Notes under the pieces: generated by a model
Told to the model about the DNA's origin: nothing
Database searches by the model: none
The model's input: the letters and a program-made list of their open reading frames with translations, nothing else
Translations under genes and position numbers: made by a program
In this document: piece by piece, positions 1 through 64,000 of the stretch
How the letters are laid out: every line of letters begins with the position of its first letter
Numbering within the stretch: the first letter of the stretch is position 1
DNA from: an uncultured Gammaproteobacteria bacterium
Lineage (GTDB): Bacteria > Patescibacteriota > Microgenomatia > Levybacterales > UBA12049
DNA length: 64,000 nucleotides
Direction of reading: 5' to 3'
Assembly: GCA_964497535.1 (NCBI GenBank)
Contig: CAZCCG010000002.1
Coordinates: forward strand, 234,972-298,971

Positions 1-1327
1 GACCCTCATCGATCGTTGTCCTCCCATATAATCAAAAAATTTACCTGAGAAAAACGGAAAACTATAACAAATAATTGCGATACAAATTAATCCGTATAAA
101 AAATATACCTTATAGATATCTTTTATTTTCAATCGCTGTAGAACATAATCAATCATAATCCCTATGAGTACTGCATATGAAAACCATAGTGCCGGAGCAA
201 ATTTATAAAAAGGTGTACGAAATGCCAAAAACCCTGGAATAAAATTAACCATAAGAATATAAAAGATCCCAAAGGGAGGATGCGAACCTCCAATAAAAAT
301 CATTGAAAAAAGTGCGAGAAACGCAAAAAACAATATAAGAGTCCGTTTTTGTTTATCTTTTATAAGATACAACGGTAGAAATGCTACTACCGGCAGCATA
401 TAGCTGACAAAAATCAAAAAGGGATTTTGAAGATAACTATTTGAATATGGATGACCCGGGTTGTTATACCATTCAGGAATACCTTGTAACCGGAATAGAT
501 TAATTAAAGAACTGTCTTGACTGATATAACTTAACCAACCCAGTACTCCTCCAATTCCTCCTGCTTGAGTTACTGCTTTTGCAAAGGAGGTTTTTACGAA
601 ATAAATCATGGGAATAATCCAGTATGAATTCAAAACCAGACTTAATATCCCAACAGTAATTCCCAGTTGAATGAGGCGTACTATTCTTTTGAAAGAGAAT
701 TCTTTTATGAGATAAAAGATTGCAAAACAAAAGAGAGAAACCAGAAGCCCTCCATAGAGAGGTAAACTTCCTCCGCCATTGAGCAAGAATATGGTTAGGG
801 AAATAAGAATCCCTGTCAATAACGTATTTTTTTTACTATCTTCCCAATCCATTAAAAATGCGAAGATAAGCGGTACGGCTGCATAGAGAGAAAATTTGGT
901 GCGTTCAGCAATAAACCATCCCTGGAGAAGAAAATGATTAAACATAAAAAGGATTGACGCAGGCAAAGCAAAGTATTTTAACTCGAATCTTTTCTCCAAT
1001 TTGGAAGCAAAATAATACATGGCAAGCCCCGGCAAGAGGAACCAGAAAACGAATGTGATTTTTTGCTCGAGCTGAAGCGAAGCTCCAAAAGATGATACAA
1101 GAGCTTCAAGACCATGAATGGGAACTACCGGAAGAAAGATTGATTGATCTGTACCAAATCCCAGGCGGTCTGTCCAGGCAAGAATCCTGTCTTGAAAATG
1201 GGTGATTGGATCAAGTGGTAAACCAGTATCATGCCCTTGGATTACATAATTACCGTTAAACCACAACAGTGGAGTCAAGCCGATCAAGCAAATAATAATA
1301 AGTTCCACTACTTTACGCTTGTTCATA
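1..1327 (-). CDS. Polytopic membrane protein, partial (N-terminal 442 aa; C-terminus lies beyond window start). Not in the supplied ORF track, presumably because no stop codon falls inside the window. Possible GT-C-like/DUF3367-like transferase, family uncertain.
   Basis: Manual translation of the minus strand from ATG at 1325-1327 gives MNKRKVVELIIICLIGLTPLLWFNGNYVIQGHDTGLPLDPITHFQDRILAWTDRLGFGTDQS..., continuous to position 1 with no stop. Multiple hydrophobic segments. TATAAT-like box about 20 nt upstream. Confidence 0.6.
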
Positions 1328-1383
1328 TTCCTATAGTACTCATGCAATTATAGCAGGTTCTTTTTTCATAATATATTATTGTT

Positions 1384-3600
1384 TTAAAGGTAAGCCATTG
1401 TTTGAATAACCTTTTCAATCACCGAATTGTAATCTTCCGTACCATCCTCATTCATTTTTCGCTCAAAACCAGGCCCGGTGGCATAGATCTCAAGCGTTTT
1501 GTCATTTGTCTTATATCCTAAAAAATACATAGGATATTTACTGTTAGTTACATATACGGCGGTTTGGACATCGCTGTTGAACTGGGTAACAATACGAAAT
1601 GTAAAATGTTCCTCAATTGGGATATCTTCTGTATTGGATAACCCCGATGCAAATGTTGATACACCCATATTGTCAATCTTTTTATACAAAATTACATGTA
1701 TTTGGGTATCGTTATCGGGATCTGCTATGGTAACAGTTCGAATAACGGGACTATCTGGCCCTTGATCCAGATCCTGTTTTATCACCATATCAGGCGGGAA
1801 ACGGAAAGAAAAACCATATTTAGCATCTTTATAACTCTTCCATTTATTCATTTCTTGTAAAGTACCTAACCGGTCATATGCTTTTTTCCTGATCAGGTCT
1901 GTTACTTCGGTAATTTGATTCTTATTTCCATCCCAGGCAAATGCATAGACATCTGATGGATCTATTTTATGAGCCAAAATTTGATCCATCAGATGCCGCT
2001 CATCCAGATAATATCCAAATCCTTTCATACCGATTTGCTTATATCCTTCACCGGCAATCCCGCCTTTTGTTAAGTAGTTACTTGTAATGAATGCTAAAGA
2101 AAGCTGTTTTTTTTGATAATAAATAATAGTTAATATCTGCCCTAAATTTGTTTGGAATGGCGGAATAGGAGGAAAACCGTAGTAACCGAAGTTACTATTT
2201 ATATAAACGATTTTTTTATTTTGAGTCAAAGGCACCGTTTGTGTAATTTTATCAATAACAGTCCTGCGTTGATATCCTGTTATTGCTTCCGCAGTAAGCT
2301 CTTTTTGCAGGGTTATATAATTCAAAATAATCCAACTGACCACAAACAATATCAAGATAGCTTTCTCAGAAATCGGAATCAATCGGGATACCTTCTTTGA
2401 TGCCCACTGGCTGAAAGTAATACTTGCTAACGCCAGAAGAAGAACTCCCCCTACTGAGGCTTGATGAATATGACGTGAATCTATATAGGTAACATACCCC
2501 CATGAAGGTATAACAAATGCAATGGGGATTAATACTAAGGATGAAAGAATAATGATAAGAAATGAGAATAAGATTGTGATTCTTGTTTCTCTTCTTGAAT
2601 GAATATAAGCAACGATTGATACAACAATTATTATCGCTGCTAAGGAATAAATTATAGTATCGCTCCCTGCAGTTTGAGTAAATGTCAAATAATTAATACC
2701 TCCGATAGCTTTTTCTGCAGTATATTGTGGATATGCAAGGGTAGTAATGCTTTCCACAAAACCCAGTATCCAAGGGCCGGGAATAAAAACTTCAGTTACC
2801 ATTTTCAACGGATATGTAACTGCTCGAAATAGCAAAATATCCCAAGATAAAAGATGAAATGAAGCTGAATTATTTGTAGTTCCACTTACTAACAGGAATA
2901 TCTTTGGTAATAAAAAACGATAGGGAAGATATATGATAACGACCGGTAGATAATATTTGATGATTGAGATAAATTTTGTTTTTTTTATCTTAAGTATTGT
3001 AAGTATAGGAATAATAACAAACAAAATTGCTGTTGATTCTTTTGTTAAAAGTCCACAGAACATAAAGATTGCCGAATAAATCAGATTTCTTTTTTGTATC
3101 TCCTTTTCTTCAAATGCTTTGAAAAAATGTATAAGACAGAGAAGCAGGAATGCAAGAGATAACCCATTATATATATATGTCATTGCCCAGGTAATTGCTT
3201 GCTGGTGGACAAATGAACAGGCAAAAAAGATAGCGGATATAACTGCAACCTTCTCATTATTTCGGACTATTTTTTTAGCAAAAACGTATACGAGAATTGT
3301 ATCCAACATGTGAAGAATTAATCCACTAAGCGCATACAGCCAATAGGTAAAAGAGAAAGATTGAACGCTGAGAAAAAATAAGAGATTCGTTATGGGGGTA
3401 AGATGAGCACCTGCAGATATTGTATATGAATCTGCAACACTTTTGTACAAAATGATTAAGGGACCAAACCATGTATTAGTATAAGGTAAGGTTTGAATAA
3501 AGTAGTACCATTCATCTCCTTGGAAGTAGAGAACAAAGCTTCTCCAATAAAAAATAAGAATAAGAACTAGTAAGGCCAAAAAAAAATGAGGCTTTTTCAT
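1384..3600 (-). CDS. Large membrane protein (738 aa): N-terminal polytopic domain (about 12 TM) plus C-terminal soluble domain of about 330 aa. Putative GT-C-type glycosyltransferase, family unassigned.
   Basis: Long ORF. Hydrophobic N-terminal two-thirds, hydrophilic C-terminal third. 4-nt overlap with the upstream GT2 gene (3597-3600). Confidence 0.6.
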   Translation of the reverse strand: MKKPHFFLALLVLILIFYWRSFVLYFQGDEWYYFIQTLPYTNTWFGPLIILYKSVADSYTISAGAHLTPITNLLFFLSVQSFSFTYWLYALSGLILHMLDTILVYVFAKKIVRNNEKVAVISAIFFACSFVHQQAITWAMTYIYNGLSLAFLLLCLIHFFKAFEEKEIQKRNLIYSAIFMFCGLLTKESTAILFVIIPILTILKIKKTKFISIIKYYLPVVIIYLPYRFLLPKIFLLVSGTTNNSASFHLLSWDILLFRAVTYPLKMVTEVFIPGPWILGFVESITTLAYPQYTAEKAIGGINYLTFTQTAGSDTIIYSLAAIIIVVSIVAYIHSRRETRITILFSFLIIILSSLVLIPIAFVIPSWGYVTYIDSRHIHQASVGGVLLLALASITFSQWASKKVSRLIPISEKAILILFVVSWIILNYITLQKELTAEAITGYQRRTVIDKITQTVPLTQNKKIVYINSNFGYYGFPPIPPFQTNLGQILTIIYYQKKQLSLAFITSNYLTKGGIAGEGYKQIGMKGFGYYLDERHLMDQILAHKIDPSDVYAFAWDGNKNQITEVTDLIRKKAYDRLGTLQEMNKWKSYKDAKYGFSFRFPPDMVIKQDLDQGPDSPVIRTVTIADPDNDTQIHVILYKKIDNMGVSTFASGLSNTEDIPIEEHFTFRIVTQFNSDVQTAVYVTNSKYPMYFLGYKTNDKTLEIYATGPGFERKMNEDGTEDYNSVIEKVIQTMAYL

Positions 3601-4646
3601 TCTTTGTATCTATCTAAATGTCCCGTAAATAGATAATAGTAGTAGGAAAGTCGAACATGCCATGTAAGCTTGGGTAAAAATTCAGAATCAGGAATTTTTC
3701 TCATCGTAGTTTGTATTACTTTTCTTTTTGCCAGTGTTTCATTCAAGTGGATAATATTCCAGAATATTGCTTTTTGGATCCCCCATGACTCATTAAATTT
3801 AAACTTCGCCAAATATCCGAAGCTCGTAACTTCACAAAATATGAGATGTAGAGGTAAAACTGTCAAAATATTTTGTACTTCAAAGTTTTTTATATACGTA
3901 GCTATTCTATTTTTGAATGAGTTATATTGAATCCAGGCATAATTGATTCTTTTGGAAGTCCTTCCTCCTTTATGATAAATAGCTGTAGATGGCTCACACA
4001 ATACTTTATATCCACTCAGCCATACTCTATGACAAAGATCAGTTTCTTCAAAATATGCGAAATAATCTTTGTCAAAAATTCCAAGTTTTCCCACTTTTTT
4101 AATAACTTCCTTTTTGAAAAGCATACATGCCCCTTTCATAGAAAAAATTTCCTGTTTTTTGTTGAATTGTTTTTGATCTTTCTGATCATGACCATAATGA
4201 TAGAGAAATCCGCTGTTAAGGAAAAAAGATCCTACTGAATCAATTTTTTCTTTTTGAGGATATTGCAATATTTTCGGCATAACTGCACCTATAGTTGAAG
4301 AACTATAAAGTGTTTTTATAAGAATATCTATTACGTTTTTTTCGACTAATGTATCGTTACTGAGGAATAATATAGCATCACCTTTTGCTTGTAAAAACCC
4401 AACATCATTTCCTTCAGCAAATCCTAAATTCTCTTTATTTATAACAATTCTTGCAGAAGGATAATTTTTCTTAACGTATTCTACTGAATCATCTTTCGAT
4501 GCATTATCTACTACAATTACTTCTTTATTCTTGTAGGTAGTTTTATATACGGATTTCAAGCAATCTTCCAGGAGTTCTTTTCCGTTCCAGTTAACAATAA
4601 TAACGGATACAAGAGGATTAACCATGTTTTTGGATATATTTGTCAA
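3597..4646 (-). CDS. Glycosyltransferase family 2 (GT-A fold).
   Basis: N-terminal motif VSVIIVNWNGKELLEDCL...VIVVDNASKDDS...NLGFAEGNDVG, typical of the GT2 nucleotide-sugar binding domain. Confidence 0.85.
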   Translation of the reverse strand: MTNISKNMVNPLVSVIIVNWNGKELLEDCLKSVYKTTYKNKEVIVVDNASKDDSVEYVKKNYPSARIVINKENLGFAEGNDVGFLQAKGDAILFLSNDTLVEKNVIDILIKTLYSSSTIGAVMPKILQYPQKEKIDSVGSFFLNSGFLYHYGHDQKDQKQFNKKQEIFSMKGACMLFKKEVIKKVGKLGIFDKDYFAYFEETDLCHRVWLSGYKVLCEPSTAIYHKGGRTSKRINYAWIQYNSFKNRIATYIKNFEVQNILTVLPLHLIFCEVTSFGYLAKFKFNESWGIQKAIFWNIIHLNETLAKRKVIQTTMRKIPDSEFLPKLTWHVRLSYYYYLFTGHLDRYKE

Positions 4647-5949
4647 AAATTGAGGTTACATATTCAATATGTTTGTCTGTTAATCCTGGATATACTCCAA
4701 TAAAAAATGTGTTGGTAAAGGATAAATTTGAATTTGCCAGATCACCAATTTGTCTATGAGCTATATTTTTATATCCGGGTTGTCGCAAAATATTCCCTGC
4801 AAATATTGGTCTTGTTTGTATCATATGCTCTTCTAAAAATTGTGTTATTGCAAATCTATCAAAAGGGGCATCTGGACGAATCGTCATAGGGAAAGCAAAC
4901 CAACTGGGATCTGATTTTGGCATAGCCTCGGGTAAAATAAAATATTTTTCATACTTTTTGAAGAATTTCTTATAATGAGCAAAATTTTTCTTTCTTGCTA
5001 TAACAAACTCCGGAAGTCTTTTGATTTGGACCAAACCCATTGCTGCCTGTATTTCAACCGGTTTTATATTATAGCCAATATGTGAAAATATATATTTATG
5101 GTCATAGGGAATCCCATCGATATTATAGTTAAATCGGACACCGCAAACTCCATTTGTCCCTCCTCCTGAAGCTCCACACCAACAGGATCTTCCCCATTCC
5201 CTAATTGATTGGACAATTCTTTTCAGCCTTAAATTGTTGATAAAAACTGCTCCCCCTTCTCCAGCTGTAGTCATATGATGAGCGGGATAAAATGACTCTG
5301 CTGATAAAATTCCGAAAGATCCTGTCTTTTTCCCATTGTAGGTTGATCCTAATGCGTCACAGTTATCTTCCAAAACCAAAAGATTATTCCTATTTGCGAT
5401 TTCCATTATCGGATCCATGTCATTGGGATTACCCAACGTATGAACCAAAAAAATCATTTTTGTTTTTTTACCAATTGCTTTTTCTATATCTTCAGCTTTA
5501 GGATTCAAGGTATGCAGGTCTACATCTACAAAAACAGGCTTTAGTCCATTATGGACTAAGGCTGCAACAACGGCCGGAAACGTACAAGCTGGGGTTATTA
5601 CTTCGTCTCCTGGATTCAAATGCTCGGTAAACTGATACGACATTAAAGAAGCAACAGCTAATAAATCTGCAGAAGATCCAGAGTTGGTCAGATAAGCATG
5701 TTTTGCCCCCATATACTCGGCAAGTTCTTTTTCTAACTGTTCTCCCGCTTCACCCAAACCAAACCACCCCTTCAACATTACATCAACCATTGAGTTAAGT
5801 TCTTCACTTCCATAAACTGCTCCAGCATATCGTACCAAGCTTTTTCCGGGAATAAATTCTGGTTGGTCGATAGCCATATATTGCGAAATGGCTTTGTGGA
5901 TGGATTTAACCAGCGTATCTTTCTTTAAAGAAGAGTTCATAATAAACAT
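4618..5949 (-). CDS. rfbH: PMP-dependent 3-dehydrase of the DegT/RfbH family. Resembles CDP-6-deoxy-D-xylo-4-hexulose-3-dehydrase (E1/RfbH/DdhC). True start probably the internal Met at about 5940.
   Basis: 443 aa, longer than ordinary DegT aminotransferases. Active-site region SFYPAHHMTTAGEGG has His where transaminases have the PLP-binding Lys, as in E1/ColD. Cysteines C197, C256, C258, C269 form C-X58-C-X1-C-X10-C, close to the E1 [2Fe-2S] motif C-X57-C-X1-C-X7-C. LVHTLGNP motif also present. Confidence 0.6.
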   Translation of the reverse strand: MFIMNSSLKKDTLVKSIHKAISQYMAIDQPEFIPGKSLVRYAGAVYGSEELNSMVDVMLKGWFGLGEAGEQLEKELAEYMGAKHAYLTNSGSSADLLAVASLMSYQFTEHLNPGDEVITPACTFPAVVAALVHNGLKPVFVDVDLHTLNPKAEDIEKAIGKKTKMIFLVHTLGNPNDMDPIMEIANRNNLLVLEDNCDALGSTYNGKKTGSFGILSAESFYPAHHMTTAGEGGAVFINNLRLKRIVQSIREWGRSCWCGASGGGTNGVCGVRFNYNIDGIPYDHKYIFSHIGYNIKPVEIQAAMGLVQIKRLPEFVIARKKNFAHYKKFFKKYEKYFILPEAMPKSDPSWFAFPMTIRPDAPFDRFAITQFLEEHMIQTRPIFAGNILRQPGYKNIAHRQIGDLANSNLSFTNTFFIGVYPGLTDKHIEYVTSIFDKYIQKHG

Positions 5950-6033
5950 TTGTTATTGTACACCATTCCCTATATGTTGTAAATAATATGTTGAGGTTGT
6001 TGTTTGCGGTAGCTGAATTCTTGAGTTATAATA

Positions 6034-6993
6034 ATGTTAGATATGGCAAAGAAAAACTACATGGTGACTGGTGGACTTGGTCTTATTGGCTCAGCAATTG
6101 TTAATTCACTAACCGATCCAACCACTATCGTAACACGTTCAACCCGCAGAATGGACCGGTTAAAAAGAAAAGATGTAAAAATTATTGTAAAAAATATTAA
6201 TGATCTGACTCTTGAAGATCTAAAAGGTATTGATATTATTTACCACTGTGCAAGTAAACCCACAAATTATAATGTTCTTTCAGATCCATATATAGATATA
6301 CAAACAGATTTGGTTGGTACTGTACATATTTTAGAATTATGCAAGAACCTGAAAAAAAAACCACTTTTCATTTATTTTTCGACCTTCTTCGTATATGGAC
6401 ATACCTATGATAATACAAAAACTCCTATTAATGAGGAAAGTAAGACTGACCCACTTGCAATTTATCCTGCAACCAAACTCTGTGCGGAAAGCATCGTAAG
6501 ACTCTATGGAAAACTTCATCAAATGCCATATCTTATTTGTCGATTAACCAATGTATATGGAGAGCTTGAAGATTACAATAATAGTCAAAAAGGCGCATTA
6601 AACCTTCTGATTATGAAAGCAATCAAAGGTGAAGAATTAAAGATATATAATAATGGCAATTTCTATAGAGATTATATTCACGTTGATGATGTTGTCTCAG
6701 CCGTACGTTTTCTTGAAGAAAAACAACAATATGATACTCTCTATTTAATTGGGTATGGAAAACCGATCTTATTTAGTGAACTTATTCATACCATTAAAGA
6801 GCTAACTCATACTACTTCCGAAATCCATGCTGTAGAACCTCCTCCTTTTCATAAAGTTGTTGGTATGAACAATTTTGTCGCAGATACATCGAAGATTAAT
6901 AGATTGGGTTGGAAACCTAAGGTTACTCCAAAGGAAGGGATAGAAAAAATAGTAAAACAATATAAAGATCTTCTTACAAAAGATGTTGAATAA
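6034..6993 (+). CDS. NAD(P)-dependent epimerase/dehydratase (extended SDR). Possibly a nucleotide-sugar 4-reductase/epimerase partnering the RfbH-like enzyme.
   Basis: N-terminal Rossmann motif VTGGLGLIGSAIV. Catalytic YPATK (YxxxK). Divergently transcribed from the RfbH-like gene. Confidence 0.75.
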   Translation: MLDMAKKNYMVTGGLGLIGSAIVNSLTDPTTIVTRSTRRMDRLKRKDVKIIVKNINDLTLEDLKGIDIIYHCASKPTNYNVLSDPYIDIQTDLVGTVHILELCKNLKKKPLFIYFSTFFVYGHTYDNTKTPINEESKTDPLAIYPATKLCAESIVRLYGKLHQMPYLICRLTNVYGELEDYNNSQKGALNLLIMKAIKGEELKIYNNGNFYRDYIHVDDVVSAVRFLEEKQQYDTLYLIGYGKPILFSELIHTIKELTHTTSEIHAVEPPPFHKVVGMNNFVADTSKINRLGWKPKVTPKEGIEKIVKQYKDLLTKDVE

Positions 6994-8011
6994 GCCGATG
7001 ATAGGTATCCGGTTTTAAATAGGACTTAGCCTGATTAGCCGACCTTTCCAGCACTACTTTTCTGATTTCTTTTATAATAGGCCTGGGTAAAATTACTAAG
7101 CCAGTATATACGTAAAACATTGGATTGAATAACAACCTCTTATCGAGTGACACCATGCTCCATGCAACATGATAAGCATTTTCTATCGAAGTGAAATAAC
7201 GGATGTTGGTAATAAAAAACAAATTAGTAGTCAGATACTTTAATCTGAACTCTTCAAATGATGTTTTGTTTCTTATTTCTTTGTACGCTAACTCAATGAA
7301 ATCCCTCATGAAAAAACTCCCGTGTTTTTTGATATCAAAGTAAACAGGAAGCATTTCGAAACTCAGCCTTGCGATAATATATAAATCCGGGATATAGACG
7401 CACCCTTTTTTCTGGATGACATCAAAAAGTACAGGAAAATAAACAAACCCCATATGGTTTATCAGTTTTTTCGTATCTACAAATTCTTTTCTGAAAGTTA
7501 TTCCGGAAAAAAACCCAAAGTTAAAATCAAGCATGTCTAACAACACATTATGAGAAGCGCTGGGTTTGCGGGTTGTAACTTTTGTGAAATGTATAAATGA
7601 TTTCACTAGTGTATGTATATCGGTATCATAAGAGAATCCGCCAATTTTTCCTATTCCTACTCTTGTCTCATCCATAATTGTTTTAATTTTCTCAAATGTA
7701 TCGTCATATAAGATAAAATCATCATCTCCCAACGTGAAAACATAGGTTCCTTTCGCCACTTCAAATCCTTTAATTACTTTCAATGGATACCCCAAGTTTT
7801 TCTCGCTTTTATAATAACGAATATTTTTATTTTTGAATTTTTTTGTCAGGATTTCTATTGCATCAGTCTTTGTGTCATCCACAATGATAATTTCATAGGA
7901 TACGTTCTTCTGCGCGAGTACTGATTTTATTGCAATTCCTAAGTATTCCGGACGATAAGCAGGTATTATAACGCTAAAATCGACTCTTGAATCTCTTTCT
8001 TGTTTATTCAT
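6974..8011 (-). CDS. Glycosyltransferase family 2 with C-terminal extension.
   Basis: FSVIIPAYRPEYLGIAIKSVLAQ...YEIIIVDD GT2 signature. 345 aa. Confidence 0.8.
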   Translation of the reverse strand: MNKQERDSRVDFSVIIPAYRPEYLGIAIKSVLAQKNVSYEIIIVDDTKTDAIEILTKKFKNKNIRYYKSEKNLGYPLKVIKGFEVAKGTYVFTLGDDDFILYDDTFEKIKTIMDETRVGIGKIGGFSYDTDIHTLVKSFIHFTKVTTRKPSASHNVLLDMLDFNFGFFSGITFRKEFVDTKKLINHMGFVYFPVLFDVIQKKGCVYIPDLYIIARLSFEMLPVYFDIKKHGSFFMRDFIELAYKEIRNKTSFEEFRLKYLTTNLFFITNIRYFTSIENAYHVAWSMVSLDKRLLFNPMFYVYTGLVILPRPIIKEIRKVVLERSANQAKSYLKPDTYHRLIQHLL

Positions 8012-9161
8012 ATACGTCTAACTGCTTTAGATAATTTGAAAGTAATTCAGACATGTTATATTCATTTGCAAGTGCTATAGCGTGTTCTCTCATTTTCTGA
8101 TATTTGCCAGGATTATCTAAAACCATTAATAATTTTTCATATATATCCTTTTCGCTTAGGTCAACCTTCACTCCTGCATTTTTTTTCTCAAGTTCGTCTC
8201 CGATTCCGCTATTGCCTGAAATAAAAGCTGGTAAACCGGAAGCTAAATAATCTCTAACTTTCATAGGATCACTGAAATATCGAAAATGGGTTTTATCGGA
8301 ATTCTCATAAAATGCTATACCGATTGCACAACGAGTTATTAATTTAAACATATCATTATGTGATAATACTCCAACAAATTGAATTGTATTCTCCAACTTT
8401 TTTTCTTTTACATATTCTTTGAGAGTTCCTTCCAAACTACCGGTTCCAATAAGAACTAATGTTACATCTGGCAGTTTTTGTTTTAATTTTGCAACAACAT
8501 CGAACAATAACTCGAAAGCTATTCCTTTTTCCAACGCAGACACCAAGACTAATGAATGCTTTTGTATTTTACCGTAGGGGAACCGTTTTACTTCGTCAAA
8601 AAATGGCGCATTAGGAAGCAGTAAATTTCTTCCATTGTCTAAACCATTTTCTTTTCTATATAATTGTATTCTCTTTGATACACTCCAGGTTTGGTTAGAA
8701 TCCAACATTGCTTTCTTATCCAACCATAAATAAAAATTATTTAACATACTATTGGGAAACCGCAGGAGAGCAAAATCAGCGCTAAAGTAAATAGTTTTTC
8801 CCACAATTCCTATAGTTTTCAAGACATTTCCAGCAAATTCATTTAATGGATCGACACCGATAAAAAGCTGACATCTTTTGGCTTTTGATACTACAATCCA
8901 ACTGGTAATAAGAAACTCGTAAAAATATTGTAGAAAGACTAACCCTGCAATATTTTTTATATTTTCTGTCTTTGTTTTCTTACCATTCTTATAATACTCG
9001 ACAACTGAAGGACCAGTTCCATACAAGTTATGTTTGATAAATATATGTGTTATTTTCTTTTTGTTGAGAAAGAGAGATACAGCGTGAGGAGGTCCATAAA
9101 TATCTTTCCCATGGAGAAAAACCGCATGTGTAACAATTACTATCATTAAATCTCCTTCCAT
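8004..9161 (-). CDS. GT-B fold glycosyltransferase (GT4-like). Probable real start at the internal Met at about 9146.
   Basis: Length and C-terminal region (DYLASGLPAFISGNSGIGDEL) resemble the nucleotide-sugar binding half of GT1/GT4 enzymes. Weaker than the other GT4 calls. Confidence 0.55.
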   Translation of the reverse strand: MEGDLMIVIVTHAVFLHGKDIYGPPHAVSLFLNKKKITHIFIKHNLYGTGPSVVEYYKNGKKTKTENIKNIAGLVFLQYFYEFLITSWIVVSKAKRCQLFIGVDPLNEFAGNVLKTIGIVGKTIYFSADFALLRFPNSMLNNFYLWLDKKAMLDSNQTWSVSKRIQLYRKENGLDNGRNLLLPNAPFFDEVKRFPYGKIQKHSLVLVSALEKGIAFELLFDVVAKLKQKLPDVTLVLIGTGSLEGTLKEYVKEKKLENTIQFVGVLSHNDMFKLITRCAIGIAFYENSDKTHFRYFSDPMKVRDYLASGLPAFISGNSGIGDELEKKNAGVKVDLSEKDIYEKLLMVLDNPGKYQKMREHAIALANEYNMSELLSNYLKQLDVYE

Positions 9162-10072
9162 GCCGTATCAGAAAGAGGATGCATTTTAAAATGAATAAGC
9201 CCCTTTTGTACTTCTAATGGAATAATCTTTAATACTTGTTCCATTTTTGTTGTTACAAAACACGTGTTTTTAGGACGGGGAACAAAATTTTTGAAAAAAT
9301 CCAAAGTAACAGGATATAACATAGTACTATCTAATCCGAAAATCTCAGCGATATGTTTTGAAAAATCATATCTACTCATACATTCTTTTCCCGCAATATT
9401 AAAAGTTTCATCAATTTTTTCAAGCTCTATTGCTTTCCAGATGCTTTGTGCTGCCGACTCAACAGATAAGAAATTATTATACATATCGGTAACCATATTC
9501 ACGGGTGTTTTATTTTTCCCCATTATTTCCAAAAGCCACGTAAGAGGATTTTGCCGCTCATTCGGATTATTCCACCCATACATGGTAATAAGTCGAATAA
9601 CAATGTATGAAATTCCTGCGGACTTTGTCATCTTCTCTCCCTCATATTTGGTATATCCATAATAGTCAATTGGTCTTGGCTCTGCTTGTTCATCATAGGG
9701 AGCGTGCTCTCCATCATATATGCCATTGGTGGTGATATAGACCAGAGAACTTCCATATTTTTTACAGGCTTCGATAATGTTTTTTGTTCCGGTAATATTT
9801 ACTGCCTGCGCTTCATCTTTGTGTTTGTCACAATAATCGGGAGTTGCAATTGCCGCAGTATGGATAACAATATGGGGCTTAAATTCCGCAATAGCTTTTT
9901 CAACCATTGACTGATTTGTTATATCTACATGAAAGTACCTACAATCAACGTTTGGAACCAAATTGTTCTTATTATAAGAGGCGGCAAGCGTCACTCCTTG
10001 TGGAGCACTTCGTAAAAGTGTACTTCCTAATAACCCTGTAGATCCTGTTATAAATACTTTCATTGCAGACAT
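9146..10072 (-). CDS. dTDP-4-dehydrorhamnose reductase-like (RmlD-type) SDR.
   Basis: N-terminal KVFITGSTGLLGSTL Rossmann. YGYTKYEGEK matches the RmlD YGxTKxxGE catalytic motif. 308 aa. Confidence 0.6.
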   Translation of the reverse strand: MSAMKVFITGSTGLLGSTLLRSAPQGVTLAASYNKNNLVPNVDCRYFHVDITNQSMVEKAIAEFKPHIVIHTAAIATPDYCDKHKDEAQAVNITGTKNIIEACKKYGSSLVYITTNGIYDGEHAPYDEQAEPRPIDYYGYTKYEGEKMTKSAGISYIVIRLITMYGWNNPNERQNPLTWLLEIMGKNKTPVNMVTDMYNNFLSVESAAQSIWKAIELEKIDETFNIAGKECMSRYDFSKHIAEIFGLDSTMLYPVTLDFFKNFVPRPKNTCFVTTKMEQVLKIIPLEVQKGLIHFKMHPLSDTAWKEI

Positions 10073-10099
10073 GCCTCTTATTGTAGCATATGGATTTTA

Positions 10100-11917
10100 T
10101 CACTCAATAGATGAACTTTCCGGTATTTTCAGCCCACTCTTTTTTTCCAGTACTTTTGCAACTTCTGCTGTAAATGTGCTCAGTTCTTGTTGATCTACTT
10201 TCTTTTCCTTTTTATAAATAGTAATTTTACTTTTATCAAGAGGAACGTATATTCTTTTAATCATCTTAAAACTTGATAATAGATGATTGTCTTTGCCAAG
10301 TGACTGGAAAATTCCATCAAGTAAGGCATAATTTTGTGGGCCAAAATGATTATCTATAACAATGCCTGATTTGATTACAATGTAATTAGCATTTTCAAAA
10401 GAATGCTGTACCCGTGCAGTAACGACATCATAATTTGTGTAATTTGCTCCTACAAAATTATCGATTTGTATAGGTTTTAATCTATGGTATTCATTGAGAG
10501 AATACATTCCCAAATCTACCGGTCTATAACTAAATACTGTAACTACTAAAGGATCTTGAATATGAGATTTTTTGCTATCTTGCTCTATGAATCTGAGTAA
10601 TTCTTGTCCTTTGGCAACATTTTGTGTCGGCGCCCATACAACAGGCGCAAAATGAATCGTACGGGCATGTCCAAGTGGCATGGGAACTACCACAGAAGCA
10701 AGGCCACGATTCATAGGACCCACAGCCCATACTCCTCCCAGGAAATTACAAATACCATATACAACAATGAAAAAAACTATACTTATCCGCACTATTTTTT
10801 GTGGGATTACCAGGAAAATACTTGCTGATAAAATAGCTAGTATTGGGTACAGAGGAACAATGTAGCGGTCATCTTTTATGATTGTCCCGAATGAAAAAGC
10901 TAAATAGGGAAGCAAAAATGCTAAAAGGATGAATAACATTTTCTTCCAATGGATTATACTTGCGATAAAACCTGCTACAAAAAGGGCGAAAAAGAAAAAT
11001 GTAAGCTGCTCAAATACTTTAAAATAATAAGCAGCAGATTGCAATGAAAGATGATGCTGATAAGGCTTGGGTACCACAGTCCACAGTACTCCTCCTAATG
11101 CTTGGGACTTAAAATAATCACCAAAGAAAGTAGAAGCATTTAATACATAAGGTATAGAACCTGGAATAATTCCCAAAAGAATAATTAAAATTATATTATT
11201 AAAGGATTTGTTCCGTTGCTCTTTTGTTTGCCGGATTACCTGATATAAAACAAATATCAATGGTCCACCTACAAAAAGTGGTGTAACCCACCGAACAAAA
11301 ATTCCATATCCGAATGTTAATGCGAAGAGAATACTATAGTTGCGTCGGGTAAATAGCTTTGATTTCGCCAAAAAGAGCAATGACATAGTAACAAAACATG
11401 TGGTAGCAGTCTCAGAATAGGTGAAATGCAAATAGAACAGACTCCATCCATATGTTGTGAAAATAAATGATGCCACAAGTGCCCATTTTTTCCCCAAGAA
11501 TTCTTTTGCCAGAAAATAAACTCCCAGAATTGTTGTTACATACAATAACCCATTTACCCATAATCCCCATTTATACGAATTATCCAAACCAAATACTATG
11601 AGAAACGGCAGAATGATAAAGGAATATCCAGGTTGCCGAAAGGGTATAAATTCAATCATCTTCACAGGGGTATCTGTCGAAGGATTTTGAAGAAGCTTGT
11701 AAAAGCCAGTCGCCATCTCCATATAATGTTGTTCATCCATTTCAGGAGTCTGGTATGTCTGAAAGATATAGAGTGTATGACTTATTAGAATTATAAGAGA
11801 AATTAATAGAACTATACCAAGATATCGATCGAAGTGAGTAAAATATAAGTTTTTTATCTTTGCACTAATAGTTTCTTTTTTGATTCTTGCCTGGATTTGT
11901 TGTTTCTTCTTTTTCAT
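10100..11917 (-). CDS. Polytopic membrane protein with C-terminal soluble domain. GT-C-like (ArnT/PMT-type, DE motif in first loop).
   Basis: 605 aa. PEMDEQHYMEMATGF (DE motif) after TM1. About 11 hydrophobic segments. Hydrophilic C-terminal domain of about 180 aa. Confidence 0.6.
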   Translation of the reverse strand: MKKKKQQIQARIKKETISAKIKNLYFTHFDRYLGIVLLISLIILISHTLYIFQTYQTPEMDEQHYMEMATGFYKLLQNPSTDTPVKMIEFIPFRQPGYSFIILPFLIVFGLDNSYKWGLWVNGLLYVTTILGVYFLAKEFLGKKWALVASFIFTTYGWSLFYLHFTYSETATTCFVTMSLLFLAKSKLFTRRNYSILFALTFGYGIFVRWVTPLFVGGPLIFVLYQVIRQTKEQRNKSFNNIILIILLGIIPGSIPYVLNASTFFGDYFKSQALGGVLWTVVPKPYQHHLSLQSAAYYFKVFEQLTFFFFALFVAGFIASIIHWKKMLFILLAFLLPYLAFSFGTIIKDDRYIVPLYPILAILSASIFLVIPQKIVRISIVFFIVVYGICNFLGGVWAVGPMNRGLASVVVPMPLGHARTIHFAPVVWAPTQNVAKGQELLRFIEQDSKKSHIQDPLVVTVFSYRPVDLGMYSLNEYHRLKPIQIDNFVGANYTNYDVVTARVQHSFENANYIVIKSGIVIDNHFGPQNYALLDGIFQSLGKDNHLLSSFKMIKRIYVPLDKSKITIYKKEKKVDQQELSTFTAEVAKVLEKKSGLKIPESSSIE

Positions 11918-12009
11918 TCTGAGTGCATACTGCTCGGCAATTATACTATATTTTATGAGCTTGTTCGTATTGCAATTAAAAACGTGCTCAACTATAATTT
12001 CCTCAACAG

Positions 12010-13503
12010 ATGAATTTATTATTAGCTTTTCTCATCCCAATTCTAAGTTTTATTCTTCAATCCTACCCACGATTATTTAATAAATTGTTCGGCGTAGATG
12101 TATGGACTAGACTTCTGGAAACAGAGCATATTCGAAAAAATCACCATACTGTTCCCAATTACAAACTTGAAGATCAATTTATTATTGATGGATATTTTGA
12201 TTATCCACCCGTATTCCCTACGCTTCTTTCTTTTTTCCCCAAAAAAACCTTACTTCATATCCAGGGATTTGTAGCTCCATTTTTTGATGCGCTTCAAGTA
12301 CTCTTGGTTTATTATGTGACCTATTACCTAACCGGTAATGTTCAAGTATCACTTCTGGCACAACTGATGTATATGATGACCCCCATGATTGCTATTGAAA
12401 ATAGCTATCTTACTCCCCGGTCTTTGGGATATCTCAATTTTACACTCGCGGTTTTACCTCTGGTTTTGTACTACTATAGTCATCAACCGATATTTTTCCT
12501 TCTTGGAATTATCTTTACATTTCTACTTTTTTTGACTCATCGCTTTGCTATTCAATCATTCTTTTTTATCATGATATTCTTTACGTTCTTCCTTAATACT
12601 CCCATCTTTTTCCAAAGCTTTGTAATTGGTTTTGCGCTCGCGTTACTTATTACAAAAGGCTATTACCTGCGAGTTCTCAAAGGTCATTTATACAATATCT
12701 ATTTTTGGGTAAAGAATTTGGATTACCGGTTTGCCCATCAGATCCGTGGTATCTCCAAAAAAAGCGCAAAAAAGGATTTGATTGAAAGAATATACCAGTT
12801 CCTCACAGTGTTCTCACCGATTGCGGTTTTTGGGCTCAATCCCTGGAGCTTAAGCGGATTTCTTATTCCTCTTGCATTTTATTTTGCGCTCTTACCTGTG
12901 TCTCCAATTCTTCTGACCCTTGCTGCTTGGATTCTTTTCTTTTATGTATTAGGAGTCGTTGTATTAAAAACCAAACAGCTCATGCCAATCGGCGAAGGAC
13001 AACGCTATATGGAAATGGCAACTGTTCCCTCCTCAATTCTCTCTTCATATATATTCTTCCAACTATTAAATACGCAATTTAAAACTCCGGCCGTTATTAT
13101 TCTAGTTGCATTACTACTTTTCACTTTTGTACTGATTATCGTTATCCAAATTAAAGGTGTCATCAAGGATCGTAACAGAAGTATTACAGAAGACTTGGTA
13201 AACATATTTGAATATATTAATAAACAAAAAGATACGATGCGCATCGTATGCATCCCTCACCAAAATACAACAATGACTGTCTATCATACCAAGGCACAAG
13301 TGTTAGTAAACGCAGATAACCCTGGGCTTATGAGGATTCAGGATGTGTATCCGATTTTAAGAATGCCGGTTAAGGAACTTGCCAAGAAATATCATCTTAC
13401 CCATGCATTAGTCAAAGAAAGCTTTGCCACGCTTAAGGAATTAGGCCTATCTCAAAAAGATGTAATTTTTTCATCAGGGGATGTCCTCCTTGTTCAACTG
13501 TAA
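12010..13503 (+). CDS. Polytopic membrane protein (497 aa) with C-terminal soluble region. Function unknown. Shares a YMEMAT motif with its divergent neighbour.
   Basis: Long ORF, many hydrophobic segments. GEGQRYMEMATV near residue 330. Confidence 0.55.
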   Translation: MNLLLAFLIPILSFILQSYPRLFNKLFGVDVWTRLLETEHIRKNHHTVPNYKLEDQFIIDGYFDYPPVFPTLLSFFPKKTLLHIQGFVAPFFDALQVLLVYYVTYYLTGNVQVSLLAQLMYMMTPMIAIENSYLTPRSLGYLNFTLAVLPLVLYYYSHQPIFFLLGIIFTFLLFLTHRFAIQSFFFIMIFFTFFLNTPIFFQSFVIGFALALLITKGYYLRVLKGHLYNIYFWVKNLDYRFAHQIRGISKKSAKKDLIERIYQFLTVFSPIAVFGLNPWSLSGFLIPLAFYFALLPVSPILLTLAAWILFFYVLGVVVLKTKQLMPIGEGQRYMEMATVPSSILSSYIFFQLLNTQFKTPAVIILVALLLFTFVLIIVIQIKGVIKDRNRSITEDLVNIFEYINKQKDTMRIVCIPHQNTTMTVYHTKAQVLVNADNPGLMRIQDVYPILRMPVKELAKKYHLTHALVKESFATLKELGLSQKDVIFSSGDVLLVQL

Positions 13504-13507
13504 TAAT

Positions 13508-14227
13508 CTAACCAAGGTCAGTCCAGCGAAAAGTTAGGTGCGAATCTACAATTTTAAATCCACACGTTCCATAAGCTCTCAAAGCAGGAATATTCCCCAT
13601 TTGTGTTTCTATAGTAAGTTTTTCTATATTCCACTTTTTAAAATACGCAAAAGACTCCTGGATAAGTTTTTTTGCGGTTCCTTTTCCTCTGGCATCTTTT
13701 GAAACAGCTATTAATGGAATATGACCGTTTCTTGAGAGTGTCAAAAATCCCAAAATAGTATCTTCTTCTGTATATATCAAAACAGTATCTGCTGCTTCAC
13801 CTTTTATGGAATTCTCAATCCACTTACCGTAAAGCTCGTCTGCTTTTTCTTTTTGAATTACAGAATCATTGTAGAATCTATTGAGTTCAAATGATGTTTG
13901 CGCAATGTGCTTGAGCTTTTCCAAATCTTCCAGGCTGGCCGGATGAATATACTCCGATTTGGTTTTTGGAGCCTCAAATTGTGTTAACTCCAAACTAATC
14001 AGACCATCAACCAACCGAAACACATGATCTTCAAGGCTATGAATCAGTTTAAAATCATTTGCATGGACTCGATATGTCGCGTAGCGGACGTGCTCTTTTT
14101 TTAAATTCTCAACTAACTCCGAAATGGTAGCGTCAACATCTCCTAAAGATTCTATAGTGGTTATTTTTGCAACAGCAAAACCAAATAAGGTTGTGTCAAA
14201 TAACTGAGGTTCAAATGAATAGTTCAT
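13508..14227 (-). CDS. GNAT-family N-acyltransferase, WecD/TDP-fucosamine acetyltransferase-like (N-terminal domain plus C-terminal GNAT fold).
   Basis: C-terminal IAVSKDARGKGTAKKLIQES...NIPALRAYGTCGFKIV matches the GNAT acetyl-CoA binding motif (R/Q-x-x-G-x-G/A). 4-nt overlap with the upstream aminotransferase gene. Confidence 0.75.
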   Translation of the reverse strand: MNYSFEPQLFDTTLFGFAVAKITTIESLGDVDATISELVENLKKEHVRYATYRVHANDFKLIHSLEDHVFRLVDGLISLELTQFEAPKTKSEYIHPASLEDLEKLKHIAQTSFELNRFYNDSVIQKEKADELYGKWIENSIKGEAADTVLIYTEEDTILGFLTLSRNGHIPLIAVSKDARGKGTAKKLIQESFAYFKKWNIEKLTIETQMGNIPALRAYGTCGFKIVDSHLTFRWTDLG

Positions 14228-15378
14228 TTGCGATATTTTTTAACTAAAGCGCCGATTGTCTCGATAATATAGGTAACATCATCCTCACTCATTCCAGGAT
14301 ATAGAGGCAGAGAAATCAACCCTTCAAAAGTCTTATCGGTAACAGGGAACATCTTTTTGTCAATATCAAAATTCTTTTTGTAATACGTGAATAAATAGAG
14401 AGGGATGTAATATACTGTGGCACCGATTCCTGCCTCTTTTAACTCTTCCATAAAAGCATTTCGGTCAATCTTTAGCATGCTTGTCTCCAGTTGAATCGAG
14501 TAAATATTGCGTGCATGTTTTATATTCTTCCCAACATAGGGAGTTATAATCTCAGGAATTTGGGAAAATGCTTTATCATATAGTGCTGCATACTTCTCTC
14601 TGGTTTTTATAAAACCATCCAATTTGGCAAGTTGATGAATTCCCAAGGCTGCCGAAATATCGGTCATATTATATTTAAAACCTGCATCCACAATATCATA
14701 GAGCCATGACCCTGCTGCTGAATGTCTTTTCCACGCGTCTTTACTCATGCCATGCAACCGAAGCTCCGACAATCTCCCAGCATACTGCTCGTTGTTTGTG
14801 GTAACTACTCCTCCATCCCCTGTTGACATATTTTTGACAGGATGAAATGAAAAGCAGGTTAAGTCGGATATTGCACCAATCTTTTTCCCTTTATATTCTG
14901 CTCCGATTGCAGTTGCAGCATCTTCAATAAGAATAAGATTATGTTTTTTTGCAATTTTGCGAAGCTGGTCATAATTACACGGTTGTCCTCCATAATCCAT
15001 TGGCATAATTGCTTTTGTGTTTTTGGTAATTTTTGCTTCGATCAAATCGGGATTTATATTAAGCGTTTGTGGATCAATATCGACAAATACCGGAGTAGCA
15101 CCGCTATGGATGATTGTGTTGGGAGTAGCAGCCATTGTAAATATTGTTGTGATTACCTCATCACCTTTCTCAATTCCTGCTGCCAAAAGAGAGATATGAA
15201 GTGCTGCTGTACAGGAAGTTACAGCTATAGCATATTTGGATCCAACATATTTTTTGATTCGTTCTTCAAAATCCTTTGTCCTTGGGCCGAGTGTTACCCA
15301 TCCTGAATCAAGAGCTGCCAAAACCTCATCTTTTTCTTCTTTTCCAAATACCGGCTGAGCATAATGAATATATTTCAT
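14224..15378 (-). CDS. DegT/DnrJ/EryC1/StrS-family PLP-dependent sugar aminotransferase (nucleotide-4-keto-6-deoxyhexose transaminase type).
   Basis: QPVFGKEEKDEVLAALDSGWVTLGPRTKDFEERI N-terminus. SFHPVKNMSTGDGGVV with the canonical PLP-Lys. 384 aa. Confidence 0.85.
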   Translation of the reverse strand: MKYIHYAQPVFGKEEKDEVLAALDSGWVTLGPRTKDFEERIKKYVGSKYAIAVTSCTAALHISLLAAGIEKGDEVITTIFTMAATPNTIIHSGATPVFVDIDPQTLNINPDLIEAKITKNTKAIMPMDYGGQPCNYDQLRKIAKKHNLILIEDAATAIGAEYKGKKIGAISDLTCFSFHPVKNMSTGDGGVVTTNNEQYAGRLSELRLHGMSKDAWKRHSAAGSWLYDIVDAGFKYNMTDISAALGIHQLAKLDGFIKTREKYAALYDKAFSQIPEIITPYVGKNIKHARNIYSIQLETSMLKIDRNAFMEELKEAGIGATVYYIPLYLFTYYKKNFDIDKKMFPVTDKTFEGLISLPLYPGMSEDDVTYIIETIGALVKKYRK

Positions 15379-16466
15379 AGATTTTCCAAAACTTGAAGGG
15401 CAATTCGTGCTGTATTATCCCAATTATACACTTTTGCTAAAACGATTGCATTATGTTGTAATAGTTGATAAAGATTTTTATCTCGTAATAATCGTACTGT
15501 TTTACTAGCCAGATCTGATGGATTCTTATAAGCCAAAAGTCCTGTCTTTTCATCTTGAATAACATCTCGACTGCCGGATACATCATATGCAACTGAAGGT
15601 GTCCCCATATATCCTGCTTCAGGAATTACCAAACCCCACCCTTCATGAACAGATGGCATCAAAAGGATATGAGCCTTACCTAATAATTCAAACTTTTTCT
15701 CTTCAGATACGAATCCCCAAAAGACGGTATCATTTTTCATGTTTAAGTTCGTAACTTTATTTTTCAAATACTCTAAATAATCTTTCTGTCCTGACCCAAC
15801 AAGCCACAGTTTTGCAGATGAAATTTCTAAATGGATTTTTGAAAACGCATCAATAACATCCTCAACACCTTTTTGTTTATTCATCCTTCCTAAATAAATA
15901 ACAGTAGGATTTTTCTCTTTTTTTTGTAGAGATATTCCCTTGGGAAGAGACAATCCCATTGGGATAACGGTTATATTTTGGGCAGAAAAACCTTCTCCAA
16001 CAAGATCCTTCTTTGTTGAATCCGAGATAGCTAATGTTGGGACATTTCTATAATAAGATACATATATTTTTTCAATTGATCTCCAAAATGCAGAAAGAGG
16101 AAAGGAAAAGATATTAGGAAAAAGATTTTTTGCCACCTCGCATGCAAGTAGTACTGTTTTTTTATTGTAAACTTTACTGAAAAATGGAAACCAATGTACT
16201 TCATCTATTACAACATCAGTATTATTTTTCAAACTAAGAAAGTAGTAAAAAAATGCCAGAATATGTACATTCCACCATTGACCTTTTCTGATAAATCGTA
16301 CGCCATCGATTATTTCATTCTCTTGTGCTCCTGGAAATTTTGAAGAGAATTGAGTAACTCTATTTCCCCATTTTACCCATCGCTTTGCCATCTCGTGAGT
16401 GAGTATCTCTGCACCTCCACCTGCTGGATTTTTGATATCGCGCCAATTAAGAATTAAAATATTCAT
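15375..16466 (-). CDS. Glycosyltransferase family 4 (GT-B).
   Basis: PSVHEGWGLVIPEAGYMGTPSVAYDVSG is a classic E-x7-E motif region. Confidence 0.85.
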   Translation of the reverse strand: MNILILNWRDIKNPAGGGAEILTHEMAKRWVKWGNRVTQFSSKFPGAQENEIIDGVRFIRKGQWWNVHILAFFYYFLSLKNNTDVVIDEVHWFPFFSKVYNKKTVLLACEVAKNLFPNIFSFPLSAFWRSIEKIYVSYYRNVPTLAISDSTKKDLVGEGFSAQNITVIPMGLSLPKGISLQKKEKNPTVIYLGRMNKQKGVEDVIDAFSKIHLEISSAKLWLVGSGQKDYLEYLKNKVTNLNMKNDTVFWGFVSEEKKFELLGKAHILLMPSVHEGWGLVIPEAGYMGTPSVAYDVSGSRDVIQDEKTGLLAYKNPSDLASKTVRLLRDKNLYQLLQHNAIVLAKVYNWDNTARIALQVLENL

Positions 16467-16472
16467 AAGAAG

Positions 16473-17276
16473 TTACGGAAGGTTAACTTTGAAGTTCAGC
16501 TCGGGATCATATTTCCATTTCCTGTTATTTTTATCATCATAGTAATGTAAGATACGAAGACGATAAAACACTGCCATTGTATCCCATAACATATGGAAAA
16601 TAGTATTCCAAAACCCTTTTTGGGTAATTGATGAGACGCCTGAGAAATCAAGCTCAACAGGTGCTTCAAAGATACGATTATATCCCAGATAATTTGACAC
16701 TGCCAGTATTTCTATATCAAATGCATATGTTTTTACCAGAAGTCGAGGTGATACATCTTCCAGAACCTTTCTTCTAAAAAATTTCATTCCAACCTGTGTA
16801 TCGCGAATTGATAATCCAAATAAGACTCGTACTAAAAATCGATATCCCCATGATAGAATTTTACGAGTAATTGGATACTGGACTTTTGAAACAGGATGAA
16901 GCTTACTGCCGACAATAATATCGGCATTATACCATTCAAAATGCTCCAAAAGCATTGAAAGTCCATTGGGATTAATATCCATACCAGCATCAATGAATGC
17001 GACAATATCTCCTTTGGAACGTGCCATCCCAAAACGAACCGCATGCCCTTTCCCATGATTATGAGGATATCCAGTTACCAGAATATTAGGTGCTTTTACT
17101 TTTTTAGCGTTTTTTTCTGTATTATCCAGCTCTCCATCTACAACAACAATAATTTCATACGGATAGCGCATTTGATCCATAACATCTTTGATACGAGTAA
17201 GATCTTTTTCAATGGTTTTTTCTTGTTTATAAACGGGGATTATAAGCGAGACAAGACGAGGATTTTTTTCGTTCAT
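16473..17276 (-). CDS. GT2 polyprenyl-phosphate glycosyltransferase-like (DPM1/GtrB/ArnC type).
   Basis: LVSLIIPVYKQEKTIEKDL...YEIIVVVDGELDNTE. 267 aa. Confidence 0.8.
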   Translation of the reverse strand: MNEKNPRLVSLIIPVYKQEKTIEKDLTRIKDVMDQMRYPYEIIVVVDGELDNTEKNAKKVKAPNILVTGYPHNHGKGHAVRFGMARSKGDIVAFIDAGMDINPNGLSMLLEHFEWYNADIIVGSKLHPVSKVQYPITRKILSWGYRFLVRVLFGLSIRDTQVGMKFFRRKVLEDVSPRLLVKTYAFDIEILAVSNYLGYNRIFEAPVELDFSGVSSITQKGFWNTIFHMLWDTMAVFYRLRILHYYDDKNNRKWKYDPELNFKVNLP

Positions 17277-18532
17277 TTTATTTTTTTTGTGCCGATCTTC
17301 CCAACAGCATAAGGGTAGTATAACAAAAGTGTTAAAAGAAGTAAAAATGTAATAACCGTGTTTATGGTGATTAGTTGAATAATAGTACTGTGGAATAAAT
17401 AAATGCCTATGATTTGAGTTATTGCAGCAACAGCAACGATATACATTATAAAAGTTTTATGAATTGATAGAAAAAAATTAGCCAGGAGATAACTGAGAGA
17501 ATACAGTGCTATAAATATCCCAAATATCCCCAGATAGGGAACAATCTGTATATATCCTTGTCCAAAAAGTAAGTGTACCATCAAGCTTGGGAAGAGGAAA
17601 TAAATGAGAAGGACACAAGCGGAAGCCGCAAAAGTAAGGCCAAAACTAATAAAAAGAAAATGAGAATAACGCTGCCCTCTGGCATGGTGTTCTGATACAA
17701 AAGGGAACATAACCAGCATGATAGGTGATACACCAAAGAAAATAATCTTTCCAAGTACGGACAATGCTGCATAGTCACCAGCATTGGAAGCAGGAAGAAA
17801 GTGCCTTGCGAGTATTACATCGGTGGTTATTAACGAAGTTATTGAAAGGGTTGTTATAAATGCTGGAATACTAAAATGAAAAATTTGTTTATGCTGCGTA
17901 AATCCTTTATCATGCAGATGTAACTTGTTAATAAAATATAAAGCAATAAGGTATCCAATGAAAGCTCCAATTGTTACCGCTCCAAACGCGCCTTCTACTT
18001 TGTAGCCTAGGAAAATGAGACAAATAGCAAGTAATAACTTGCTAAAGGTTTCTATTAAGTTAGTTACTGAAAAACCAAAAAAATCAGATATTCCCTGGAG
18101 AACACTTTTATTCAGTATCGACAATAATCCTACAAAAAAGTTAACTACTAATAACAGAACCAATATTGGAGATGACAAATGGAGAAAAGAGGAAATGAAA
18201 GGAGAAAAAAGAAAAAGCACACCACTTGTAATACCTCCAACTATAATTATTTTGGTTCTGAGGAAATGATACATCTTTGATATTCCTGAAATATCACTTT
18301 TCCCTTTATAATCTGATACGAATTTTACTATGATTATAGTAAGTGTCATCATTGGAATTGAGAAGATATAAAGCAAAGATATAAGGCTTTCCAATTCTCC
18401 ATATCCACTTTTCCCAAGCATTCTTCCGGTAACCACATGGTAGAGATAGTTACCAATGTTGAGAAACCCTGTGCCGACAAACATCCAAAAGCTTGCCCGA
18501 ATAAACTTGAATTGCAATATTTTTTTGATCAT
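17273..18532 (-). CDS. Oligosaccharide/polysaccharide flippase (Wzx-like, MOP superfamily).
   Basis: 419 aa, about 12 TM. N-terminus FIRASFWMFVGTGFLNIGNYLYHVVTGRMLGKSGYGELESL typical of PST-family flippases. Confidence 0.7.
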   Translation of the reverse strand: MIKKILQFKFIRASFWMFVGTGFLNIGNYLYHVVTGRMLGKSGYGELESLISLLYIFSIPMMTLTIIIVKFVSDYKGKSDISGISKMYHFLRTKIIIVGGITSGVLFLFSPFISSFLHLSSPILVLLLVVNFFVGLLSILNKSVLQGISDFFGFSVTNLIETFSKLLLAICLIFLGYKVEGAFGAVTIGAFIGYLIALYFINKLHLHDKGFTQHKQIFHFSIPAFITTLSITSLITTDVILARHFLPASNAGDYAALSVLGKIIFFGVSPIMLVMFPFVSEHHARGQRYSHFLFISFGLTFAASACVLLIYFLFPSLMVHLLFGQGYIQIVPYLGIFGIFIALYSLSYLLANFFLSIHKTFIMYIVAVAAITQIIGIYLFHSTIIQLITINTVITFLLLLTLLLYYPYAVGKIGTKKIK

Positions 18533-19719
18533 GATACGAAATATCCCTGGCTAAAAAACCCAAGGAGAGCAATATGGAGTAGAGCAAAAATAAGCAGTAG
18601 TATCCACTGAAGGTATTTATTTTTAACTGCACCCAAGGAAATAAAAATACTGAGTGAGAGTAATGCATATCTGGGAATGGAAGAAAAAGTACCCGTAAGG
18701 CTTGGAACAATAATTTGCGAAAGAGAAAAAAGGGTTAACCCCAAAAGAAATGCAAATTTTTCTGTCTTTTTCTTTCTGATAAGTTGTATCAATTGATAAC
18801 ACAGGATAAAAAAAACAAATGTGAAAATAATACATTCTATAACTGAAATGAAATATTGAAATGACAGATCAGATTGTAAGAATATTTTTGCGTAGCGGTA
18901 ATAAACCTGAGGGAGAATAATAAGAGAGGTCGAACGGTGTGCACCAAAAGCAGATTGAGCATGGAAGAAGAACAAAGGATCACCGGTAGTCTTTAATAAA
19001 TACCACGCATAGAGCATAAACCCAAGTATTGGCGCAGCGATAGTTATAATTAATTTCTTTTCTATTTTTTTTGACTTTTTAAAATCACCCAGTACTACCA
19101 GAAAAATCTGAAACGATACAAAAATACCCATAAGCCGCGTTAAAGCTGCCAGAAACGACGAGATAAAAAGAGAAAAAGCTTTTGTATGAATTACATTGTA
19201 GAGAGAAAATGTAAATAAGAAGAAAAATAAACCCTCAGTATATACTGCAGAGAGAAAAAATGAGGTAGGAAAGGCAAGAAATAAGATAAGTGCAAAAAAA
19301 ACGTTCCGTTTATCACTCAGGCAATACTCAAGGATTCTTGTGAAATAATAAAGACCTCCAAAAGCTGCTACATTTGAAATTATTATTCCTGCCAGTAAGT
19401 AATTCTGAAGGAATAACGGAGCAATCAACCTCATCAGTAAGGGATATAGCGGAAAGTATGCCTGGTTGTAATTATAGTAACCATCTCTTGCGATAATAAT
19501 ATAATGTGCTCCATCAAAATTTGCTAAAGATGAGAGAAGATGAGGCAAATGTGAAGCTATAAGTTCTTCTTTATAGGGAAAGAATCCAAGATAGGGAATA
19601 AAATGGGGAGTAACCAGAACAATAATGAAATCAATAATTTTAAAGCCAAGAAACAGAAGGAAAACTGTTTTGAGCGAAATAAAAGTATTTTTTCCAAGGA
19701 TAGGAATTGTTTTTTTCAT
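18529..19719 (-). CDS. Polytopic membrane glycosyltransferase, PIG-V/Mannosyl_trans2 (GT76)-like.
   Basis: FDGAHYIIIARDGYYNYNQAYFPLYPLLMR resembles the conserved wD..hyl.IA..GY...AFfPl.P motif of GPI mannosyltransferase-2-like proteins. 396 aa, multi-TM. Confidence 0.5.
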   Translation of the reverse strand: MKKTIPILGKNTFISLKTVFLLFLGFKIIDFIIVLVTPHFIPYLGFFPYKEELIASHLPHLLSSLANFDGAHYIIIARDGYYNYNQAYFPLYPLLMRLIAPLFLQNYLLAGIIISNVAAFGGLYYFTRILEYCLSDKRNVFFALILFLAFPTSFFLSAVYTEGLFFFLFTFSLYNVIHTKAFSLFISSFLAALTRLMGIFVSFQIFLVVLGDFKKSKKIEKKLIITIAAPILGFMLYAWYLLKTTGDPLFFFHAQSAFGAHRSTSLIILPQVYYRYAKIFLQSDLSFQYFISVIECIIFTFVFFILCYQLIQLIRKKKTEKFAFLLGLTLFSLSQIIVPSLTGTFSSIPRYALLSLSIFISLGAVKNKYLQWILLLIFALLHIALLGFFSQGYFVS

Positions 19720-20768
19720 TCTCTTTTTATAGCTTTATAAACCTCTATTGTATTGCCGGCAGTTTTTCTCCACGAGAATTCCTTTACTCTCTCTTGTCCT
19801 TGTATGGAAAGTTTTTTTCGCAATTGGCTATTTTTGAAAACTTCATCAATTCCTTTCGCAATATCATTCGTATCATATGGATTGACATAATATGCCGCTT
19901 CACCCGCTATTTCGGCAAGAGAACCTTCCTGTGTTGTGATAACCGGACACCCACATGCCATTGCCTCCAAAACCGGTAACCCAAAACCCTCATATAAGGA
20001 TGGCATAACAAATACTGTAGCAATATTATAGAGCCCCACCAAATCTTGGGTAGGAATAAATCCTAAAGCGTGTATATTCCTACTGTCTGCAATCTTTTCC
20101 TGGACAATCATTCGATCCTTATTCCAGGGATTTTTTTTATCAAAATCATTTTCTGTAATAGCTTTTCCTACTAAAACCAGTGGCAGACCGATCTGCTCTA
20201 TTGCTTCAATCAGCCGGGGGATATTTTTGTTTCCGGTGATATCTCCTACATACAAAACAAAATTCTGCGGTAGAGAATATTTTTTTCGTAGATATTGCAC
20301 TGATTGGGAAGACAATTTACGGAAGGATTCATCCGCAGCCAGGTACACAACATGAATTTTTGAAAGAGGGATATGTGTTAATCTATTGATATCTTTTTTC
20401 GAACAGGTTGAGTCGGTAATAATTCCATCGACAAAGCTGAGAAGAAATTTCTGAAGGCTCCATTTTAAAATTCCTCTGATCCCGCTGGGAAATGTATCTT
20501 TGAATATGATTGGTATTAAATCGTGTATTGTAACAACTGTTGTATATTGTTTTACAAATGGTAGTGATAAAAAGAATGGCTCAAAATAAGGAATATGTAA
20601 AATATCACTATCTGCCGGAAGAGATCCCGTAGCGTCAAAAAAAGTATAGTCGTTATCCGGGAAATATTTCTCCAAAGATTTCCGTAGATTGGATATATAA
20701 AAACCCGCACCTCGAACTGTATGCTGGGAATCGGAAACAAGAGGGGAAATATCAAATGCAATTTTCAT
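19716..20768 (-). CDS. Glycosyltransferase family 4 (GT-B).
   Basis: MPSLYEGFGLPVLEAMACGCPVITT is a canonical GT4 E-x7-E motif. Confidence 0.85.
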   Translation of the reverse strand: MKIAFDISPLVSDSQHTVRGAGFYISNLRKSLEKYFPDNDYTFFDATGSLPADSDILHIPYFEPFFLSLPFVKQYTTVVTIHDLIPIIFKDTFPSGIRGILKWSLQKFLLSFVDGIITDSTCSKKDINRLTHIPLSKIHVVYLAADESFRKLSSQSVQYLRKKYSLPQNFVLYVGDITGNKNIPRLIEAIEQIGLPLVLVGKAITENDFDKKNPWNKDRMIVQEKIADSRNIHALGFIPTQDLVGLYNIATVFVMPSLYEGFGLPVLEAMACGCPVITTQEGSLAEIAGEAAYYVNPYDTNDIAKGIDEVFKNSQLRKKLSIQGQERVKEFSWRKTAGNTIEVYKAIKRE

Positions 20769-21745
20769 TGATTCTTATGACCATTGATATGCCACTTCCA
20801 GGCTGTTTGTACAATAGTCTCAATATCTGAATGAGCAGGAGCAAATCCCAGTTCATTTTTAATCTTAGTAGAATCAGCAATTAATGTATCAGCATCGCCG
20901 GGACGTCTGGATACTATCTTTACAGTAAGCTTTTGTCCAGTAACCCGTTCTACTGTATCAATTACTTCTTTATTGGAATAACCATTTCCTGTCCCTACGT
21001 TGTAGATAAATGATCCCTGGTCTTTATCAATCTTACCCAAAGCGAGAATATGTGCTTCTACCAAATCTAATACATGGATATAATCCCGAACGCATGTTCC
21101 GTCTTTTGTTTTATAATCATCACCATATAACGTGAAATCAGATTTATTCAAGATTGACCGAATAATACTTGGGATTAAATGAGATTCCGGCTCATGGTCT
21201 TCACCCATTGAACCGTCAAGTGCGGCTCCTGCAGCATTGAAATATCTCAGACATACGGAGTTTATTCCATGTATATCCCCATACCAACGAAGAATTTGTT
21301 CAACCATTAATTTACTTTCACCGTAGGGATTCGTGGGCTTTTTTGAGTGATCTTCAGTAATAGGTATTTTAGTAGGGTTTCCATATACCCCGGCTGTTGA
21401 AGAAAAGATAAATTTCTTAACCCCTTTTTCTTGCATTTTATCCAATAGTTTCACCGAAACCATTGTATTATCAAGAAAATACATACCCGGGTTTTCCATG
21501 GATTCTCCCATCGATATAAAACCGGCAAAGTGAATTACTGCATCAAAATAATGATGACCAAACAAACTCGTGAGGAATTGTTCATCAGAAAGATCCCCAA
21601 CTTCAAGCGGCGCCCGCTTATCAACAAAAGCTCTATGTCCTCGAACCAGACTATCTGCAACGATAACCTGATGCCCCTCATCAAGCAAGCGTTTTACCAT
21701 GAAACTACCAATATATCCGGCTCCTCCTGTTAGAAGTATTTTCAT
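20765..21745 (-). CDS. galE: UDP-glucose 4-epimerase.
   Basis: KILLTGGAGYIGSFMV Rossmann. NPYGESKLMVEQIL is near-identical to the E. coli GalE SPYGKSKLMVEQIL catalytic region. 326 aa. Confidence 0.85.
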   Translation of the reverse strand: MKILLTGGAGYIGSFMVKRLLDEGHQVIVADSLVRGHRAFVDKRAPLEVGDLSDEQFLTSLFGHHYFDAVIHFAGFISMGESMENPGMYFLDNTMVSVKLLDKMQEKGVKKFIFSSTAGVYGNPTKIPITEDHSKKPTNPYGESKLMVEQILRWYGDIHGINSVCLRYFNAAGAALDGSMGEDHEPESHLIPSIIRSILNKSDFTLYGDDYKTKDGTCVRDYIHVLDLVEAHILALGKIDKDQGSFIYNVGTGNGYSNKEVIDTVERVTGQKLTVKIVSRRPGDADTLIADSTKIKNELGFAPAHSDIETIVQTAWKWHINGHKNQ

Positions 21746-21766
21746 ATACTCTCCCTCTATTATACC

Positions 21767-22345
21767 TTATTTCGCACAAAAATAAGCAGTCGTACCCAAA
21801 GCTGTCACATAATAAAGGACAGCAATAATAACTGTACCCAAAAGTGTAAGAACAACAACGCGTGTATTTTTTTTCTGGAGAAAATTCCACCACCCATAGG
21901 CAGATATGATAAGAAAGACACCCGTAAGTACTACTCTGGAAAACATATACGAAGCATTGGGAAATAACACTATAACTATCGGTAAAAGAACAATTGCGGT
22001 AAAACTAAATTTAATAGTATTTCTTTTCTCCTGGAGGATGTACCAAAAGGCAAATAAAATACCTACCAGTCCTAGAATTGAGACTAAATCTATAATAAGT
22101 CTAAAATCCCATAACAATATATATTTCTTTATAAGGTCGCTGACCCCAAGAGTAAGTTTATTATGAAAAAAGCGAATAATAACAAAAGGGACACCTTCAT
22201 CATTGTGAATAACATCATCAAGCTGAAGCGCTAGATCAGAGAAAGAGAATGGAGTAATAAATTTAAAATTGCTACAAGCTTTCCACAAAAATTGTGAAAG
22301 CAGCTCAAAACATATAATAAAGGGAATAAATATCTTTTTATTCAT
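21767..22345 (-). CDS. Small membrane protein (about 192 aa; N-terminal soluble segment plus 3-4 TM), function unknown.
   Basis: ORF inside the operon. Start placed at MNKKIF, which gives an 8-nt ATGAATAA overlap with the upstream gene's stop. The track's longer start, 22366, is also possible. Confidence 0.5.
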   Translation of the reverse strand: MNKKIFIPFIICFELLSQFLWKACSNFKFITPFSFSDLALQLDDVIHNDEGVPFVIIRFFHNKLTLGVSDLIKKYILLWDFRLIIDLVSILGLVGILFAFWYILQEKRNTIKFSFTAIVLLPIVIVLFPNASYMFSRVVLTGVFLIISAYGWWNFLQKKNTRVVVLTLLGTVIIAVLYYVTALGTTAYFCAK

Positions 22346-23900
22346 AGAGCGTCCAGAATTTAGCAAATGGGTCTTTATTCAAATTCTTGAAATAAACCGT
22401 ATCTATAAGTTTTCCATGGGCTCGGATTGCCGCATTTCGGACCCATAATATCTGTTTTTTATCCAAATTCATGGGAGGTACCCATGTGATCGATACATAT
22501 TCAGGATGGATAGTTTCATCATAGAATTTAACATAAATATCAGAATCTCCCAATGATTGATCAATAACAATGTATTTATATTTATTTTTATACTGTCCAA
22601 TTTTTTGTATTGTTTCTTTATACCCTGCCCCCCAATCCAGACTGTTATTCTTGGGGTAATGGATATAATAAAAATGAAAGTATGACAATACTTCATACAC
22701 AGCACATAACAAAAAGCATACTATTAAGATTTTTCTGATTTTTCCTTTTGACAAAAAGAAAAGATACATCATTGAACAGGATACAAAGATAGTACACGGA
22801 ATAACTGCAAGCAGAAAACGAAGAGAATGAGGACTTGGCTGAGCCAGCGAACCCGGCACAGCAGCAAGAAATAAGAGATAGAAAAGAAGAATACTGTTCT
22901 TATTTGAATTTTTAAGACATACGTAGATTCCAAAAATAAGGAATGGCAATTCCCATATATAGAGCAGCCCAAAATTTGGTATCTGATGTCTCCCAATCCC
23001 GTCTCCCGATATAAATAAAAATTGCATAGAATAGAACGAAATAAAGTTTTTGACATAGACAGCGGGATATACTGTTAGCTTTCGGGTTGTAGATATCTTT
23101 TGATGCTGCGTAAAAGTTGAAGTCTGAGAAAAACGTCGTTGTCCAGCATCGGTAAGACTAAACTGAATCATTGGTAGTGACAGTACAAATGCAATAATAA
23201 ATACAAAAAGAACATTTTTCCATTGTCTCTCCTGCCAAAAAAGGTATCCCATCATATAAAAAAGCGTGAATGGAGTAATAACTCGATATGCAAAATAAGC
23301 GTACATAGCAAGTATCACAAAAAATACTGAGAAAAAAAGAATTGCTATATTTTTACGCTCGGCAAAATATAAGAAAAAGGTTAATCCTACCAGAAAGAAA
23401 AATAATGCAAGCGTTGCCTCAAATCCTCCCCGTGAAAATTGTAAATGCCATGGAGTAATGCTCAAGACAAATGAACTAAGTAACGCCACATATTCTTTCT
23501 TCTGGGTAAGAATATTTTTCTTTTTACCTTTTTTTGTAGACAATAATTTTTCTACAAAAAAGTATAAAGCCAATACCGTTAAAGATCCTGCTATGGCAGA
23601 GGGTAGTCGTACAGCAACTTCAGTTTTGCCAAATACCTTCATAGAAGCCGCAACAGAATAGATATAAAGGGGTAATTTATACTCTCCGAACGCCTTAAAG
23701 AATACCGGATGAGGAACTGAATATTCATCTTTCCCGGTAGTAAGAACTTTGTAGGCATTATATCCAATAGATGCCTCATCAAGATATAATCCGGGAGGAT
23801 TTACGTCAATTTTATAAATACGAAGAAACCCGGCTAACAAAACGATTAGCAATAACAAAATGTACCGATAATGAATAATCTTATTACTTATTTCGTACAT
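22338..23900 (-). CDS. GT39/PMT-like (COG1807, ArnT/PMT family) GT-C glycosyltransferase, paralog 1.
   Basis: First-loop signature LYLDEASIGYNAYKVLTTGKDEYSVPHPVFFKAFGEYKLPLYIY...GKTEVAVRLPSAIAGSL (DE motif, KPPLY-like, RLPSA). 520 aa, multi-TM. Confidence 0.8.
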   Translation of the reverse strand: MYEISNKIIHYRYILLLLIVLLAGFLRIYKIDVNPPGLYLDEASIGYNAYKVLTTGKDEYSVPHPVFFKAFGEYKLPLYIYSVAASMKVFGKTEVAVRLPSAIAGSLTVLALYFFVEKLLSTKKGKKKNILTQKKEYVALLSSFVLSITPWHLQFSRGGFEATLALFFFLVGLTFFLYFAERKNIAILFFSVFFVILAMYAYFAYRVITPFTLFYMMGYLFWQERQWKNVLFVFIIAFVLSLPMIQFSLTDAGQRRFSQTSTFTQHQKISTTRKLTVYPAVYVKNFISFYSMQFLFISGDGIGRHQIPNFGLLYIWELPFLIFGIYVCLKNSNKNSILLFYLLFLAAVPGSLAQPSPHSLRFLLAVIPCTIFVSCSMMYLFFLSKGKIRKILIVCFLLCAVYEVLSYFHFYYIHYPKNNSLDWGAGYKETIQKIGQYKNKYKYIVIDQSLGDSDIYVKFYDETIHPEYVSITWVPPMNLDKKQILWVRNAAIRAHGKLIDTVYFKNLNKDPFAKFWTLYE

Positions 23901-24645
23901 ATTTGATATAACTTACAGGAAACCGCAGTCCTGAGAAAAAAGCGAAAATAAAACCTTGCCAGCCGTCCATAAAACCTTTATGCCTGAAATAAATCAAGAA
24001 AAACCACCAGAACGGCGATACCAGTAAATAGCTGAAGAATGTACCCACATGTATCGTAGGCTCTTTCTCGGCAAGTTGCCGTGCCATAAGACTGGTATAT
24101 CGTTGCCATCTCAGAACATAGCGGGAAAAACTCGGATCTGCAATATGTATTAAAGGATTTTTTAAGTACCCTACTTTACCATCAACAATTGCCTGTTCGT
24201 GAACATCTTTTTGTGGCAATCGTCCTTTCCCCTTCTTATATAACCTGAGGGTATAATCCGGATACTGTCCCCCTTTCATCAAAAATCTTCCAAGGAACCA
24301 ATTTTTACGCGGCATCCAATATCCATTTATCTTTGCATCAGGATGAGCAAGAATATGCTCAATTTCTTTCCCAAGCTCTCTTGATACTCTCTCATCCGCG
24401 TCAAGCTGCAAAATCCAATCAGACATTGCCATATCAATAGCTTTTTGTTTGTTGATATGAAATACGGGAGGGTTATCAGTTATGACAACTTTTGCTCCGT
24501 ATTTTTTGGCAATCTCAACAGTTTTATCGGTTGAAGTCCCATCAACAATTACTATTTCTTTGGCAATATCTTTAATAGAATCCAAACAAACGGGTAGATT
24601 TTTCTCCTCGTTAAATGTGGCCAGCACTACTGATACAGTTTGCAT
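23884..24645 (-). CDS. Glycosyltransferase family 2 (paralog of 39568-40320).
   Basis: VSVVLATFNEEKNLPVCLDSI...IVIVDGTSTDKTVEIA...DADERV. Confidence 0.85.
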   Translation of the reverse strand: MQTVSVVLATFNEEKNLPVCLDSIKDIAKEIVIVDGTSTDKTVEIAKKYGAKVVITDNPPVFHINKQKAIDMAMSDWILQLDADERVSRELGKEIEHILAHPDAKINGYWMPRKNWFLGRFLMKGGQYPDYTLRLYKKGKGRLPQKDVHEQAIVDGKVGYLKNPLIHIADPSFSRYVLRWQRYTSLMARQLAEKEPTIHVGTFFSYLLVSPFWWFFLIYFRHKGFMDGWQGFIFAFFSGLRFPVSYIKYVRNK

Positions 24646-24665
24646 AAAACTCCCTAAATAGCATG

Positions 24666-26171
24666 TTATCGACCTTGTCTTTTTTCAACAGTAATATTTC
24701 CGGTAAATACTTTATCCCATGTTACAGTTCCTGTTTTAATTACTGTTTCTTTCCATCCTTTTGGAGCTAATGGACGCTCGGGATCAGGTTCGATTATGAG
24801 ATAGAACAATCCATCTTTACTTTTTCCCGGGACATAATTATACATTCGTGTGCCTGCCCACCAAAACAAATATTGATATGCATAATCATATACGGGAGGC
24901 GTATATACGAATACGCTAAACGGCTTTCCTTTTGCATCTTTATAAAGATAATTGATAACATTCATTTCATTTTTAAATATTCCGGTTCCCTGGTCATCAT
25001 ACACTGGAAATGTATGATATGAATTAATGGTAATTACTGCCCACAAAATAAGGAATAGAAAAACACTAGCCTTGAGGAATATATGGAGTCGGGCAATTTG
25101 AGATAACGAATACGCAACAAAAAAGTAATAAGAGACTTGGATGCCTATCCAATACCAAGCCCATGCAGGTCGAGGGAAAAAAATGAATAAGCTATAGTAC
25201 AAAACAGGAGCGATTAAAAACAGAATAAGAATTCTCAAATGGTCTGTTTGTTTTTTTACAATAGTATATGCAGTGTATAAAACACCACTTATCAGAAAAA
25301 GATATGCAATCAATTGATTGTTGGATAAGGCAAATACTGTTGCCCGCAAAACCTCATCCAACCGAAGACTCAACCGTATATTGAAAGGAATAACCGCCCC
25401 CAGACTCTGATTTTTACCTTCAAATAAAGCAACAATTGATTGTGTCATAAGAAACTGATGACGAAGATCAAATAATACTTGTGGAAGAAATAGTACTCCA
25501 TATACGACTCCTCCAATATAAAACCACTTATTCAAAAATGCTTTTCGATCCAAAATCAGGTAGGATACTACCAGAACTGGAAGCATCCATAACCCGTCTG
25601 CAACCTCAAGCTGAGCCATCAGTCCTGCAAAAAACCAAGTGGCAACAAGATATTTTTTATTACCATATATACTTTTGTAAAGAGATATATAGAACAATAT
25701 CATAAGAAATGGAATCCAATGAGGATTCCAAAAATGCTGAGAAAAAGCAATAGAAGCAGGCGCGATAGCAAAAAAAAGTGCTGCAATAATGCCAAATTGC
25801 CGGCTAGCAATTTGTTTACCAAACATATAACAGATAATAACCCCCACTACTCCTAACAGCGCCATAAATACGGTTCCTGAAGCAGGATGGCCATTCCCAA
25901 TGATTGAGGCAATTGCAAGAAGATAATAATGATAGGGACCTTGGAAAACTCCCTGGATACCGGTAAATGGTCCAATGAGTGTTGGTTTATGATCCACAAT
26001 AATTTTATTGACATCTAGAAGATCTCTACCGTGATCAAAAAGGAATGGAAAATTTCCGGTAACAATTGGGGTAAAACGCACTACTGCTGTCAGGATAACC
26101 AATACTAACACAAGGAGATAATCAACCTTATGATTTTTAATTTCTTTTTGGATATGTTTAAATAATTTCAT
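24666..26171 (-). CDS. 'Family B' polytopic membrane protein, paralog 1. Probable divergent GT-C glycosyltransferase, unassigned family.
   Basis: 501 aa, about 12 TM. N-terminal loop FDHGRDLLDVNKIIVDHKPTLIGPFTGIQGVFQGPYHYY is shared with 29469-30956 and 32689-34182. Confidence 0.6.
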   Translation of the reverse strand: MKLFKHIQKEIKNHKVDYLLVLVLVILTAVVRFTPIVTGNFPFLFDHGRDLLDVNKIIVDHKPTLIGPFTGIQGVFQGPYHYYLLAIASIIGNGHPASGTVFMALLGVVGVIICYMFGKQIASRQFGIIAALFFAIAPASIAFSQHFWNPHWIPFLMILFYISLYKSIYGNKKYLVATWFFAGLMAQLEVADGLWMLPVLVVSYLILDRKAFLNKWFYIGGVVYGVLFLPQVLFDLRHQFLMTQSIVALFEGKNQSLGAVIPFNIRLSLRLDEVLRATVFALSNNQLIAYLFLISGVLYTAYTIVKKQTDHLRILILFLIAPVLYYSLFIFFPRPAWAWYWIGIQVSYYFFVAYSLSQIARLHIFLKASVFLFLILWAVITINSYHTFPVYDDQGTGIFKNEMNVINYLYKDAKGKPFSVFVYTPPVYDYAYQYLFWWAGTRMYNYVPGKSKDGLFYLIIEPDPERPLAPKGWKETVIKTGTVTWDKVFTGNITVEKRQGR

Positions 26172-26207
26172 AGTCGAATTGTAAGCAAACCCTGCAATAA
26201 AAGCAAC

Positions 26208-27851
26208 TTACTTTCCAGGTGCAATGACCATAGCAGGTTTACCATTCAAATAATTTATTATTTCTACCGACATAACGTCTTTGGGAAATTCATCAACACT
26301 TCCTACATACAGAGTGTCCTTTTGTGAATCTGCATAGTTAAATGCTTTAAATTCATACTTTGAGAAGGAGTGATTTGATCGTTGTTCCTGTTGATATTTC
26401 AAAGGAGGATATTTAAGATAATAGAGAAAAAAGATATATGATTGATCCAATGGCTGTTTATCCGAGATTATAATATGATTGTATTTGCCTTGGATATTGT
26501 TTACCTGACCAACCACCTGTTGATATCCATACTGCCAGTCCTGTGAGCTAAAGTAATTATACTGGACAAAATATTGCAACATATAATAGATTATATTCCC
26601 TACAATGAGAGTAACGAAAACTGCTCCGATACCTTTTACCACCACTGCTTGCTTCCCTGTGCTTTCTTTTACCCATAGTGCAGTTTGGAATGCTCCCAAA
26701 GCTATAAGAATTTGTACCATGGGAAGAAAATTAAGAACTCTCACGGCATTGGGTACATCCCAGGTTACAGATGAAGCAATTGGGGTAATAAGAATCCAGC
26801 CGAATATGATATATTTTGTCTTCCTATCTACCGTTATAAAAAGCAGCATATATATCCCGATCAAAAGGAAGGGTAATTCAAATAAATAGAGATGGCCCAT
26901 AAAAGGCGGTTGATGTCTTCCAGTCTTATCCCCTACGATAAATAACCAATTTGGGTCAAAGTGGGATAAGTAGTTTCCAATAATAACGGGGATATAAGAA
27001 AGTTTTTGGCTACTGAGTATTTCTCCGATACCATTGCCTTCCTGTTTATTTATAACCTGACGTTTAGCTATCCGCTCAATTGTTGCATTTGGATTATTAA
27101 AAATACTTACTCCTGCAGCTCTTGAAAAAGCATTGGGATTTGAAATAACAAAAAGAAGCATTGGAAGAAGAATAATAATTCCCGACAAAATAACGAATCC
27201 GAGCGTTTTATGGGAGACTTTCAACAATTGTTTCCCATATAGATACAAAAGCAGAACTCCAACAAGAGGAATGAAAATCTTTTCACTCTGATATGCATAA
27301 ATACTGAGTGCAAAAAATATGATAGACGGCAAAAGGAAAACAGATCGCTTGAGACCTTTGAGAAAAAATAGTAATCCAAAAACATTTAAAGATAATCCAA
27401 TATTAGATTCAAATGCCACACGGCTAAACTGAATATGCCAGGGAGATAGGGCCAAAAATAGAGCACTGAACAAAGCCAGAACTTCCCCACGTTTGTATTG
27501 TTTTAAAGGAAATAATTCCTTTACCAAAAAATATGTTGCCAAAACAGTCAAAATGCCAAAGATTGCAGACGGTAAACGTACAGCAGTTGTCGTAAGCCCC
27601 AGTATTTGGACGAAGGGTATTGCTAAATAGGTATATAAAGCAGGTTTGTAATCTCCAAAGGAACGCAAGACTACCGGTAAAAAGGTTCCGTATTCATCTT
27701 TTCCCGTCTGGCTGATTGAATAAGCGTTGTATCCCAGCGATACTTCATCCCAATCAGGAGATATAGGTATGCTACCCAATTGATAGAACCTCAAAATTGC
27801 AGCTATTACAAGAATACATCCCAGAAATAGAACGGTTACCTTTTTATTCAT
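26208..27851 (-). CDS. GT39/PMT-like GT-C glycosyltransferase, paralog 2.
   Basis: PDWDEVSLGYNAYSISQTGKDEYGTFLPVVLRSFGDYKPALYTY...TTAVRLPSAIFGIL. 547 aa. Confidence 0.8.
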   Translation of the reverse strand: MNKKVTVLFLGCILVIAAILRFYQLGSIPISPDWDEVSLGYNAYSISQTGKDEYGTFLPVVLRSFGDYKPALYTYLAIPFVQILGLTTTAVRLPSAIFGILTVLATYFLVKELFPLKQYKRGEVLALFSALFLALSPWHIQFSRVAFESNIGLSLNVFGLLFFLKGLKRSVFLLPSIIFFALSIYAYQSEKIFIPLVGVLLLYLYGKQLLKVSHKTLGFVILSGIIILLPMLLFVISNPNAFSRAAGVSIFNNPNATIERIAKRQVINKQEGNGIGEILSSQKLSYIPVIIGNYLSHFDPNWLFIVGDKTGRHQPPFMGHLYLFELPFLLIGIYMLLFITVDRKTKYIIFGWILITPIASSVTWDVPNAVRVLNFLPMVQILIALGAFQTALWVKESTGKQAVVVKGIGAVFVTLIVGNIIYYMLQYFVQYNYFSSQDWQYGYQQVVGQVNNIQGKYNHIIISDKQPLDQSYIFFLYYLKYPPLKYQQEQRSNHSFSKYEFKAFNYADSQKDTLYVGSVDEFPKDVMSVEIINYLNGKPAMVIAPGK

Positions 27852-29472
27852 ATATTATAAGGGTATCTCTTTCATTTTTTAGATCAATTGATTTACGTAT
27901 GTTAACTCCTGCCGATTGTTTGCCTTTTAAATCAACATAGAGATTTTTTCCTGATATTGGAGATGGACTAGAATCAAGGAAATGATACTTCCCTACTTGT
28001 GATACGGTGACGAATCCATAGGTATCGCGCGTTACTTTGGAATCATTCCTCAAGGTTTGAGGATTTAACTTAAGATAAAATAAATAATAGATATAGGGTC
28101 TGCCTAAATAGGAAGAGATATAAATGGTGCGATATTCTCCCTGAACTTTCTGTACATACGCAATTGCTTGTTTGTATCCATATTGCCACTCGGATGCGTA
28201 CTCATTACTATAGTACGTATAATAGTTATACAAAAAATAAAAAACATTTACTGCTAATATCACTCCTATAATCCCACGTATAACTGTTACTTTCTTTTTT
28301 GGAAGCCACGCGGACAATGTATATACCCCATAGGCTATCAGTATTTGGAACATTGGTACTGTTGCCTCTGTACGAAGTGCGTGGGGAGTTTCACGAGCTG
28401 TGGCAGCCGGTATTATACCGATTACAATCCAGATAGGAATCAACCACCAATATCCTTCCCTTTTTCTAAAAAGAACTAGTATGCCGATAAGAAGAAAGGG
28501 TAAATCCCACAGATATAACTGCCCAATATCTTGTGTAGAGAATTTTGGATTCATATCCCCATGAATAAAAAGATAGGTGGGATTGAAATGGTCGAAATAA
28601 TGTTTGAGATATTCAATTGAATATTGTAATCGTCTGTTATAAATAATTTTCGAGTACAATGAATTATTGTCATTTTGTATCTCCTGATTGCTGCGTTCTA
28701 TTACATCAAGATTTGAAAAAATATTAACTTCACGGAATCTTAAGCTTGCTTGTGGAGAAAGGAGAAACCTTACAGTAGGAGCAATAACAATCAACCCCAG
28801 TAAAGCAGCGACTATCACTTGTTTTTTCATAAACCATAATTTTTTATAAAAACCTATTGTCAAAACAAGAAGAAGTATCGGTACGACAATACGAGGAGTA
28901 TTAAAAGTGTAGAGAGATAAAACAAAAAAGAGTGCTGAAATTACGATACTCCATTTGTACCCATTGATGCTTCTCAAAAAAAGCCAGACGCCAGTTACTA
29001 TAAGAAATGTTGCGATATTCGCTTCAAAAGCAGCACGGGATAACATAATATGCCAGGGAGACAATGCTAATATTCCCGCTGCAATCAACCCTAGATATTT
29101 CCGTTTTCTTTTTTCTATCTTTGGGAATAACTCCTGCATGAGGAAAAATGTAATCAAAACTGTTAACGTACCAAAAAACGCTGAAGGAAATCGTACGGCA
29201 AATTCTGTCAAACCAAACAACTTAATAGGAATAATATCCAGATACGCATACACCGGCGGTTTAAAATCACCAAACGATTCCAAATAATCATACGGCAGAA
29301 ATCGGCCAAACTCATCTTTTCCATCAATTCCTAACGTATATGCGTTATATCCCCAGGCAACCTCATCCCAGGTAAGAGAAGGAGGTATCGATCCTAATTG
29401 ATAGAACCGGAGCAACCCTGCAACCAAAACAATACCAATCAAAATCCACTTTATTTTGTCCATATAATTCAT
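27844..29472 (-). CDS. GT39/PMT-like GT-C glycosyltransferase, paralog 3.
   Basis: LTWDEVAWGYNAYTLGIDGKDEFGRFLPYDYLESFGDFKPPVYAY...FAVRFPSAFFGTL. 542 aa. Confidence 0.8.
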   Translation of the reverse strand: MNYMDKIKWILIGIVLVAGLLRFYQLGSIPPSLTWDEVAWGYNAYTLGIDGKDEFGRFLPYDYLESFGDFKPPVYAYLDIIPIKLFGLTEFAVRFPSAFFGTLTVLITFFLMQELFPKIEKRKRKYLGLIAAGILALSPWHIMLSRAAFEANIATFLIVTGVWLFLRSINGYKWSIVISALFFVLSLYTFNTPRIVVPILLLVLTIGFYKKLWFMKKQVIVAALLGLIVIAPTVRFLLSPQASLRFREVNIFSNLDVIERSNQEIQNDNNSLYSKIIYNRRLQYSIEYLKHYFDHFNPTYLFIHGDMNPKFSTQDIGQLYLWDLPFLLIGILVLFRKREGYWWLIPIWIVIGIIPAATARETPHALRTEATVPMFQILIAYGVYTLSAWLPKKKVTVIRGIIGVILAVNVFYFLYNYYTYYSNEYASEWQYGYKQAIAYVQKVQGEYRTIYISSYLGRPYIYYLFYLKLNPQTLRNDSKVTRDTYGFVTVSQVGKYHFLDSSPSPISGKNLYVDLKGKQSAGVNIRKSIDLKNERDTLIIYE

Positions 29473-30956
29473 TTTTTATACCAATTCTGTCCTGAATTAT
29501 AAATTCCTTGAGGCGTTACAGACACCCACTTCTCTTTTTTCAAATTTGGGGGAAGCTTTTGCATATCAATCAACAAAAAACCTCCTTCATATCCCGGTAT
29601 GAGATATTGTTGGAATCTCCCTTTCTCAGAAAGGTCAGCATACCCTACCGCAAATCCTTTATCATTTATCTTGTTTGCTGCATCCAAATATAGTGATAAT
29701 GCCTGACTGTATGCGGAAGTATGAAATTGATAGTCATATATTGAGAACTTTTTGCCGGGATATTTCTTTAGTAAAAACTGCATTTGGGAGTCTGCTTGCT
29801 GGGGATTTACATTAAATGTATCTTTTGATATCTCACCACTATCTCTATATATACTTAGAATTATTATGAAGAGAAACAGCAGAATTCCTATAATTTTTTT
29901 CCACTGATATAGATAAAAAATAACCCAAGCGGTAATAAGAAGTATAAAGACATGAAGGAACACATAAAAGCTATCAAAAAGAGGTGTACGAGTGTATCGT
30001 AGAATTATAAACATAACAGGAACGCTGGTAAAAATAATCAGCCATTCTTTCTCTAGTTTCTTTTTATAAGAAGCATATCCGATAACCAAAATCGAAAGAG
30101 GAAATAATACATAACCCAATGGTAAAAAGCCTCCGATAATTGCCGACCAGGCAGTTGGGATAAATATGCCTATGAAGTTTTTCCAATTCCTACCCAATAC
30201 CTCAAAAGACGCTTTATTTTTCTCAAAAAAGTAATAATAAATCATATTATGGGTATTTTGGAAATTTCTTCCACTGTCTGAATAAAAAACAGGTGTCCAT
30301 GGTAACAAAAGTCCTACTCCTGCCAATAATAATCCCTTTATGCCGGGAAATTGGAAGATAATAATAGCCAAAAGCAACGGCATCAGTGCGATTCCTTGTA
30401 AATGAATCGAAGATGCAATCCCAATACTTAATGCTATGAAGAAAAAGTAACGCAGTTTTTTTGTTTTGATATATAAAACCATACAAAATACTGCAATAAA
30501 CGCAAACAAACTAATCGGCGATTGATTAGATAAATTCGCGGCTTGTGTAATTTGCGCAGTTGAAACTGCAGATAACCCTCCAAGAAGTAGTCCAAATGTT
30601 TTTCCTTTTAATTGAACTCCTAATAGAATCATTCCCACAATAAATAAAACATAGATACCAGTCAGAAATACCCACGGTGCAACTACCCATCCCATATTCC
30701 AAAATGCTCCAGTCATGACAAACCAATACCATTCTCCCCCGGTTTGAAACGGTCCGGCAGAAGAAAAGGGACCTAACAGGGGTAATTGAAATGACTCCAA
30801 AGCATATCGAGCCTCCAAAGCAAAATGAGCTTGATCTCCTCCCAAAACCCATCTATTACTATAGTTGTAAAAACGAAATAATAACCCTAAAAGGGTAATG
30901 ATAAAAGAGCAGAGGAAAAACCAATGTTTTTTAACACGTTTCAAAATCATATCCAT
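29469..30956 (-). CDS. 'Family B' polytopic membrane protein, paralog 2.
   Basis: 495 aa. LGGDQAHFALEARYALESFQLPLLGPFSSAGPFQTGGEWYW aligns with the loop of paralogs 1 and 3. 4-nt overlap with the downstream GT39 paralog. Confidence 0.6.
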   Translation of the reverse strand: MDMILKRVKKHWFFLCSFIITLLGLLFRFYNYSNRWVLGGDQAHFALEARYALESFQLPLLGPFSSAGPFQTGGEWYWFVMTGAFWNMGWVVAPWVFLTGIYVLFIVGMILLGVQLKGKTFGLLLGGLSAVSTAQITQAANLSNQSPISLFAFIAVFCMVLYIKTKKLRYFFFIALSIGIASSIHLQGIALMPLLLAIIIFQFPGIKGLLLAGVGLLLPWTPVFYSDSGRNFQNTHNMIYYYFFEKNKASFEVLGRNWKNFIGIFIPTAWSAIIGGFLPLGYVLFPLSILVIGYASYKKKLEKEWLIIFTSVPVMFIILRYTRTPLFDSFYVFLHVFILLITAWVIFYLYQWKKIIGILLFLFIIILSIYRDSGEISKDTFNVNPQQADSQMQFLLKKYPGKKFSIYDYQFHTSAYSQALSLYLDAANKINDKGFAVGYADLSEKGRFQQYLIPGYEGGFLLIDMQKLPPNLKKEKWVSVTPQGIYNSGQNWYKK

Positions 30957-31008
30957 GTAAATAAACTCATGATTATTATAGCATTCTTATTTTTAGTATG
31001 GTACTATA

Positions 31009-32688
31009 TTGAAAATTATGAGAAGGTCGATTATTGTTGTTCTATTAATTACCATTACCCTTCTAGCGGCACTTCTCAGATTCCCCGCTCTGGATAAAAT
31101 TCCTTCAGGATTTGCGATTGACGAAGCTGCTTTTGGCTATAATGCCTATTCGATCTTAAAAACAGGCAGAGATGAATATGGAATACCATTCCCTCTCAAT
31201 CTAAAATCATTCGGAGATTACAAAGCTGCCGGCTATGCTTATTTTGCGATTCCGGCAATTGCGATTTTTGGCCTTAGTGAATTTACAACTCGTCTTCCCT
31301 CAGCAATCTTTGGAACGCTCTTTGTATGGGTAGTTTATTTCCTTACTAAAAAACTGACCAAAGATATAAAGATATCCCTGATTGCTGCTGCTCTTACAGC
31401 AATCTGTCCTTCTCTTATTTTTCTCTCACGGATTCAAAGTGACCCACTGGTATCAGCATTTTTTGTGGTGCTAGGCATTTATTTACTATTACTATGGAAG
31501 GACAATAAGAACATATTTTTCTTTCTGCTATCTTTCTTCTCTTTTTTGATAAGTATGCTTACCTATCAGTCACCTCGAATTTTTGTTCCGCTTTTTCTTG
31601 TGGCATTTTTCTTGGTTTATCGGACATCGCTCTCAAAAAAACAGGTACTTTTCTCTCTGGGTGGATTTATAGGCTTAGGAATACTCATAGCCTTTCTTAT
31701 GTTCTCCGGCGGAGCACGGTATAAGCAAGTCAGCGTATTTTCTCAACCTGAGATCCGTTTGGTGCTTGAAGAAGAACTTCGGGAAGATGCAACCACCAAA
31801 CCGATTATTACACGCCTGTTCCATAATAAACCGATTGAATATGGAAGATATCTTGTTGAGAACTTTTTCAGGCATCTAGATTTTGACTTTCTTTTTTATC
31901 AAGCAAATTCCCCCATCCGGGAACGTGTTCCCAATACTGGAGTACTATATCTTATCGATTTACCTTTTCTAATATATGGTGCTTATTTAATACTTCATAA
32001 AAAGGTACGATGGGGATATATCCTTTTGGTATGGATTTTGCTACAAGCATTTTCCCTGTCTTTCACCTTTGACGAATCACCCAACATCCATCGTTTTATA
32101 GCGGCAACCATTCCTCTTGAAATAATTATAGCTTTTGGTATTACCCGATTTCTTCAGAATTTCAAAAAAAGGCCATTTCTCCATATGGGACTCCTGGTTC
32201 TTATTCCCTTTCTCTATTTCTATAGCGTTATTTATTATTTCCATGAGCTCATCGTACACCAACCGGTTCATCAACCATGGTTTAGAAATTCTGCCTATAA
32301 AGAGATGGTTACAGAAATCAATGAAAAATACGATACATCCAAAAAATTTATTATCACCAATACGGAATCAAATCCCTATATGTTTATATTGTTCTACAAT
32401 AAATATGATCCAAGAAAGTATCAAGAGTCCGGCTCTAATGGTAACGAAAACTACAAAGGTTTTGATAAATATGTTTTTGTCCCTCTGAATTGTCCGCTCT
32501 ATAGTGGTAATTCTATAGACCCAGCCACGGGAGATCCGGAAATAGTGTATATCGAACGAGGAAATTGTAATAATCCTCCAAATGTGAAAATTACCTATCT
32601 TAGATGGGGAGATAAATCATCAGCCTTTAAAATGATGAAACTTATTCCAACAGCACCACAACCAACCACTTCAACCAACCAAGAATAA
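31009..32688 (+). CDS. GT39/PMT-like GT-C glycosyltransferase, paralog 4 (plus strand).
   Basis: FAIDEAAFGYNAYSILKTGRDEYGIPFPLNLKSFGDYKAAGYAY...FTTRLPSAIFGTL. 559 aa. Confidence 0.8.
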   Translation: MKIMRRSIIVVLLITITLLAALLRFPALDKIPSGFAIDEAAFGYNAYSILKTGRDEYGIPFPLNLKSFGDYKAAGYAYFAIPAIAIFGLSEFTTRLPSAIFGTLFVWVVYFLTKKLTKDIKISLIAAALTAICPSLIFLSRIQSDPLVSAFFVVLGIYLLLLWKDNKNIFFFLLSFFSFLISMLTYQSPRIFVPLFLVAFFLVYRTSLSKKQVLFSLGGFIGLGILIAFLMFSGGARYKQVSVFSQPEIRLVLEEELREDATTKPIITRLFHNKPIEYGRYLVENFFRHLDFDFLFYQANSPIRERVPNTGVLYLIDLPFLIYGAYLILHKKVRWGYILLVWILLQAFSLSFTFDESPNIHRFIAATIPLEIIIAFGITRFLQNFKKRPFLHMGLLVLIPFLYFYSVIYYFHELIVHQPVHQPWFRNSAYKEMVTEINEKYDTSKKFIITNTESNPYMFILFYNKYDPRKYQESGSNGNENYKGFDKYVFVPLNCPLYSGNSIDPATGDPEIVYIERGNCNNPPNVKITYLRWGDKSSAFKMMKLIPTAPQPTTSTNQE

Positions 32689-34182
32689 TTATCGTACCAT
32701 CAGGTGTCTTACTTCCAGGATTCCATAGGAAAAGGATGACGTTGTTTTTCCCCACCTACTAACTGTTTTTTCAAGCCATTCTTTTTGATATAAAGGACTA
32801 CTGGTATCTTTTTGAATAATAACAAAGAGCATATTTGCTCCCTGGACAGGGGTCTTTTTATGATCCTCCGTTGCGGTATGCCAGAATAAATATTCCCAAG
32901 CCTGCTGTGACCAATAAGGAATTGTATAGGACTGTATATCAAATGGTTTTCCATTAGACTCTGCAAAGATTCTTTTTATTACAAATTGTTGATCCCGATA
33001 ATATAAATCAGGTTGAGCAGCTTGAAATGTTACGTGTCGGTTCGTCAGTATACTGCTTTTCCAAAATAGAACTTGTGATAACAATAGAAAAGATAAAATA
33101 AGATATCCCAATACATAATTTCTACCGATAAGATATGAAATAAAGTATGCAATAAGTACTATATATGCACCCGCTGACATCAGAAATAAATGTTCAAGTG
33201 AATCATGTCTCAAACCGATCAAAACTAAAAGGGGCGTAAATAGCCATAAATAGAGAAGCACTCCTTTATCCGTTTTTTTGTATTTTCTTATAAAAATCAC
33301 CAGACTTAACACCAACAAGATAAATGCTATTACAAAACTATTTGGATATACAAAATAAGACCATATCACAAAAAACGTCTCCAGTGCTTTCATAGCTGCC
33401 TGAGGGTAAGATAAATAAAATCCTGACTTACCACCTGCTAGTGCCAATAAACTATTTGTAATAAGCCATTGATGACGAAGATCAAACAAAAGAAAATTCA
33501 TTACAGAAGAAATAAGAGCAATAGCAACAGAACTTAGAAGAATTAATTTTGGCGTTGATAACAACCGTTGCCGATAGATAATTATAAGGAGCAAAATAAA
33601 TCCTCCATAAAAAAGAAAGTTAATAAATTCTGCTTGGCCAAGCATTCCAAAGGTTATAGCAACCAGTAATAAGTATTTTTTATTGCCTTGTAAAAATCGC
33701 CAGGTAAATAATGCAAAGAGAATCCCAAGAGGCATGGATAACGGAGGATTGGATAACCATCTGGCGTATACAATGGCACCCCAGGAAAAGGAGAATAAGA
33801 CCGCGGCAAGTATCCCAACGGTTTTACCAAACATCTCTTTTCCCAAAAAGTATAAAGCAATTAAAGAAAGTGATTGAATTGCTATAAAAAAGGCTGAAAC
33901 AACCAATGGGTCTCCCCTACTGATCAAAAATGGTATAGCTGCAACATAGTAAAATAACGGTCCGTGAAATACTCCTTCGATATCGGTTTTAGAACCGATA
34001 AGAGTCATCTTGTGATTTTGAACAATGTCTCGGATAACCAGAAAATCCCTTCCTTGCTCAGGACCAAAAAAAAGATTTGAAGGCATCACATAAAATCTTA
34101 GAAAAAAAGCCAGGATAACAAAAATCCCAAGTAAAACTGCTGCAGGTAAAATAAGCGTTCTCTTTTTTAATTTTTCATTCAT
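32689..34182 (-). CDS. 'Family B' polytopic membrane protein, paralog 3.
   Basis: 497 aa. FFGPEQGRDFLVIRDIVQNHKMTLIGSKTDIEGVFHGPLFYY. Its stop codon directly abuts the stop of the convergent GT39 paralog 4. Confidence 0.6.
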   Translation of the reverse strand: MNEKLKKRTLILPAAVLLGIFVILAFFLRFYVMPSNLFFGPEQGRDFLVIRDIVQNHKMTLIGSKTDIEGVFHGPLFYYVAAIPFLISRGDPLVVSAFFIAIQSLSLIALYFLGKEMFGKTVGILAAVLFSFSWGAIVYARWLSNPPLSMPLGILFALFTWRFLQGNKKYLLLVAITFGMLGQAEFINFLFYGGFILLLIIIYRQRLLSTPKLILLSSVAIALISSVMNFLLFDLRHQWLITNSLLALAGGKSGFYLSYPQAAMKALETFFVIWSYFVYPNSFVIAFILLVLSLVIFIRKYKKTDKGVLLYLWLFTPLLVLIGLRHDSLEHLFLMSAGAYIVLIAYFISYLIGRNYVLGYLILSFLLLSQVLFWKSSILTNRHVTFQAAQPDLYYRDQQFVIKRIFAESNGKPFDIQSYTIPYWSQQAWEYLFWHTATEDHKKTPVQGANMLFVIIQKDTSSPLYQKEWLEKTVSRWGKTTSSFSYGILEVRHLMVR

Positions 34183-34183
34183 A

Positions 34184-34906
34184 TTATGAGAAACGCAAAG
34201 TTAAAATTGTTTTCAGGGAATCAATACCATCCCGAACAGTATGCAGTTTTTTCCCTTCTGCATGATCCCGAGGTATAGTTCTAATAGGTAATTCGACTAT
34301 TTTATATCCTTTTTTTATCAGCTTTATTGTTATCTCAGGGTCGGTACTGAATCCATTTGCCGCAAGCTTTTCGTTTTTAAATACAATGGTCGGGAAAATC
34401 TTATAACAAGTATTCATATCTGTTATCCATTGTCCGTACAGCATACTTGTAATAAGACTCAATGCTCTATTTCCAAAATAATGCAGGAAAAAGAGTGGTT
34501 TTTTTTCATCTTTTGACAAATTCGGAAGGCGATTTAAACGAGTACCATATACTACGTATGCGGTACCATCTTTTATTGGTTTCAAAAGAATTGGTAAATA
34601 AGAAGGACTATATTCCAAATCAGCATCTTGTATTACACAATAATCACCGGTAGCATTTTCAATTGCCGTACGAAGAGCAGCCCCTTTTCCTTGGTTTTTT
34701 TTATGCTGAATAAATGTAATATGTGATTTATCCTTAGATGTTTTGAGATAGGATAAAATCTTTTCAGCCGTAGCATCTGTTGAACCATCATCTACCAAAA
34801 CGGTTTCTTTCTCAAATCCAGGCAACTTTACTTCAGATACTCTTTTGATAACTTCAATGACAGTTTTTTCCTCATTAAAAACCGGTATAAGAATTGATAA
34901 TTTCAT
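34184..34906 (-). CDS. GT2 polyprenyl-phosphate glycosyltransferase-like (GtrB/ArnC/CsbB type).
   Basis: KLSILIPVFNEEKTVIEVIKRV...VLVDDGSTDATAEKI. 240 aa. Confidence 0.85.
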   Translation of the reverse strand: MKLSILIPVFNEEKTVIEVIKRVSEVKLPGFEKETVLVDDGSTDATAEKILSYLKTSKDKSHITFIQHKKNQGKGAALRTAIENATGDYCVIQDADLEYSPSYLPILLKPIKDGTAYVVYGTRLNRLPNLSKDEKKPLFFLHYFGNRALSLITSMLYGQWITDMNTCYKIFPTIVFKNEKLAANGFSTDPEITIKLIKKGYKIVELPIRTIPRDHAEGKKLHTVRDGIDSLKTILTLRFS

Positions 34907-35859
34907 GTTCTAAATTTTTGAATAATTTCCCAGTCAGATCTTTTACGAAGTTTTCGAAATCTGAGATTCCATTTTATACTATTTTTAAGCTTTAGAAAAG
35001 CCTGGCAAAAACCGACAAGAAATGGCATGTTTCGTTGCATTAGTGCTCCCGCCAAATGATAAGGAGCCCAAAGAATATGGGAAAATAGCAAATTCGAATC
35101 GGTTATATTGTTCCATACAAATAAAAATTGGTTTCTATAGGAAATAACCTGTATCTCGTAATTAGAATACCTTATTTTAATTGACCCTTCTTCATGATAA
35201 TGGGTAACAACACTCTCTTTCTCAAAAAGAACAGTATAGCCGGCTTTCCACGCACGATATGAGAGATCAATATCTTCCCAGTAGAATGGGTTATAGAGCT
35301 CATTCATACCCTCTAATTGATCCCAATATATCTTTCTGAAGGCACTACTGCCTCCGCTTGCCCACAACGACTCTTTTTTATCAAGTTTACCGGCCGAGTG
35401 CAATAAAAATCCCCTGTGCCATCGTCCCAACCCCCGTCCCCGTTCAACTACCGTATCTTTTTCTACACTTTTATCCAAGCACCCTACTCCAAAGACCTGT
35501 TGATCTTCAAAGTTTTTCAAAAGAGGTTCCAAAAATCCAATTTTCGGTTGTACATCGGTATTGAGTAACAAAACAAAATCACCGGTTGCTTTTTTTACTC
35601 CGTTATTCACAGTAGTTGAAAACCCGGAATTCTTTTCATTCTTTAAAACATGCAGGGAAGTATTTTTTTTCCTTGCAACAGAGATAAAGTCATGTAAAAT
35701 CTCCAGTGAATTATCGGTTGAAGAATCATCAACTACAATTATTTCTGCTTGGGTTTGGCTTTTTTTTATATATTCGCCCACAACCTCAAGAACAACAGGA
35801 AAGTTTTTCTTCAACAAAAGCTCCCCATTATAATTAGGCATAACGATACTTATTTTCAT
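34903..35859 (-). CDS. Glycosyltransferase family 2.
   Basis: KISIVMPNYNGELLLKKNFPVV...IIVVDDSSTDNSLEIL. 318 aa. Confidence 0.85.
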   Translation of the reverse strand: MKISIVMPNYNGELLLKKNFPVVLEVVGEYIKKSQTQAEIIVVDDSSTDNSLEILHDFISVARKKNTSLHVLKNEKNSGFSTTVNNGVKKATGDFVLLLNTDVQPKIGFLEPLLKNFEDQQVFGVGCLDKSVEKDTVVERGRGLGRWHRGFLLHSAGKLDKKESLWASGGSSAFRKIYWDQLEGMNELYNPFYWEDIDLSYRAWKAGYTVLFEKESVVTHYHEEGSIKIRYSNYEIQVISYRNQFLFVWNNITDSNLLFSHILWAPYHLAGALMQRNMPFLVGFCQAFLKLKNSIKWNLRFRKLRKRSDWEIIQKFRT

Positions 35860-35861
35860 AG

Positions 35862-38165
35862 TTATAAAAGAGAATTACTAAAAACTACCCGGTGCTCCCC
35901 CGCGGGAATGATAACACCTCTGAAGTTATAATCCGCCCGTACAATTGTACCTTGTTTTCCATCAATGAGTACTGACCAAGTCGGATAGTATGTCTCTGTG
36001 AGAACGAGGAAACCTTCATGAGTATTACTTGTTGTAACAACAACTGAATTATCTCTATATGATGAGATATGCGCAGATCCTGGTGTAAAGCTTTTACTAC
36101 TCAGGTTATATTGCTCAACTACTGCTGATTTTTTCGGATCAAAAGAAGAAGACAGTATCGTATTTATAGCAGATTGCTTATCATGAGTAGGTATAACATT
36201 TGTTACAAAAAAAGCCCGTTGCACTACCTGTTTATTTTCATAGATCCGGGTCTGACCTTCCTGAAAAACTTTCACCAGCTTTGGTGACTGTATATCATGA
36301 AGGCTTAAGATATATTTAACTCCAAGCAGATCAATAATGGAAGATTCAAAGTTATGAGGAGTAATAATTCTGTTAAATCCAAATGGCCCTGAAATGTCAG
36401 CTTTTTTCCGCTCCGAAGCAATAATAAGCTCTCCATATCGCTGCAAATATAAAGGGTCGTATCCTTCAACTGACTGCAATTTATACATGAGTTGGAAATT
36501 GGGAGGCAAAATCTGATCATCAACTGCCATAATTCTGTAATTATTAGTATTATGTTGCAAAAATGAGATCGAGCGAGTCGTTGGGAAAAGATATATTCTG
36601 TCAGTAAACGGAGTAAATTTCTGGGCAAAACGGAATAGGTCAAAAATAGTAATGCCAATAATACATGCAATAATAATATTTCGCATATTTTTATTCTTTA
36701 AAAAAAGATTTGCAAACAAAATAATAACCGCTATACCAGAAAGAAGTGTCGGTATATAAAGATTCCGTTTTGCTGTTATTACATTTTCCATCAAAATATC
36801 TACCCCAACTTTTTCTCCAAAGATTATGAAACTCCATAAACCTGCAAAAATAAGCACAAAAAGTAGTAAAACCGGAATAATAGTTTTTTGGCTGGTTTTG
36901 AGATAGTAATCCATTCCAAATGCAGCCAACACGGCTAAGGCAAAATCCACAAGAAAAATCAGCCGTGTAGGTTGAGATGTGGATAACAAAGGAACATGTA
37001 ACAGAAAGGGGATTTGCGCAAAAATAGTCGGGAAAGCAAATAAAAATGCTCCAATAAGGACGAGTCCAAAAAAAAGCGTTTTCTTATCCCGTCTGAAAAA
37101 TAATGCAAAAATAGCAAATAATAAAGGGATGATACCGACATACCCTACGAATTCAGCATAATTCCATACTCCCCAGTAATTACCTGTGGCCGGATTTCCA
37201 AAAAAATCAGGGGCAATAAATTGGATACTATTTTCCCAGGGGATAAACCACCCTGCTTTTTGCCAATCCTGATCTATATTTCGGGCTGAAAGAGAAACAA
37301 GCTGAGCTGAAGGAATCCACTGGACAGCAGTAATAATAGCAAAAAGGAATAAACAAATAATAAAACCAAAGAGTACTTTTGCAGGTGGTTTTAATTGTAT
37401 AAATCGAGCAATTATATATGCCAGGCATACCACAAAAAGATAAAAGAATGTCTGCACGTGCCCCGCCAAGAAGGAACAAACCAATGAAAGTATAAAAACG
37501 AGCGACCAAACTAAGTTTTTCCGGACTCTTATTTGTTTATTTACTATTTGATATTTGATATTTGATATTGCTTTACTTGTTGAAAATATAAACATCTTGT
37601 CTATAGACAAAAGCACCAAAGGAAGCCACAAGGCAACATGCAGAACCGTTCCCCATTCCAACCATGCCACAAAAAATCCACAGAAGCTAAAAGACAAAGC
37701 ACCTAGTATTGATGCCCAGGGATTTAACCTTAAATTTCGCAAATAAAGATAGAGGAATAACCCTGCCAGAATAGGTTGTACAATAATCAAAAGACTCCAA
37801 CCTGCCTGAAAGGGTATGAGAAATAAAATGATATTCAATGGATAGAAGGCTGCCGATTGTCCATTCGCAAGCAAGGGAATTCCCGCCATTGCGTAGGGAT
37901 TCCACAGAGGAAGCTCAAATGCTTTTTGGGCAGTAACACTCACCCATCGCCATGGATACTGCTGACGTACAGGGTCGGTAATAAGAAAGTTTTTAAATGG
38001 AATGCCATTGGGATAGTCTTTTGCATATAAATCCCTGAAAGGATGATATAACCCGATGATTGTATCTGCAGGAATAGGCAATTTATCATGAATAAAAAAT
38101 GGGGCAAAAAATGCCACCACGATTATAATCAGAATGAAGATCGGAAGAAGAACGAGTTTTCTCAT
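35862..38165 (-). CDS. YfhO-family-like large membrane glycosyltransferase (GT-C), 767 aa.
   Basis: N-terminal region GLYHPFRDLYAKDYPNGIPFKNFLITDPVRQQYPWRW...LPLWNPYAMAGIPLLANGQSAAFYPLN matches conserved YfhO N-terminal loop features. At least 13 TM plus C-terminal soluble domain. Confidence 0.6.
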   Translation of the reverse strand: MRKLVLLPIFILIIIVVAFFAPFFIHDKLPIPADTIIGLYHPFRDLYAKDYPNGIPFKNFLITDPVRQQYPWRWVSVTAQKAFELPLWNPYAMAGIPLLANGQSAAFYPLNIILFLIPFQAGWSLLIIVQPILAGLFLYLYLRNLRLNPWASILGALSFSFCGFFVAWLEWGTVLHVALWLPLVLLSIDKMFIFSTSKAISNIKYQIVNKQIRVRKNLVWSLVFILSLVCSFLAGHVQTFFYLFVVCLAYIIARFIQLKPPAKVLFGFIICLFLFAIITAVQWIPSAQLVSLSARNIDQDWQKAGWFIPWENSIQFIAPDFFGNPATGNYWGVWNYAEFVGYVGIIPLLFAIFALFFRRDKKTLFFGLVLIGAFLFAFPTIFAQIPFLLHVPLLSTSQPTRLIFLVDFALAVLAAFGMDYYLKTSQKTIIPVLLLFVLIFAGLWSFIIFGEKVGVDILMENVITAKRNLYIPTLLSGIAVIILFANLFLKNKNMRNIIIACIIGITIFDLFRFAQKFTPFTDRIYLFPTTRSISFLQHNTNNYRIMAVDDQILPPNFQLMYKLQSVEGYDPLYLQRYGELIIASERKKADISGPFGFNRIITPHNFESSIIDLLGVKYILSLHDIQSPKLVKVFQEGQTRIYENKQVVQRAFFVTNVIPTHDKQSAINTILSSSFDPKKSAVVEQYNLSSKSFTPGSAHISSYRDNSVVVTTSNTHEGFLVLTETYYPTWSVLIDGKQGTIVRADYNFRGVIIPAGEHRVVFSNSLL

Positions 38166-39232
38166 GAAATAATAGTATGTATTTTCTCACAAAAATGTTC
38201 TTTATTAAACTCTTGAGCTCGTTTCTTCGCATTTTTACTCAATCGCGTTACAAACTCAGGATTATTCATCAGCTCAGTACTTTTTTGTATCAGCTCTTCC
38301 GGAGTATTCCACACGAAACCACTCACTCCATCCTCAACAATTTCTTTTTGTCCTCCTGCGTTAATAACCACAGGAACTGCGCCGCATATCATTGCCTCCA
38401 CTGTGGATATGCCAAAATGTTCGGCGCGATCAGGATGTTTTTCCAAATCCTGCCCATACCCTGATGCATGCCAATATATTGTAGCTTTTTCATAGTGCTC
38501 CCACAAAACATCTGACCCGGGGTTTACAATAAATTCTATTGGGTACCCGGATGCTTTCTTTTGTAGTTTTGAAAGCGCGTTTCGGTCTTGATCCATAACG
38601 CTGGTAATAAGCACAAACTTCCAGTGTTTGAGTCCCTGTTGCACCATTTCAATATAGGTATCAACCAACATATCCTGCTTTTTATAACTAGACCCTGCCT
38701 GATTAACACCAAAACGGCCAACGTTAAGAATTATATTTTCTTTTTTGAATGGCTTTACATTGCTGGGAATTTCAATGGGAGGATATAACACAAGACTATC
38801 TACCCCAAATGTTTTGTCTATAAATGATTTAGTAAATCTTGAATTGCAAATAAATTTGTTTACTCGAAATAATTTCAGCCTATTTTTAAACGCGGCTCCA
38901 TTCACCCACTGCATTGGAGATTGAAAATGCACATATAATTTAGACGCAACAACAGGAATACTTCCATCACTCAAAATTATAATTGCATCAAATTTACCGG
39001 ATTCAATGACGCGGGATAGTGAACTTACGGATCTGGCAAAAATATTTTTAGTAAATGTTATAGTATCTAAGGAGAAACCAAAGCGGTAAGCTGCACTTTT
39101 TCGTATACTTTGCTCATCATCCCAAAATAGAGAAACGGTATTATTCTGTGAAAGACACATGGCCATGGTAAGCATGTATTTCTCTCCCCCAGCCATGGTA
39201 TCCAAATACGGATCATAAATTCCAATTTTCAC
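38162..39232 (-). CDS. Glycosyltransferase family 4 (GT-B).
   Basis: RAEHFGISTVEAMICGAVPVVINAGGQKEIV E-x7-E region. 356 aa. Confidence 0.85.
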   Translation of the reverse strand: MKIGIYDPYLDTMAGGEKYMLTMAMCLSQNNTVSLFWDDEQSIRKSAAYRFGFSLDTITFTKNIFARSVSSLSRVIESGKFDAIIILSDGSIPVVASKLYVHFQSPMQWVNGAAFKNRLKLFRVNKFICNSRFTKSFIDKTFGVDSLVLYPPIEIPSNVKPFKKENIILNVGRFGVNQAGSSYKKQDMLVDTYIEMVQQGLKHWKFVLITSVMDQDRNALSKLQKKASGYPIEFIVNPGSDVLWEHYEKATIYWHASGYGQDLEKHPDRAEHFGISTVEAMICGAVPVVINAGGQKEIVEDGVSGFVWNTPEELIQKSTELMNNPEFVTRLSKNAKKRAQEFNKEHFCEKIHTIIS

Positions 39233-39291
39233 CTTTTAATTTTACCACAACTATTTAATTTAGTTGACATGAGCCACCTTTTGACCTTTTT

Positions 39292-39546
39292 ATGAAAGCA
39301 TGCTATTCTTTTGATATGGATTATTCCAACCCTTTTGCCCATGTCTCTCCGGTTCTGCTTGTCATACTTTTGACGTGGTCGTATGTATGGAAAGGTCTTG
39401 CACTGTGGCATGCAGTAACAAACAAACAAAAAGTATGGTTCTTGTTTCTCTTAGTTTTAAATACCTTTGGAATTTTGGAGATTACATACCTGTTCTTTTT
39501 CTCAAAAAAGAAGTTCAAATTAGAGACACTAAGACTCCGGAAGTAG
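39292..39546 (+). CDS. Small 2-TM membrane protein (84 aa), conserved-hypothetical type (WKGLALW...NTFGILEI motif, DUF5652-like?).
   Basis: Plus-strand ORF occupying the only gap inside the minus-strand operon. Two hydrophobic helices. Motifs WKGLALWHAV and LNTFGILEITYLFF. Confidence 0.5.
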   Translation: MKACYSFDMDYSNPFAHVSPVLLVILLTWSYVWKGLALWHAVTNKQKVWFLFLLVLNTFGILEITYLFFFSKKKFKLETLRLRK

Positions 39547-39567
39547 AAAAGTTAGCTCAAATTACAT

Positions 39568-40320
39568 TTATTTATCCTTATGTTTTTGCTCCTGCAATTG
39601 CCAGAGTTGTGCATAAGTTATAAAGATACTAAATGCCTGATACATACTTTCAATAAGTCCTACTGTTCCTACGCTATAACCTTTTTGCCGTATATAATAA
39701 TCAAAAAATGTAGGAATCATAACACGGGGAAATCTCCACCAGGTCATTTTAGGATGATTTGCTTTAAAGCGAAGCTCTGCTTCAATCTGAGACCATTGAA
39801 TTGTTTTTTCAACCATCATGGATAAATTTCGCCGTGTATAGTGAGTAAGATATCCTGATAACTGCCCTGCCTGACCTTGAATCGAAGGACTCTCATGTAG
39901 TTTCCCATACCATCCTTTGAGTGAGTCTTTCAGAAACAATCGCTCCATTGATTCCATAACCGGCCACTCGTGATTACCAAAATAAAAATTCTTGCGAAAC
40001 ACTTTGTAAAAATCGAATTCCGTTTTTGGAGAAGCAACAACTGACTGTATTTCTTTTGCAAGATCTGACGATACCCGTTCATCAGCATCAATATAAAAAA
40101 CCCAGTTTCCTTTTGCTTTTAAAAGCCCTGCATCACGCATTTTTGCAAAGCTATCAGTTGTAACTCCCACAACTTTTGCTTTCATACGCTGGGCAATCTC
40201 AATTGTCCGATCAGTTGAACCTGAATCAACTACAATAATTTCATCGCAGAAAGAAAGAGAATCCAAACAATCGGCAATCATTTTTTCTTCATTTTTTGTA
40301 ATAACAATTGCGCTTATCAT
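39568..40320 (-). CDS. Glycosyltransferase family 2 (paralog of 23884-24645).
   Basis: ISAIVITKNEEKMIADCLDSL...IIVVDSGSTDRTIEIA...DADERVSSDLAKEI. Confidence 0.85.
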   Translation of the reverse strand: MISAIVITKNEEKMIADCLDSLSFCDEIIVVDSGSTDRTIEIAQRMKAKVVGVTTDSFAKMRDAGLLKAKGNWVFYIDADERVSSDLAKEIQSVVASPKTEFDFYKVFRKNFYFGNHEWPVMESMERLFLKDSLKGWYGKLHESPSIQGQAGQLSGYLTHYTRRNLSMMVEKTIQWSQIEAELRFKANHPKMTWWRFPRVMIPTFFDYYIRQKGYSVGTVGLIESMYQAFSIFITYAQLWQLQEQKHKDK

Positions 40321-40321
40321 A

Positions 40322-41875
40322 CTAAATATGAAATCCTTTATTGTGTAGTATCTTTAATTGTACCGCATTCATCTCTTCTAATTTAGTCTTTTTTATCAAT
40401 AGACAGGTTGGTTTCGTAGTAAAGTATACCTGAATATATTTCTTTTTAATATCCTCTTCTATTGATGATTTTGCAAGGGGTGTATTACATACATTCACAC
40501 TATAATAAAACGACGGCGCATTCTTTTCAAACATACTTCGACGCTCTGAGTTGAACGTGTTAAGTGAAAATACTACTGGGTAAAATATATTATATTGATA
40601 ACTGGAGGGTAACTTTGCTTCTTCATAAACCAGACTATCCCATCCTTCCACAAAAAGGGTATCTCCTCGAGCTGACAAAGATTTTATTAAGCTTCCCATA
40701 CTGGAAAACTGTGCATAGTTATAGTTGAAGTCCTTATTTCTATCTGTTTTTTGAATCAATAGCTGAAGTGGGCTTACCAATACAATAATACTCACCAAAA
40801 TACCCAGAATGAGAAATATCTTTTTATCTTCGACATATTGAAGGAGGTAAACGCAACTTGTTATTAAACATCCATACCATATCATCATATGGAAAGCTTC
40901 ATAAAATTGTATTCCTGGTGTGATGATTCTGATACCTGCCAGTGCTAATACTACCAGTATGAAAAGTATAAGTTTTAGCTTATTTTTAAATAGGATAGAA
41001 ATCTCGCAGAGGAAAAATGCAGATAGAGCCATTGTAGTAACTCTAAAAAGATTTAATTTTCCTTCGATAAATATAACAAGTGGATAAAAAATGATCTTTA
41101 AAATTCCCACTCCGAAAATATTACTGCTTCTTGCTTCCGCAGCTGCAATAGTCTCTGAATTAAGTATTATGACCTGATATACAAAATCAAGGGAATCTAC
41201 TGATAGGAATGTACAGAGAGATAAGAAGAAAAATGTAATTATAGAAATAATTTTTTCCTTTTTATTATTCTTATTAAAAAGTATGAAGCCGTATAAAATA
41301 AGAGCTAACGGTATATAAGGTTCTCTCATCCAAATTATAAACCAGACGAAAATTCCACTCAGAATATAATCAAAATTTTTCAATTTAATAGAGTCAAGCT
41401 TAAGTAAATTCAGATAAAAAAGATAAATTACAGAATATACAATAAGTGATTCTGCCAAAAAAAGATTACCAAAAAGATAATATTTAATTGATTCAAATAG
41501 TATAAAGATAACCAGACCTTTAAATCGAAATCGATACGTCAGAAGTCCTGCCATTACTGTTGAGAAGAAAATAACAAACAGTCTATGGAATAAAATCAAT
41601 TTATATAAATTATGCGGATCTAGAAACTTTTGTATCAAAAAACTTATATACACAATAAGAATTTGGTGATTAAAAAATATGCTGGAATATAACTTCTCCC
41701 CCTGCAGAAGAAAATATGCGGCAATAATATTGTTCCATTCATCGATGAAACTAAAAGAGACACTTTTTTTGAAATAAATGTATCCAAAGAAAACTGAGAA
41801 AACAATCCAGAGAAGAAATAAAATTGCTTCTTTTTTTTTGGCATGATTTATAATTTTTTTTATAGAATTATTCAT
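40322..41875 (-). CDS. Polytopic membrane protein (517 aa), GT-C-like with DE motif after TM1.
   Basis: SFSFIDEWNNIIAAYFLLQGEKLY. About 13 hydrophobic segments. Confidence 0.55.
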   Translation of the reverse strand: MNNSIKKIINHAKKKEAILFLLWIVFSVFFGYIYFKKSVSFSFIDEWNNIIAAYFLLQGEKLYSSIFFNHQILIVYISFLIQKFLDPHNLYKLILFHRLFVIFFSTVMAGLLTYRFRFKGLVIFILFESIKYYLFGNLFLAESLIVYSVIYLFYLNLLKLDSIKLKNFDYILSGIFVWFIIWMREPYIPLALILYGFILFNKNNKKEKIISIITFFFLSLCTFLSVDSLDFVYQVIILNSETIAAAEARSSNIFGVGILKIIFYPLVIFIEGKLNLFRVTTMALSAFFLCEISILFKNKLKLILFILVVLALAGIRIITPGIQFYEAFHMMIWYGCLITSCVYLLQYVEDKKIFLILGILVSIIVLVSPLQLLIQKTDRNKDFNYNYAQFSSMGSLIKSLSARGDTLFVEGWDSLVYEEAKLPSSYQYNIFYPVVFSLNTFNSERRSMFEKNAPSFYYSVNVCNTPLAKSSIEEDIKKKYIQVYFTTKPTCLLIKKTKLEEMNAVQLKILHNKGFHI

Positions 41876-43827
41876 GGTAGTACTTGCAAGATCGTCACTG
41901 CGTTATTTGAAAAAACTTTTTTAGTAAATTGGTTGTTCTCCTTTGCCTTGAGTGATGAATGAGCGGTAAGATAAATATAATGAATTGAATTTTTCAATAA
42001 CAATGACTGAACTTCGAGAGAATTTCGGTCAGAAAATATATGTTCGGAAATCATTTTTTTTGATTGTGTGTCTACTCCTCTATCCCCCGGTTCTCCGCCG
42101 TTGCATACAAACAGAGGCCTTTTTGAAAAAATGCTAATGTAATTACACGTTGCGCTAAAGCCTAACCCTACCTCATCAGTGACGATCAGAGAATCGACCG
42201 GGGTATGGTTCTTGAGAAAATTGAGTGCTTGAATTTCTTGATTTTCAATTACAAAACCCCGATGATTTATAATCTCTTCAATAGTAACACTTTCTGAGAT
42301 TAGCATCCTGGGAAGCGTAAGAACTACCACCATTATAACTATAATTGGCCTCATTCCCGAAGGTAGTTTTGGAATCCAGTAGGAATAAGCACAAGCAGCA
42401 TATAACGACAGGACAATAAAAATTGTAATAATAAATTGAGAGGAATTTGAACCTCCTGTTTTTTGAATAAAGAAAAACCCAAGAAATGCGCTTATAACGA
42501 TTCCTGAAAGTAAGAATATATTGAGTTCTTTTGGAAAGAGTGTTAGTGACCGCTTGGTTTGAAAAAAAGAAGCACACAATGTGCCAAAGATTGTAATACC
42601 ATATAAAAGACTATAGATACCATCATATGATAAAACACGAAGCCAACTATGATGCGCCACATATACCATACGCGCCAGTTCAAATTTTCCCAGATTAAAA
42701 ACAGGTTGAGCGATATAATTTTCTACTCTCCAAAATCCGGTAAATATTAATCCTCCGGCATCCGCATTTACCGGTATATACAAAGCAAGGCCTATTATTC
42801 CCGCAATAAAAAGCGGTACCAATGCTCTATACCCTCTTCGTAGTAAAAAATAAAATCCTAATATCACCAAACCTCCCAAAGCGAAAATTCCCATATATGT
42901 TTTAATACTGATCAAACTTCCGAAAACGAAAGCCATAAGTATACCCTGATATATATTTTTTTTCGAAATCCACAAGACCAGCAAGCTCAAACCCGTGAAA
43001 AAAATTGGAATAGCAAGTGCACGAGAAGGACTAATCCATAATTGCGATGCATTGTATAAGAAGAAGAAATCTAAATTGAGATGCCTGGTAAGTATAAGTA
43101 TAAAGAGATAAATAATATCACCACTGAAATATAAGAAAAATAACAGGAAACTAATAAATAGTTTCTTTGCTTTGATAAGTTGACAGAAAACCACGGCGGT
43201 AGCTCCGATACCAACAGTAATTAATAAGGAGAAATACTGATAAAATGTAGATAAAAGGGGCAGTGAAAAAACCCGTACCATATCGGCAACAACAATATTG
43301 GTAAAGAAGTGATAATTTTTTAAAGCAACTCCATATATTCCCGGTTCCTGTGGCGGAAATGAATGTACCAATTCATTGGTTAATGCCAATTGATATAACG
43401 TATCAGGAATACCACAACAAAAATATATCCCTTCTTTCGTAAGTAAGCCATTGGGCCAGATAAATGCCAGTTGAGCAAGCGAACCAACTAGAATAAGCGC
43501 TATGATCCCTTTCTTTTGTTGAGTCCTCTGTGGATTTTTTAACCTATTGAAAATTTCTATTAATTGAAAACGGTAAAACCGCAGCCATAAAAAAAATGAT
43601 AAAAAAACATATATATAACTAATCCAGCGGATATGGAAAAAACCACCCACCTCTCCTACCAACCCCCATACTACTAATCCTAAGAATGTGCCAATAACCA
43701 GCTTTTGGAACAAGGTTAAAGATATTTTTCTGAGGAGAAATTGGCCGGGTATAGTAAATATGAGGTATGCAACAACGAAAAATAAAACAAGATTGAACCA
43801 AAAAAACGGGTCAGTTAATGTAAGCAT
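41872..43827 (-). CDS. Large membrane protein (651 aa) with C-terminal soluble domain of about 150 aa. Function unknown.
   Basis: Long ORF. 4-nt overlap with the downstream gene. Many TM segments. Confidence 0.55.
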   Translation of the reverse strand: MLTLTDPFFWFNLVLFFVVAYLIFTIPGQFLLRKISLTLFQKLVIGTFLGLVVWGLVGEVGGFFHIRWISYIYVFLSFFLWLRFYRFQLIEIFNRLKNPQRTQQKKGIIALILVGSLAQLAFIWPNGLLTKEGIYFCCGIPDTLYQLALTNELVHSFPPQEPGIYGVALKNYHFFTNIVVADMVRVFSLPLLSTFYQYFSLLITVGIGATAVVFCQLIKAKKLFISFLLFFLYFSGDIIYLFILILTRHLNLDFFFLYNASQLWISPSRALAIPIFFTGLSLLVLWISKKNIYQGILMAFVFGSLISIKTYMGIFALGGLVILGFYFLLRRGYRALVPLFIAGIIGLALYIPVNADAGGLIFTGFWRVENYIAQPVFNLGKFELARMVYVAHHSWLRVLSYDGIYSLLYGITIFGTLCASFFQTKRSLTLFPKELNIFLLSGIVISAFLGFFFIQKTGGSNSSQFIITIFIVLSLYAACAYSYWIPKLPSGMRPIIVIMVVVLTLPRMLISESVTIEEIINHRGFVIENQEIQALNFLKNHTPVDSLIVTDEVGLGFSATCNYISIFSKRPLFVCNGGEPGDRGVDTQSKKMISEHIFSDRNSLEVQSLLLKNSIHYIYLTAHSSLKAKENNQFTKKVFSNNAVTILQVLP

Positions 43828-43848
43828 AGGTTCTCTAAGGATTAATTT

Positions 43849-44766
43849 TTATAGACTGCCTTTCCCCCATTTTCCCCGGAAAAAATCGATTATTCCTTTT
43901 TTTTGGTTTTTCCTCCCTATAAATAAGTACATACATCCTTGTTTTAACAATGCTATTTTTGCTCTGGTTGATGCATAGGTAATACCAAAAAGCATCCGAT
44001 TGCGGGTTATAAAGTAATCTTGCAACTGCGACCCCGATCCTCCCGTCGAACCCGCATTTTTGTGCCAGATAATTGACTGAGGAACATACTCAACTTTGAA
44101 ACCTCCATTTTTAATCCGCTTGGATATATCATTGTCTTCATAATACAAAAAATATCGCTCATCAAATAACCCGATTTTTCCAAGCACTTCCCGGGTAAAT
44201 AGAATACAACACCCTGTTAAAAAATCTGTCTCCATCTGCATATCATATTGACCATGGTCTACTTCATCTACACCACGATGAGAAGCCAAAACATTTTCCC
44301 AATCCATAACTCCTCCAGCGTACCAAATAACCTTCCCTAATTCTTTTTCGTCATATCGATCTGCATGGAATTCATATCCTTTGGCAAAATAGATTTTGGG
44401 GCTAACGGCCCCAATAGTATTATCTTTATCTATCGCAATTATGAGCTTTCTTACAAATCCCGGATCAACATAGGTATCGTTATTCAACACCATAATATAA
44501 TCATTCCCATTTTTTAGAGCGGCAGTAATTCCGGTATTCATTCCTCCGGCAAATCCAAGGTTTTTTGAATTATTTATTATTACAATTTTTTCTTTCAGTT
44601 TATTTCTCTTCAAATGATCAATATCAAAAGCACCTTCTAAGGTATTGTTAACAATATACAGAGTAAGTTCGATTCCTGAGGTATCAATATCCTGCAAAGA
44701 GTCAAGACATTCTAACGTTTGGTTTTCAAATTTATAATTAAGAAGAATTATTGCGACTTTTTTCAT
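43849..44766 (-). CDS. Glycosyltransferase family 2 (WbbL/rhamnosyltransferase-like).
   Basis: VAIILLNYKFENQTLECLDSL...YIVNNT...NLGFAGGMNTGI. Confidence 0.85.
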   Translation of the reverse strand: MKKVAIILLNYKFENQTLECLDSLQDIDTSGIELTLYIVNNTLEGAFDIDHLKRNKLKEKIVIINNSKNLGFAGGMNTGITAALKNGNDYIMVLNNDTYVDPGFVRKLIIAIDKDNTIGAVSPKIYFAKGYEFHADRYDEKELGKVIWYAGGVMDWENVLASHRGVDEVDHGQYDMQMETDFLTGCCILFTREVLGKIGLFDERYFLYYEDNDISKRIKNGGFKVEYVPQSIIWHKNAGSTGGSGSQLQDYFITRNRMLFGITYASTRAKIALLKQGCMYLFIGRKNQKKGIIDFFRGKWGKGSL

Positions 44767-44767
44767 G

Positions 44768-46225
44768 TTACTTTTTTAAATTTTCTTTAATGAATTTAAT
44801 ATCGGCTATAATTTGGTTTTTGCTGAAGAGAAATAAGGTACCTAGGTAAACTAACCCTCCACATGCGATCATCAAGACCAATAAATAAATATTGTGTATT
44901 ACCAAAGGATTGAGTATATACAAAACGACACCCATAATAATGGTACTCAGAAGTGGACTTTTGATAGCAGATACTATATTAAAATCCACATATCGTTTGG
45001 CTATTAAGATAAGCGGAATTACCGATACATTAATTATAGCTGTAATGGCAGGAAAGGCATTGAAACCATAGAGATGAATTCCAATGGGGGTAGCAATCCA
45101 AATAAAGACAGTCCAACCAACCATAAAATATAACGTAATTTTAATTTTTCCTATCGCGTTGAGTAAATTTGTGATTGGTATAAGCATAGCAGCAAGTAAA
45201 ATATTCATACCGAAAAAGATAAAAGCCAAAAGAGCCGGCTCCCATTTATGATATTTGGGAATAATTGCAATGATATAGGGCACGATTAATACTAATCCCA
45301 CTACTCCGGGGAATACAAGAGCAGTACTGGCAAAAAGAGACTTTTCAAGTGCAGCCCCCAGCGCTTTTTTGTCATGCTGAAGTCTAGCAAATGAAGAAAA
45401 GGTGATACGGGTAATATTATCTGTGACGATTCGAAGAGGAACATACGTCCACTTCTGGGCAAAGGAGATATATCCGAGCTGATAATCGGGGAGAACTTTA
45501 CCTAAAAATACTGAAGTGAATAAATTATCTTTTATCAATGCTAAAATACTATTAGTCTGAAAAGGAACTCCATAAGAAAGTAAATGCCTCAGTGCCTTAA
45601 TAGAAAAACCAGGCTTAATTGTCCATGGAAAGATAATATACATAGCAATCAGCCCCGAAACTGCACGAACTAATACCGCAATAGAAAAACTATTAATCCC
45701 AAACCCTTTATAAGCCAAACCGACAAGCACCACTGTATAACAAATCGTCTCTACAACTTGAGGAATAACAAATTTATCATATTGCAAATTCCGTTCCATC
45801 AAAATAGAAGGAATTGTCTTAAGCGTTGAGATAAAAAAAGCAATTACAAAAGCTTGCAGTAAAAAGATAGCTTCCTGAGGAAAATGATAAAAATCCCTGA
45901 TTTGATTGGATAATAGAAAAACAAGAACTACTATGACCAATACAATTCCTTCCTGAACTACAAAGGTCGTAGAAAGCTCTTCATCCGTAATAGGATCTTT
46001 TTTTTGGATAAGAGCTCCTCCGAGTCCGATATCTGAAATATATCCTAGAATGCCGACAAATCCTTCTACAATAAAATAAACGCCATAGATAGCAGGAGTC
46101 AAAAGTGCCGCGAGTATCGCATCTCTGCCGAAATTAACCGACTGTATAAATATAGAGCGAGAAACGAATGCAGCTATTCCTTTAATAGAACGACGCGCAA
46201 CCAGTATTGGATCAAAGTCATCCAT
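44768..46225 (-). CDS. Polysaccharide biosynthesis protein / Wzx-like flippase (MOP superfamily), second copy.
   Basis: 485 aa, about 12-14 TM. SRSIFIQSVNFGRDAILAALLTPAIYGVYFIVEGFVGILGYISDIGLGGALIQKK typical of PST flippases. Confidence 0.7.
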   Translation of the reverse strand: MDDFDPILVARRSIKGIAAFVSRSIFIQSVNFGRDAILAALLTPAIYGVYFIVEGFVGILGYISDIGLGGALIQKKDPITDEELSTTFVVQEGIVLVIVVLVFLLSNQIRDFYHFPQEAIFLLQAFVIAFFISTLKTIPSILMERNLQYDKFVIPQVVETICYTVVLVGLAYKGFGINSFSIAVLVRAVSGLIAMYIIFPWTIKPGFSIKALRHLLSYGVPFQTNSILALIKDNLFTSVFLGKVLPDYQLGYISFAQKWTYVPLRIVTDNITRITFSSFARLQHDKKALGAALEKSLFASTALVFPGVVGLVLIVPYIIAIIPKYHKWEPALLAFIFFGMNILLAAMLIPITNLLNAIGKIKITLYFMVGWTVFIWIATPIGIHLYGFNAFPAITAIINVSVIPLILIAKRYVDFNIVSAIKSPLLSTIIMGVVLYILNPLVIHNIYLLVLMIACGGLVYLGTLFLFSKNQIIADIKFIKENLKK

Positions 46226-46976
46226 AAGTATGATTCATTTTAGATTTCCTTAGGTTTTCCCAGGGTCTTGTTTTCAACAAACGCCCCATTGTGGCAATAT
46301 CACCGGTAATAGTTGATAATAACCGTACGGTTGAACCGGGATTATCTATCCAATGCACGGGTTCTTCATATATTTTATACCCGCTTTTTTCCGCAACAAT
46401 TAAAAGTTCTCCATCAAAAAACCAGTCATTATCCAAAATCTTTGGGATTAAATTATCCACCACATTTTTGCGTACGGCTTTAAACCCACACTGAGCATCG
46501 GTAAAATGAGTATGGAATAAAAGTTGAATAAAAAAGAAATTAAGTATTCGGGAAGTGAACTCTCGAAGAGGTGTTCTTCCTTCCACATGTGCTCCCTTTG
46601 CAAGCCGTGATCCAATAGCAATATCATACTCTTTTTCAAGCTTTTCCAATAGTTTTGGCAGGTGCAACAAATCAGTAGAAAGATCTAAATCCATGTATAC
46701 GCAAAAATCGCTCAAAGATTGGCTCCATGCCCGTTTGATTGCCCTCCCTCTCCCCTTTTGCTCCAATCGTAACAGAGATAAATGGGGATTTTTTTTCGTC
46801 AGCGTTGCCGCAATAACCGGAGTATTATCGGACGAGGCGTTGTCCGCAATTGTTATGTGCCAATCGTACTGTTTTAAATGCTTGGTGCAAAAATCAATCA
46901 AGGTTGTAATATGCTGTTCAATTTCTTTTTCTTCATTATAGGTAGGTATAGTAATTTCCACAGTCTTTTTTTTCAT
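46218..46976 (-). CDS. GT2 polyprenyl-phosphate glycosyltransferase-like.
   Basis: VEITIPTYNEEKEIEQHITTL...ITIADNASSDNTPVIA...YMDLDLSTDL. Confidence 0.85.
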   Translation of the reverse strand: MKKKTVEITIPTYNEEKEIEQHITTLIDFCTKHLKQYDWHITIADNASSDNTPVIAATLTKKNPHLSLLRLEQKGRGRAIKRAWSQSLSDFCVYMDLDLSTDLLHLPKLLEKLEKEYDIAIGSRLAKGAHVEGRTPLREFTSRILNFFFIQLLFHTHFTDAQCGFKAVRKNVVDNLIPKILDNDWFFDGELLIVAEKSGYKIYEEPVHWIDNPGSTVRLLSTITGDIATMGRLLKTRPWENLRKSKMNHTYG

Positions 46977-48703
46977 TTGATATGTTTCTTTTTTGTTACT
47001 AGAAAAATTGTATAGATCAAAACTGAAATCAATGCAAGAAATGTAAGAATGTTACCGGTTCTTCTATATAACGTATCAGTAAATTTCGCTTCTATGTTAT
47101 ACATCCCCGGAGACAGATTAATAGTGATGAGCTTGAGTTTATTATTGCTACTATATTGTATTTGTTTTCCATTTGCAAATACAACCCATCCTGGAAAGGT
47201 ATAGGTATTTAAGCTGACTGTACCGGGACTATGGACTGTCATTTTATATTGTTTTGTTTGGGGATTATTTTTTAAAACATCTACATCTATATCACCTGAC
47301 AAAACCGTATATGCCGCTGTGGCAATTTGATCTTGTCTTACATCAATTACAGAATTTCCAATATCTGATTTTTTAGTGGCAATACCTTTGGGGGTATATT
47401 CAAAGGCCATAATACTGGTACGCCACCGTAATACACTCTGGCTGATATAGCTATTATCTGTAACCTCGGACAAATACTTGCTCGGGACAAAAAATTGCTG
47501 GTTTACTGCAATAATCAATACTATCGCAACTGCAATTCCCCATAATCGATATGTGCGTTTCAAGGGCAACAATTCTATAGATGCAATTAGAAACGAGAGA
47601 GTAAATGCCGATAATACTAAAAAGCGCCAGGGAAATTGGATATACGAAAATGCCTGCAAGATATCCCAAATCGGCTTCGAATAAACAGTTTGAATGAATA
47701 AAGAAAATAAGAACATTCCCCAAAAAATGACCAAAACAGTGGCATACTTCTTTTTTTTAAGAATCGTGTATAAAGTAGCAACTGCCGCCACCACACCCAA
47801 AACCAGCTGAACCTTTCCTACCTCAAATGACAACCCATCATCACAATTATAAAGAGACCCTCCATACCCCCAGGGAGAATTAAAAAACTGTTTGACACAG
47901 ACAAAATGAAGATTATAATCTGCTAATTCTGTAGTCAATAAATCAACCATAGTAAACTTTTTCTCCATCACTGCCGGAAGCAAAAAATAAGCACTCAGAC
48001 AAAGTGCCAGAATACCGCTTACCAATACTCCAATGACAAATTTTTTCTTTTGTTTTGTTGTGATCCAAAGAAAAATAAGATAGATCCCGATAAAAAGGAC
48101 GCTCATCATCATAATCAGGTTATGGGCAAGTACAAAAGAGGCTAAAGCAACTCCTGCTGCGATAGCCCAATAGAACTTCTGGGTATGATAAAACCGGGTA
48201 TATGCCCAAAAAACCAATGGAATTGCTACAAAAGACCATGCTTCGGGAAATGCCCCTCGTACATAAATATCTACGGAATGATAGGGTGCATATAAATAGG
48301 CAACAGAGGCAAGAAGTGACCCTGCTTTTCCAAAGTATTCCCGACAGAATAAATACATGAAGATCGCGGAAAGAATAAAGCCAATACCTACCATTATTTT
48401 TATCGACCAGATATAGGAGACCCCCATGAGCCTGAATAGTTCAGCAATGTAGTATACGAGTGGTGGATAAAAATTAAAGAGCGGATAATCGTAGCCAAAC
48501 CCTAAATCTTGAGCTAATCTGGGAGGAATATGCCCCGCGCGAACATCCTGGTCAATTTCATATAACCTCCCCACCTGCTCATCATCGTGGATAGGAAAAA
48601 ACCCTACATGAAACAACGGTTGTATAGTAAAAAAAGATATAAGAATAATAAGGAGGTACATGATATATTCCTTCTGTTTGATAAAAGAAAAAATATTTTT
48701 CAT
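46973..48703 (-). CDS. PTPS-related (PF10131-like) polytopic membrane protein, paralog A. Start placed at the internal ATG that forms an ATGA overlap with the upstream paralog.
   Basis: FPIHDDEQVGRLYEIDQDVRAGHIPPRLAQDLGFGYDYPLFNFYPPLVYY is the family-typical HD..E / PPR / GYGYPLFNFY signature. The ORF track starts at 48790, but MKNIFSF at 48701-48703 gives the classic 4-nt coupling overlap. Confidence 0.65.
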   Translation of the reverse strand: MKNIFSFIKQKEYIMYLLIILISFFTIQPLFHVGFFPIHDDEQVGRLYEIDQDVRAGHIPPRLAQDLGFGYDYPLFNFYPPLVYYIAELFRLMGVSYIWSIKIMVGIGFILSAIFMYLFCREYFGKAGSLLASVAYLYAPYHSVDIYVRGAFPEAWSFVAIPLVFWAYTRFYHTQKFYWAIAAGVALASFVLAHNLIMMMSVLFIGIYLIFLWITTKQKKKFVIGVLVSGILALCLSAYFLLPAVMEKKFTMVDLLTTELADYNLHFVCVKQFFNSPWGYGGSLYNCDDGLSFEVGKVQLVLGVVAAVATLYTILKKKKYATVLVIFWGMFLFSLFIQTVYSKPIWDILQAFSYIQFPWRFLVLSAFTLSFLIASIELLPLKRTYRLWGIAVAIVLIIAVNQQFFVPSKYLSEVTDNSYISQSVLRWRTSIMAFEYTPKGIATKKSDIGNSVIDVRQDQIATAAYTVLSGDIDVDVLKNNPQTKQYKMTVHSPGTVSLNTYTFPGWVVFANGKQIQYSSNNKLKLITINLSPGMYNIEAKFTDTLYRRTGNILTFLALISVLIYTIFLVTKKKHIK

Positions 48704-50430
48704 ATAGTATGCTTTTTTCGGTTGAACCGCTTTACTGCTTCTGTCTTTAACGTAAGATTTGGTTGAAACTTTCCTGGCAGGAATAACCAAATCAATAAAA
48801 ATAGTATTCCCAAAAGTGTTACTACATCAGCTGTCATACGAAGCGGTGTTTCCGTAAACTTAGCCTGAATTGTAGAACTCCCACTACCCAACGGAATTTC
48901 CATAAGACCCTGGCTATTATTATAAGAGATAGGGACACTTTTTCCATTGACCCAAATTGTCCACCCCGGATAATAAATAGTATTGAAACGCACGGTACCA
49001 GGATGATTCATGGATGATTGGAAAGAAATATTTTTTGAATTAAAAACAACATGGGAGATATTCCCGTTTCCATTGATTAAAAATACTTTTTCTTTCGGCC
49101 AGTTAGTTGGAAATTGCTTGACCCAAAGCGGCATAAATTCAAAAGAAGCAGTAGTTGTAGCATCATTAGTACTGTAATAAGAATCATCCCGTGTAGTAAA
49201 TGATATGGGTTTGGTGTATGGCAAAACAAAAAATACTCCTGCCAACGATATTCCCATCACCAGATATCGCAACTTCGGTATTGTTCCCAAATATCCGGCT
49301 CCGAGTGAAACCAAAAAGCCGATAATACCAAGCATGGTCCAAGGAAAAGTTATATCTTTCATAATGGGAATAATTTTCCATAAAAAGTTTGATGGTGGAA
49401 ATAGGAAAAATATAAAAATGAGGATCAAAATTGAAAAAAACAAACTCAAACGAAATGATACGGTTGTTTTCTTTTTTTTATTTTTCACAAAAATTATAAT
49501 AAGTGTAATGATTCCTACGATATATGCAATAAGTTGAGTAATACCAAGCTGATAGGTAAACCCATCTTTTTGAGAAGGACTTCCATACCCCCAGGAAGGA
49601 AGAATAAATTGCTGAATTGAAACAAAAAAATTATCCCGGACCGCGATGGGAATTTTTGCAAAAAGAACATTATTTTTTTCAATCAGTGCCGGAAGCCAAA
49701 AATAACAGGACAAAATAATTCCAAATACCATAGTTAGTATCAACGAAACCGCACTTTTATTTTTTCCTGAGACAAAGAGTGCCGCAATCGTGATAACCAT
49801 TGCCATAGAGAAGTATAAAAACATAATATTATGGGTAAGAACTAACGCTCCATACGAAAAAGCGGATATCAAAAGAGGGATTTTAGAAAAGGGCTTTTCG
49901 TACTGTTTTACCATACCCCAGGCAATTAGAGGGAATAATATAAAAGCAACCGATTCACCCAAGGATCCTCTTACATAAAGATCCACAAATCGATAGGGTA
50001 AAAAAACAAACAAAAACATGCTGATAAATCCTGCATAGGTACTTTTCCATAGTGCTTTTGAAGCACAAAAGATAAAGTAAGCTGAAAAAACCATACTGGC
50101 AATAAAGAGTATTTTTATACTATTTATGAATCCGAAATGTATTACATGTAAAACCGTTGTAAGGTAGTAAGGAAATGGATACGCAAAGTTAAAAAGCGGA
50201 TATCCATATCCATGATTGAGCACCCCGGAATAACGGGGAGGAATTTGCATATCTTTTATCTCCCGATACATATCTGCTGCACGGACTACTGCCCACTCGC
50301 CATCATGGGTTGTAAAGTACCCTTCCTGAAAAAACGGAAGCAAAAGAGGAATAGATATAATAACTGCAATAACAAAAGCAGCAAGGTAGAGGTATATCCC
50401 TGTTGTATATTTCAAAACTTGTGTTTTCAT
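48700..50430 (-). CDS. PTPS-related (PF10131-like) polytopic membrane protein, paralog B.
   Basis: FQEGYFTTHDGEWAVVRAADMYREIKDMQIPPRYSGVLNHGYGYPLFNFAYPFPYY. 576 aa. Collinear with paralog A, including the C-terminal soluble domain. Confidence 0.65.
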   Translation of the reverse strand: MKTQVLKYTTGIYLYLAAFVIAVIISIPLLLPFFQEGYFTTHDGEWAVVRAADMYREIKDMQIPPRYSGVLNHGYGYPLFNFAYPFPYYLTTVLHVIHFGFINSIKILFIASMVFSAYFIFCASKALWKSTYAGFISMFLFVFLPYRFVDLYVRGSLGESVAFILFPLIAWGMVKQYEKPFSKIPLLISAFSYGALVLTHNIMFLYFSMAMVITIAALFVSGKNKSAVSLILTMVFGIILSCYFWLPALIEKNNVLFAKIPIAVRDNFFVSIQQFILPSWGYGSPSQKDGFTYQLGITQLIAYIVGIITLIIIFVKNKKKKTTVSFRLSLFFSILILIFIFFLFPPSNFLWKIIPIMKDITFPWTMLGIIGFLVSLGAGYLGTIPKLRYLVMGISLAGVFFVLPYTKPISFTTRDDSYYSTNDATTTASFEFMPLWVKQFPTNWPKEKVFLINGNGNISHVVFNSKNISFQSSMNHPGTVRFNTIYYPGWTIWVNGKSVPISYNNSQGLMEIPLGSGSSTIQAKFTETPLRMTADVVTLLGILFLLIWLFLPGKFQPNLTLKTEAVKRFNRKKHTI

Positions 50431-50434
50431 GAAG

Positions 50435-51949
50435 CTACTTGGCAGGAATAATCTGATAGATGTTGAGATAATTATTCGAGTCTCCCTTTTTAATACTCAA
50501 TACGTTCTTTACCGGCCAGCTAAGAGGCGCAACACCAAATCCCTGACATGAAGGACAGGGTTGATAAAATAAAAAGTATGTTGGCATTTTCTTGGCAATT
50601 GTCATAACATCTGCCGGAGGAACGTCTTGAGTCGGCCAGTATCCTTTGATTGTAACATTCGGATCAGATTGGAAATACATCTCCAAAGCAAATGGCATCA
50701 ACCCAAAAGTACCCTGAGTTGCTATATAGATCGGCCCGTTTTGAGATTGCTCTTTAAAAAACGTAATTGATTCTTTCACTCCGACACCTGCCGGCCAACC
50801 GACAACAAATTGATCCAAATCAGTTTGGGGAATTGGTGCGCGAGCAAGATTCGTTATAATGAAAAAATCTGCATAGAGATACCACAAGAATAAAATGCCG
50901 ACAATAAATGCTTTTGCTTTTAACTTTTCTTTAAGTTTGACTATGACAAAAGCCATAACTGGCAACAACGGCAGCGTCATCAAAAGAATATGCCGAGGAT
51001 AAATGACTTTCCCGAAAAATGCAAAATATGTGATAGGAATACCAAAAGCGAGAAAACAAAATAGGATTTCTCTCCAGTGCTTTTTGCCATAGAAGAAAAC
51101 TCCAACCAAAAGAATAAGGGGAATTGACATATAGATAGCTAACCAATTCAAAAGCCCTTTTGTGTTACCAAACACAAATGCAAATGGTTCATGTATCCAA
51201 TCTTTTATCGGATACACAAATGTGGTATTTTTCTCATCAATGATATGGAAAAAAGGAGAAAGCCGCAGAACCGAATAATATACATATGCCAAAACTGAGG
51301 CAATAACCGCATACGTAATCCACTGTCGTAACCTCTTCCCTCTTTCTTTTTCTTTCCAATCAAATAATAACAATGTAAACGGTAAAAAGGCGCTCGTAAA
51401 AAATGCATTAGTTTTGGTAAGCATACCTCCACCCAAAACGAGAGCTAATATAAAGGAGATATCCAGACGCACTCTTCGTACCAAAAGCACTTCAACATAC
51501 AATCCCCATATATAAAATGCCCCCACCAGACTGTCATACAAAGCCATTCGATCATACACCAGCCCAAAGGGATAAATGAGGTAGATTCCGGCAGATATAA
51601 TACCAACCCATTTATTTTTAAAAAGCTCTTTCCCGAAAAAGAATAATCCCAGCATGGTTCCAAATCCGGCAAAAACAGAAACAATTCTTCCGGCAAATAA
51701 CGGATCATGGAAGATTTTAAACATAGGCATCATCAGCCAAATGAAGAGTGGCTGTTTACCATCAGTAAGGGAAATAAATCTCCATGCCGCATCATTAGCC
51801 GCAATTTGTCCCCAACGAATGTAAATCGCTTCATCCGTAAAAATAGGAAGAGCAGTCAAGTTATACAAACGGGTAAGAAAATAAATAACGGTAAATCCAA
51901 GAAGAATGAGTGTTTCTGTTTGATATTTCTGAATGAGTTTATTGATCAT
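50435..51949 (-). CDS. ArnT-like (GT83/COG1807) GT-C glycosyltransferase.
   Basis: LPIFTDEAIYIRWGQIAANDAAWRFISLTDGKQPLFIWLMMP (DE motif plus KPPLf-like motif). 504 aa. Confidence 0.65.
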   Translation of the reverse strand: MINKLIQKYQTETLILLGFTVIYFLTRLYNLTALPIFTDEAIYIRWGQIAANDAAWRFISLTDGKQPLFIWLMMPMFKIFHDPLFAGRIVSVFAGFGTMLGLFFFGKELFKNKWVGIISAGIYLIYPFGLVYDRMALYDSLVGAFYIWGLYVEVLLVRRVRLDISFILALVLGGGMLTKTNAFFTSAFLPFTLLLFDWKEKERGKRLRQWITYAVIASVLAYVYYSVLRLSPFFHIIDEKNTTFVYPIKDWIHEPFAFVFGNTKGLLNWLAIYMSIPLILLVGVFFYGKKHWREILFCFLAFGIPITYFAFFGKVIYPRHILLMTLPLLPVMAFVIVKLKEKLKAKAFIVGILFLWYLYADFFIITNLARAPIPQTDLDQFVVGWPAGVGVKESITFFKEQSQNGPIYIATQGTFGLMPFALEMYFQSDPNVTIKGYWPTQDVPPADVMTIAKKMPTYFLFYQPCPSCQGFGVAPLSWPVKNVLSIKKGDSNNYLNIYQIIPAK

Positions 51950-52017
51950 ATTTTATTCTTCGAACGAAGTGAGAAGTAAATCGTAATAGTTCTCGCTGAC
52001 ACTCGAACAATATGTAC

Positions 52018-53229
52018 TTATTTTACCACTTTTGATGAGCGTAAAGCCAACATAGAAACTCCTGTTGTAAACACAGAAATAAGAATAGAAACGACCAGCA
52101 GTATCTGCATAATCTGCGGAATGGGGGGATCATAATTACCGGTATAGAAAAAGGGGATATATTGAAACAGTGCCAAAAAAGTAATAGTTATAACCCCAAC
52201 TGCAACAATATATTTATTCGCGACCAAAGCAGCAATAGGCACCAGGAATAGGAGGTACCACGGCTGAAATGTAGTACGGAGTGAAGCAAAGACTACCGGG
52301 AGAACCATAAGATAGGTAAGGATGATAAAAAACTGTTCCCATTGTATTGATTTTGATCGAGATAAGACAAACAAACCGATTGCCGCAACAACCAATACGG
52401 CAATATGAATAGGCACTGGAATTGTATCTGCTGCTATTTTAACTCCATAAAAAAGGACAAAGAAAATCCACGCGGCTATATAGTTTTTTTTGACAACAAA
52501 AAACAAAGATACTACTGCAAAAAACATCATAACAATATCGTTGTGAGCTGAGACCAAACCTTCAATGATAACAAAAGGATTGAGTGCAAAAAAAGCAACA
52601 CCTAACAACTGTTCTTTTGGCCGAACTGTTTTTAGAATTTTTCCGATAAAATATGCTGTGCCTATATAGGCTGCTAATGCGATGAATTTAAATAAGAAGA
52701 ACGTCGGCACGAAATACCCCCAACCAATAAAAGAAGCTGGAATTGTAATACCAAGCCACACTGGACCATAGGGATATGTCCGATGTGTCCAATGCATAAA
52801 GGAAAGCATAGGATCACCGGGAAAATCCAAAGCCTTGTGATCGTAGGGATTAAGATGATAATGGGTGACAATCTTTGCGTCAAAAATGTAGTTGAAAAGA
52901 TCATAAGAAAATGCATTATAAGAAACTGCCCCAACCAACGCAGTAATAAAAATAAGTGTCCAAATGGTTTTTGATGAAAATTTTTTAATGTTTTTAAGAA
53001 TCAGCAGGTAGGAAATTAATAATAGAGAAAAAACAGCAATAACTAGAACTGCAGATAAAGGCCGATTAAAATAGCCGATATATTGAAATGATTTTTCCAG
53101 ACTTTGGATAATGGAACTGCGCGAAACGGTAAGACTGAGGTCAATTTGAGTGAAGGAATAAAGAAATAACCCTCCCAAACTAAATAAATATAACCCAATA
53201 AGAAGTTTTTTAAATTTGAAATTTGACAT
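52018..53229 (-). CDS. DUF2029/GT87-like polytopic membrane glycosyltransferase.
   Basis: DLFNYIFDAKIVTHYHLNPYDH...RTYPYGPVW...NPFVIIEGLVSAHND resemble the D..F / NPY / YPP / HND conserved positions of the DUF2029 (PimE-like) family. Confidence 0.5.
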   Translation of the reverse strand: MSNFKFKKLLIGLYLFSLGGLFLYSFTQIDLSLTVSRSSIIQSLEKSFQYIGYFNRPLSAVLVIAVFSLLLISYLLILKNIKKFSSKTIWTLIFITALVGAVSYNAFSYDLFNYIFDAKIVTHYHLNPYDHKALDFPGDPMLSFMHWTHRTYPYGPVWLGITIPASFIGWGYFVPTFFLFKFIALAAYIGTAYFIGKILKTVRPKEQLLGVAFFALNPFVIIEGLVSAHNDIVMMFFAVVSLFFVVKKNYIAAWIFFVLFYGVKIAADTIPVPIHIAVLVVAAIGLFVLSRSKSIQWEQFFIILTYLMVLPVVFASLRTTFQPWYLLFLVPIAALVANKYIVAVGVITITFLALFQYIPFFYTGNYDPPIPQIMQILLVVSILISVFTTGVSMLALRSSKVVK

Positions 53230-53253
53230 TTGAAATTGGTATTTATTGAAAAT

Positions 53254-54015
53254 TTACTTGTATACTCCATTCAAACTATTCATCTTAATTTTCAAAAGAT
53301 CCAGTACCCCATCAATAGAATCGGTAATGGGATTTACCCGGCGTGTCTCAACATATAACCAGCTGACCGGTACTTCTTTTATTTTGTAGCTCATCTTTTG
53401 TGCCAGATACAATAGTTCAATATCAAATCCTGAAGTAACCGATGAACCTGAGATTGCAGCAAATCCATTATGGATATTTTTGATCTTTGAAAATAATGTA
53501 TGCGCGGCATCCTTTGTAAAAGCTTTGAAGCCACACTGAGTATCTGATAAATCAGGCAATCCTACTATTAATTTTCTCAGTACTATTGATGAACGGGAAA
53601 TAAAAAGACGAATTAGGGGCGCGCCTTTGCGTCGGGTACTGCGTGATCCGATTACCACGTCATATCCTTGATTAAAGTATGGCAGTATTTTTTCTACTTC
53701 TTCAATAGGAGTTGCCTGATCCATATCGGTAAAAAGGATATACTCACCTGTGGCAGCCAGGACTCCGGTTGTTACTGCGCCGGCTTTGCCGGTATGGGAA
53801 TTTTTGATAAGCTTGAAATGTGGATTTTCTTTGACGAACTTCTCTACAAACTCTATACTGCCGTCTTTTGACCCATCATCAACCACAATTACTTCATATG
53901 AATAGCTTTGTTTACCCAGATAGTGATCAACTTTATCCAGAACGCCTTTTTGCAGATTCGCCATTTCGTCATAGGAGGGAATTACAACCGAGAGGAATAT
54001 TGTTTTCACACTCAA
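53254..54015 (-). CDS. GT2 polyprenyl-phosphate glycosyltransferase-like. First gene of the 32.7-54 kb operon.
   Basis: LSVVIPSYDEMANLQKGVLD...YEVIVVDDGSKDGSIEF...FTDMDQATPIEEV. Confidence 0.85.
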   Translation of the reverse strand: MSVKTIFLSVVIPSYDEMANLQKGVLDKVDHYLGKQSYSYEVIVVDDGSKDGSIEFVEKFVKENPHFKLIKNSHTGKAGAVTTGVLAATGEYILFTDMDQATPIEEVEKILPYFNQGYDVVIGSRSTRRKGAPLIRLFISRSSIVLRKLIVGLPDLSDTQCGFKAFTKDAAHTLFSKIKNIHNGFAAISGSSVTSGFDIELLYLAQKMSYKIKEVPVSWLYVETRRVNPITDSIDGVLDLLKIKMNSLNGVYK

Positions 54016-54078
54016 AATTATACTAAAAATACCCGTGCGTTACAAACGGCAGAGATACCTATCGCCTTGTGATTGAAG

Positions 54079-54099
54079 CTGTATTGAGGTAAAATACAG
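54079..54099. other. Perfect 7-bp stem / 7-nt loop hairpin (CTGTATT-gaggtaa-AATACAG) immediately 5' of the tRNA-fragment element.
   Basis: Inverted repeat read directly from sequence. Confidence 0.4.
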
Positions 54100-54106
54100 A
54101 GGCCAC

Positions 54107-54184
54107 GGCCCCATCGTTCCCGATGGCTTACAGCCATCGAGGATCCTCGATGACAACGATCATCGGGACTAGTGGCCTAGGACA
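54107..54184 (+). other. Partial 5' duplicate of tRNA-Glu (positions 1-11 and 12-27) interrupted by a 51-nt nested-palindrome insert at the D-loop position. Likely pseudo-tRNA or structured RNA.
   Basis: GGCCCCATCGT (54107-54117) and CTAGTGGCCTAGGACA (54169-54184) are identical to the 5' 27 nt of the intact tRNA 321 nt downstream. Insert TCCCGATG...CATCGGGA contains the perfect palindrome ATCGAGGATCCTCGAT, a GGCT-tac-AGCC hairpin and a CCATCG/CGATGG pair. The whole element is additionally closed by AGGCCAC (54100-54106) / GTGGCCT (54172-54178). Confidence 0.5.
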
Positions 54185-54190
54185 AACGGA

Positions 54191-54442
54191 ATGTATACTT
54201 ATATTCTGAAAAGTCATCAGAATGGGAAATATTATATTGGTAGTACTACTGATATAAAAAATAGAGTTAAATCCCATAACAAAGGTTATTCTAAATACAC
54301 TAAAAGCAGAGGCCCATTCGATTTAATTTACAAAGAAGAATATAATACACTATCAGAGGCAAGAAAAAGAGAAAGTTATCTGAAATCACTCAAAAGTAGA
54401 AAAGCACTTGAAAAAATAATTAAAAACGGCCCCATCGTCTAG
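54191..54442 (+). CDS. GIY-YIG nuclease family protein (small, domain-only, 83 aa).
   Basis: YILKSHQNGKYYIGSTTDIKNRVKSHNKG...EARKRESYLKS matches the GIY-(x10)-YIG motif, catalytic Arg and conserved Glu. The last five codons (NGPIV-stop) are templated by nt 1-15 of the tRNA-Glu gene. Confidence 0.75.
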   Translation: MYTYILKSHQNGKYYIGSTTDIKNRVKSHNKGYSKYTKSRGPFDLIYKEEYNTLSEARKRESYLKSLKSRKALEKIIKNGPIV

Positions 54443-54500
54443 TGGCCTAGGACATCAGGTTCTCATCCTGAAAACTTGGATTCGAATTCCAATGGGGTCA
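54428..54500 (+). tRNA. tRNA-Glu (anticodon CUC).
   Basis: Manual cloverleaf: acceptor GGCCCCA/TGGGGTC (one G-U), D-arm, anticodon stem TCAGG/CCTGA with loop TTCTCAT (CTC at 54462-54464, U33, A37), variable loop AAAC, T-arm TTGGA-TTCGAAT-TCCAA, discriminator A. CCA not encoded. Strong similarity to bacterial tRNA-Glu D-arm (TCGTCTAGTGGCCTAGGAC). Confidence 0.85.
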
Positions 54501-54508
54501 CTAAAATT

Positions 54509-54781
54509 TTAAACTTTTTTATACTTCCAATAGAGATATTTCCCTATAATTAGGATCCATGCAAGTCCATAAAAAAATACAATTGTTGTTATATAAAACC
54601 AGGAATTAAGTGGCGCTAAAATTACTAAAGGGAAAAATAAAGGAATAAGAAGTAAAATGATAAATGCTATTGTAGCGCCTATTAAAAATTGCTTATTAGT
54701 AGTTAATTTACCTTCAGTATGGAAATCAGAATATTTAGTAATAGGTTCTTTAAGAAAATTTCCAAATGAATAATATTTCAC
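54509..54781 (-). CDS. Small 2-TM membrane protein (90 aa), paralogous to 55012-55296.
   Basis: N-terminal NFLKEPITKYSDF motif followed by two hydrophobic helices. Confidence 0.5.
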   Translation of the reverse strand: MKYYSFGNFLKEPITKYSDFHTEGKLTTNKQFLIGATIAFIILLLIPLFFPLVILAPLNSWFYITTIVFFYGLAWILIIGKYLYWKYKKV

Positions 54782-55011
54782 TACTTTAACTTTAACATAT
54801 TACTAGATAGTTATGAAATATTTTTAGTAAATAAATGAAAATACTTCACAAGATCAGGTATAACAAAATTCCGACCCTCGACCCTTTGGGTCGCTCAAAG
54901 CTATATTTTCTCTCGTGTGAAAACTTATCCGTTTTTCGAAGCTAAAATTGTTCGAAATACACTTTGGTTGTTTCCCTTGACATAAGTTCTAAAGTTTGAA
55001 ATGCTCTAATA

Positions 55012-55296
55012 GTGAAAAAGAAATATACAGTTATTGATTATTTAAAAGAACCACAAACTTTTTATGAAGGGTTTTCCCCTTTTAAAGCTCCTCCCTGGCG
55101 TATAATTCTCTATTGGCTCTTATTTGTATGTGGAATAACTTGGATTATGTTGAATTATGCAGATACATGGATGTTAGACACTTATAAACCTATAATCGTA
55201 TATGGAACAATCTTTATTATTATATATAATGTTCTCCGTTATTTTTATAGAAGACAACAAGTTTTGAGTAATACAAAAAATAAAAAACGATTCTAA
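55012..55296 (+). CDS. Small 2-TM membrane protein (94 aa, GTG start), paralogous to 54509-54781 and divergently oriented.
   Basis: DYLKEPQTFYEGF motif plus two hydrophobic helices. Its stop codon lies inside the 13-mer GATTCTAATACCC that opens direct repeat 1. Confidence 0.5.
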   Translation: MKKKYTVIDYLKEPQTFYEGFSPFKAPPWRIILYWLLFVCGITWIMLNYADTWMLDTYKPIIVYGTIFIIIYNVLRYFYRRQQVLSNTKNKKRF

Positions 55297-55395
55297 TACC
55301 CTATGGTAGTAAGAACTGAAGAAGAACTTGCCTCAGAATAAATTACACTCTTCCAAGCTTCCAAAGAACCCCTTATCTGGTTCCAATTCTGAATA
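55291..55395. repeat. Imperfect direct repeat copy 1 (about 100 bp).
   Basis: Shares GATTCTAATACCC ... ACTGAAGA ... CCAA-GAAC-CC--ATCTGGTTCCAATTC with 55861-55950. Confidence 0.55.
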
Positions 55396-55474
55396 CTAGC
55401 GTCACTGCAAGGCCGAAGATTCGGCCAAGATACATGAAATAATCTCAGGCAATGATCTACTCACACAATGAACG

Positions 55475-55771
55475 TCACGATTCTAGTTCCTGATCGGTAA
55501 GCCCCAGAGCTTTGCCCAAAGCGATCGAGTCAGCCAAAGTTTGCTCAGGAGTACTCTCTTCAATAGCGTTCGTATCAACACCCAGTTTCTTAGCTAATGC
55601 GATCGAGTCAGCAAGCGTTTGTTGTGCTGTTGAAGTCGGTTCTAAATCTCGAGTTGTAGGTAACCCGAGCGTCCCCTCCAATCGTCCGATGTGGTAAACC
55701 AATTGCTGCTGTGTTCGATTCAACGACTCGCCAAGCGGTTGCTCAGGAGTAGATAAAGATCCTTTTTCCAT
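55475..55771 (-). CDS. Small hydrophilic protein (98 aa) containing an internal tandem repeat. Function unknown.
   Basis: Strong SD (AAGGAGGTG) 8 nt upstream of ATG. TTGACT-17-TAATAC promoter-like element upstream. Internal repeat PEQTLADSIALAKKLGVDTNAIEEST / PEQTLADSIALGKALGLTDQELES. G+C visibly higher than neighbours. Confidence 0.6.
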   Translation of the reverse strand: MEKGSLSTPEQPLGESLNRTQQQLVYHIGRLEGTLGLPTTRDLEPTSTAQQTLADSIALAKKLGVDTNAIEESTPEQTLADSIALGKALGLTDQELES

Positions 55772-55860
55772 ACATTATTCACCTCCTTATTCCATTAATA
55801 TCATGAACCATGTTGCTCAAGTATTACATTACTGATAACTGCAAGTCAATAATTGATAAG

Positions 55861-55950
55861 ATTCTAATACCCGTACTGAAGATGAAATAGGTTCAGGTTG
55901 GATAATACTTATTGCTCCAATGAACTCCGAATCTGGTTCCAATTCGAAAG
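55861..55950. repeat. Imperfect direct repeat copy 2 (about 90 bp).
   Basis: See copy 1. Exact 13-mer GATTCTAATACCC and 15-mer ATCTGGTTCCAATTC shared. Confidence 0.55.
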
Positions 55951-55968
55951 AATTAGGACCACAGGAGA

Positions 55969-56688
55969 CTAAAATAGAGTTTGTTTAAACCAATTTACTG
56001 TTGCAGATCTAAACTCTTCTCTCCAAGAATCTTGAGATAAGTCATGAGTTGCTCCTTTTATTTCAATCAATTCTTTTCTCTTCGGATGAACAGGTGCATT
56101 AAGAAATGCATTAATCATTTTAGCAGGGATTATAGAATCTTTCTCCGACTCAATAATTAATATATCTCCAGTAAAATTTACTAGACTTCGGATAGCAGGG
56201 GTATTAGTAATATCCGACATATTATTAAATTTATCTTTTTCTATTTGCATAAGTTGTGTAAGAGTCAAACCCATCATAGAATCAGTGTAAGTTGCAGGGG
56301 CACGAAGAACTAAACTTTTAACTTTCCTCTTGTTGCTTACATATGCTGAAATACCTCCTCCAAAACTAGCACCACACATTCCTATCCTTTCATCATCAAT
56401 AGACTCATTTTTTACTAAATAATCATAAGCTTGCAATCCATCTAAAAAACCGTCGTGGACTTTAAAACTATTCCCTTCCGTATTTGATACAGCATGACCA
56501 CGTAAATTAATAGTCAAAGTAATTATTCCAATTTCTGCTAATCTCTCCCCGAGTGGAATATAGTTCTTTTCACTACTACTGAATCCATGAATTAGAATAA
56601 CGCCTGGATTTTTATGTCTTACTGTTTGAGGCAGAATAAGCGTACCTTGTATAACTTTGCCCTTACTACCAAAATTCACTTTCTGCAT
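55969..56688 (-). CDS. Alpha/beta-fold hydrolase (dienelactone hydrolase / S9 peptidase-like).
   Basis: GVILIHGFSSS, nucleophile elbow GMCGASFGGG (G-x-S-x-G), C-terminal His region KGATHDL. 239 aa. Confidence 0.7.
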   Translation of the reverse strand: MQKVNFGSKGKVIQGTLILPQTVRHKNPGVILIHGFSSSEKNYIPLGERLAEIGIITLTINLRGHAVSNTEGNSFKVHDGFLDGLQAYDYLVKNESIDDERIGMCGASFGGGISAYVSNKRKVKSLVLRAPATYTDSMMGLTLTQLMQIEKDKFNNMSDITNTPAIRSLVNFTGDILIIESEKDSIIPAKMINAFLNAPVHPKRKELIEIKGATHDLSQDSWREEFRSATVNWFKQTLF

Positions 56689-56709
56689 AAATCGATTATA
56701 ACATCTCTT

Positions 56710-56757
56710 TTGACTTCAGTATTATCCTCTAGTATAATCTCCTCCGTACATTGATAG
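56710..56757 (+). promoter_or_regulatory. Sigma70-like promoter A: TTGACT-17-TATAAT followed after 7 nt by the conserved 12-mer GTACATTGATAG.
   Basis: -35 at 56710-56715, -10 at 56733-56738, 12-mer at 56746-56757. Drives the four-gene plus-strand cassette. Confidence 0.6.
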
Positions 56758-56789
56758 GTGCAGAAGAAGTATCCGAAAGGGGAACGGCA

Positions 56790-57212
56790 ATGCAAAAACA
56801 CCGCTGGGATGACACCACAATTGGTACCTACTGGACATGGGAGATGCCAGAGTTAGCTCGTGAGCTTCCAATCCTGCTTCAGAAAGCAGGCCGAGTCGAG
56901 ATTCTTTCAGAACCTGACTTCCTCACGCGAGTTGTTATCAGGGTGCATCTTCATCAACCAGCAAAGGTTATCGATTGGGGGCAAAACTGGGGAGACGGCG
57001 TAGCAATCAACTCCGCCACCTATGCATGTTTTTCCCGTGGCTTCTCGGCCAACATGAAGCGACTACCTCGCGAGGGAGATACAGTCATCGAACTCGATAT
57101 CGAGCTGGAGATGAGGACGTTTAAAGAGGGACAGGAAATCACACTCGATGACATGCGTAAAGCGCTTCATGAATTCGCTGAACAGATAACCAAAACATGG
57201 TACTATCACTAG
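56790..57212 (+). CDS. Hypothetical protein (140 aa), first gene of G+C-rich cassette. Start placed at ATG with SD AAAGGGG (the track's TTG start at 56751 is less likely).
   Basis: MQKHRWDDTTIGTYWTWEMPELAREL... No recognisable motif. About 50% G+C. Confidence 0.55.
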   Translation: MQKHRWDDTTIGTYWTWEMPELARELPILLQKAGRVEILSEPDFLTRVVIRVHLHQPAKVIDWGQNWGDGVAINSATYACFSRGFSANMKRLPREGDTVIELDIELEMRTFKEGQEITLDDMRKALHEFAEQITKTWYYH

Positions 57213-57262
57213 CACTCACGCAGTTCATCACTGCAATGCTAGTAGCTCAGAAAGGGGCAACC

Positions 57263-57658
57263 ATGACTACCGATCCCCCAGTCCCTGAAGGAATGGAATG
57301 GGTACGCAGGTCAACTGCTGTTTATCGTCTGGGAATATCCGAGAGAGCGATATCCCAACGGGTAAAGACGGGAAAACTACTCAAACGTGGTGGTCCTAGA
57401 ACTGGTCAGCCTGCGGAAGTGCTAGTTCCCATCCAGATGCAAGACTCTGTTCTTCAACAGTATAGTAAAGTGCTAGAGCAGGGCATCGAATATGGCAAAC
57501 TTCTGCAACAACGCGACCATTTACTCACTCGTCTAGGAGAAACAGAACGCCGGGCGCAAGATGCAGAAGCCAAACTCAGTCAAGCAATGTCAAAGTTGGC
57601 TCAGTATGAAGTGCTTATGAGTACCATAGCTCAATTGATTCCATCGCACCTACGATGA
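57263..57658 (+). CDS. HTH DNA-binding protein (excisionase/MerR-like N-terminal helix-turn-helix plus C-terminal coiled coil), 131 aa.
   Basis: SD AAAGGGG before ATG. WVRRSTAVYRLGISERAISQRVKTGKL is a typical HTH. C-terminal heptad-rich QQRDHLLTRLGETERRAQDAEAKLSQAMSKLAQYEVL. Confidence 0.55.
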   Translation: MTTDPPVPEGMEWVRRSTAVYRLGISERAISQRVKTGKLLKRGGPRTGQPAEVLVPIQMQDSVLQQYSKVLEQGIEYGKLLQQRDHLLTRLGETERRAQDAEAKLSQAMSKLAQYEVLMSTIAQLIPSHLR

Positions 57659-57669
57659 CTATTCTACTC

Positions 57670-57700
57670 GGGCACCCTTCGGGGTGCCCTCTTTCGTTTA
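57670..57700 (+). terminator. Rho-independent terminator: GGGCACCC-TTCG-GGGTGCCC followed by TCTTTCGTTTA.
   Basis: Perfect 8-bp GC-rich stem with TTCG tetraloop and U-rich tail, 12 nt after the HTH gene stop. Confidence 0.7.
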
Positions 57701-57733
57701 TCCTTCTTCAACCTCTCAAAAGATTCAATTACC

Positions 57734-57781
57734 TTTACTTCTTCCCTACTCTTTCCTATAATGCCATCTGTACATTGATAG
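57734..57781 (+). promoter_or_regulatory. Sigma70-like promoter B: TTTACT-17-TATAAT followed after 7 nt by GTACATTGATAG (identical 12-mer and spacing as promoter A).
   Basis: -35 at 57734-57739, -10 at 57757-57762, 12-mer at 57770-57781. Confidence 0.55.
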
Positions 57782-57866
57782 CGAAAATATACCGCTCTGG
57801 CATTATCTTTATAAGTTTGCTTGTAAAAATGATGCTGGGGCGGCAGCAGAAAGTGAGGAACCCTAT

Positions 57867-58139
57867 ATGGGTCAAGGATATACACCTACCTTGGAAGGAT
57901 GGCCTGAGTGCCTGAGCACAGGAGGGAGTCGAGAAACTCTCTTACGACGGCTTGAGAGCGACAGGCAGCTTTACTGGATACGGCCACACCTGATCCAACG
58001 ATTTGGCAGTCTCGAAGCATCGCTGGACTTTATCACTACTCCCCGCAACGACCTGGATGGAAGGACGCTTTGGCAAGCGTTTGGATCGTTTCGGCCAGGA
58101 GAAGTGTTGGTAGTCCAGGATATCCTCAGGCGTCAGTAG
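57867..58139 (+). CDS. Hypothetical protein (90 aa).
   Basis: SD GAGGAA 8 nt upstream of ATG. MGQGYTPTLEGWPECLSTGG... Same strand and composition as the rest of the cassette. Confidence 0.5.
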   Translation: MGQGYTPTLEGWPECLSTGGSRETLLRRLESDRQLYWIRPHLIQRFGSLEASLDFITTPRNDLDGRTLWQAFGSFRPGEVLVVQDILRRQ

Positions 58140-58199
58140 CGAAATGATTCGTAGGGAAACCGCCTTCTTCCCTGCACATCGCCGAAAGGAATAAGCATC

Positions 58200-58796
58200 A
58201 TGGCCGACGATCAGACTAAGGCACATCAATGCTCTTTGTGCAAAACACCTGAAGATCAGGTAAAACTTATAGCTTGCCCCGAAGGCAGCTACTTCTGCGC
58301 CATCTGCGCTCAAAAATGGGCAGACGCCGCGATGGATTTGATCGGCGAAGACCCAATACAGCTTACAGACGCAGATATCGACGAGATCAGTCTTCGTATG
58401 CTCGCTGGGGAATCTGGCCAACCGCTTGAACTCGATGCACTTGGTATGCCTCGAGGACTACGGATCTCTGAAGATAGCTGGAGGGAAATCAAGCAGCACG
58501 TAAACGAAGTACTAGCAAGGAGTACGCCGATGGAACCGCAGGTATGCAAGTCTTACGAAGAAGCCAATCGGGTCAAAGACCGCCACCTACGAGAGCTCGT
58601 AGTACCTTTGACACTTACCGTGGGCGTATACAGCCGCTCCCGGGAAGAGGGAGACCCCGAACAATGGGTAATCGTAGTAGGACTCCGCAGGGAACCTACA
58701 GACCAAGAGCTGCAAGATCTTCCCATGGAGCTTGAAGGCATCCCTGTGCTGTATGAAAGAGAAGGGAGATCACAAGCAGCAAAGAAATCTGTCTAA
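58200..58796 (+). CDS. Cys-rich zinc-ribbon/zinc-finger protein (198 aa), function unknown.
   Basis: SD AAGGAA before ATG. N-terminal CSLC-x11-C-x6-CAIC cluster (C11, C14, C26, C33, C36). Acidic C-terminal half. Confidence 0.55.
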   Translation: MADDQTKAHQCSLCKTPEDQVKLIACPEGSYFCAICAQKWADAAMDLIGEDPIQLTDADIDEISLRMLAGESGQPLELDALGMPRGLRISEDSWREIKQHVNEVLARSTPMEPQVCKSYEEANRVKDRHLRELVVPLTLTVGVYSRSREEGDPEQWVIVVGLRREPTDQELQDLPMELEGIPVLYEREGRSQAAKKSV

Positions 58797-58816
58797 CTAT
58801 CAACGCAACCTACACC

Positions 58817-58852
58817 GCCCCCGAGGCTTCAGCTGAGGGGGCTTTTTTTATT
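58817..58852 (+). terminator. Rho-independent terminator: GCCCCC-(14 nt loop)-GGGGGC followed by T8.
   Basis: GC stem 58817-58822 / 58837-58842 plus TTTTTTTTAT tail, 20 nt after the zinc-ribbon gene stop. Confidence 0.7.
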
Positions 58853-58877
58853 TACAGATTCAAACTATAAAGCTCTA

Positions 58878-61010
58878 CTATTGATCTGAATTTGAAACTG
58901 GAAGAGTAATGTCTTCTCCAGTTCTTGCCGTATGGCTCACTAAAACCCGAGTGGGAATACCGTCTTTCTTCATCACCATACTTCCTCCATTAGAACCGCT
59001 GAGTTTGGCATCATATTTTTGTTCTATTCCTTCAACAGCATGATATGTCGTGCTGCTATATATTTTGCTACAACATTCATCATAAAAAGTGTTTTTCAGC
59101 GCTCCACTACTGATGCTACTTGCAGGGTCATATATTCTGCTGATTGTTGTGCTCAGTTGTAATCCCGGAAATGTTTGTAGTTTTGCTTTAAGCTCCGGGG
59201 TCAGAGGAAGAAATGTAGTCCCAATTGGTACAAATGTATCGGGTATGACATTTTCAAGATATACATTTTGTAGGTATGAATTTCGTGAATCATTGGTAAT
59301 CCCCAGTATTACTTGTGCAAGTACAGAGAGCATTTCATTCTCTCTTTTCGTATCAATTTTATTGGGATTTATAGAAATGAGATACCCGTTTGTATCCTGG
59401 ACTATTTTTTGCCCTGTAGGAGAATAGAGTGTTCCTCTTTTTCCTACCTGAGAAGTATAGGTAAAAGTAGTACCGGGAGTGAATTTATGCAGTAATAGAT
59501 CCCAATCCCACACAATTTTCCATTGTCCGTTTTCATTGACCAAGTTCATTGTTTTATCTTCTGAAAATGCACCAAGGTCTTGTGTTTTATAGATGACATG
59601 AAACTGTACTGATCCGTGGTTTCCAAAAAGAGGAATGGTTCGCTTTTTTTCAGAAACGGTTATATTTTTTACAGTAGCATTGATCAGTGCATTTTGTGCA
59701 ATTTTTCTAAATTGTTCTTGTGTCAACCCATTTTTGCTTGTCTGGGAAATATCTTCTGCATAGATGTCATGGAAATATTGATGGGAAAAATTATAGTAAT
59801 AATCCTGTATCGTAAATGGCTGGGTCGTTACCAGAAGCCAAGTAGTATAAAACAATCCCCCGCATGCCACAATAACAAAAAGAACTAATCCCACAGGTCG
59901 AAGCAGATACTTTTTAAATGCCTGCGCAAAAAGTAAATAGAGGATTGGAACAAAAAGAATTGTATAGCGGACATAAAAAGGAATATTGGTATAGATAAGA
60001 AGAGTTACTAACAAGAAAACGCATATTCCTTTGAGGAAAATATCTTTCTTTCGAGTTATGAGAGTTTTAACAGCAACACCAATACCTGCTACTGTAACAA
60101 TCGGCAGAAAAATCCACCATTCCCTGATCTTCTGAAAGGCTCCAGTAACAACATCTGGAAAATATCCAATAAGAATAGCATCCCATACAGACAAACGAAA
60201 CAATTGATTCTTGCCGTTGTAGTAAACCGATGCCATGTACTTATGCAGCTTGAGATAGTCCAGGATGGTATGACCCATAGCAAAATATCGAAAGTAAGGA
60301 ATAAATACTCCAACCACAAATGTAGCTAAAAATACTATGATAAAAATAAATCTCTTTTTGTAGAAAAGATAAACCAACTCCAAACAAAGAATTACAGGAA
60401 CCAGAAGCGGCGGCTTTGTTTCTGTAAAAAATCCCAGACTCAATCCGCTGATCCCAATCCATAGATACCTTATTTTGTGATTGGTATCGGTAACTGCATA
60501 GAAAAGAAAAAGAAAATTAATAAGGAGAAAAAGAAGCTGCAACAGATCCAGAGTGGTAGTCGTAAAATGAGTATAAACAAACGGCTCAACTACCAGTAAC
60601 GTTGTAGTCATCAGAGCTATTTTTTTATTTTTTAGTAATGCTTTGGCAAAAAAATAGAATGCTACAATAGTACCTATTCCAGTCAAAAATGCGAAGTAAA
60701 TGGGATTATGCAATAGGATAATACTTATGCCGATTAAATAGATTCCAACAGGAGGTTTATTGGCATTTGTCGTTTCGATACTGTCTCCCTGCATCATGCG
60801 ATATCCAGCATAACTATAAATTCCATCATCACCGATGATGCGTTGGGACAAAGGCAATGTCCACTGAGAATGTTCCATTCTATCTTTCCAATAAGAAACG
60901 TTATACTCCTGCAAAAAAAGATATCGGTTAAAATATAGTAATTGAAGAAATTGAAGAATAATGATTGCGAGGCAAAATAAGAAGAGCCGATTTTTTGTAA
61001 TAAAAGTCAT
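58878..61010 (-). CDS. Large membrane protein (710 aa): N-terminal polytopic GT-C-like domain (GDDGIYSYAGY loop motif) plus C-terminal soluble domain of about 330 aa.
   Basis: Long ORF. About 12 TM in the first 390 aa. IGDDGIYSYAGYRMMQG after TM1 resembles the acidic first-loop motif of GT-C enzymes. Confidence 0.55.
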   Translation of the reverse strand: MTFITKNRLFLFCLAIIILQFLQLLYFNRYLFLQEYNVSYWKDRMEHSQWTLPLSQRIIGDDGIYSYAGYRMMQGDSIETTNANKPPVGIYLIGISIILLHNPIYFAFLTGIGTIVAFYFFAKALLKNKKIALMTTTLLVVEPFVYTHFTTTTLDLLQLLFLLINFLFLFYAVTDTNHKIRYLWIGISGLSLGFFTETKPPLLVPVILCLELVYLFYKKRFIFIIVFLATFVVGVFIPYFRYFAMGHTILDYLKLHKYMASVYYNGKNQLFRLSVWDAILIGYFPDVVTGAFQKIREWWIFLPIVTVAGIGVAVKTLITRKKDIFLKGICVFLLVTLLIYTNIPFYVRYTILFVPILYLLFAQAFKKYLLRPVGLVLFVIVACGGLFYTTWLLVTTQPFTIQDYYYNFSHQYFHDIYAEDISQTSKNGLTQEQFRKIAQNALINATVKNITVSEKKRTIPLFGNHGSVQFHVIYKTQDLGAFSEDKTMNLVNENGQWKIVWDWDLLLHKFTPGTTFTYTSQVGKRGTLYSPTGQKIVQDTNGYLISINPNKIDTKRENEMLSVLAQVILGITNDSRNSYLQNVYLENVIPDTFVPIGTTFLPLTPELKAKLQTFPGLQLSTTISRIYDPASSISSGALKNTFYDECCSKIYSSTTYHAVEGIEQKYDAKLSGSNGGSMVMKKDGIPTRVLVSHTARTGEDITLPVSNSDQ

Positions 61011-61020
61011 AAATTCTAGT

Positions 61021-61461
61021 TTAAACTAAATCTTTTACCTGCTCTCCTCTATTTATATATATTTCAATAATTGCTTTGTGTCCGGGTAAAATATTTTGAG
61101 GTAAATGTTCAAAAGAGTACCACTCCCATCCTTTGCATTTTTCAGGTTCTTTATTTTCAGGCTCTCCAATTACATTTTTTGCCACCATACCGAAGTGGAT
61201 AAAATTATAGCTATCTTGTAATTCTCTAACTACCCCAACATATTCCAATTCCTCTATTGCCAATCCGCATTCTTCTTCCAATTCTCTTTTTGCCGCATCC
61301 GTAATGGCCTCTTGAAGTTCTATCCTTCCTCCTGGCAACCCAAACCACCCTGCTCTGTAGGCATTGATCCTTTCACCCAGCAAAACCTCCCCCTGCGAAT
61401 TTGTAACAATAACTGCAACTCCTATATGTTCTTTTTGAGTAGAAACTTGTTCCTCTGCCAT
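61021..61461 (-). CDS. NUDIX hydrolase.
   Basis: Perfect Nudix box GGRIELQEAITDAAKRELEEECGL (G-x5-E-x7-REUxEExGU). 146 aa. Confidence 0.85.
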   Translation of the reverse strand: MAEEQVSTQKEHIGVAVIVTNSQGEVLLGERINAYRAGWFGLPGGRIELQEAITDAAKRELEEECGLAIEELEYVGVVRELQDSYNFIHFGMVAKNVIGEPENKEPEKCKGWEWYSFEHLPQNILPGHKAIIEIYINRGEQVKDLV

Positions 61462-61510
61462 GTGGACAATTATATATGATGATGAATTGAAAAGGTAGAA
61501 GGGACTGTGT

Positions 61511-61540
61511 CAATCTCAACCTAAAAACCCAAGCACTGTA
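61511..61540 (-). terminator. Weak candidate intrinsic terminator for the stress-protein gene (CCAAG-cactgta-CTTGG, then GTTTTT on the minus strand).
   Basis: Short stem, modest U tract. Low confidence. Confidence 0.25.
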
Positions 61541-61574
61541 CTTGGATCTTTAGGAACAACCCACCAAAACGAGG

Positions 61575-62266
61575 TTAAGAAATTTTCTTCCTGCGCTTTC
61601 GTGAGCGTGTTGTTCCGCCCTTTGCTCCCATTGTCATATATGAACCTTTATCAAATCGGGATCTCGGAACATAATTCTCATCGATATCTGCATCAACTTC
61701 TCGTCTCATAAATCGATCCATAGGTTGAGTTACGGAATTGATATCGGTTGCACCATTTTGTTCCATGATATTCCATACTTCGTCTTCCCGATCGGCATAT
61801 GTTGGTACCGCCAGAAGAATCGCACCTTCACGAATTTTGCTTTCATATACTTCTGCCTGTTCCCGTGGAATTCCAAAACCCATAAGTGCTCCGATAATTC
61901 CTCCTGCTACTGCTCCTGTCGCGGCACCTGATACGGTAGTTGCTGCTGCTCCGGTAAGACCAAGCGCTGCTGCCAAAGGACCACCAATGAGAATCCCTCC
62001 AATGCCAGGAATTGCTATGGTACCTACTCCTACTAATAAACCTGCAATACCACCGACAACTGCCCCTGTGGTAGCACCGGTAACTGCTCCCTCTGCAACA
62101 TCTACTCCGGTTGTATCGGAAATATCATGCGCTTCATCTGTATCACGCATAACAAGGGAAATATCTTTGGTGCGATATCCTGCAGTTTCCAGATCGGAAA
62201 TGGCGTTTTCCGCATTATCACGATTTGTATAAATACCAAATATTGTTTTTGCAATTTGCATCATAT
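61575..62266 (-). CDS. General-stress-protein-like (YflT/DUF1269-type N-terminal domain) with Gly/Ala-rich glycine-zipper membrane segment. About 230 aa.
   Basis: Start set at ATGATG with SD AGGAGGTG 5 nt upstream (the track's start at 62288 lacks an SD). N-terminal IFGIYTNRDNAENAISDLETAGYRTKDISLV. Central GAVTGATTGAVVGGIAGLLVGVG...GGIIGALMG repeats. Confidence 0.55.
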
Positions 62267-62384
62267 TCACCTCCTTTAAAACTCTCATTCCATTCTAAAA
62301 AAGGGAAATAAAATCTAAACAATAATTACGTAAGAGTTAAGAAAGAGTACGTCTACGGCCAAGTGCTTTACGCTTTACGCTTAA

Positions 62385-64000
62385 TTAGTCTGCTTTATAT
62401 GGGGAGGGTGCGTGAAGTACAGGACGTTGAGAAGCATGTGACTCATGTCCCTTTATTACTAATGGTTTTTTGAAAGCAACAGGTAATATTTCATCCATAT
62501 GGCTTACGAATACAAATTTGAGATCCCGCAATACTTCTTTTGGCACATCTTCCAAATCTTTCTTGTTTTCTTTCGGCAGGATTATAGTCTTGAGCCCTGC
62601 CCGATGAGCTGCTATTACTTTCTCTTTTACTCCTCCAATTTCTAAGACCCGTCCGCGAAGGGTTACTTCCCCTGTCATTCCTACTTTGCGATTCACAGGG
62701 ATTTTGGTAAGGGCCGATAAAATCGCGGTGGTTATTGCCCCTCCTGCTGAAGGACCATCTTTGGGAACAGCACCTTCCGGTACATGAACGTGTACATCGA
62801 GCTTATTATAAAACCCTTCTGCCAAACCAAATTGCTTTGCTCGTGCACGAATATATGAAAGTGCCGCTTGGCATGATTCCTTCATAACATCTCCCAGCTG
62901 TCCCGTAAGAAGCAGATGTCCATGTCCGGGCATCAGAGCTACTTCTATAAAAAGGATATCTCCGCCTGCTTCAGTCCATGCAAGGCCGGTGGACATACCG
63001 AATTCGTCCTTCTTTTCAATTAGTGTAGAACGATACCGAATGGTTCCCAAATATTTCGTGACATCGGATTCAGTTATAACGGTCTTACCTTTCTTCCCTT
63101 CAGCCACTTTTCTGGCAACTTTTCTAAAAAGTGTAGCGAGTTGTCGTTCAAGATTTCGTACCCCTGCCTCACGGGTGAAATGATTAATAACAAAGCGGAC
63201 TGCGTCATCGCTGACTTCTACCTTACTATCTGAAAGGCCATGCATTTCCATTTGTTTTTTGACAAGAAAATTTTTGGCTATCTGGAATTTCTCATCATGG
63301 GTATATCCGGCAAAATGGATAATTTCCAAACGATCACGGAGAGCAGGAGGAATGGTATCCAATACGTTGGCTGTTGTCACAAACATAACATTTGAGAGAT
63401 CAAATGGTGCTTCCAGATAATGATCTGAGAATTGACTGTTTTGCTCAGGATCAAGTGCTTCCAACAGCGCTGATGAAGGATCACCACGAAAATCTGTACC
63501 AACTTTATCTATTTCATCAAGCATAAAAACCGGATTTTTGGTTCCTGCGTCTTTGATGCCTTGGATAATGCGTCCCGGAAGGGCACCTACATAGGTTCGT
63601 CTATGTCCTCGAATTTCAGCCTCATCACGAATTCCTCCCAGTGATACTCGAACAAATTCACGACCCAATGCGCGCGCAATTGATTTCCCAATCGATGTCT
63701 TTCCTACTCCTGGTGGTCCGACAAAACACAAGATGGGTCCTTTCATTTTCCCGGAGAGTTTGTGTACTGCCAGGTATTCCAGAATCCGCTCTTTTGCCTT
63801 TTGCAATCCATAATGATCTTCATCCAATGTCTTTTCGGCTGTCTTAATATCAACACTATCTTTGCTTTCCTTACTCCAGGGAAGACTTACTAACCATTCC
63901 AGATAATTCCGAATATAACCGGCTTCCGGATTGAATTGATTCATTTGAGCAAGTTTGCGGACTTCCTTACGTGCTTTATCTTCTACTTCTTCAGGCATCC
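62385..64000 (-). CDS. lon: ATP-dependent Lon protease (La), C-terminal about 540 aa. N-terminus lies beyond window end.
   Basis: Walker [16 protein letters not shown]. Walker [10 protein letters not shown]. Proteolytic domain [20 protein letters not shown] (catalytic Ser) and downstream Lys. Strong collinearity with Lon. ORF runs to the window edge. Confidence 0.9.

Follow-up and report, generated by a model that had tools for sequence, protein, structure and literature searches.

What use has a groundwater/soil-type bacterium of the Microgenomates (CPR/Patescibacteria) group, with its tiny genome, for over 54 kb of DNA given, almost without a break, to some twenty membrane-embedded sugar transferases and their helpers? 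The reading favoured here, to which we would give a probability of about 0.6, is that the array codes for a transmembrane glycosylation system of many components, greatly expanded and working as proposed below, and it probably builds the lineage's cell-surface sugar coat outside the membrane. A literature search yielded no paper describing such an array.

Extent and distribution of the array

Within bases 1-54015 of the window (the whole stretch of 64,000 nucleotides analysed) the ORF listing and Pfam scans give 42 genes (Table 1), 39 of them on the minus strand and packed so tightly that 29 of the 41 junctions overlap or have gaps of 10 bp or less. Large polytopic membrane proteins other than flippases number 19 and occupy 58% of this DNA; the remainder comprises 10 GT2 and 4 GT4 enzymes, 2 MOP/Wzx flippases, 6 sugar-nucleotide enzymes and the small membrane protein g18, the sole exception to the content that the first-pass annotation had described from the window start to 54 kb. 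Its counts of 2 Wzx and about 20 large membrane proteins stand, as does its remark that the density is far above that of an ordinary O-antigen or teichoic-acid locus, but those of at least 11 GT2 and at least 5 GT4 enzymes were each too high by one, a fifth GT4 lying just beyond the left window edge on the same contig. There the cluster continues for at least 5.2 kb further, giving a total of at least 59 kb, most of which the window covers; a tRNA-Glu forms the right-hand boundary. Is it an assembly artefact? It is not, because independently assembled contigs from three sequencing runs agree with the window sequence at 99.95-100%.

Nor is the array an oddity of its source genome, being common to this uncultured lineage. 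GT-C-like gene runs are present in all 80 related loci inspected, which come from Levy-, Roizman-, Gottesman-, Woese- and Curtissbacteria MAGs and typically have 4-12 GT-C-like genes each, and g22 has orthologues in every one. The CPR/Microgenomates origin implied by the earlier advice on which genomes to compare is correct, and the comparison shows the array to be lineage-wide and partly syntenic, with a conserved gene backbone and variable paralogues. Gene content, family and fold assignments, and synteny are the demonstrated part of what follows.

Table 1. Genes and boundary marker, with positions in the window and the supporting matches
Feature	Position	Strand	Assignment	Evidence and remarks
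g00	1..1353	-	AftD-like GT-C, N-terminal 442 aa, runs off left edge	translation; full length called at 1128 aa on Logan contig (longest ORF there 1135 aa); Pfam GT-C_AftD E 1.5e-5, 23.6 bits, below cutoff of 26; hhalign 97% to g37/g38; orthologues (1132-1135 aa, AftD matches) adjoin g09 orthologues
g01	1384..3600	-	738-aa GT-C, 306-aa beta-rich C-terminal domain	AF2 (pLDDT 86.3) + Foldseek, top list GT-C only: STT3 E 3.6e-5, ArnT 1.1e-4, then AglB, Pmt4, DPY19, AftD; no Pfam match; rare family (25 homologues); deep profile 94% to family A
g02	3597..4646	-	ordinary cytoplasmic GT2	Pfam Glycos_transf_2 1.5e-24; NCBIfam EPS/rhamnosyltransferase-like models, all below cutoffs
g03	4618..5949	-	RfbH-type PLP enzyme: CDP-6-deoxy-4-hexulose 3-dehydrase, 3,6-dideoxyhexose route	NCBIfam RfbH 527.5 bits (cutoff 423); Pfam DegT 3.2e-87
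g04	6034..6993	+	NAD-dependent sugar-nucleotide dehydratase/epimerase	Pfam Epimerase 1.7e-38; dTDP-glucose 4,6-dehydratase-like, below cutoff
g05	6974..8011	-	GT2	Pfam Glycos_transf_2 6e-20
g06	8004..9161	-	GT4 (GT-B)	Pfam Glycos_transf_1 5.9e-12
g07	9146..10072	-	RmlD-like 4-ketoreductase	Pfam RmlD_sub_bind 1.1e-50; NCBIfam rmlD 167 bits, below cutoff of 224
g08	10100..11917	-	605-aa PMT_2-type GT-C, 212-aa C-terminal domain	Pfam PMT_2 26.9 bits (cutoff 26.1); blastp E 3.5e-5 to g39; hhalign 95-96% to g26/g39/g22; K-rich N-terminus, DE motif in loop 1
g09	12010..13503	+	497-aa GT-C, Pfam-less strongly conserved family, AglB/STT3-like fold	
g10	13508..14227	-	GNAT N-acetyltransferase, WecD-like	Pfam Acetyltransf_1; NCBIfam dTDP-4-amino-4,6-dideoxygalactose acyltransferase 107.7 bits, below cutoff of 219
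g11	14224..15378	-	DegT-family sugar aminotransferase (PseC/ArnB-like)	Pfam DegT 1.3e-126; NCBIfam PseC 387.7 bits, below cutoff of 423.5
g12	15375..16466	-	GT4	Pfam Glycos_transf_1 3.1e-33
g13	16473..17276	-	small soluble polyprenyl-phosphate-sugar-synthase-type GT2	full-length NCBIfam PpgS, ArnC, DPhHxTase_Halo, below cutoffs; paralogous to g27/g36/g41
g14	17273..18532	-	MOP/Wzx-type flippase	Pfam Polysacc_synt 3.3e-15
g15	18529..19719	-	396-aa PIG-V-like GT-C	Pfam Mannosyl_trans2 26.7 bits (cutoff 22.4); N-in, loop 1 of 71 aa
g16	19716..20768	-	GT4, conserved backbone	Pfam Glycos_transf_1 3.2e-32; orthologues in 39 loci
g17	20765..21745	-	UDP-glucose 4-epimerase GalE, conserved backbone	NCBIfam galE 398.9 bits (cutoff 262.3)
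g18	21767..22366	-	small 5-TM protein	only sub-threshold NMN_transporter match; homologues in 2 related loci
g19	22338..23900	-	family A PMT_2-type GT-C	Pfam PMT_2; 30-32% identical to g22/g23/g25; motifs LDE, KLPLY, RLPSA
g20	23884..24645	-	253-aa GT2, second subtype, conserved backbone	Pfam Glycos_transf_2 6.1e-20; paralogous to g31; best match of 61 ORFs in related loci, phmmer matches in 62 loci
g21	24666..26171	-	family B PMT_2-type GT-C	Pfam PMT_2 36 bits; 29% identical to g26
g22	26208..27851	-	family A GT-C, conserved backbone	Pfam PMT_2
g23	27844..29472	-	family A GT-C, conserved backbone	Pfam PMT_2 38 bits, PMT 33 bits; 40% identical to g22
g24	29469..30956	-	family B-related GT-C	hhalign 100% / E 7.8e-39 to g26, 99.9% to g21; no Pfam match
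g25	31009..32688	+	family A GT-C	Pfam PMT_2 and PMT; paralogy
g26	32689..34182	-	family B GT-C	Pfam PMT_2 37.8 bits
g27	34184..34906	-	polyprenyl-phosphate-sugar-synthase-type GT2, conserved backbone	NCBIfam AglJ 108.9 bits, also DPhHxTase_Halo, PpgS, ArnC, PgfS, all below cutoffs; best solved relatives ArnC, Pyrococcus DPMS, GtrB
g28	34903..35859	-	GT2, conserved backbone	Pfam Glycos_transf_2 4.8e-24
g29	35862..38165	-	767-aa YfhO-family GT-C, conserved backbone	Pfam YfhO 90 bits (cutoff 28.5); orthologues at E 1e-276
g30	38162..39232	-	GT4, conserved backbone	Pfam Glycos_transf_1 3.3e-20
g31	39568..40320	-	GT2 of g20 subtype	Pfam Glycos_transf_2 3.9e-17; 29% identical to g20
g32	40322..41875	-	517-aa polytopic protein, resembles GT-C in layout alone	invariant D45 in loop 1; no Pfam/NCBIfam match; 60 homologues, all annotated hypothetical; hhalign only 55% to g37, 42% to g24; no significant match to A1 and A3
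g33	41872..43827	-	651-aa GT-C, ~100 extra N-terminal aa (2 TM helices)	hhalign 95.7% to g24 across 410 columns; no Pfam match; orthologues in 18 loci
g34	43849..44766	-	GT2 (rhamnosyltransferase-like)	Pfam Glyco_tranf_2_3 1.2e-14; NCBIfam rhamnosyltran below cutoff
g35	44768..46225	-	MOP/Wzx-type flippase	Pfam Polysacc_synt_3 2.3e-50; NCBIfam MOP flippase / O-glycosylation Wzx-like, below cutoffs
g36	46218..46976	-	polyprenyl-phosphate-sugar-synthase-type GT2	NCBIfam DPhHxTase_Halo, ArnC, AglJ full-length, below cutoffs; paralogous to g13/g41
g37	46973..48790	-	PTPS_related/PMT_2 GT-C, family C	Pfam PTPS_related 27.1 bits, PMT_2 28.2 bits; true start probably internal (562-aa version, from gene call)
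g38	48700..50430	-	family C GT-C	blastp E 1.9e-53 to g37; no Pfam match; hhalign 99.4% to YfhO g29
g39	50435..51949	-	PMT_2-type GT-C	Pfam PMT_2 45.8 bits
g40	52018..53229	-	403-aa GT87/MptA-B-like GT-C	precomputed Pfam MptA_B_family match, none in local Pfam scan; GT87 match in 3/22 orthologues, best E 4e-5
g41	53254..54015	-	polyprenyl-phosphate-sugar-synthase-type GT2; first minus-strand gene of array	Pfam Glycos_transf_2 1.2e-27; NCBIfam PgfS, ArnC, DPhHxTase_Halo below cutoffs
tRNA-Glu(CTC)	54428..54501	+	right end marker	ARAGORN; Rfam tRNA 57.5 bits
g46	58878..61010	-	GT-C-like, beyond 1-54015	Pfam PMT 1.4e-5, MecA_N, PBP_dimer

Identity of the large membrane proteins

Are the large membrane proteins transferases or transporters? 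Sequence comparison and structural models indicate that they are GT-C-type enzymes and not transporters, with positive evidence for 18 of the 19, all but g32: Pfam thresholds (PMT_2, PMT, YfhO, PIG-V or PTPS_related) are passed by 11, though PMT_2 scores are barely over threshold at 27-46 bits, while paralogy, profiles or orthologues speak for 5 and AlphaFold models with fold search for 2. Among those without a passing Pfam score g38, g24, g33 and g00 are tied to the GT-C set via blastp/hhalign, a comparison in which the flippases, serving as negative control, were clean. The first-pass annotation had allowed that profile searches might assign most of these proteins to transporters and the like; none is transporter-like, and the families it named were all found, i.e., PMT/PMT_2 (GT39/ArnT-like), PTPS_related, YfhO, PIG-V, GT87/DUF2029-like (g40) and several unassigned, the PMT-like ones having neither of the GT39 membership features PMT_4TMC and MIR. 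With g32 counted, the GT-C total would be 19 in the window and 22 with its flanks, in about a dozen sequence families.

The layout is the canonical one of GT-C enzymes: a short N-terminus rich in K/R leads into TM1, the first loop is long and acidic, there are 8-13 TM helices, and the C-terminal part forms a soluble domain. By positive-inside count most of the large proteins are oriented N-in, and most have the acidic motif that had been reported for the first loop, just after TM1 in a loop of 57-101 aa. In every family alignment made the acidic residue is invariant, being D35/E36 in family A (in g22 together with K69 and R92-P94-S95-A96), D29/E30 followed by W31 in the g01 family, D30 in that of g09 and D45 in that of g32, and the catalytic loops would lie outside the membrane. 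The KPPLY- and RLPSA-like motifs do occur in family A (g19, g22, g23 and g25) and loosely in g39, but not in the 'many' proteins to which they had been ascribed.

Donors, flippases and the polymerase question

What would supply so many transferases? GT2s of the polyprenyl-phosphate sugar synthase type are present as had been proposed, but since only 4 of the 10 (g13, g27, g36 and g41) are of this type, the many donors then envisaged were an overstatement and the array has few donors for many transferases. NCBIfam matches of all four are far below the equivalog cutoffs, and, unlike GtrB, ArnC and PfDPMS, the four are without C-terminal TM helices. YfhO g29 is two genes from g27, and this neighbourhood of YfhO and a CsbB-like GT2 resembles the CsbB/YfhO teichoic-acid glycosylation system (PMC5836110). 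The ratio of four donors to about 20 transferases is unusual, and may mean that several of the 'GT-C' proteins take PP-linked oligosaccharides as substrate or do something other than catalysis.

The array has no small flippase of the GtrA/GtcA type. Both Wzx-type flippase genes overlap, and are translationally coupled to, those of synthase-type GT2s (g13/g14 by 4 bp, g35/g36 by 8 bp), and for this reason the flippases may carry polyprenyl-P-monosaccharides across the membrane and not PP-linked repeat units. A g13-type GT2 adjoins a flippase in 11 of 11 related cases, and there is precedent for a MOP-superfamily flippase within a three-component system (PMC11127046).

Is there a polymerase? The first-pass annotation saw no Wzy, Wzz, ABC exporter or initiating phosphoglycosyltransferase, and indeed there is no Pfam/NCBIfam match in the window to Wzy_C, Wzz, ABC transporter or phosphoglycosyltransferase families, nor was an LCP/ligase, initiating phosphoglycosyltransferase or acceptor gene seen there. 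For Wzy the conclusion is nevertheless unsafe, because Wzy-type polymerases, too, have the GT-C fold and are highly divergent (PMC10920833) and a distant member of the g09 family adjoins Wzx in an O-antigen cluster of Pseudomonas with no other polymerase candidate. The top of the fold-search list for the g09 model consists of GT-C structures only, and in the three CPR genomes whose context was compared g09 is always linked to a flippase and amino-sugar module. It is a candidate en-bloc transferase or polymerase.

The proposed system

From all this we infer which donors and acceptors are used, in which direction the flippases work, that the catalytic loops face the outside, and what g09 does, as follows. 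In the cytoplasm GalE (g17), the RfbH-type 3-dehydrase with reductases (g03, g04, g07) and the aminotransferase g11 with N-acetyltransferase g10 would make unusual nucleotide sugars, which the four small DPM1/PpgS/ArnC-like GT2s would transfer to polyprenyl phosphate, and other GT2/GT4 enzymes may extend the lipid-linked intermediates. The MOP-family flippases g14 and g35 would move lipid-linked sugars outward, and at the outer face GT-C enzymes would pass them to envelope acceptors, with g09 probably acting, as transferase or polymerase, on a whole flipped oligosaccharide at once. Possible acceptors are a cell-wall polymer, a lipoglycan and surface proteins, singly or in combination: of the earlier suggestion of extracytoplasmic protein or cell-wall glycosylation, the GT-C-based glycosylation is retained, but nothing in the window marks protein rather than cell-wall polymer. 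The conserved backbone and variable paralogues across Microgenomates suggest a core envelope glycan with diversifying decoration.

Beyond the array, g46 is a fusion of a PMT-like module of 8 TM helices with the MecA_N and PBP_dimer parts of a class B PBP, whose transpeptidase is missing; it matches the N-terminal halves of NCBIfam PBP4(5)/PBP2a, and by hhalign is 96.5% to g39.

Gene content and extent of the array

The ORF listing, left-edge translation and gene table place 42 genes in bases 1-54015, 39 of them on the minus strand, in DNA whose GC content runs from 0.31 to 0.38; at 29 of the 41 junctions neighbouring genes overlap or are at most 10 bp apart, the widest gap being 335 bp. Large polytopic membrane proteins, 19 in number, take up 57.7% of this DNA and the other gene classes are in the table. 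The first-pass annotation had counted at least 11 GT2 enzymes, which is one too high for the window, where 10 were found, and of its at least five GT-B enzymes the window holds four, with a fifth, a GT4, just past the left edge.

Gene classes and positioned features (window positions unless a related locus is named)
Feature	Genes	Position	Strand	Basis or description
Array	g00-g41	1-54015		42 genes
GT2 (n = 10)	g02, g05, g13, g20, g27, g28, g31, g34, g36, g41			Pfam scans
GT4 (n = 4)	g06, g12, g16, g30			Pfam scans
MOP/Wzx flippases (n = 2)	g14, g35			Pfam scans: Polysacc_synt (g14), Polysacc_synt_3 (g35)
Sugar-nucleotide enzymes (n = 6)	g03, g04, g07, g10, g11, g17			Pfam scans
RfbH	g03	4618-5949	minus	NCBIfam
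Small 5-TM protein (n = 1)	g18	21767-22366	minus	199 aa
PMT_2 and/or PMT	g08, g19, g21, g22, g23, g25, g26, g39			Pfam
PTPS_related + PMT_2	g37	46973-48790 (longest ORF)	minus	Pfam
YfhO	g29	35862-38165	minus	Pfam, 90 bits (cutoff 28.5), residues 210-661 of 767 aa
PIG-V	g15			Pfam
Pfam-less membrane protein	g09	12010-13503	plus	497 aa
Ends of independent Logan contigs		between 53733 and 54429
ORF for GIY-YIG nuclease with the tRNA-Glu(CTC) that it overlaps		54191-54501		ORF of 83 aa
Rise in GC content		56-60 kb		approximately 0.35 to 0.43
PMT-like protein with PBP domains	g46	58878-61010	minus	8 TM segments in the GT-C module
Extra tailoring genes of a g09 module		L088, 12831-16881
g09-family gene, Metapseudomonas otitidis		L092, 10001-11512		CP152345.1

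Could the arrangement be an assembly chimera? Independent assemblies of three sequencing runs yielded contigs that agree with the window at 99.95-100%, which rules this out, and the arrangement is real. The array extends at least 5.2 kb to the left of the window, the flank there carrying the remainder of the AftD-like g00, a 657-aa GT-C-like protein and a GT4; on the Logan contig covering that edge, full-length g00 is called as 1128 aa, its longest ORF being 1135 aa. The right end of the array is a tRNA-Glu, the sole match in an Rfam scan of the window. The 5′ end of this tRNA-Glu(CTC) is overlapped by the GIY-YIG nuclease ORF, the independent Logan contigs end nearby, and where GC content climbs further to the right there are small ORFs without significant Pfam matches; this right-hand junction, at the nuclease ORF and across the GC rise, may be an insertion or strain-variable.

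Four of the GT2s, g13, g27, g36 and g41, form one paralogue group, putatively of the polyprenyl-phosphate-sugar synthase type. Their NCBIfam alignments are full-length to PpgS, DPhHxTase_Halo (haloarchaeal dolichyl-phosphate hexose transferase) and AglJ, and partial to ArnC and PgfS, with scores of 30-109 bits that are all far below equivalog cutoffs. Among solved structures g27 is closest to ArnC, Pyrococcus DPMS (PfDPMS) and GtrB, with the GT-A core alone aligning; the C-terminal membrane anchor helices found in GtrB, ArnC and PfDPMS have no counterpart in the four proteins, where 0 TM segments are predicted, and this anchor-less form we take to be in the style of PpgS or human DPM1. The synthase-type g13 overlaps the flippase gene g14 by 4 bp and g36 overlaps the flippase gene g35 by 8 bp, and in related loci a GT2 of this type is directly adjacent to every interior flippase gene (11/11). 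Kelly et al. (2024, PMC11127046) provide a precedent in which a flippase of the MOP superfamily, a GT-C and a polyprenyl-phosphate-sugar synthase work together. No window protein matches the GtrA/GtcA flippase family in Pfam. The small protein g18, with only a sub-threshold match to an NMN transporter, overlaps the end of the GT-C gene g19 and recurs beside the g19 orthologue in one related locus (L031), and it might be a small flippase for lipid-linked sugars in place of GtrA.

As to the sugars themselves, g03 passes the cutoff of the NCBIfam model for RfbH (CDP-6-deoxy-4-hexulose 3-dehydrase), which implies a putative sugar of the 3,6-dideoxyhexose type in a CPR bacterium; the usual RfbH partner genes, for CDP-glucose synthase and RfbI, were not seen in the window. 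Above its own cutoff also is g17, as GalE, while in the same models g11 resembles aminotransferases of the PseC/ArnB type, g10 resembles acetyltransferases of the WecD type and g07 is RmlD-like. The predicted product of g10 and g11 is a 4-acetamido-4,6-dideoxyhexose.

Relationship of the large membrane proteins to GT-C enzymes

Eleven of the membrane proteins pass Pfam gathering scores for GT-C families, and blastp defines four paralogue families: A (g19, g22, g23, g25), B (g21, g26 and, weakly, g24), C (g37, g38) and D (g08, g39). The longest ORF of g37 has a TTG start and a 91-bp overlap with g38; public gene calls begin further in, giving 562 aa, and are the more plausible. When family profiles built from 80 related loci were compared pairwise by hhalign, a single network emerged that takes in A, B, C, D, YfhO, full-length g00, the upstream 657-aa protein, g33 and g46, the GT-C-like gene to the right of the array, with g33 against g24 at 95.7% over 410 columns. 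The flippases g14 and g35, serving as negative control, have no link of 50% or more to any member of it. For g40 there is a precomputed MptA_B_family match and GT87 is matched by 3 of its 22 orthologues, g40 itself having no match in local Pfam; one orthologue weakly matches EpsG. Full-length g00 gives 23.6 bits for GT-C_AftD, whose cutoff is 26, and its orthologues score from weak to strong.

The eight unassigned membrane proteins, together with g15 and g18, gave no NCBIfam match at E ≤ 0.1, and searches of all PDB sequences with alignments of g01, g09, g32, g33, g40 and family A returned nothing meaningful, so that fold comparison was needed instead. The most isolated proteins, g01 and g09, were chosen for modelling, and the modelled proteins have predicted structural likeness to solved GT-C enzymes: the g01 model (pLDDT 86.3) matches STT3, ArnT, AglB, Pmt4, DPY19 and AftD. 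A deep profile of g32 has no significant relation to family A or g09 and is weakly related to g37 and g24. Several GT-C families without any existing model, in Pfam or CAZy, are exposed by the array, represented by g01, g09, g33 and, putatively, g32.

All 19 proteins have 8-13 TM segments by hydropathy scan, with which the AF2 helix counts of g01 and g09 agree. Typically the chain begins with a short K/R-rich N-terminus, passes through TM1 into the first loop, has 8-13 TM helices in all and ends in a soluble domain of 110-306 aa; the first loop is 57-101 aa long in all except g33 and g40 (17/19), and an acidic residue within it is invariant in every family aligned, namely A, g01, g09 and g32. 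Judging from the K/R-rich N-termini and fold homology, this catalytic loop would be on the outer face. The KPPLY-like and RLPSA-like motifs, earlier ascribed to many of these proteins, are indeed present, but they are confined to family A and, loosely, g39. A lipid-phosphate-linked sugar as the putative donor is pointed to only by the co-encoded synthase-type GT2s and flippases.

Are the PMT-like proteins to be filed as GT39? The PMT N-terminal model (PF02366) is passed within bases 1-54015 by g23 (33.1 bits) and g25 (25.6 bits) only, and outside them by g46 (25.2 bits), the remaining PMT-like proteins matching just the broader PMT_2 model that is shared with ArnT-like enzymes. Since no window protein matches the defining models at E ≤ 0.01 in Pfam, PMT_4TMC for the C-terminal module and MIR for a domain of eukaryotic members, the GT39 assignment was rejected.

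Related loci and the g09 family

The family A alignment, run against one genome for each species, yielded at least 588 relatives, the best 80 loci all being from CPR MAGs of the Microgenomates group, with Levybacteria closest at approximately 50% identity and Roizman-, Gottesman-, Woese- and Curtissbacteria following. These relationships conflict with the NCBI name of the source MAG, ‘Candidatus Saccharimonadales bacterium’, a label that looks mistaken or very coarse. Runs of GT-C-like genes are present in all 80, where a locus spans at most about 21 kb and usually has 4-12 of them. Two of these loci (L036, L078) are on a single Levyibacteriota contig, at 46.7-97.3 kb, and so represent a comparable array of around 50 kb; L078 has g34-g40 in the same order. 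Gene order is kept and corresponds to the window's minus strand: g31-g30-g29 (YfhO)-g28-g27-[variable GT-Cs]-g23-g22-[variable GT-Cs]-g20-...-g17-g16-g14-g13-g12. Orthologues of these backbone genes in the nearest genomes are just 50-55% identical. The kept order and the variable GT-Cs amount to a conserved backbone with variable paralogue content, and the question raised by the first-pass annotation, whether the array is syntenic or hypervariable among CPR/Microgenomates genomes, is answered by neither in full. The YfhO gene g29 has the synthase-type g27 two genes off, and in 14 of 27 related loci such a GT2 is within two genes of it.

The left module is also conserved. In three other genomes g09 orthologues are flanked on one side by DegT, usually an acetyltransferase, a GT4, a small GT2 and a flippase, and on the other by a GT2, a g01-type GT-C, methyltransferases and an AftD-like GT-C. 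Other Microgenomates g09 modules (in L088 and near the g09 orthologues of L087 and L089) include SAM methyltransferases, an MBOAT and AlgX-like pair (polysaccharide O-acetylation) and a carbamoyltransferase, all absent from this window; one shared backbone glycan seems to be tailored differently among the lineages. Many of the records behind the related loci (L007, L009, L015, L016 and others) bear the title ‘uncultured Gammaproteobacteria bacterium’, a placeholder on dozens of clearly CPR-type MAG records in the set of species representatives, and one that would mislead any taxonomy read from titles.

Close homologues of g09, at least 357 at 53-80% identity, are all ‘hypothetical’ and lack Pfam domains, and a full-library profile search puts the family at 1176 clusters at 50% identity. 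Among 34 diverse members, Pfam gave no family save for one weak PMT_2 match and PDB sequences gave no match. Invariant in the family are D30, P66, R137, Q182, G328 and Y333. The overall modelled fold of g09, including the C-terminal globular core, agrees with that of the STT3/AglB/PglB oligosaccharyltransferases. Membership of the STT3 family was nonetheless ruled out, as g09 has no WWDYG motif and no STT3 match in Pfam or NCBIfam; the family consensus also lacks WWD, and the family profile does not match solved OST sequences. In its action g09 may still be similar to STT3. A distant cluster of the family is in Metapseudomonas otitidis and Ectopseudomonas khazarica, where NCBI names it hypothetical or ‘glycosyltransferase family 39 protein’; a member from there aligns collinearly with g09 over 479 residues, at 24% identity. 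On the M. otitidis chromosome the gene is the one right after Wzx. The O-antigen cluster around the two, of the wbp type, also holds WbpA/B/D/E-like genes, GT4s, the initiating enzyme Bac_transf, a PglD-like acetyltransferase, DegT and a WbpM-like dehydratase, and in it there is no other polymerase candidate.

Possible function of the array

The explanation we favour, at a probability of roughly 0.6, is an expanded multi-component transmembrane glycosylation system that builds or decorates an envelope glycan. A few polyprenyl-phosphate sugars, and possibly lipid-linked oligosaccharides too, would be made in the cytoplasm and flipped by the MOP flippases, and on the outer face some 20 GT-C enzymes would use the flipped donors on that glycan. 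The window encodes neither a Ser/Thr-rich surface protein nor an initiating phosphoglycosyltransferase, and it has no gene for an LCP ligase or a GtrA-type flippase.

Might the array instead be essentially a Wzx/Wzy-type heteropolysaccharide locus, for a capsule, an O-antigen-like polymer or a secondary cell-wall polymer, with g09, g15, g32, g33 and others using polyprenyl-diphosphate oligosaccharides as divergent polymerases, ligases or en-bloc transferases, and not acting as monosaccharide transferases with polyprenyl-monophosphate donors? Somewhat unlikely in our view, and partly compatible with the favoured explanation, this has on its side two Wzx-family flippases, six non-synthase GT2s, four GT4s and amino- and deoxy-sugar genes as in O-antigen clusters, the weak EpsG match of the g40 orthologue, and the g09 relative in the polymerase slot of the Pseudomonas cluster. 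Wzy-type polymerases, with CAZy families GT122-GT135, are moreover of GT-C fold and so divergent that single-family profiles do not capture them (Meitil et al. 2024, PMC10920833), and among the unassigned GT-C-like proteins there may be a divergent one even though Pfam finds no Bac_transf, Glycos_transf_4, Wzy_C, O-ag_pol_Wzy or Wzz match in the window. Such loci differ from the array in having an initiating phosphoglycosyltransferase, Wzz and a recognisable Wzy, and its polytopic enzymes are an order of magnitude too many for one.

That the array serves mainly protein O-glycosylation, the PMT-like paralogues being protein O-mannosyl(glycosyl)transferases that differ in the proteins they modify, for example S-layer proteins, pilins or sortase substrates (cf. 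the actinobacterial Pmt and streptococcal Pgf systems), is a distinctly unlikely alternative. It could draw on the PMT/PMT_2 matches, on the weak matches of g41, g27 and g13 to the streptococcal PgfS model, on the resemblance of g35 to an ‘O-glycosylation flippase’ model and on the near-ubiquity of sortase in Microgenomates (PMC6744442), but the PMT N-terminal matches of g23 and g25 are weak and lack PMT_4TMC/MIR company, no gene for a Ser/Thr-rich surface protein is in or adjoining the window, to the right of which the sequence on record is in short contigs, and families with lipid or polysaccharide acceptors (YfhO, GT87/MptA-B, AftD-like, PIG-V-like) are interspersed. More extreme is the suggestion that the large membrane proteins have nothing to do with glycosyl transfer and are transporters or structural proteins, their Pfam matches being compositional noise of hydrophobic segments. 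Several scores are only a few bits from threshold and hhalign between TM proteins is prone to inflation; yet the network with its flippase control and the fold matches of g01 and g09 effectively refute this reading, which we regard as extremely improbable. No large membrane protein matches a transporter family, and the initial view of them as GT-C holds, with g32 alone left without assignment.

The enzymes are from known superfamilies, and the logic of the favoured system is that of Gtr, CsbB/YfhO, ArnC/ArnT and mycobacterial Emb/Aft/Mpt. What is new is scale and organisation: some 20 GT-C genes of about a dozen families in a single array conserved across a candidate superphylum. In mycobacterial and corynebacterial assembly of arabinogalactan and lipo(arabino)mannan, by EmbA-C, AftA-D, MptA/B and PimE with Ppm1 and PpgS/Rv3779, many different GT-Cs assemble a branched polymer of the envelope on the outer side of the membrane, drawing on few polyprenyl-monophosphate sugars. 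Shared with it, at or below family thresholds, are the AftD-like g00, the GT87/MptA-B-like g40 and PpgS-like GT2s; whereas the mycobacterial GT-C genes are scattered over a 4.4-Mb genome, here they fill one array, probably in small genomes as is typical of CPR, and no gene of the DPA (decaprenyl-phospho-arabinose) pathway was seen in the window. The Arn pathway for lipid A aminoarabinose (ArnB/ArnC/ArnT) shares a DegT aminotransferase (g11), an acyl-modifying enzyme (g10), an ArnC-like GT2 (g13), a flippase (g14) and a GT-C (g09, PMT_2-type proteins), ArnC being the best solved relative of g27 and ArnT among the top structural matches; but a probable monoderm has no lipid A, NCBIfam scores are far below Arn equivalog cutoffs, and the GT4 g12 sits within the module. 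From archaeal Agl N-glycosylation (AglJ, AglR, AglB) and bacterial PglB, g09 differs, beyond its missing WWDYG and Pfam STT3 match, in a C-terminal domain of just about 110 aa and in having no known sequon-bearing acceptor.

Three-component extracytoplasmic glycosylation systems (Mann & Whitfield 2016) likewise consist of a GT2 polyprenyl-phosphate-sugar synthase, a flippase and an outer-face GT-C. Examples are GtrA/GtrB/GtrC of Shigella and Salmonella and the Citrobacter GT136 system, where a MATE flippase of the MOP superfamily is encoded beside the synthase as with g13/g14 and g36/g35 (PMC11127046). Each of those is a lone module that supplements a separate polysaccharide pathway, unlike the array, in which four synthases without membrane helices and two flippases, neither of the small GtrA type, accompany some 20 GT-C genes. 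The clear YfhO g29 with its CsbB-like g27 resembles the CsbB/YfhO/GtcA system by which Bacillus and Listeria glycosylate teichoic acids (Rismondo et al. 2018, PMC5836110; reviewed in PMC8035078), the pairing being kept in about half of related loci, but there is no GtcA and YfhO is just one of about 12 GT-C families.

The envelope of CPR/Patescibacteria mediates host attachment, phage recognition and survival of the ultra-small cell. In Microgenomates (Levy-, Roizman-, Gottesman-, Woese- and Curtissbacteria) a large gene array is given over to glycosylation that is probably extracytoplasmic and dependent on lipid carriers. Its conserved backbone and variable paralogues are a concrete gene set from which the glycan can be predicted and then found. 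The literature searched for links between GT-C, GT39 or PMT and CPR, Microgenomates or Patescibacteria gave no description of such arrays; one genome paper noted 29 glycosyltransferase genes, and 14 of 35 Microgenomates-enriched families are predicted to be membrane-localised, lineage-enriched families being mostly hypothetical proteins (Meheust et al. 2019, PMC6744442), a part of which the array may explain. A bolder proposition, and a doubtful one, is that the main Microgenomates envelope glycan is built almost wholly outside, by a conserved assembly line of more than 20 GT-Cs on few polyprenyl-monophosphate sugars and without a classical phosphoglycosyltransferase/Wzy route, the g09 family (universally conserved, Pfam-less, of minimal AglB/STT3 fold and also in Pseudomonas O-antigen clusters) being a new class of en-bloc oligosaccharide transferase or polymerase. 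Were that family either a polymerase or an oligosaccharyltransferase, it would be a new glycoengineering tool, and its presence in cultivable Pseudomonas relatives means that a genetically tractable test system exists.

To the right of the array, g46 has its PMT-like GT-C module fused to MecA_N and PBP_dimer domains, the N-terminal half of a class B penicillin-binding protein of the PBP2a/PBP4(5) type without the transpeptidase domain; a Levyibacteriota MAG (L010) has an orthologue of 692 aa. Some GT-Cs of the array may, as this fusion hints, act at the peptidoglycan synthesis machinery.

Follow-up and report, generated by a model that had tools for sequence, protein, structure and literature searches.

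Does the 64-kb window, by which we mean the whole 64,000-nucleotide stretch of DNA analysed here, provide an ultrasmall (CPR) bacterium with the 3-dehydrase of 3,6-dideoxyhexose synthesis, and which of the neighbouring genes might act with it? A sequence-only reading had singled out a 443-residue DegT-family protein with the tripeptide AHH and a set of cysteines spaced C-X58-C-X1-C-X10-C, features that were reproduced exactly on translation of the minus-strand ORF at 4618-5949, and had taken it for an E1-type 3-dehydrase that uses pyridoxamine-phosphate (PMP) and a [2Fe-2S] cluster, as opposed to a transaminase or a ColD-type enzyme. The family assignment proved sound, as set out below, while the accompanying description of the pathway as unusual went too far.

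Family and active site of the 3-dehydrase

The ORF scores 527.5 bits against the NCBIfam RfbH equivalog NF011936 (cut-off 423, profile positions 5-438 of 440) and 293 bits against Pfam DegT_DnrJ_EryC1 (PF01041). Its best solved relative by sequence is Yersinia E1 (PDB 3bcx; E=2e-122 over residues 12-439, 46% identity), with bit scores of 412 for E1, 198 for ColD and at most 160 for transaminases. An AlphaFold model (pLDDT 88) is closest in fold to 3bb8/3bcx (TMq 0.89, TMt 0.94), while the match of the same model to ColD is poorer (TM 0.79). With the equivalog cut-off passed and E1 the top match by both sequence and fold, membership, predicted from sequence, of the E1/RfbH family is well supported; this is the known family of the CDP-6-deoxy-L-threo-D-glycero-4-hexulose 3-dehydrase E1 that Yersinia pseudotuberculosis and Salmonella possess (AscC/DdhC/RfbH). 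An alternative start at 5940 (Met4) gives the 440-residue NCBI product HSW98149.1. The identical protein thus already has an NCBI entry, under the name "RfbH" and derived from a metagenome-assembled CPR genome, and its family is very widespread: species-representative genomes from bacterial and archaeal phyla, many CPR genomes among them, contain at least 600 loci; orthologues from several other CPR genomes are 72-77% identical to the window protein. Calling the pathway unusual was therefore an overstatement.

The AHH tripeptide occupies residues 223-225, and cysteines are found at positions 122, 197, 256, 258 and 269, the last four in the arrangement C197-X58-C256-X1-C258-X10-C269. When the protein is aligned with E1 and ColD, as the sequence-only reading had suggested, His224 (codon 5278-5280, minus strand), the predicted catalytic residue replacing the Schiff-base Lys, falls on E1 His220, and Cys197 (codon 5359-5361, minus strand), the predicted first [2Fe-2S] ligand, falls on E1 Cys193 in an invariant column. 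The Cys256-X-Cys258-X10-Cys269 loop (5143-5184, minus strand), predicted to contribute ligands 2-4, aligns with E1 C251/C253/C261, whereas ColD, which has no Fe-S cluster, lacks equivalents of these three cysteines. The Lys of the H220K mutant structure (3bb8) aligns with the first His of the window AHH. Two alignments, of 16 and of 30 family members, one of them with Yersinia E1 included, show no variation at C197, H224, H225, C256, C258 and C269, so that the motif is not a chance arrangement. D198, Y221 and F351, also invariant in the alignment, correspond to E1 D194, Y217 and F345, which we take to be the dehydrase signature residues.

Compared with Yersinia E1, the loop has 3 additional residues ahead of the last Cys (X10 versus X7); the [2Fe-2S] ligands of E1 are reportedly C193/C251/C253/C261 in the pattern C-X57-C-X1-C-X7-C (Agnihotri et al. 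2004). Residues 253-290 form a low-confidence segment of the cofactor-free AlphaFold model, and the cluster loop has a pLDDT below 50. Because the loop is both longer than in E1 and poorly modelled, binding of a [2Fe-2S] cluster by the window protein is put forward as a prediction. The DegT paralogue encoded in the window at 14224-15378 has Lys at the position of His224 and lacks Cys at all four ligand positions. As far as the alignments can indicate, all catalytic and cluster residues are present in the window RfbH, and save for its host and the slightly longer iron-sulfur loop this is an ordinary rfbH gene.

The divergent SDR and the downstream glycosyltransferase

Adjoining rfbH, as the sequence-only reading had noted, is a divergently transcribed extended SDR gene on the plus strand (6034-6993, 319 aa; NCBI HSW98150.1, 'NAD(P)-dependent oxidoreductase', 316 aa from a start at Met4), the two being separated by an 84-bp intergenic region (5950-6033). 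A sigma-70-like site on the minus strand (TTTACA-17-TACAAT, 5983-5955) is weak evidence for a promoter, since promoter-like sites in the scanned region were no commoner than in shuffles (17 found, 17.2 expected).

The SDR scores 133 bits against Pfam Epimerase and falls below every NCBIfam cut-off, and its named relatives carry generic names only. It has the hallmarks of an extended-SDR 4-ketohexose reductase, namely the glycine motif GGLGLIG (GxxGxxG), an S/T-Y-K triad (S116/T117 and Y144-x3-K148, YPATK), a basic TRSTRR patch after beta-2 and the association with rfbH. The patch is kept as TR(S/T)xx(K/R), with no acidic residue, in five orthologues; a basic patch of this kind usually marks NADP(H)-using reductases and not epimerases with bound NAD+. 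By these features alone, the adjacency to a 3-dehydrase included, the protein resembles the CDP-paratose synthase RfbS and the CDP-abequose synthase RfbJ, but unlike them and other NDP-4-ketohexose reductases it matches no curated family. The solved structures nearest to it are UDP-glucose 4-epimerases (4zrm, 106 bits), and it is only 22-35% identical to the SDRs adjoining rfbH in other lineages. A role as NDP-sugar 4,6-dehydratase was considered and rejected: the protein reads STFFVYG where dehydratases carry (S/T)-D-(E/K), and it scores 130 bits with TIGR01181 (cut-off 365) and 35 bits with TIGR02622 (cut-off 278). The earlier suggestion that the SDR is a 4-reductase is plausible in view of the missing dehydratase Asp-Glu pair, the NADP-type patch and the retention of the gene beside rfbH, and from these features we infer an NADPH-dependent NDP-4-keto-3,6-dideoxyhexose 4-reductase; its regiochemistry is a guess.

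On the other side of rfbH, a GT2 glycosyltransferase gene (3597-4625, minus strand; 342 aa from the ATG at 4625, the longest ORF extending to 4646; Pfam Glycos_transf_2, 87 bits) begins within the end of rfbH, with an 8-nt overlap between its start and the rfbH stop (ATGGTTAA), and is translationally coupled to it. A 4-nt overlap with the GT2 stop places the gene for a 738-residue membrane protein (1384-3600, minus strand; 10 TM-like segments, no family match) in the same operon as the GT2 gene. Together rfbH, the SDR gene and the GT2 gene probably form a 3-dehydrase, 4-reductase and transferase cassette, with the GT2 as the predicted transferase for the dideoxyhexose.

Relatives, partner genes and the glycosylation island

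Seven CPR loci have orthologues (the window, L003, L005, L009, L090, L091 and L092), and in every one of them the SDR gene adjoins rfbH. In the six other than the window the SDR orthologues are 57-64% identical to that of the window, and an orthologue of 34% identity adjoins rfbH in one archaeal locus. The GT2 (cluster 12) follows rfbH in five of the seven (the window, L005, L009, L090 and L092), and is found with the SDR beside rfbH in archaeal locus L010, the closest non-CPR locus. There the gene order is RmlA-like, rfbH, SDR, RmlB (RmlB 470 bits, cut-off 365), so that an RmlA-like gene and RmlB, and not genes of the CDP pathway, lie on either side of the cassette. Among CPR loci, L091 has a glucose-1-phosphate cytidylyltransferase near rfbH and L087 has this enzyme together with a CDP-glucose 4,6-dehydratase. 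The SDR orthologue of L003 is the sole SDR within 10 kb. In L005 and L092 the rfbH-associated SDR is adjoined by a different, short SDR with an RmlD_sub_bind match.

The X10 spacing marks a subclade with an extended loop (CxC-X9/X10-C) to which the window protein belongs. RfbF is encoded next to rfbH at 39/55 CxC-X7-C loci versus 4/16 CxC-X9/X10-C loci (Fisher p = 0.001), RfbG likewise at 36/55 versus 4/16 (p = 0.009) and an FNR-like reductase after rfbH at 13/55 versus 0/16 (p = 0.03), adjacency counts that are noisy because many loci lie on short contigs. At three extended-loop loci (L021, L029 and L038) the adjacent precursor genes are CDP-type.

Pfam and NCBIfam scans of every window ORF of at least 100 aa gave no cytidylyltransferase, 4,6-dehydratase or E3, in agreement with the sequence-only reading, and tblastn of 24 RfbF, RfbG and FNR-like queries against the window returned only generic SDRs at no more than 30% identity. 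No ferredoxin-like small ORF was seen in the window, and neither the window nor the 5 kb to its left contains a cytidylyltransferase, a 4,6-dehydratase, an E3/FNR-like reductase or a ferredoxin. Unlike in the classical E1 clusters, ddhA (RfbF), ddhB (RfbG) and ddhD/ascD (E3) do not adjoin the window rfbH, whose partners are a GT2 gene and a different SDR gene specific to CPR. The host also departs from the classical ones in being a CPR bacterium, where there is no LPS context.

The cassette sits in a surface-glycan gene island of this ultrasmall bacterium (1-54015, minus strand). Its products include about 20 polytopic membrane proteins, of which at least 10 give GT-C matches in Pfam (PMT_2, YfhO or PTPS_related), together with many GT2 and GT4 glycosyltransferases, GalE (20765-21745) and a Wzx-like flippase (44768-46225). 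A second candidate 4-reductase is the RmlD-like SDR at 9146-10072 (minus strand, 308 aa; Pfam RmlD_sub_bind 173 bits; TIGR01214 rmlD 167 bits, under the cut-off of 224), to which the short SDRs of L005 and L092 are only 23% identical. A WecD-like GNAT (13508-14227) and the Lys-containing DegT aminotransferase (14224-15378), both on the minus strand, make up a 4-amino-4,6-dideoxyhexose branch that likewise needs NDP-4-keto-6-deoxyhexose.

Proposed chemistry and competing explanations

We consider it likely that rfbH encodes a functional E1/RfbH 3-dehydrase feeding 4-reduction by the SDR and transfer by the GT2 into a surface glycan. The proposed steps are based on the reviewed biochemistry of E1 and its PMP and [2Fe-2S] mechanism (PMC8987622), by which the window RfbH would strip the C3 hydroxyl from an NDP-4-keto-6-deoxy-D-hexose. 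PMP would condense with the 4-keto group of the sugar to a Schiff base and His224 would take the C4' proton with departure of the 3-OH. Two electrons would then reach the glucoseen-PMP adduct one at a time by way of a cluster on Cys197/256/258/269, reducing it to NDP-4-keto-3,6-dideoxyhexose. The NADPH-type SDR (6034-6993) would reduce the 4-keto group to give NDP-3,6-dideoxyhexose and the GT2 (3597-4625) would add this sugar to the cell-surface glycan of the 54-kb island, two steps that are proposed because the gene order is conserved. A nucleotidyltransferase and a 4,6-dehydratase for substrate supply, and an E3-like or general ferredoxin/flavodoxin system for the electrons, would be encoded elsewhere in the genome. 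The sugar nucleotide is probably CDP and could be dTDP.

The nucleotide and the electron donor are where the strongest competing explanation departs from this scheme. In an SpnQ-like mode, which we hold to be a real possibility if not the favoured one, RmlA and RmlB would supply dTDP-4-keto-6-deoxyhexose and, in place of a dedicated E3, a reductase together with a general ferredoxin or flavodoxin would deliver the electrons. SpnQ (Saccharopolyspora spinosa) and UrdQ-type enzymes belong to the E1 family, use PMP and [2Fe-2S] and have no dedicated E3 gene in their clusters, which matches the missing E3 gene in the window; their electrons come from general ferredoxin/flavodoxin reductases, and such pairs are documented for SpnQ (PMC8987622). 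Placement of the window protein in the subclade where RfbF and RfbG are scarce and FNR-like reductases were not found points the same way, although those counts are noisy; against it, the protein passes an RfbH model that is of CDP type. The archaeal cassette flanked by RmlA-like and RmlB genes fits dTDP as well, but these two may merely serve a rhamnose-type branch of the same cluster, and outside this locus the precursor genes adjoining extended-loop rfbH are CDP-type, as is the cytidylyltransferase near rfbH in CPR loci L091 and L087. In favour of dTDP, too, are the RmlD-like, WecE-like and WecD-like genes of the island, which normally act on dTDP-4-keto-6-deoxyglucose. SpnQ itself, likened here by description alone, differs in acting on a 2,6-dideoxy TDP-sugar (TDP-4-keto-2,6-dideoxy-D-glucose) in antibiotic pathways, and no 2,3-dehydratase or 3-ketoreductase genes were seen in the window.

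Other explanations concern the partners of the enzyme or the enzyme itself. The SDR at 6034-6993 could be an epimerase (for example tyvelose-2-epimerase-like or 5-epimerase-like) or belong to another branch, with the 4-keto group reduced by another SDR such as the RmlD-like protein encoded 2 kb away, and its solved epimerase relatives and the short RmlD_sub_bind SDRs of L005 and L092 would suit such an arrangement. We judge it unlikely, as the conserved patch is of the NADP(H)-reductase type and this is the only SDR always adjoining rfbH in the CPR clade, with L003 offering no other nearby. It is very improbable that rfbH is an orphan or relic in a reduced genome that has neither precursor supply nor an electron donor and makes no 3,6-dideoxyhexose: while about 69 kb of sequence contain none of the partner genes, the ORF is intact, no catalytic or ligand residue has been lost, rfbH is translationally coupled to downstream genes, and its high identity to orthologues with the same gene neighbours in several CPR genomes points to purifying selection. 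Least credible of all is the idea that the cysteines are incidental and the protein belongs with the ColD-type 3-dehydratases, which need no reductase, or with the ordinary sugar aminotransferases of the DegT family. ColD (GDP-4-keto-6-deoxy-D-mannose 3-dehydratase of the colitose pathway; 2GMS/3B8X) shares the DegT fold and Pfam family, the His in place of Lys and the first half-reaction, but it regenerates PMP with glutamate, and both it and the transaminases score far below E1 against the window protein, in which the Schiff-base position holds no Lys and all four E1 cysteines, invariant across the clade, are present.

We retain the reading of a functional 3-dehydrase with the SDR and the GT2 as its partners. 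More speculatively, and with considerable doubt, the CPR/DPANN extended-loop (CxC-X10-C) E1 lineage may constitute a self-contained 4-reductase, 3-dehydrase and GT2 cassette that operates without a dedicated E3 and is possibly dTDP-linked. If this were true, ultrasmall episymbiotic bacteria and archaea would have a 3,6-dideoxyhexose in their surface glycans, made by an as yet undescribed variant of the classical pathway that differs from it in nucleotide and electron donor.

The rfbH product and its predicted cluster loop

Within the ~35% G+C window, the rfbH ORF (4618-5949, minus strand) encodes a 443-residue protein that matches the Pfam family DegT_DnrJ_EryC1 (293 bits) and, over its full length, the curated RfbH equivalog model NF011936 of NCBIfam (527.5 bits; cut-off 423), the runner-up NCBIfam model being PseC (183 bits). 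The top PDB match is E1 of Yersinia pseudotuberculosis (3bcx; E=2e-122, 412 bits, residues 12-439), followed more weakly by the ColD entries (198 bits) and sugar aminotransferases (≤160 bits). A script run on the translation places AHH at residues 223-225 and Cys residues at positions 122, 197, 256, 258 and 269, giving the spacing C197-X58-C256-X1-C258-X10-C269; both this spacing and the His-for-Lys substitution are exactly those described in the sequence-only reading. H224, the first His of AHH, aligns with E1 His220, the residue changed to Lys in the H220K mutant (PDB entry 3bb8). C197, C256, C258 and C269 align with E1 C193, C251, C253 and C261, the last Cys being preceded by three inserted residues. 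The aligned E1 positions match the published C-X57-C-X1-C-X7-C pattern. The [2Fe-2S] ligands of E1 were reportedly assigned by Agnihotri and colleagues in 2004; for E1 we use this numbering of the ligands and the signature D194/Y217/H220/F345, together with a published review of the family (PMC8987622).

Two alignments, with 16 and 30 members of the family, have invariant columns at C197, H224, H225, C256, C258 and C269, and the alignment to ColD finds no Cys opposite C256, C258 or C269. The second DegT gene of the window (14224-15378) serves as an internal control, with Lys opposite H224, His opposite Y221 and Cys at none of the four ligand positions in the alignment. An AlphaFold model of the rfbH product built with 30 homologues is confident overall (pLDDT 88.2, pTM 0.85) except at residues 253-290, as expected since this stretch is the predicted cluster loop and the cofactor is missing from the model. 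Foldseek ranks E1 first (TM 0.89/0.94, 44% identity), with ColD (0.79) and perosamine synthases below it. The scores, the aligned His and Cys residues and the fold ranking thus group the protein with E1 and not with ColD or transaminases. The sequence-only reading had named cysteines off the E1 ligand positions, together with a grouping with ColD-type or ordinary transaminases, as evidence against its E1-type assignment; neither is seen. Its finding is real and its interpretation essentially right. Two CPR homologues (P0029 and P0057) carry EDNSD for EDNCD, placing Ser at the first Cys ligand, with CxC-X10-C intact; this may reflect a different ligation of the cluster or errors in the sequences.

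The protein is not new to the databases. NCBI entry HSW98149.1, named "lipopolysaccharide biosynthesis protein RfbH", is identical to it from Met4 and comes from a 310-kb contig of a metagenome-assembled genome labelled Candidatus Saccharimonadales. All 8000 homologue candidates scored have E ≤1e-30, the closest among them (55-78% identity) belonging to Levyi-, Gottesman-, Roizman- and Microgenomates-type CPR bacteria. Scanning one genome per species gave at least 600 stretches with an rfbH match, 599 of them confirmed, in Chloroflexota, Verrucomicrobiota, Bacteroidota, Proteobacteria, Actinomycetota, methanogens, Pacearchaeota and others. Because the E1/RfbH family is ubiquitous across bacterial and archaeal phyla, the idea that chemistry of this kind is unusual outside Salmonella and Yersinia fails at the gene level. 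A literature search found no paper tying CPR bacteria or Patescibacteria to RfbH or dideoxyhexoses. The rfbH product belongs to a large and well-understood enzyme family and already carries the correct automatic annotation; modestly new are its extended-loop subclade, the cassette with reductase and GT2 that this subclade conserves among CPR bacteria and in a single archaeon, and the lack of dedicated precursor or E3 genes near rfbH.

A three-gene cassette and its proposed chemistry

Comparison of rfbH neighbourhoods was based on 1357 ORFs from 89 loci, which were clustered and the cluster representatives annotated with NCBIfam. Removal of duplicates left 71 loci with a recognisable E1-type Cys loop, besides one locus (L022) with an X12 loop. 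The segment from CxC to the last Cys spans 7 residues in 55 of the 71 loci, 9 in 7 and 10 in 9, and the protein of the window is of the X10 type. As proposed from sequence, an SDR gene (6034-6993, plus strand; 319 aa) is divergent from rfbH across an 84-bp spacer. Its orthologue adjoins X10-type rfbH in the window, in L003, L005, L009, L090, L091 and L092 and in the archaeal locus L010, with identities of 57-64% among the CPR loci and 34% in L010. An orthologous GT2 gene (3597-4625, minus strand, in the window) comes immediately after rfbH both in the window and in L005, L009, L090 and L092, and in L010 it lies beside rfbH, so that SDR, rfbH and GT2 form a conserved three-gene cassette. The archaeal locus (L010:8270-17424, uncultured archaeon CAZSGV010000003.1) is the closest non-CPR relative (53% identity) and has the same three-gene cassette, which suggests that the cassette is common to CPR bacteria and DPANN-like archaea. 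L010 also has a second RfbH-like gene, with the Cys pattern C-x-C-x2-C-x9-C and AHA for AHH.

In the window the start of GT2 overlaps the rfbH stop by 8 nt, while its own stop overlaps the gene for a 738-aa, 10-TM protein by 4 nt; from these overlaps the three genes are judged to be co-translated. In a promoter scan, promoter-like sites were no commoner than in shuffles.

The SDR (NCBI HSW98150.1, "NAD(P)-dependent oxidoreductase") has a Rossmann GGLGLIG motif and a Y144-x3-K148 dyad. STFFVYG stands at the site of the (S/T)-D-E of 4,6-dehydratases (D-K in CDP-glucose dehydratase), and the protein scores far under the dehydratase cut-offs; the motif and these sub-threshold scores rule it out as the missing 4,6-dehydratase, and on the same grounds the extra SDRs of L005 were rejected. 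Its nearest PDB relatives are generic epimerases and dehydratases (≤106 bits), and its homologues bear generic names only. After β2 the sequence reads TRSTRR, with no acidic residue, and orthologues keep TR(S/T)xx(K/R). Under the general coenzyme rules for SDRs a basic patch without an acidic residue at this position points to NADP(H), and the pattern favours a predicted NADP(H)-dependent reductase role over that of an epimerase with bound NAD+. Since the E1 product needs reduction at C4, the most economical inference is that the SDR would be the 4-ketoreductase, with either a paratose-like or an abequose-like stereochemical outcome.

A mechanism can be carried over from the family review (PMC8987622). 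PMP would form a Schiff base with the 4-keto group of the substrate, His224 would take the C4' proton as the 3-OH leaves, and the glucoseen intermediate would undergo two one-electron reductions via a cluster on C197, C256, C258 and C269, releasing NDP-4-keto-3,6-dideoxyhexose. The SDR would then reduce C4 with NADPH, and GT2 would transfer the sugar. The steps up to product release are suggested by the conserved residues, the last two by the conserved gene order.

Missing partners, nucleotide and electron donor

The cytidylyltransferase, 4,6-dehydratase and E3 reductase, reported absent from the window on first reading, are indeed lacking there: when all ORFs of 100 aa or more were scanned against protein families, no sugar-1-phosphate nucleotidyltransferase, 4,6-dehydratase, FNR-like reductase or ferredoxin was found, nor does the window contain a small ferredoxin-like ORF. 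In tblastn, 24 RfbF, RfbG and FNR-like queries from other rfbH loci hit only generic SDRs in the window (≤30% identity), and a 59-kb Logan contig reaching 5 kb beyond its left end adds only membrane and GT genes. Across the loci compared, RfbF (glucose-1-phosphate cytidylyltransferase) lies within 10 kb of rfbH in 39 of 55 X7 loci and 4 of 16 X9/X10 loci (Fisher p 0.001), RfbG (CDP-glucose 4,6-dehydratase) in 36 of 55 and 4 of 16 (p 0.009), and an FNR-like reductase directly follows rfbH in 13 of 55 and 0 of 16 (p 0.03).

On the nucleotide and the electron donor the evidence is mixed. SpnQ receives its electrons from general ferredoxin/flavodoxin reductases (PMC8987622), and X9/X10 rfbH genes resemble it in having no adjoining dedicated reductase in any locus. 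On a SpnQ-like reading, the rfbH product might act on a dTDP-sugar and draw on general reductases; this reading touches substrate and partners but not enzyme class. In favour of dTDP, the L010 cassette runs RmlA-like gene, rfbH, SDR, RmlB (RmlB 470 bits; cut-off 365), and the region around rfbH in the window includes RmlD-, WecE- and WecD-like enzymes, whose usual source is dTDP-4-keto-6-deoxyglucose. In favour of CDP are the above-cut-off match of the protein to the RfbH equivalog model, a cytidylyltransferase gene ~3 kb away from the cassette in the CPR locus L091, and the joint occurrence of RfbF and RfbG in the Patescibacteria locus L087 and in the X9/X10 loci L021, L029 and L038. We regard the SpnQ-like reading as possible but somewhat doubtful.

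Two further gene types were seen near rfbH in other genomes. An FNR-like flavin reductase of 226-269 aa, with no ferredoxin domain, directly follows rfbH in 13-16 loci of other phyla, among them L033, L035, L037, L043, L051, L052, L057, L061 and L073-L076 (at about 11230-12550 in each). Classical E3 has ~330 aa and an N-terminal [2Fe-2S] domain; the short reductase may be a truncated type of E3. In 20-24 loci (including L016, L034, L050 and L068) the neighbours of rfbH include a TPP-dependent gene that resembles the large subunit of acetolactate synthase. This gene may be of the YerE kind and a marker of branched-chain (yersiniose-type) 3,6-dideoxy sugars, in which case yersiniose-type chemistry would extend far beyond Yersinia.

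The glycosylation island and its host

The cassette lies in an uninterrupted glycosylation island that covers over 50 kb, from position 1 to ~54,000 (1-54015), a very large fraction of the genome if this is, as expected, below 1 Mb. The island encodes ~20 polytopic membrane proteins with 6-13 TM-like segments, at least 10 of which match GT-C Pfam families (PMT_2, YfhO or PTPS_related), among them a tandem run at 24666-34182, together with many GT2 and GT4 enzymes, a Wzx-like flippase (44768-46225), a GalE scoring above cut-off (20765-21745), an RmlD-like SDR (9146-10072) and a WecE-like aminotransferase with a WecD-like acetyltransferase (13508-15378). Large multi-TM proteins with no Pfam or NCBIfam match are encoded at scattered sites in the island, at 1384-3600, 12010-13503, 17273-19719, 22338-23900, 29469-30956, 40322-43827, 48700-50430 and 52018-53229; they may represent unrecognised CPR-specific GT-C, polymerase or ligase-like families.

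A tRNA-Glu(CTC) gene (54428-54501) lies at the right edge of the island, and G+C is 0.31-0.38 within it and 0.39-0.43 past 56 kb (56000-64000). Horizontal transfer into a Saccharimonadales genome, to which the GC step and the tRNA might point, is an unnecessary explanation. The Lon fragment at 62385-63998 shares 79% identity with its counterpart in CP066685.1 (L003:13748-16117), a complete Levyibacteriota genome in which the rfbH/SDR pair is likewise found within a few kb of lon, again following a comparable series of GT-C genes, the region being syntenic. From this identity and synteny the host is best regarded as a probable Levyibacteria-like member of the Microgenomates, and the name 'Candidatus Saccharimonadales bacterium' under which NCBI lists the MAG is doubtful, being apparently wrong or very loosely applied. 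The synteny thus favours vertical inheritance of the island, with the taxon label the likelier problem.

The practical gain is modest, since automatic annotation had already, and correctly, named the gene RfbH, and its family is ubiquitous. The cassette would be sequence-level evidence that CPR bacteria with genomes below 1 Mb use radical Fe-S deoxysugar chemistry for surface glycans. Enterobacterial 3,6-dideoxyhexoses are strong antigenic and phage-receptor determinants, and in episymbionts such sugars could influence host attachment or phage recognition.

Follow-up and report, generated by a model that had tools for sequence, protein, structure and literature searches.

Seven conserved GT-C glycosyltransferase paralogs of two families within an envelope-glycan locus of a Levybacteria-like bacterium

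The window analyzed here, a stretch of 64,000 nucleotides from a Levybacteria-like (Microgenomatia, CPR) bacterium, carries seven membrane-protein genes of two families, A (A1-A4) and B (B1-B3), in the order A-[GT2]-B-A-A-B-A-B (Table 1). A YfhO gene next to them brings the number of GT-C genes in the unbroken run to eight, and three GT2 genes lie in it as well. The seven open reading frames described in an earlier note were all recovered at the same positions and lengths; for A4, a start at the ATG at 31018 (556 aa, as chosen by gene callers) is more likely than the TTG that yields 559 aa. The junctions were likewise as described: B2 and A3 overlap by 4 nt (29469-29472), B1 and A2 are 36 nt apart, and A4 and B3 converge with abutting stops (32688/32689). 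The alternation of the two families is imperfect, since A2 directly abuts A3 (with an 8-nt overlap), and it is not significant: at least five A/B switches occur in 7/35 random orders of four A and three B genes (P=0.2, by enumeration). Nor does every A copy have a family-B neighbor, as had been proposed: A1 is separated from B1 by a gene that had been missed, gt2a. At the DNA level, nothing beyond motif remnants is shared between the copies, and we found no DNA-level repeats, inverted repeats, or invertible-segment repeats flanking any of the seven.

Table 1. Genes of the array and its surroundings; positions are those of the window.
Gene	Position	Strand	Description	Evidence
Wzx-type flippase	17273-18532	-	Downstream operon partner	Pfam (Polysacc_synt)
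PIG-V-like GT-C	18529-19719	-	Downstream operon partner	Pfam
GT4	19716-20768	-	Downstream operon partner	Pfam
UDP-sugar 4-epimerase-like gene	20765-21745	-	Downstream operon partner	Pfam
s199	21767-22366	-	Small 5-TM membrane protein, downstream of A1	
A1	22338-23900	-	GT-C (PMT_2-type) glycosyltransferase, 520 aa, loop-1 motif LDEASIGYNAY	Pfam PMT_2 30.1 bits, above cutoff
gt2a	23884-24645	-	GT2 (GT-A fold) glycosyltransferase, 253 aa, C-terminal hydrophobic segment; between B1 and A1	Pfam Glycos_transf_2 E 6e-20
B1	24666-26171	-	Family-B GT-C glycosyltransferase, 501 aa, loop-1 motif FDHGRD	
A2	26208-27851	-	GT-C (PMT_2-type) glycosyltransferase, 547 aa; downstream member of the A3→A2 pair	Pfam PMT_2
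A3	27844-29472	-	GT-C (PMT/PMT_2) glycosyltransferase, 542 aa	Pfam PMT_2 38 bits, PMT 33.1 bits
B2	29469-30956	-	Divergent family-B GT-C glycosyltransferase, 495 aa, loop-1 motif GDQAH	Profile-profile comparison, AF2 model
A4	31009-32688	+	GT-C (PMT/PMT_2) glycosyltransferase, strand opposite to the rest	Pfam PMT_2 and PMT
B3	32689-34182	-	Family-B GT-C glycosyltransferase, 497 aa, loop-1 motif PEQGRD	Pfam PMT_2 37.8 bits
gt2b	34184-34906	-	Soluble GT2, 240 aa, directly upstream of B3	
gt2c	34903-35859	-	GT2 glycosyltransferase, 318 aa	Pfam Glycos_transf_2 E 5e-24
YfhO	35862-38165	-	YfhO-family GT-C glycosyltransferase, 767 aa, eighth GT-C of the unbroken run	Pfam YfhO E 1.7e-25
Second Wzx-like gene	44768-46225		Polysacc_synt	Pfam

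Rather than a self-contained 12-kb unit, the array is the densest part of an envelope-glycan locus of ~54 kb. This locus holds at least 15 GT-C-like genes, two Wzx-like, four GT4, and ~ten GT2 genes, as well as sugar-modifying enzymes, including epimerases, DegT aminotransferases, and a GNAT; no homolog of a GtrA-type flippase was found in it. The order of the downstream partners (17273-21745) is the same in two related loci, L004 and L085. The small gene s199, which has no family match above cutoff in Pfam or NCBIfam, is also kept after A1 in both (52% in L004, 32% in L085).

By sequence, family A comprises PMT/ArnT-like GT-C proteins with the canonical loop-1 DE motif. Pairwise BLAST alignment confirmed that the four copies are homologous (30-40% identity, E 1e-52 to 1e-95), with A1 30-32% identical to A2-A4 and A2 39.6% identical to A3. 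The DE motif that follows TM1 is invariant among them, and the four variants reported earlier (DEASIGYNAY, DEVSLGYNAY, DEVAWGYNAY, and DEAAFGYNAY) are all present. All four copies exceed the Pfam PMT_2 cutoff, and only two of them, A3 (33.1 bits) and A4 (25.6 bits), also exceed that of Pfam PMT (PF02366), which was not reported for A1, A2, or any B protein. A1 is annotated at NCBI as “glycosyltransferase family 39 protein”. Against the NCBIfam bacterial Pmt equivalog (NF058602), family A scores 18.8 bits, with a cutoff of 800, and against the ArnT equivalog (PRK13279) A4 alone scores, at 16 bits with a cutoff of 567. A phmmer search found no solved relative. GT83 ArnT was considered as an identity and rejected, as PRK13279 is far below its cutoff and arnA, arnD, arnE, and arnF were not found among the genes of the locus; CPR bacteria are not known to have lipid A.

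The three family-B proteins had been regarded as mutually similar. This is true by BLAST of B1 and B3 (29% identity, E 1e-41), whereas B2 matches B1 and B3 only marginally (E 6e-3 and 9e-5); the most distant pair is B1-B2 (28 bits, compared with 145 for B1-B3). Because BLAST was only marginal, B2 was placed in the family by profile-profile comparison, in which hhalign gave probabilities of 99.7% for the B1 clade and 99.3% for the B3 clade. B1 and B3 exceed the Pfam PMT_2 cutoff, and a Pfam scan of B2 returned no hit. The AlphaFold models of B1 and B2 matched Pmt4, ArnT, ALG12, AglB, and PglB; identity to solved structures was only 11-15%. Structures of mycobacterial and corynebacterial cell-wall assembly enzymes (7bvf, 8if8, 9dlh, 6wbx, and 9dm5) also occur among the matches. 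The best structural matches of B1 were Pmt4 and ArnT. For the B2 model (AF2, pLDDT 91.7), Foldseek retrieved AglB, ArnT, ALG12, and PglB with a probability of 1.00, ArnT having the top TM-score (0.64). Since B1 and B3 pass PMT_2 and the B1 and B2 models match GT-C enzymes, all seven genes are GT-C glycosyltransferases, and family B is not the separate partner family it was taken for.

The polytopic core with the helix arrangement of the GT-C superfamily (GT-C_A class) was found in the family-B models and, through Pfam, in A1-A4, B1, and B3. Both families also carry an acidic residue in the first extracytoplasmic loop, its catalytic equivalence being by position. In family B this residue is invariant within each clade (D46 in B1, D41-Q42 in B2, E42-Q43-G44-R45-D46 in B3) and, from its place after TM1, would correspond to the catalytic Asp; the loop-1 motif is [D/E]-[Q/H]-[G/A]-[R/H], and the DE dipeptide is absent. 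Profiles of the two families align over the N-terminal core (E 1.8e-10). Family B, with ~1,800 clusters at 50% identity and at least 217 homologs of B2, is a second, uncharacterized PMT_2-related GT-C subfamily, distantly related to family A.

The GT2 genes point to a possible source of sugar donors. The best solved relatives of gt2b are ArnC, Dol-P-Man synthase, and GtrB (E 4e-15 to 4e-10), and its NCBIfam matches, all sub-threshold, are full-length to AglJ (Dol-P-hexose transferase) and PpgS and N-terminal to PgfS; gt2b is therefore a candidate polyprenyl-phosphate sugar synthase that may make the donor. The nearest solved structures to gt2a, GmaR and SunS, are protein glycosyltransferases rather than polyprenyl-phosphate synthases. 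In three relatives (L020, L025, and P0212), the gt2a ortholog (62-67% identity) is joined in frame with a B2-like GT-C, and a fourth (P0172) has a family-B protein fused to another, different GT2. Adjacency of GT2 and B genes recurs across relatives: B2 or B3 lies directly after gt2b, within a conserved block GT4>YfhO>gt2c>gt2b>B2/B3, and GT2 genes neighbor B2- and B3-clade genes at least as frequently as A genes do. With an ArnC/DPM1/GtrB-like GT2 beside B3 and GT2-B fusions in relatives, the GT-C paralogs may use a polyprenyl-phosphate sugar donor. The run has only three GT2 genes to its eight GT-C genes, so donors would have to be shared.

Examining other Microgenomatia genomes revealed that each paralog belongs to its own bootstrap-supported clade, with orthologs in 3-22 loci. 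In family A, the clades span 3 loci for A1 (100% bootstrap), 20 for A2 (74%), 22 for A3 (100%), and 5 for A4 (90%), the A2 and A3 clades being sisters (96%). In family B, the B2 clade covers 14-20 loci (100%) and the B3 clade 8 loci (96%); deep nodes are weakly supported by the single-sequence and NJ-tree methods, the grouping of B1 with B3, for instance, having 38% bootstrap. The branching of the A tree is incongruent with that of the B tree. The array itself is syntenic in L004, with identical gene set and order (61-78% identity), and L085 has the same order with insertions, among them an MptA_B-family gene; identities across both relatives are 46-78%. For example, A1 has orthologs in L004 (62%) and L085 (46%), and the A4 ortholog of L004 (71% identical) shares the inversion. 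At the A4 position of L085 lies an inverted 553-aa PMT/PMT_2 gene, cut by the end of the locus. The arrangements that recur are A3→A2, a B gene downstream, and a GT2 beside B. A2 directly follows A3 in 20/20 loci that have both, usually with a 4-nt stop/start overlap, and in most loci a B1-like gene follows directly or one gene later. An A gene neighbors B2-clade genes in 6/14 other genomes and B3-clade genes in 0/7.

Between orthologs, dN is 0.16-0.29 and dS is at least 1.8 or saturated, so that omega is at most ~0.05-0.15, no faster than in neighboring genes. Loop 1, for which diversification had been suspected, is the most conserved segment (82-96% identity, versus 52-77% in TM segments). 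With separate ortholog clades, no repeats, omega at or below 0.15, and a stable gene set, the array does not resemble a contingency-type array that recently expanded or is diversifying. Overall, the seven GT-C genes are anciently diverged, individually conserved, and under purifying selection, which disfavors recent duplication and diversification. Of the earlier proposal that diverged paralogs have variant specificities, the divergence stands and, with the acidic loop residues kept, would fit differing donor or acceptor specificities; ongoing diversification is not supported.

We consider that the seven paralogs probably form a multi-enzyme extracytoplasmic glycosylation line working on polyprenyl-phosphate sugars within the envelope-glycan locus. 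In such a line, the cytoplasmic epimerases, DegT aminotransferases, and GNAT of the locus would provide modified nucleotide sugars, from which small GT2 enzymes, namely the ArnC/DPM1/GtrB-like gt2b and perhaps gt2a, would place single sugars on polyprenyl phosphate. The Wzx-type proteins encoded in the locus, or another flippase, would then flip the lipid-linked sugars, and outside the membrane each GT-C paralog would add a sugar at a place of its own on a growing surface glycan, lipoglycan, or glycoprotein. The paralogs would accordingly act one after another or side by side in a single assembly line rather than as interchangeable variants. Counting against this reading are the similarity of gt2a to GmaR and SunS, the lack of any GtrA-type flippase among the genes found, the need to share donors, and the low bootstrap of deep tree nodes.

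Alternatively, some adjacent paralogs might work together as obligate hetero-oligomers on the model of yeast Pmt1-Pmt2 or mycobacterial EmbA-EmbB; A3-A2 would be the likeliest such pair, possibly joined by a downstream B1-type protein. The invariable A3, A2 order with its usual overlap, and the B1-like gene next to or one gene after the pair, would fit such a complex, and the known heterodimeric GT-C pairs Pmt1-Pmt2 (6p2r) and EmbA-EmbB (7bvf) are among the structural matches. However, consecutive pathway steps equally predict adjacency and translational coupling, and both A3 and A2 retain complete catalytic motifs, so we regard obligate pairing as possible but rather unlikely. We are more doubtful still that family A consists of protein O-mannosyltransferases in the strict GT39 sense, with each copy acting on a different set of proteins that are secreted or lie at the cell surface (S-layer proteins, pili, or lipoproteins, for example). 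The PMT matches of A3 and A4, the invariant DE motif, and the NCBI label of A1 speak for this; the scores far below the Pmt and ArnT equivalog cutoffs and the lack of a solved relative in phmmer speak against it, as does a polysaccharide-type context of Wzx, GT4, GT2, and amino-sugar enzymes. Finally, the earlier note's own explanation, repeated duplication of a GT39 plus family-B module followed by diversification that yields variable specificities, glycan microheterogeneity, or phage or immune evasion, is very improbable: the genes are interleaved with three tight A-B junctions, their loop-1 motifs vary, and the two families co-localize in many Microgenomatia loci, but B is itself a GT-C enzyme, the sisters A2 and A3 neighbor the deepest family-B split (B1/B2), A genes neighbor B2-clade genes in under half of the loci and B3-clade genes in none, and orthologs across many species, an array fixed in two relatives, low omega, a conserved loop 1, absent repeats, and an unremarkable alternation all weigh against it.

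Extending the assembly-line reading, we may speculate that Levybacteria-type CPR bacteria, with genomes of ~1 Mb, maintain a fixed, mycobacterium-like line of at least 15 GT-C enzymes, including a family B functionally tied to, and in some genomes fused with, a GT2 of its own, plus A3 and A2 as an obligate heterodimer comparable to Pmt1-Pmt2 or EmbA-EmbB. We think this unlikely as a whole; if true, it would imply a complex, lineage-defining envelope polymer so far undescribed for any CPR organism.

Among known systems, the array shares with GT39 PMT1/2/4, bacterial Pmt, and GT83 ArnT the GT-C_A fold and, in family A, the loop-1 DE motif and Pfam PMT/PMT_2 matches. It differs from them in its low identity to solved structures, the absence of MIR domains, the wide failure of the Pmt and ArnT equivalogs, and the missing DE dipeptide of family B. 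A second comparison is offered by the assembly of mycobacterial and corynebacterial arabinogalactan and LM/LAM, in which many, partly tandem GT-C paralogs (EmbC-EmbA-EmbB, AftA-D, MptA/B/C, and PimE) use polyprenyl-phosphate sugars outside the membrane, each making a single type of linkage. Similarly, the array paralogs are ancient, conserved, and non-redundant, and an MptA_B-family gene occurs in the L085 array. The array proteins have no detectable sequence orthology to Emb, Aft, or Mpt enzymes, and unlike Emb and AftD they are ~500-560 aa long and have no large C-terminal carbohydrate-binding domains.

A third comparison is with the multi-component (three-component) transmembrane glycosylation systems of GT-A, flippase, and GT-C in Gram-positive bacteria, such as CsbB/GtcA/YfhO, GtlA/GtlB, CsdA-F, and GacI/GacK/GacL (PMC8035078). 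In these, a GT-A gene lies adjacent to a PMT_2- or YfhO-type GT-C gene, and C55-P-sugar is flipped by a Wzx- or GtrA-type protein before extracytoplasmic transfer to a cell-wall polymer; a genome may have several GT-A/GT-C pairs with different acceptors (PMC8035078). The array differs from these systems in its eight consecutive GT-C genes (at least 15 in the locus) with few GT2 genes, in the GtrA homolog that was not detected in the locus, and in its CPR host. It resembles them in the putative C55-P-sugar synthase genes adjacent to GT-C genes, with gt2b beside B3 and gt2a between B1 and A1, in the YfhO gene beside gt2c/gt2b, and in the GT2-B fusions of relatives. Family B is a GT-C subfamily without a characterized member, and the GT-A/GT-C glycosylation framework in which it would act is already known.

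The tandem array of membrane-protein paralogs is real, and the observation that brought it to light was largely correct. Our ORF map reproduced the coordinates of all seven genes, namely the PMT/ArnT-like paralogs A1–A4, which the earlier note called GT39, and the "family B" genes B1–B3. The junctions were also as claimed (B2 and A3 overlap by 4 nt, the convergent A4 and B3 have abutting stops, and 36 nt separate B1 from A2), and all four DE..GYNAY motifs of A1–A4 were found. The array had been described as alternating. The A and B genes are indeed interleaved, but A1 and B1 are separated by gt2a, a previously overlooked GT2 gene of 253 aa, and A2 abuts A3, giving the true order A-[GT2]-B-A-A-B-A-B. 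By enumeration, at least five A/B switches occur in 7 of the 35 possible orders of four A and three B genes (P=0.2); the alternation by itself carries no signal. Promoter and terminator scans returned site counts no higher than in shuffled sequence.

Array genes, ortholog clade support in neighbor-joining trees, and further features of the window
Feature	Position	Strand	Basis	Loci in clade	Bootstrap
A1	22338-23900	-	ORF map	3	100%
A2	26208-27851	-	ORF map	20	74%
A3	27844-29472	-	ORF map	22	100%
A2+A3 as sisters				24	96%
A4	31009-32688	+	ORF map	5	90%
B1	24666-26171	-	ORF map	7 (wider clade: 41)	90% (wider: 74%)
B2	29469-30956	-	ORF map	14-20	100%
B3	32689-34182	-	ORF map	8	96%
gt2a (GT2)	23884-24645
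gt2b (GT2)	34184-34906
s199 (small membrane protein)	21767-22366	-
YfhO GT-C, directly upstream of array	35862-38165
PMT_2-type or GT-C-like gene	1384-3600
PMT_2-type or GT-C-like gene	10100-11917
PMT_2-type or GT-C-like gene	46973-48790	-
PMT_2-type or GT-C-like gene	48700-50430	-
PMT_2-type or GT-C-like gene	50435-51949
PMT_2-type or GT-C-like gene	58878-61010	-
tRNA-Glu (CTC)	54428-54501

As asserted earlier, the A copies are homologous to one another (30–40% identity; BLASTP E 1e-52 to 1e-95). The similarity also claimed for the B copies was confirmed for B1 and B3 (29% identity, E 1e-41), but B2 was marginal in BLASTP (E 9e-5 against B3 and 6e-3 against B1). When clade alignments made from orthologs were compared as profiles, the B2 clade reached 99.7% probability against the B1 clade (E 1e-25) and 99.3% against the B3 clade; B2 is thus a true but divergent family member. 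Pfam PMT_2 matched A1–A4, B1 and B3 above its curated cutoff, PMT additionally matched A3 and A4, and family A aligned to the B1 clade across the N-terminal ~210 profile columns (E 1.8e-10). Since phmmer found no match for A3 or B1 among PDB sequences, a fold search was required. The predicted model of B2 (pLDDT 91.7), for which database homologs were used, matched the structures of AglB, ArnT (TM 0.64/0.60), ALG12 and PglB. Because Pfam, profile alignments and structure predictions agree, family B is predicted to be a second GT-C glycosyltransferase subfamily rather than an accessory partner; the PMT_2 matches of B1 and B3 and the GT-C matches of the B2 model speak against the earlier idea of a separate partner family.

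The predicted catalytic loop appears intact in all seven paralogs: the DE motif is invariant across A1–A4, and every B clade keeps, without exception, an acidic residue right after TM1 (D46 in B1, D41-Q42 in B2, E42-Q43-G44-R45-D46 in B3). Judging by NCBIfam scores (Pmt, 18.8 bits where the cutoff is 800; ArnT, 16 bits where it is 567), neither family is an equivalog of a characterised enzyme, and the ArnT score led us to reject ArnT-type lipid A modification. Both families are large. Among the candidates scored, over 2,760 proteins match family A at E<=1e-10. A B1-clade profile matched 1,789 50%-cluster representatives at E<=1e-30 and 5,974 at 1e-10. A word-index search for family-B homologs gave B1-type matches only, and the B2 and B3 orthologs were taken from relatives' loci; B2 has at least 217 homologs.

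According to the earlier note, the array arose by repeated duplication of an A+B two-gene module, in which case matching topologies would be expected for the A and B trees. The two are incongruent. The closest A pair is A2/A3 (39.6% identity, 290 bits, sister clades), whereas their neighbours B1 and B2 form the most distant B pair, at 28 bits against 145 bits for B1–B3. Nor is A–B adjacency general across genomes: an A neighbour was found beside B3-clade genes in none of seven loci and beside B2-clade genes in six of 14, and eight of these 14 had a GT2 neighbour. Joint duplication of a module finds no support on either count.

Other units do recur. In 20/20 loci A2 follows A3, never the reverse, and the two genes mostly overlap by 4 nt; most of these loci also have a B1-like gene shortly downstream of A2. 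By analogy with Pmt1–Pmt2 or EmbA–EmbB, A3 and A2 might form a hetero-oligomer, which we regard as a live alternative. A second recurrent block reads GT4>YfhO>gt2c>gt2b>B2/B3, where gt2b and gt2c are GT2 genes. Moreover, in two relatives' loci (L020:10850-13165 and L025:9444-11756) and in the database protein P0212 (PF00535+PF13231), orthologs of gt2a (62–67% identity) form in-frame fusions with a B2-like protein; the database protein P0172 is another GT2–B fusion. As Rosetta-stone evidence, these fusions point to a functional pairing of GT2 with B rather than of A with B. In most Levybacteria the gt2b–B and A3–A2–B1 blocks lie apart, with other genes between them; in the lineage of the window the two blocks adjoin each other, and this accounts for the apparent array.

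Gene-order maps and neighbor-joining trees (50 bootstraps) covered 78 loci from GTDB species representatives. Each paralog of the window groups with orthologs from other genomes in a clade of its own, and the duplications are therefore older than the divergence of these species. One metagenomic relative, L004, preserves the whole array without any change in gene order or direction (A4 is inverted there too), with orthologs 61–78% identical. The order is also kept in L085, where a restriction-modification system is inserted between A4 and B2 and an MptA_B-like gene and a small ORF lie between gt2a and A1. The inserted system (L085:441-2767) encodes N6_N4_Mtase and RE_CfrBI; among the small ORFs that come after them is a holin-like gene. 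In contrast to the window, L049:11284-20201, mislabelled 'Pseudomonadales', holds a row of six family-A genes, of which some are mutual closest relatives in the tree; here the tandem expansion is genuine and specific to the lineage.

All close relatives of the B genes belong to Levybacteria, Roizmanbacteria or Daviesbacteria, which places the source of the window in the Microgenomatia (CPR). A1 is identical to a protein of the NCBI MAG GCA_035479535.1, labelled 'Candidatus Saccharimonadales', whose genes are closest to Levybacteria/Microgenomatia (for example, its Lon protease is 79% identical to that of a Levyibacteriota contig). Similarly, many GTDB matches titled 'uncultured Gammaproteobacteria' are clearly CPR too; such labels are probably wrong.

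The paralogs had also been proposed to be diversifying, for glycan microheterogeneity or phage and immune evasion. We compared six A/B genes with L004 by NG86, excluding B3, which is incomplete at the end of that locus. dN was 0.16–0.29 and dS at least 1.8 or saturated, giving omega of at most ~0.05–0.15, an upper-bound style estimate given that NG86 dS was saturated or undefined in several genes. Neighbouring genes had similar dN (epimerase 0.21, GT4 0.28, Wzx 0.45). For the loops, region-wise identity took the place of loop-specific dN/dS; the first extracytoplasmic loop was the most conserved region among orthologs, at 82–96% identity versus 52–77% in TM segments. A repeat search found no DNA-level repeats, gene-conversion tracts, flanking inverted repeats or invertible-segment repeats around the inverted A4, only short motif remnants such as 51 nt at 73% between the DE-motif regions of A1 and A4. 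With low omega, a conserved first loop and no DNA repeats, ongoing diversification finds no footing; the pattern fits old, presumably subfunctionalised enzymes rather than evasion or a contingency locus.

Around the array, which is its densest part, a glycan locus extends from ~1.4 kb to 54 kb of the window, nearly all on the minus strand. This locus contains about ten GT2 and four GT4 transferases, two DegT aminotransferases, three epimerase/reductase genes, one GNAT, two Wzx-like flippases and one PIG-V-like GT-C; across the window as a whole, GT-C-like genes number at least 15. A second tandem GT-C paralog pair (46973-50430; 605 and 576 aa, 27% identity, E 2e-53) has homologs after B1 in many Levybacteria loci; its called ORFs overlap by 91 nt, probably through a mis-set TTG start. 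After A1, in the window, L004 and L085 alike, lies s199 (~192–199 aa, five hydrophobic segments, no family match), which could be a flippase or accessory subunit. Beyond the end of the locus come the tRNA-Glu gene, several small ORFs without family match (54016-58900) and a rise in GC from ~0.35 to 0.43 across 56–60 kb. Further on, in a 710-aa protein (58878-61010), an N-terminal PMT-like GT-C membrane core of 9 TM is joined to MecA_N and PBP_dimer domains, with no transpeptidase domain among the Pfam matches. The fusion could connect a GT-C enzyme with the peptidoglycan machinery; in locus L086, a similar 689-aa gene adjoins the B1 ortholog.

Among solved structures, those closest to gt2b are ArnC, Dol-P-Man synthase and GtrB, and in NCBIfam it resembles AglJ, PgfS and PpgS, all below cutoffs; these six are polyprenyl-phosphate sugar synthases. 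The nearest solved relatives of gt2a, GmaR and SunS, lend no support to such a role for gt2a. In established extracytoplasmic glycosylation of wall polymers, a GT-A enzyme, a flippase and a GT-C enzyme act together, the GT-A and GT-C genes being paired side by side and the GT-C of PMT_2 or YfhO type (PMC8035078). Most likely, the locus would assemble or decorate an extracytoplasmic glycan in several steps, for which we infer the donor lipid, the acceptor and the flipping. Many GT-C paralogs would draw on a small number of lipid-linked donors, the paralogs differing in acceptor or linkage specificity.

CPR/Patescibacteria are mostly uncultivated episymbionts, and to our knowledge their envelope chemistry is essentially undescribed. 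In a genome of the size typical for CPR (~1 Mb), the ~54-kb locus would take up about 1/20, and its conservation across Levybacteria relatives suggests that the glycan is likely central to surface biology and host attachment. In public MAGs the genes already carry annotations as GT39 or hypothetical proteins. Literature searches for GT-C or GT39 expansions in CPR/Patescibacteria yielded no relevant paper and no description of the GT-C block. What is new is modest: the predicted GT-C fold of family B, which mends the annotation of these hypothetical proteins, the conserved Levybacteria GT-C block, and the GT2–B fusions. Together, the A3→A2 pair and the GT2–B pairing, fusions included, single out the genes for co-expression. 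Firmicutes and Actinobacteria already provide well-established cases of both the GT-A/GT-C logic and tandem GT-C paralogs, and our finding extends this theme rather than opening a new one. Mycobacterial AG/LAM synthesis draws on shared lipid-linked donors and many GT-C paralogs, and Emb and Aft structures are among the fold matches.
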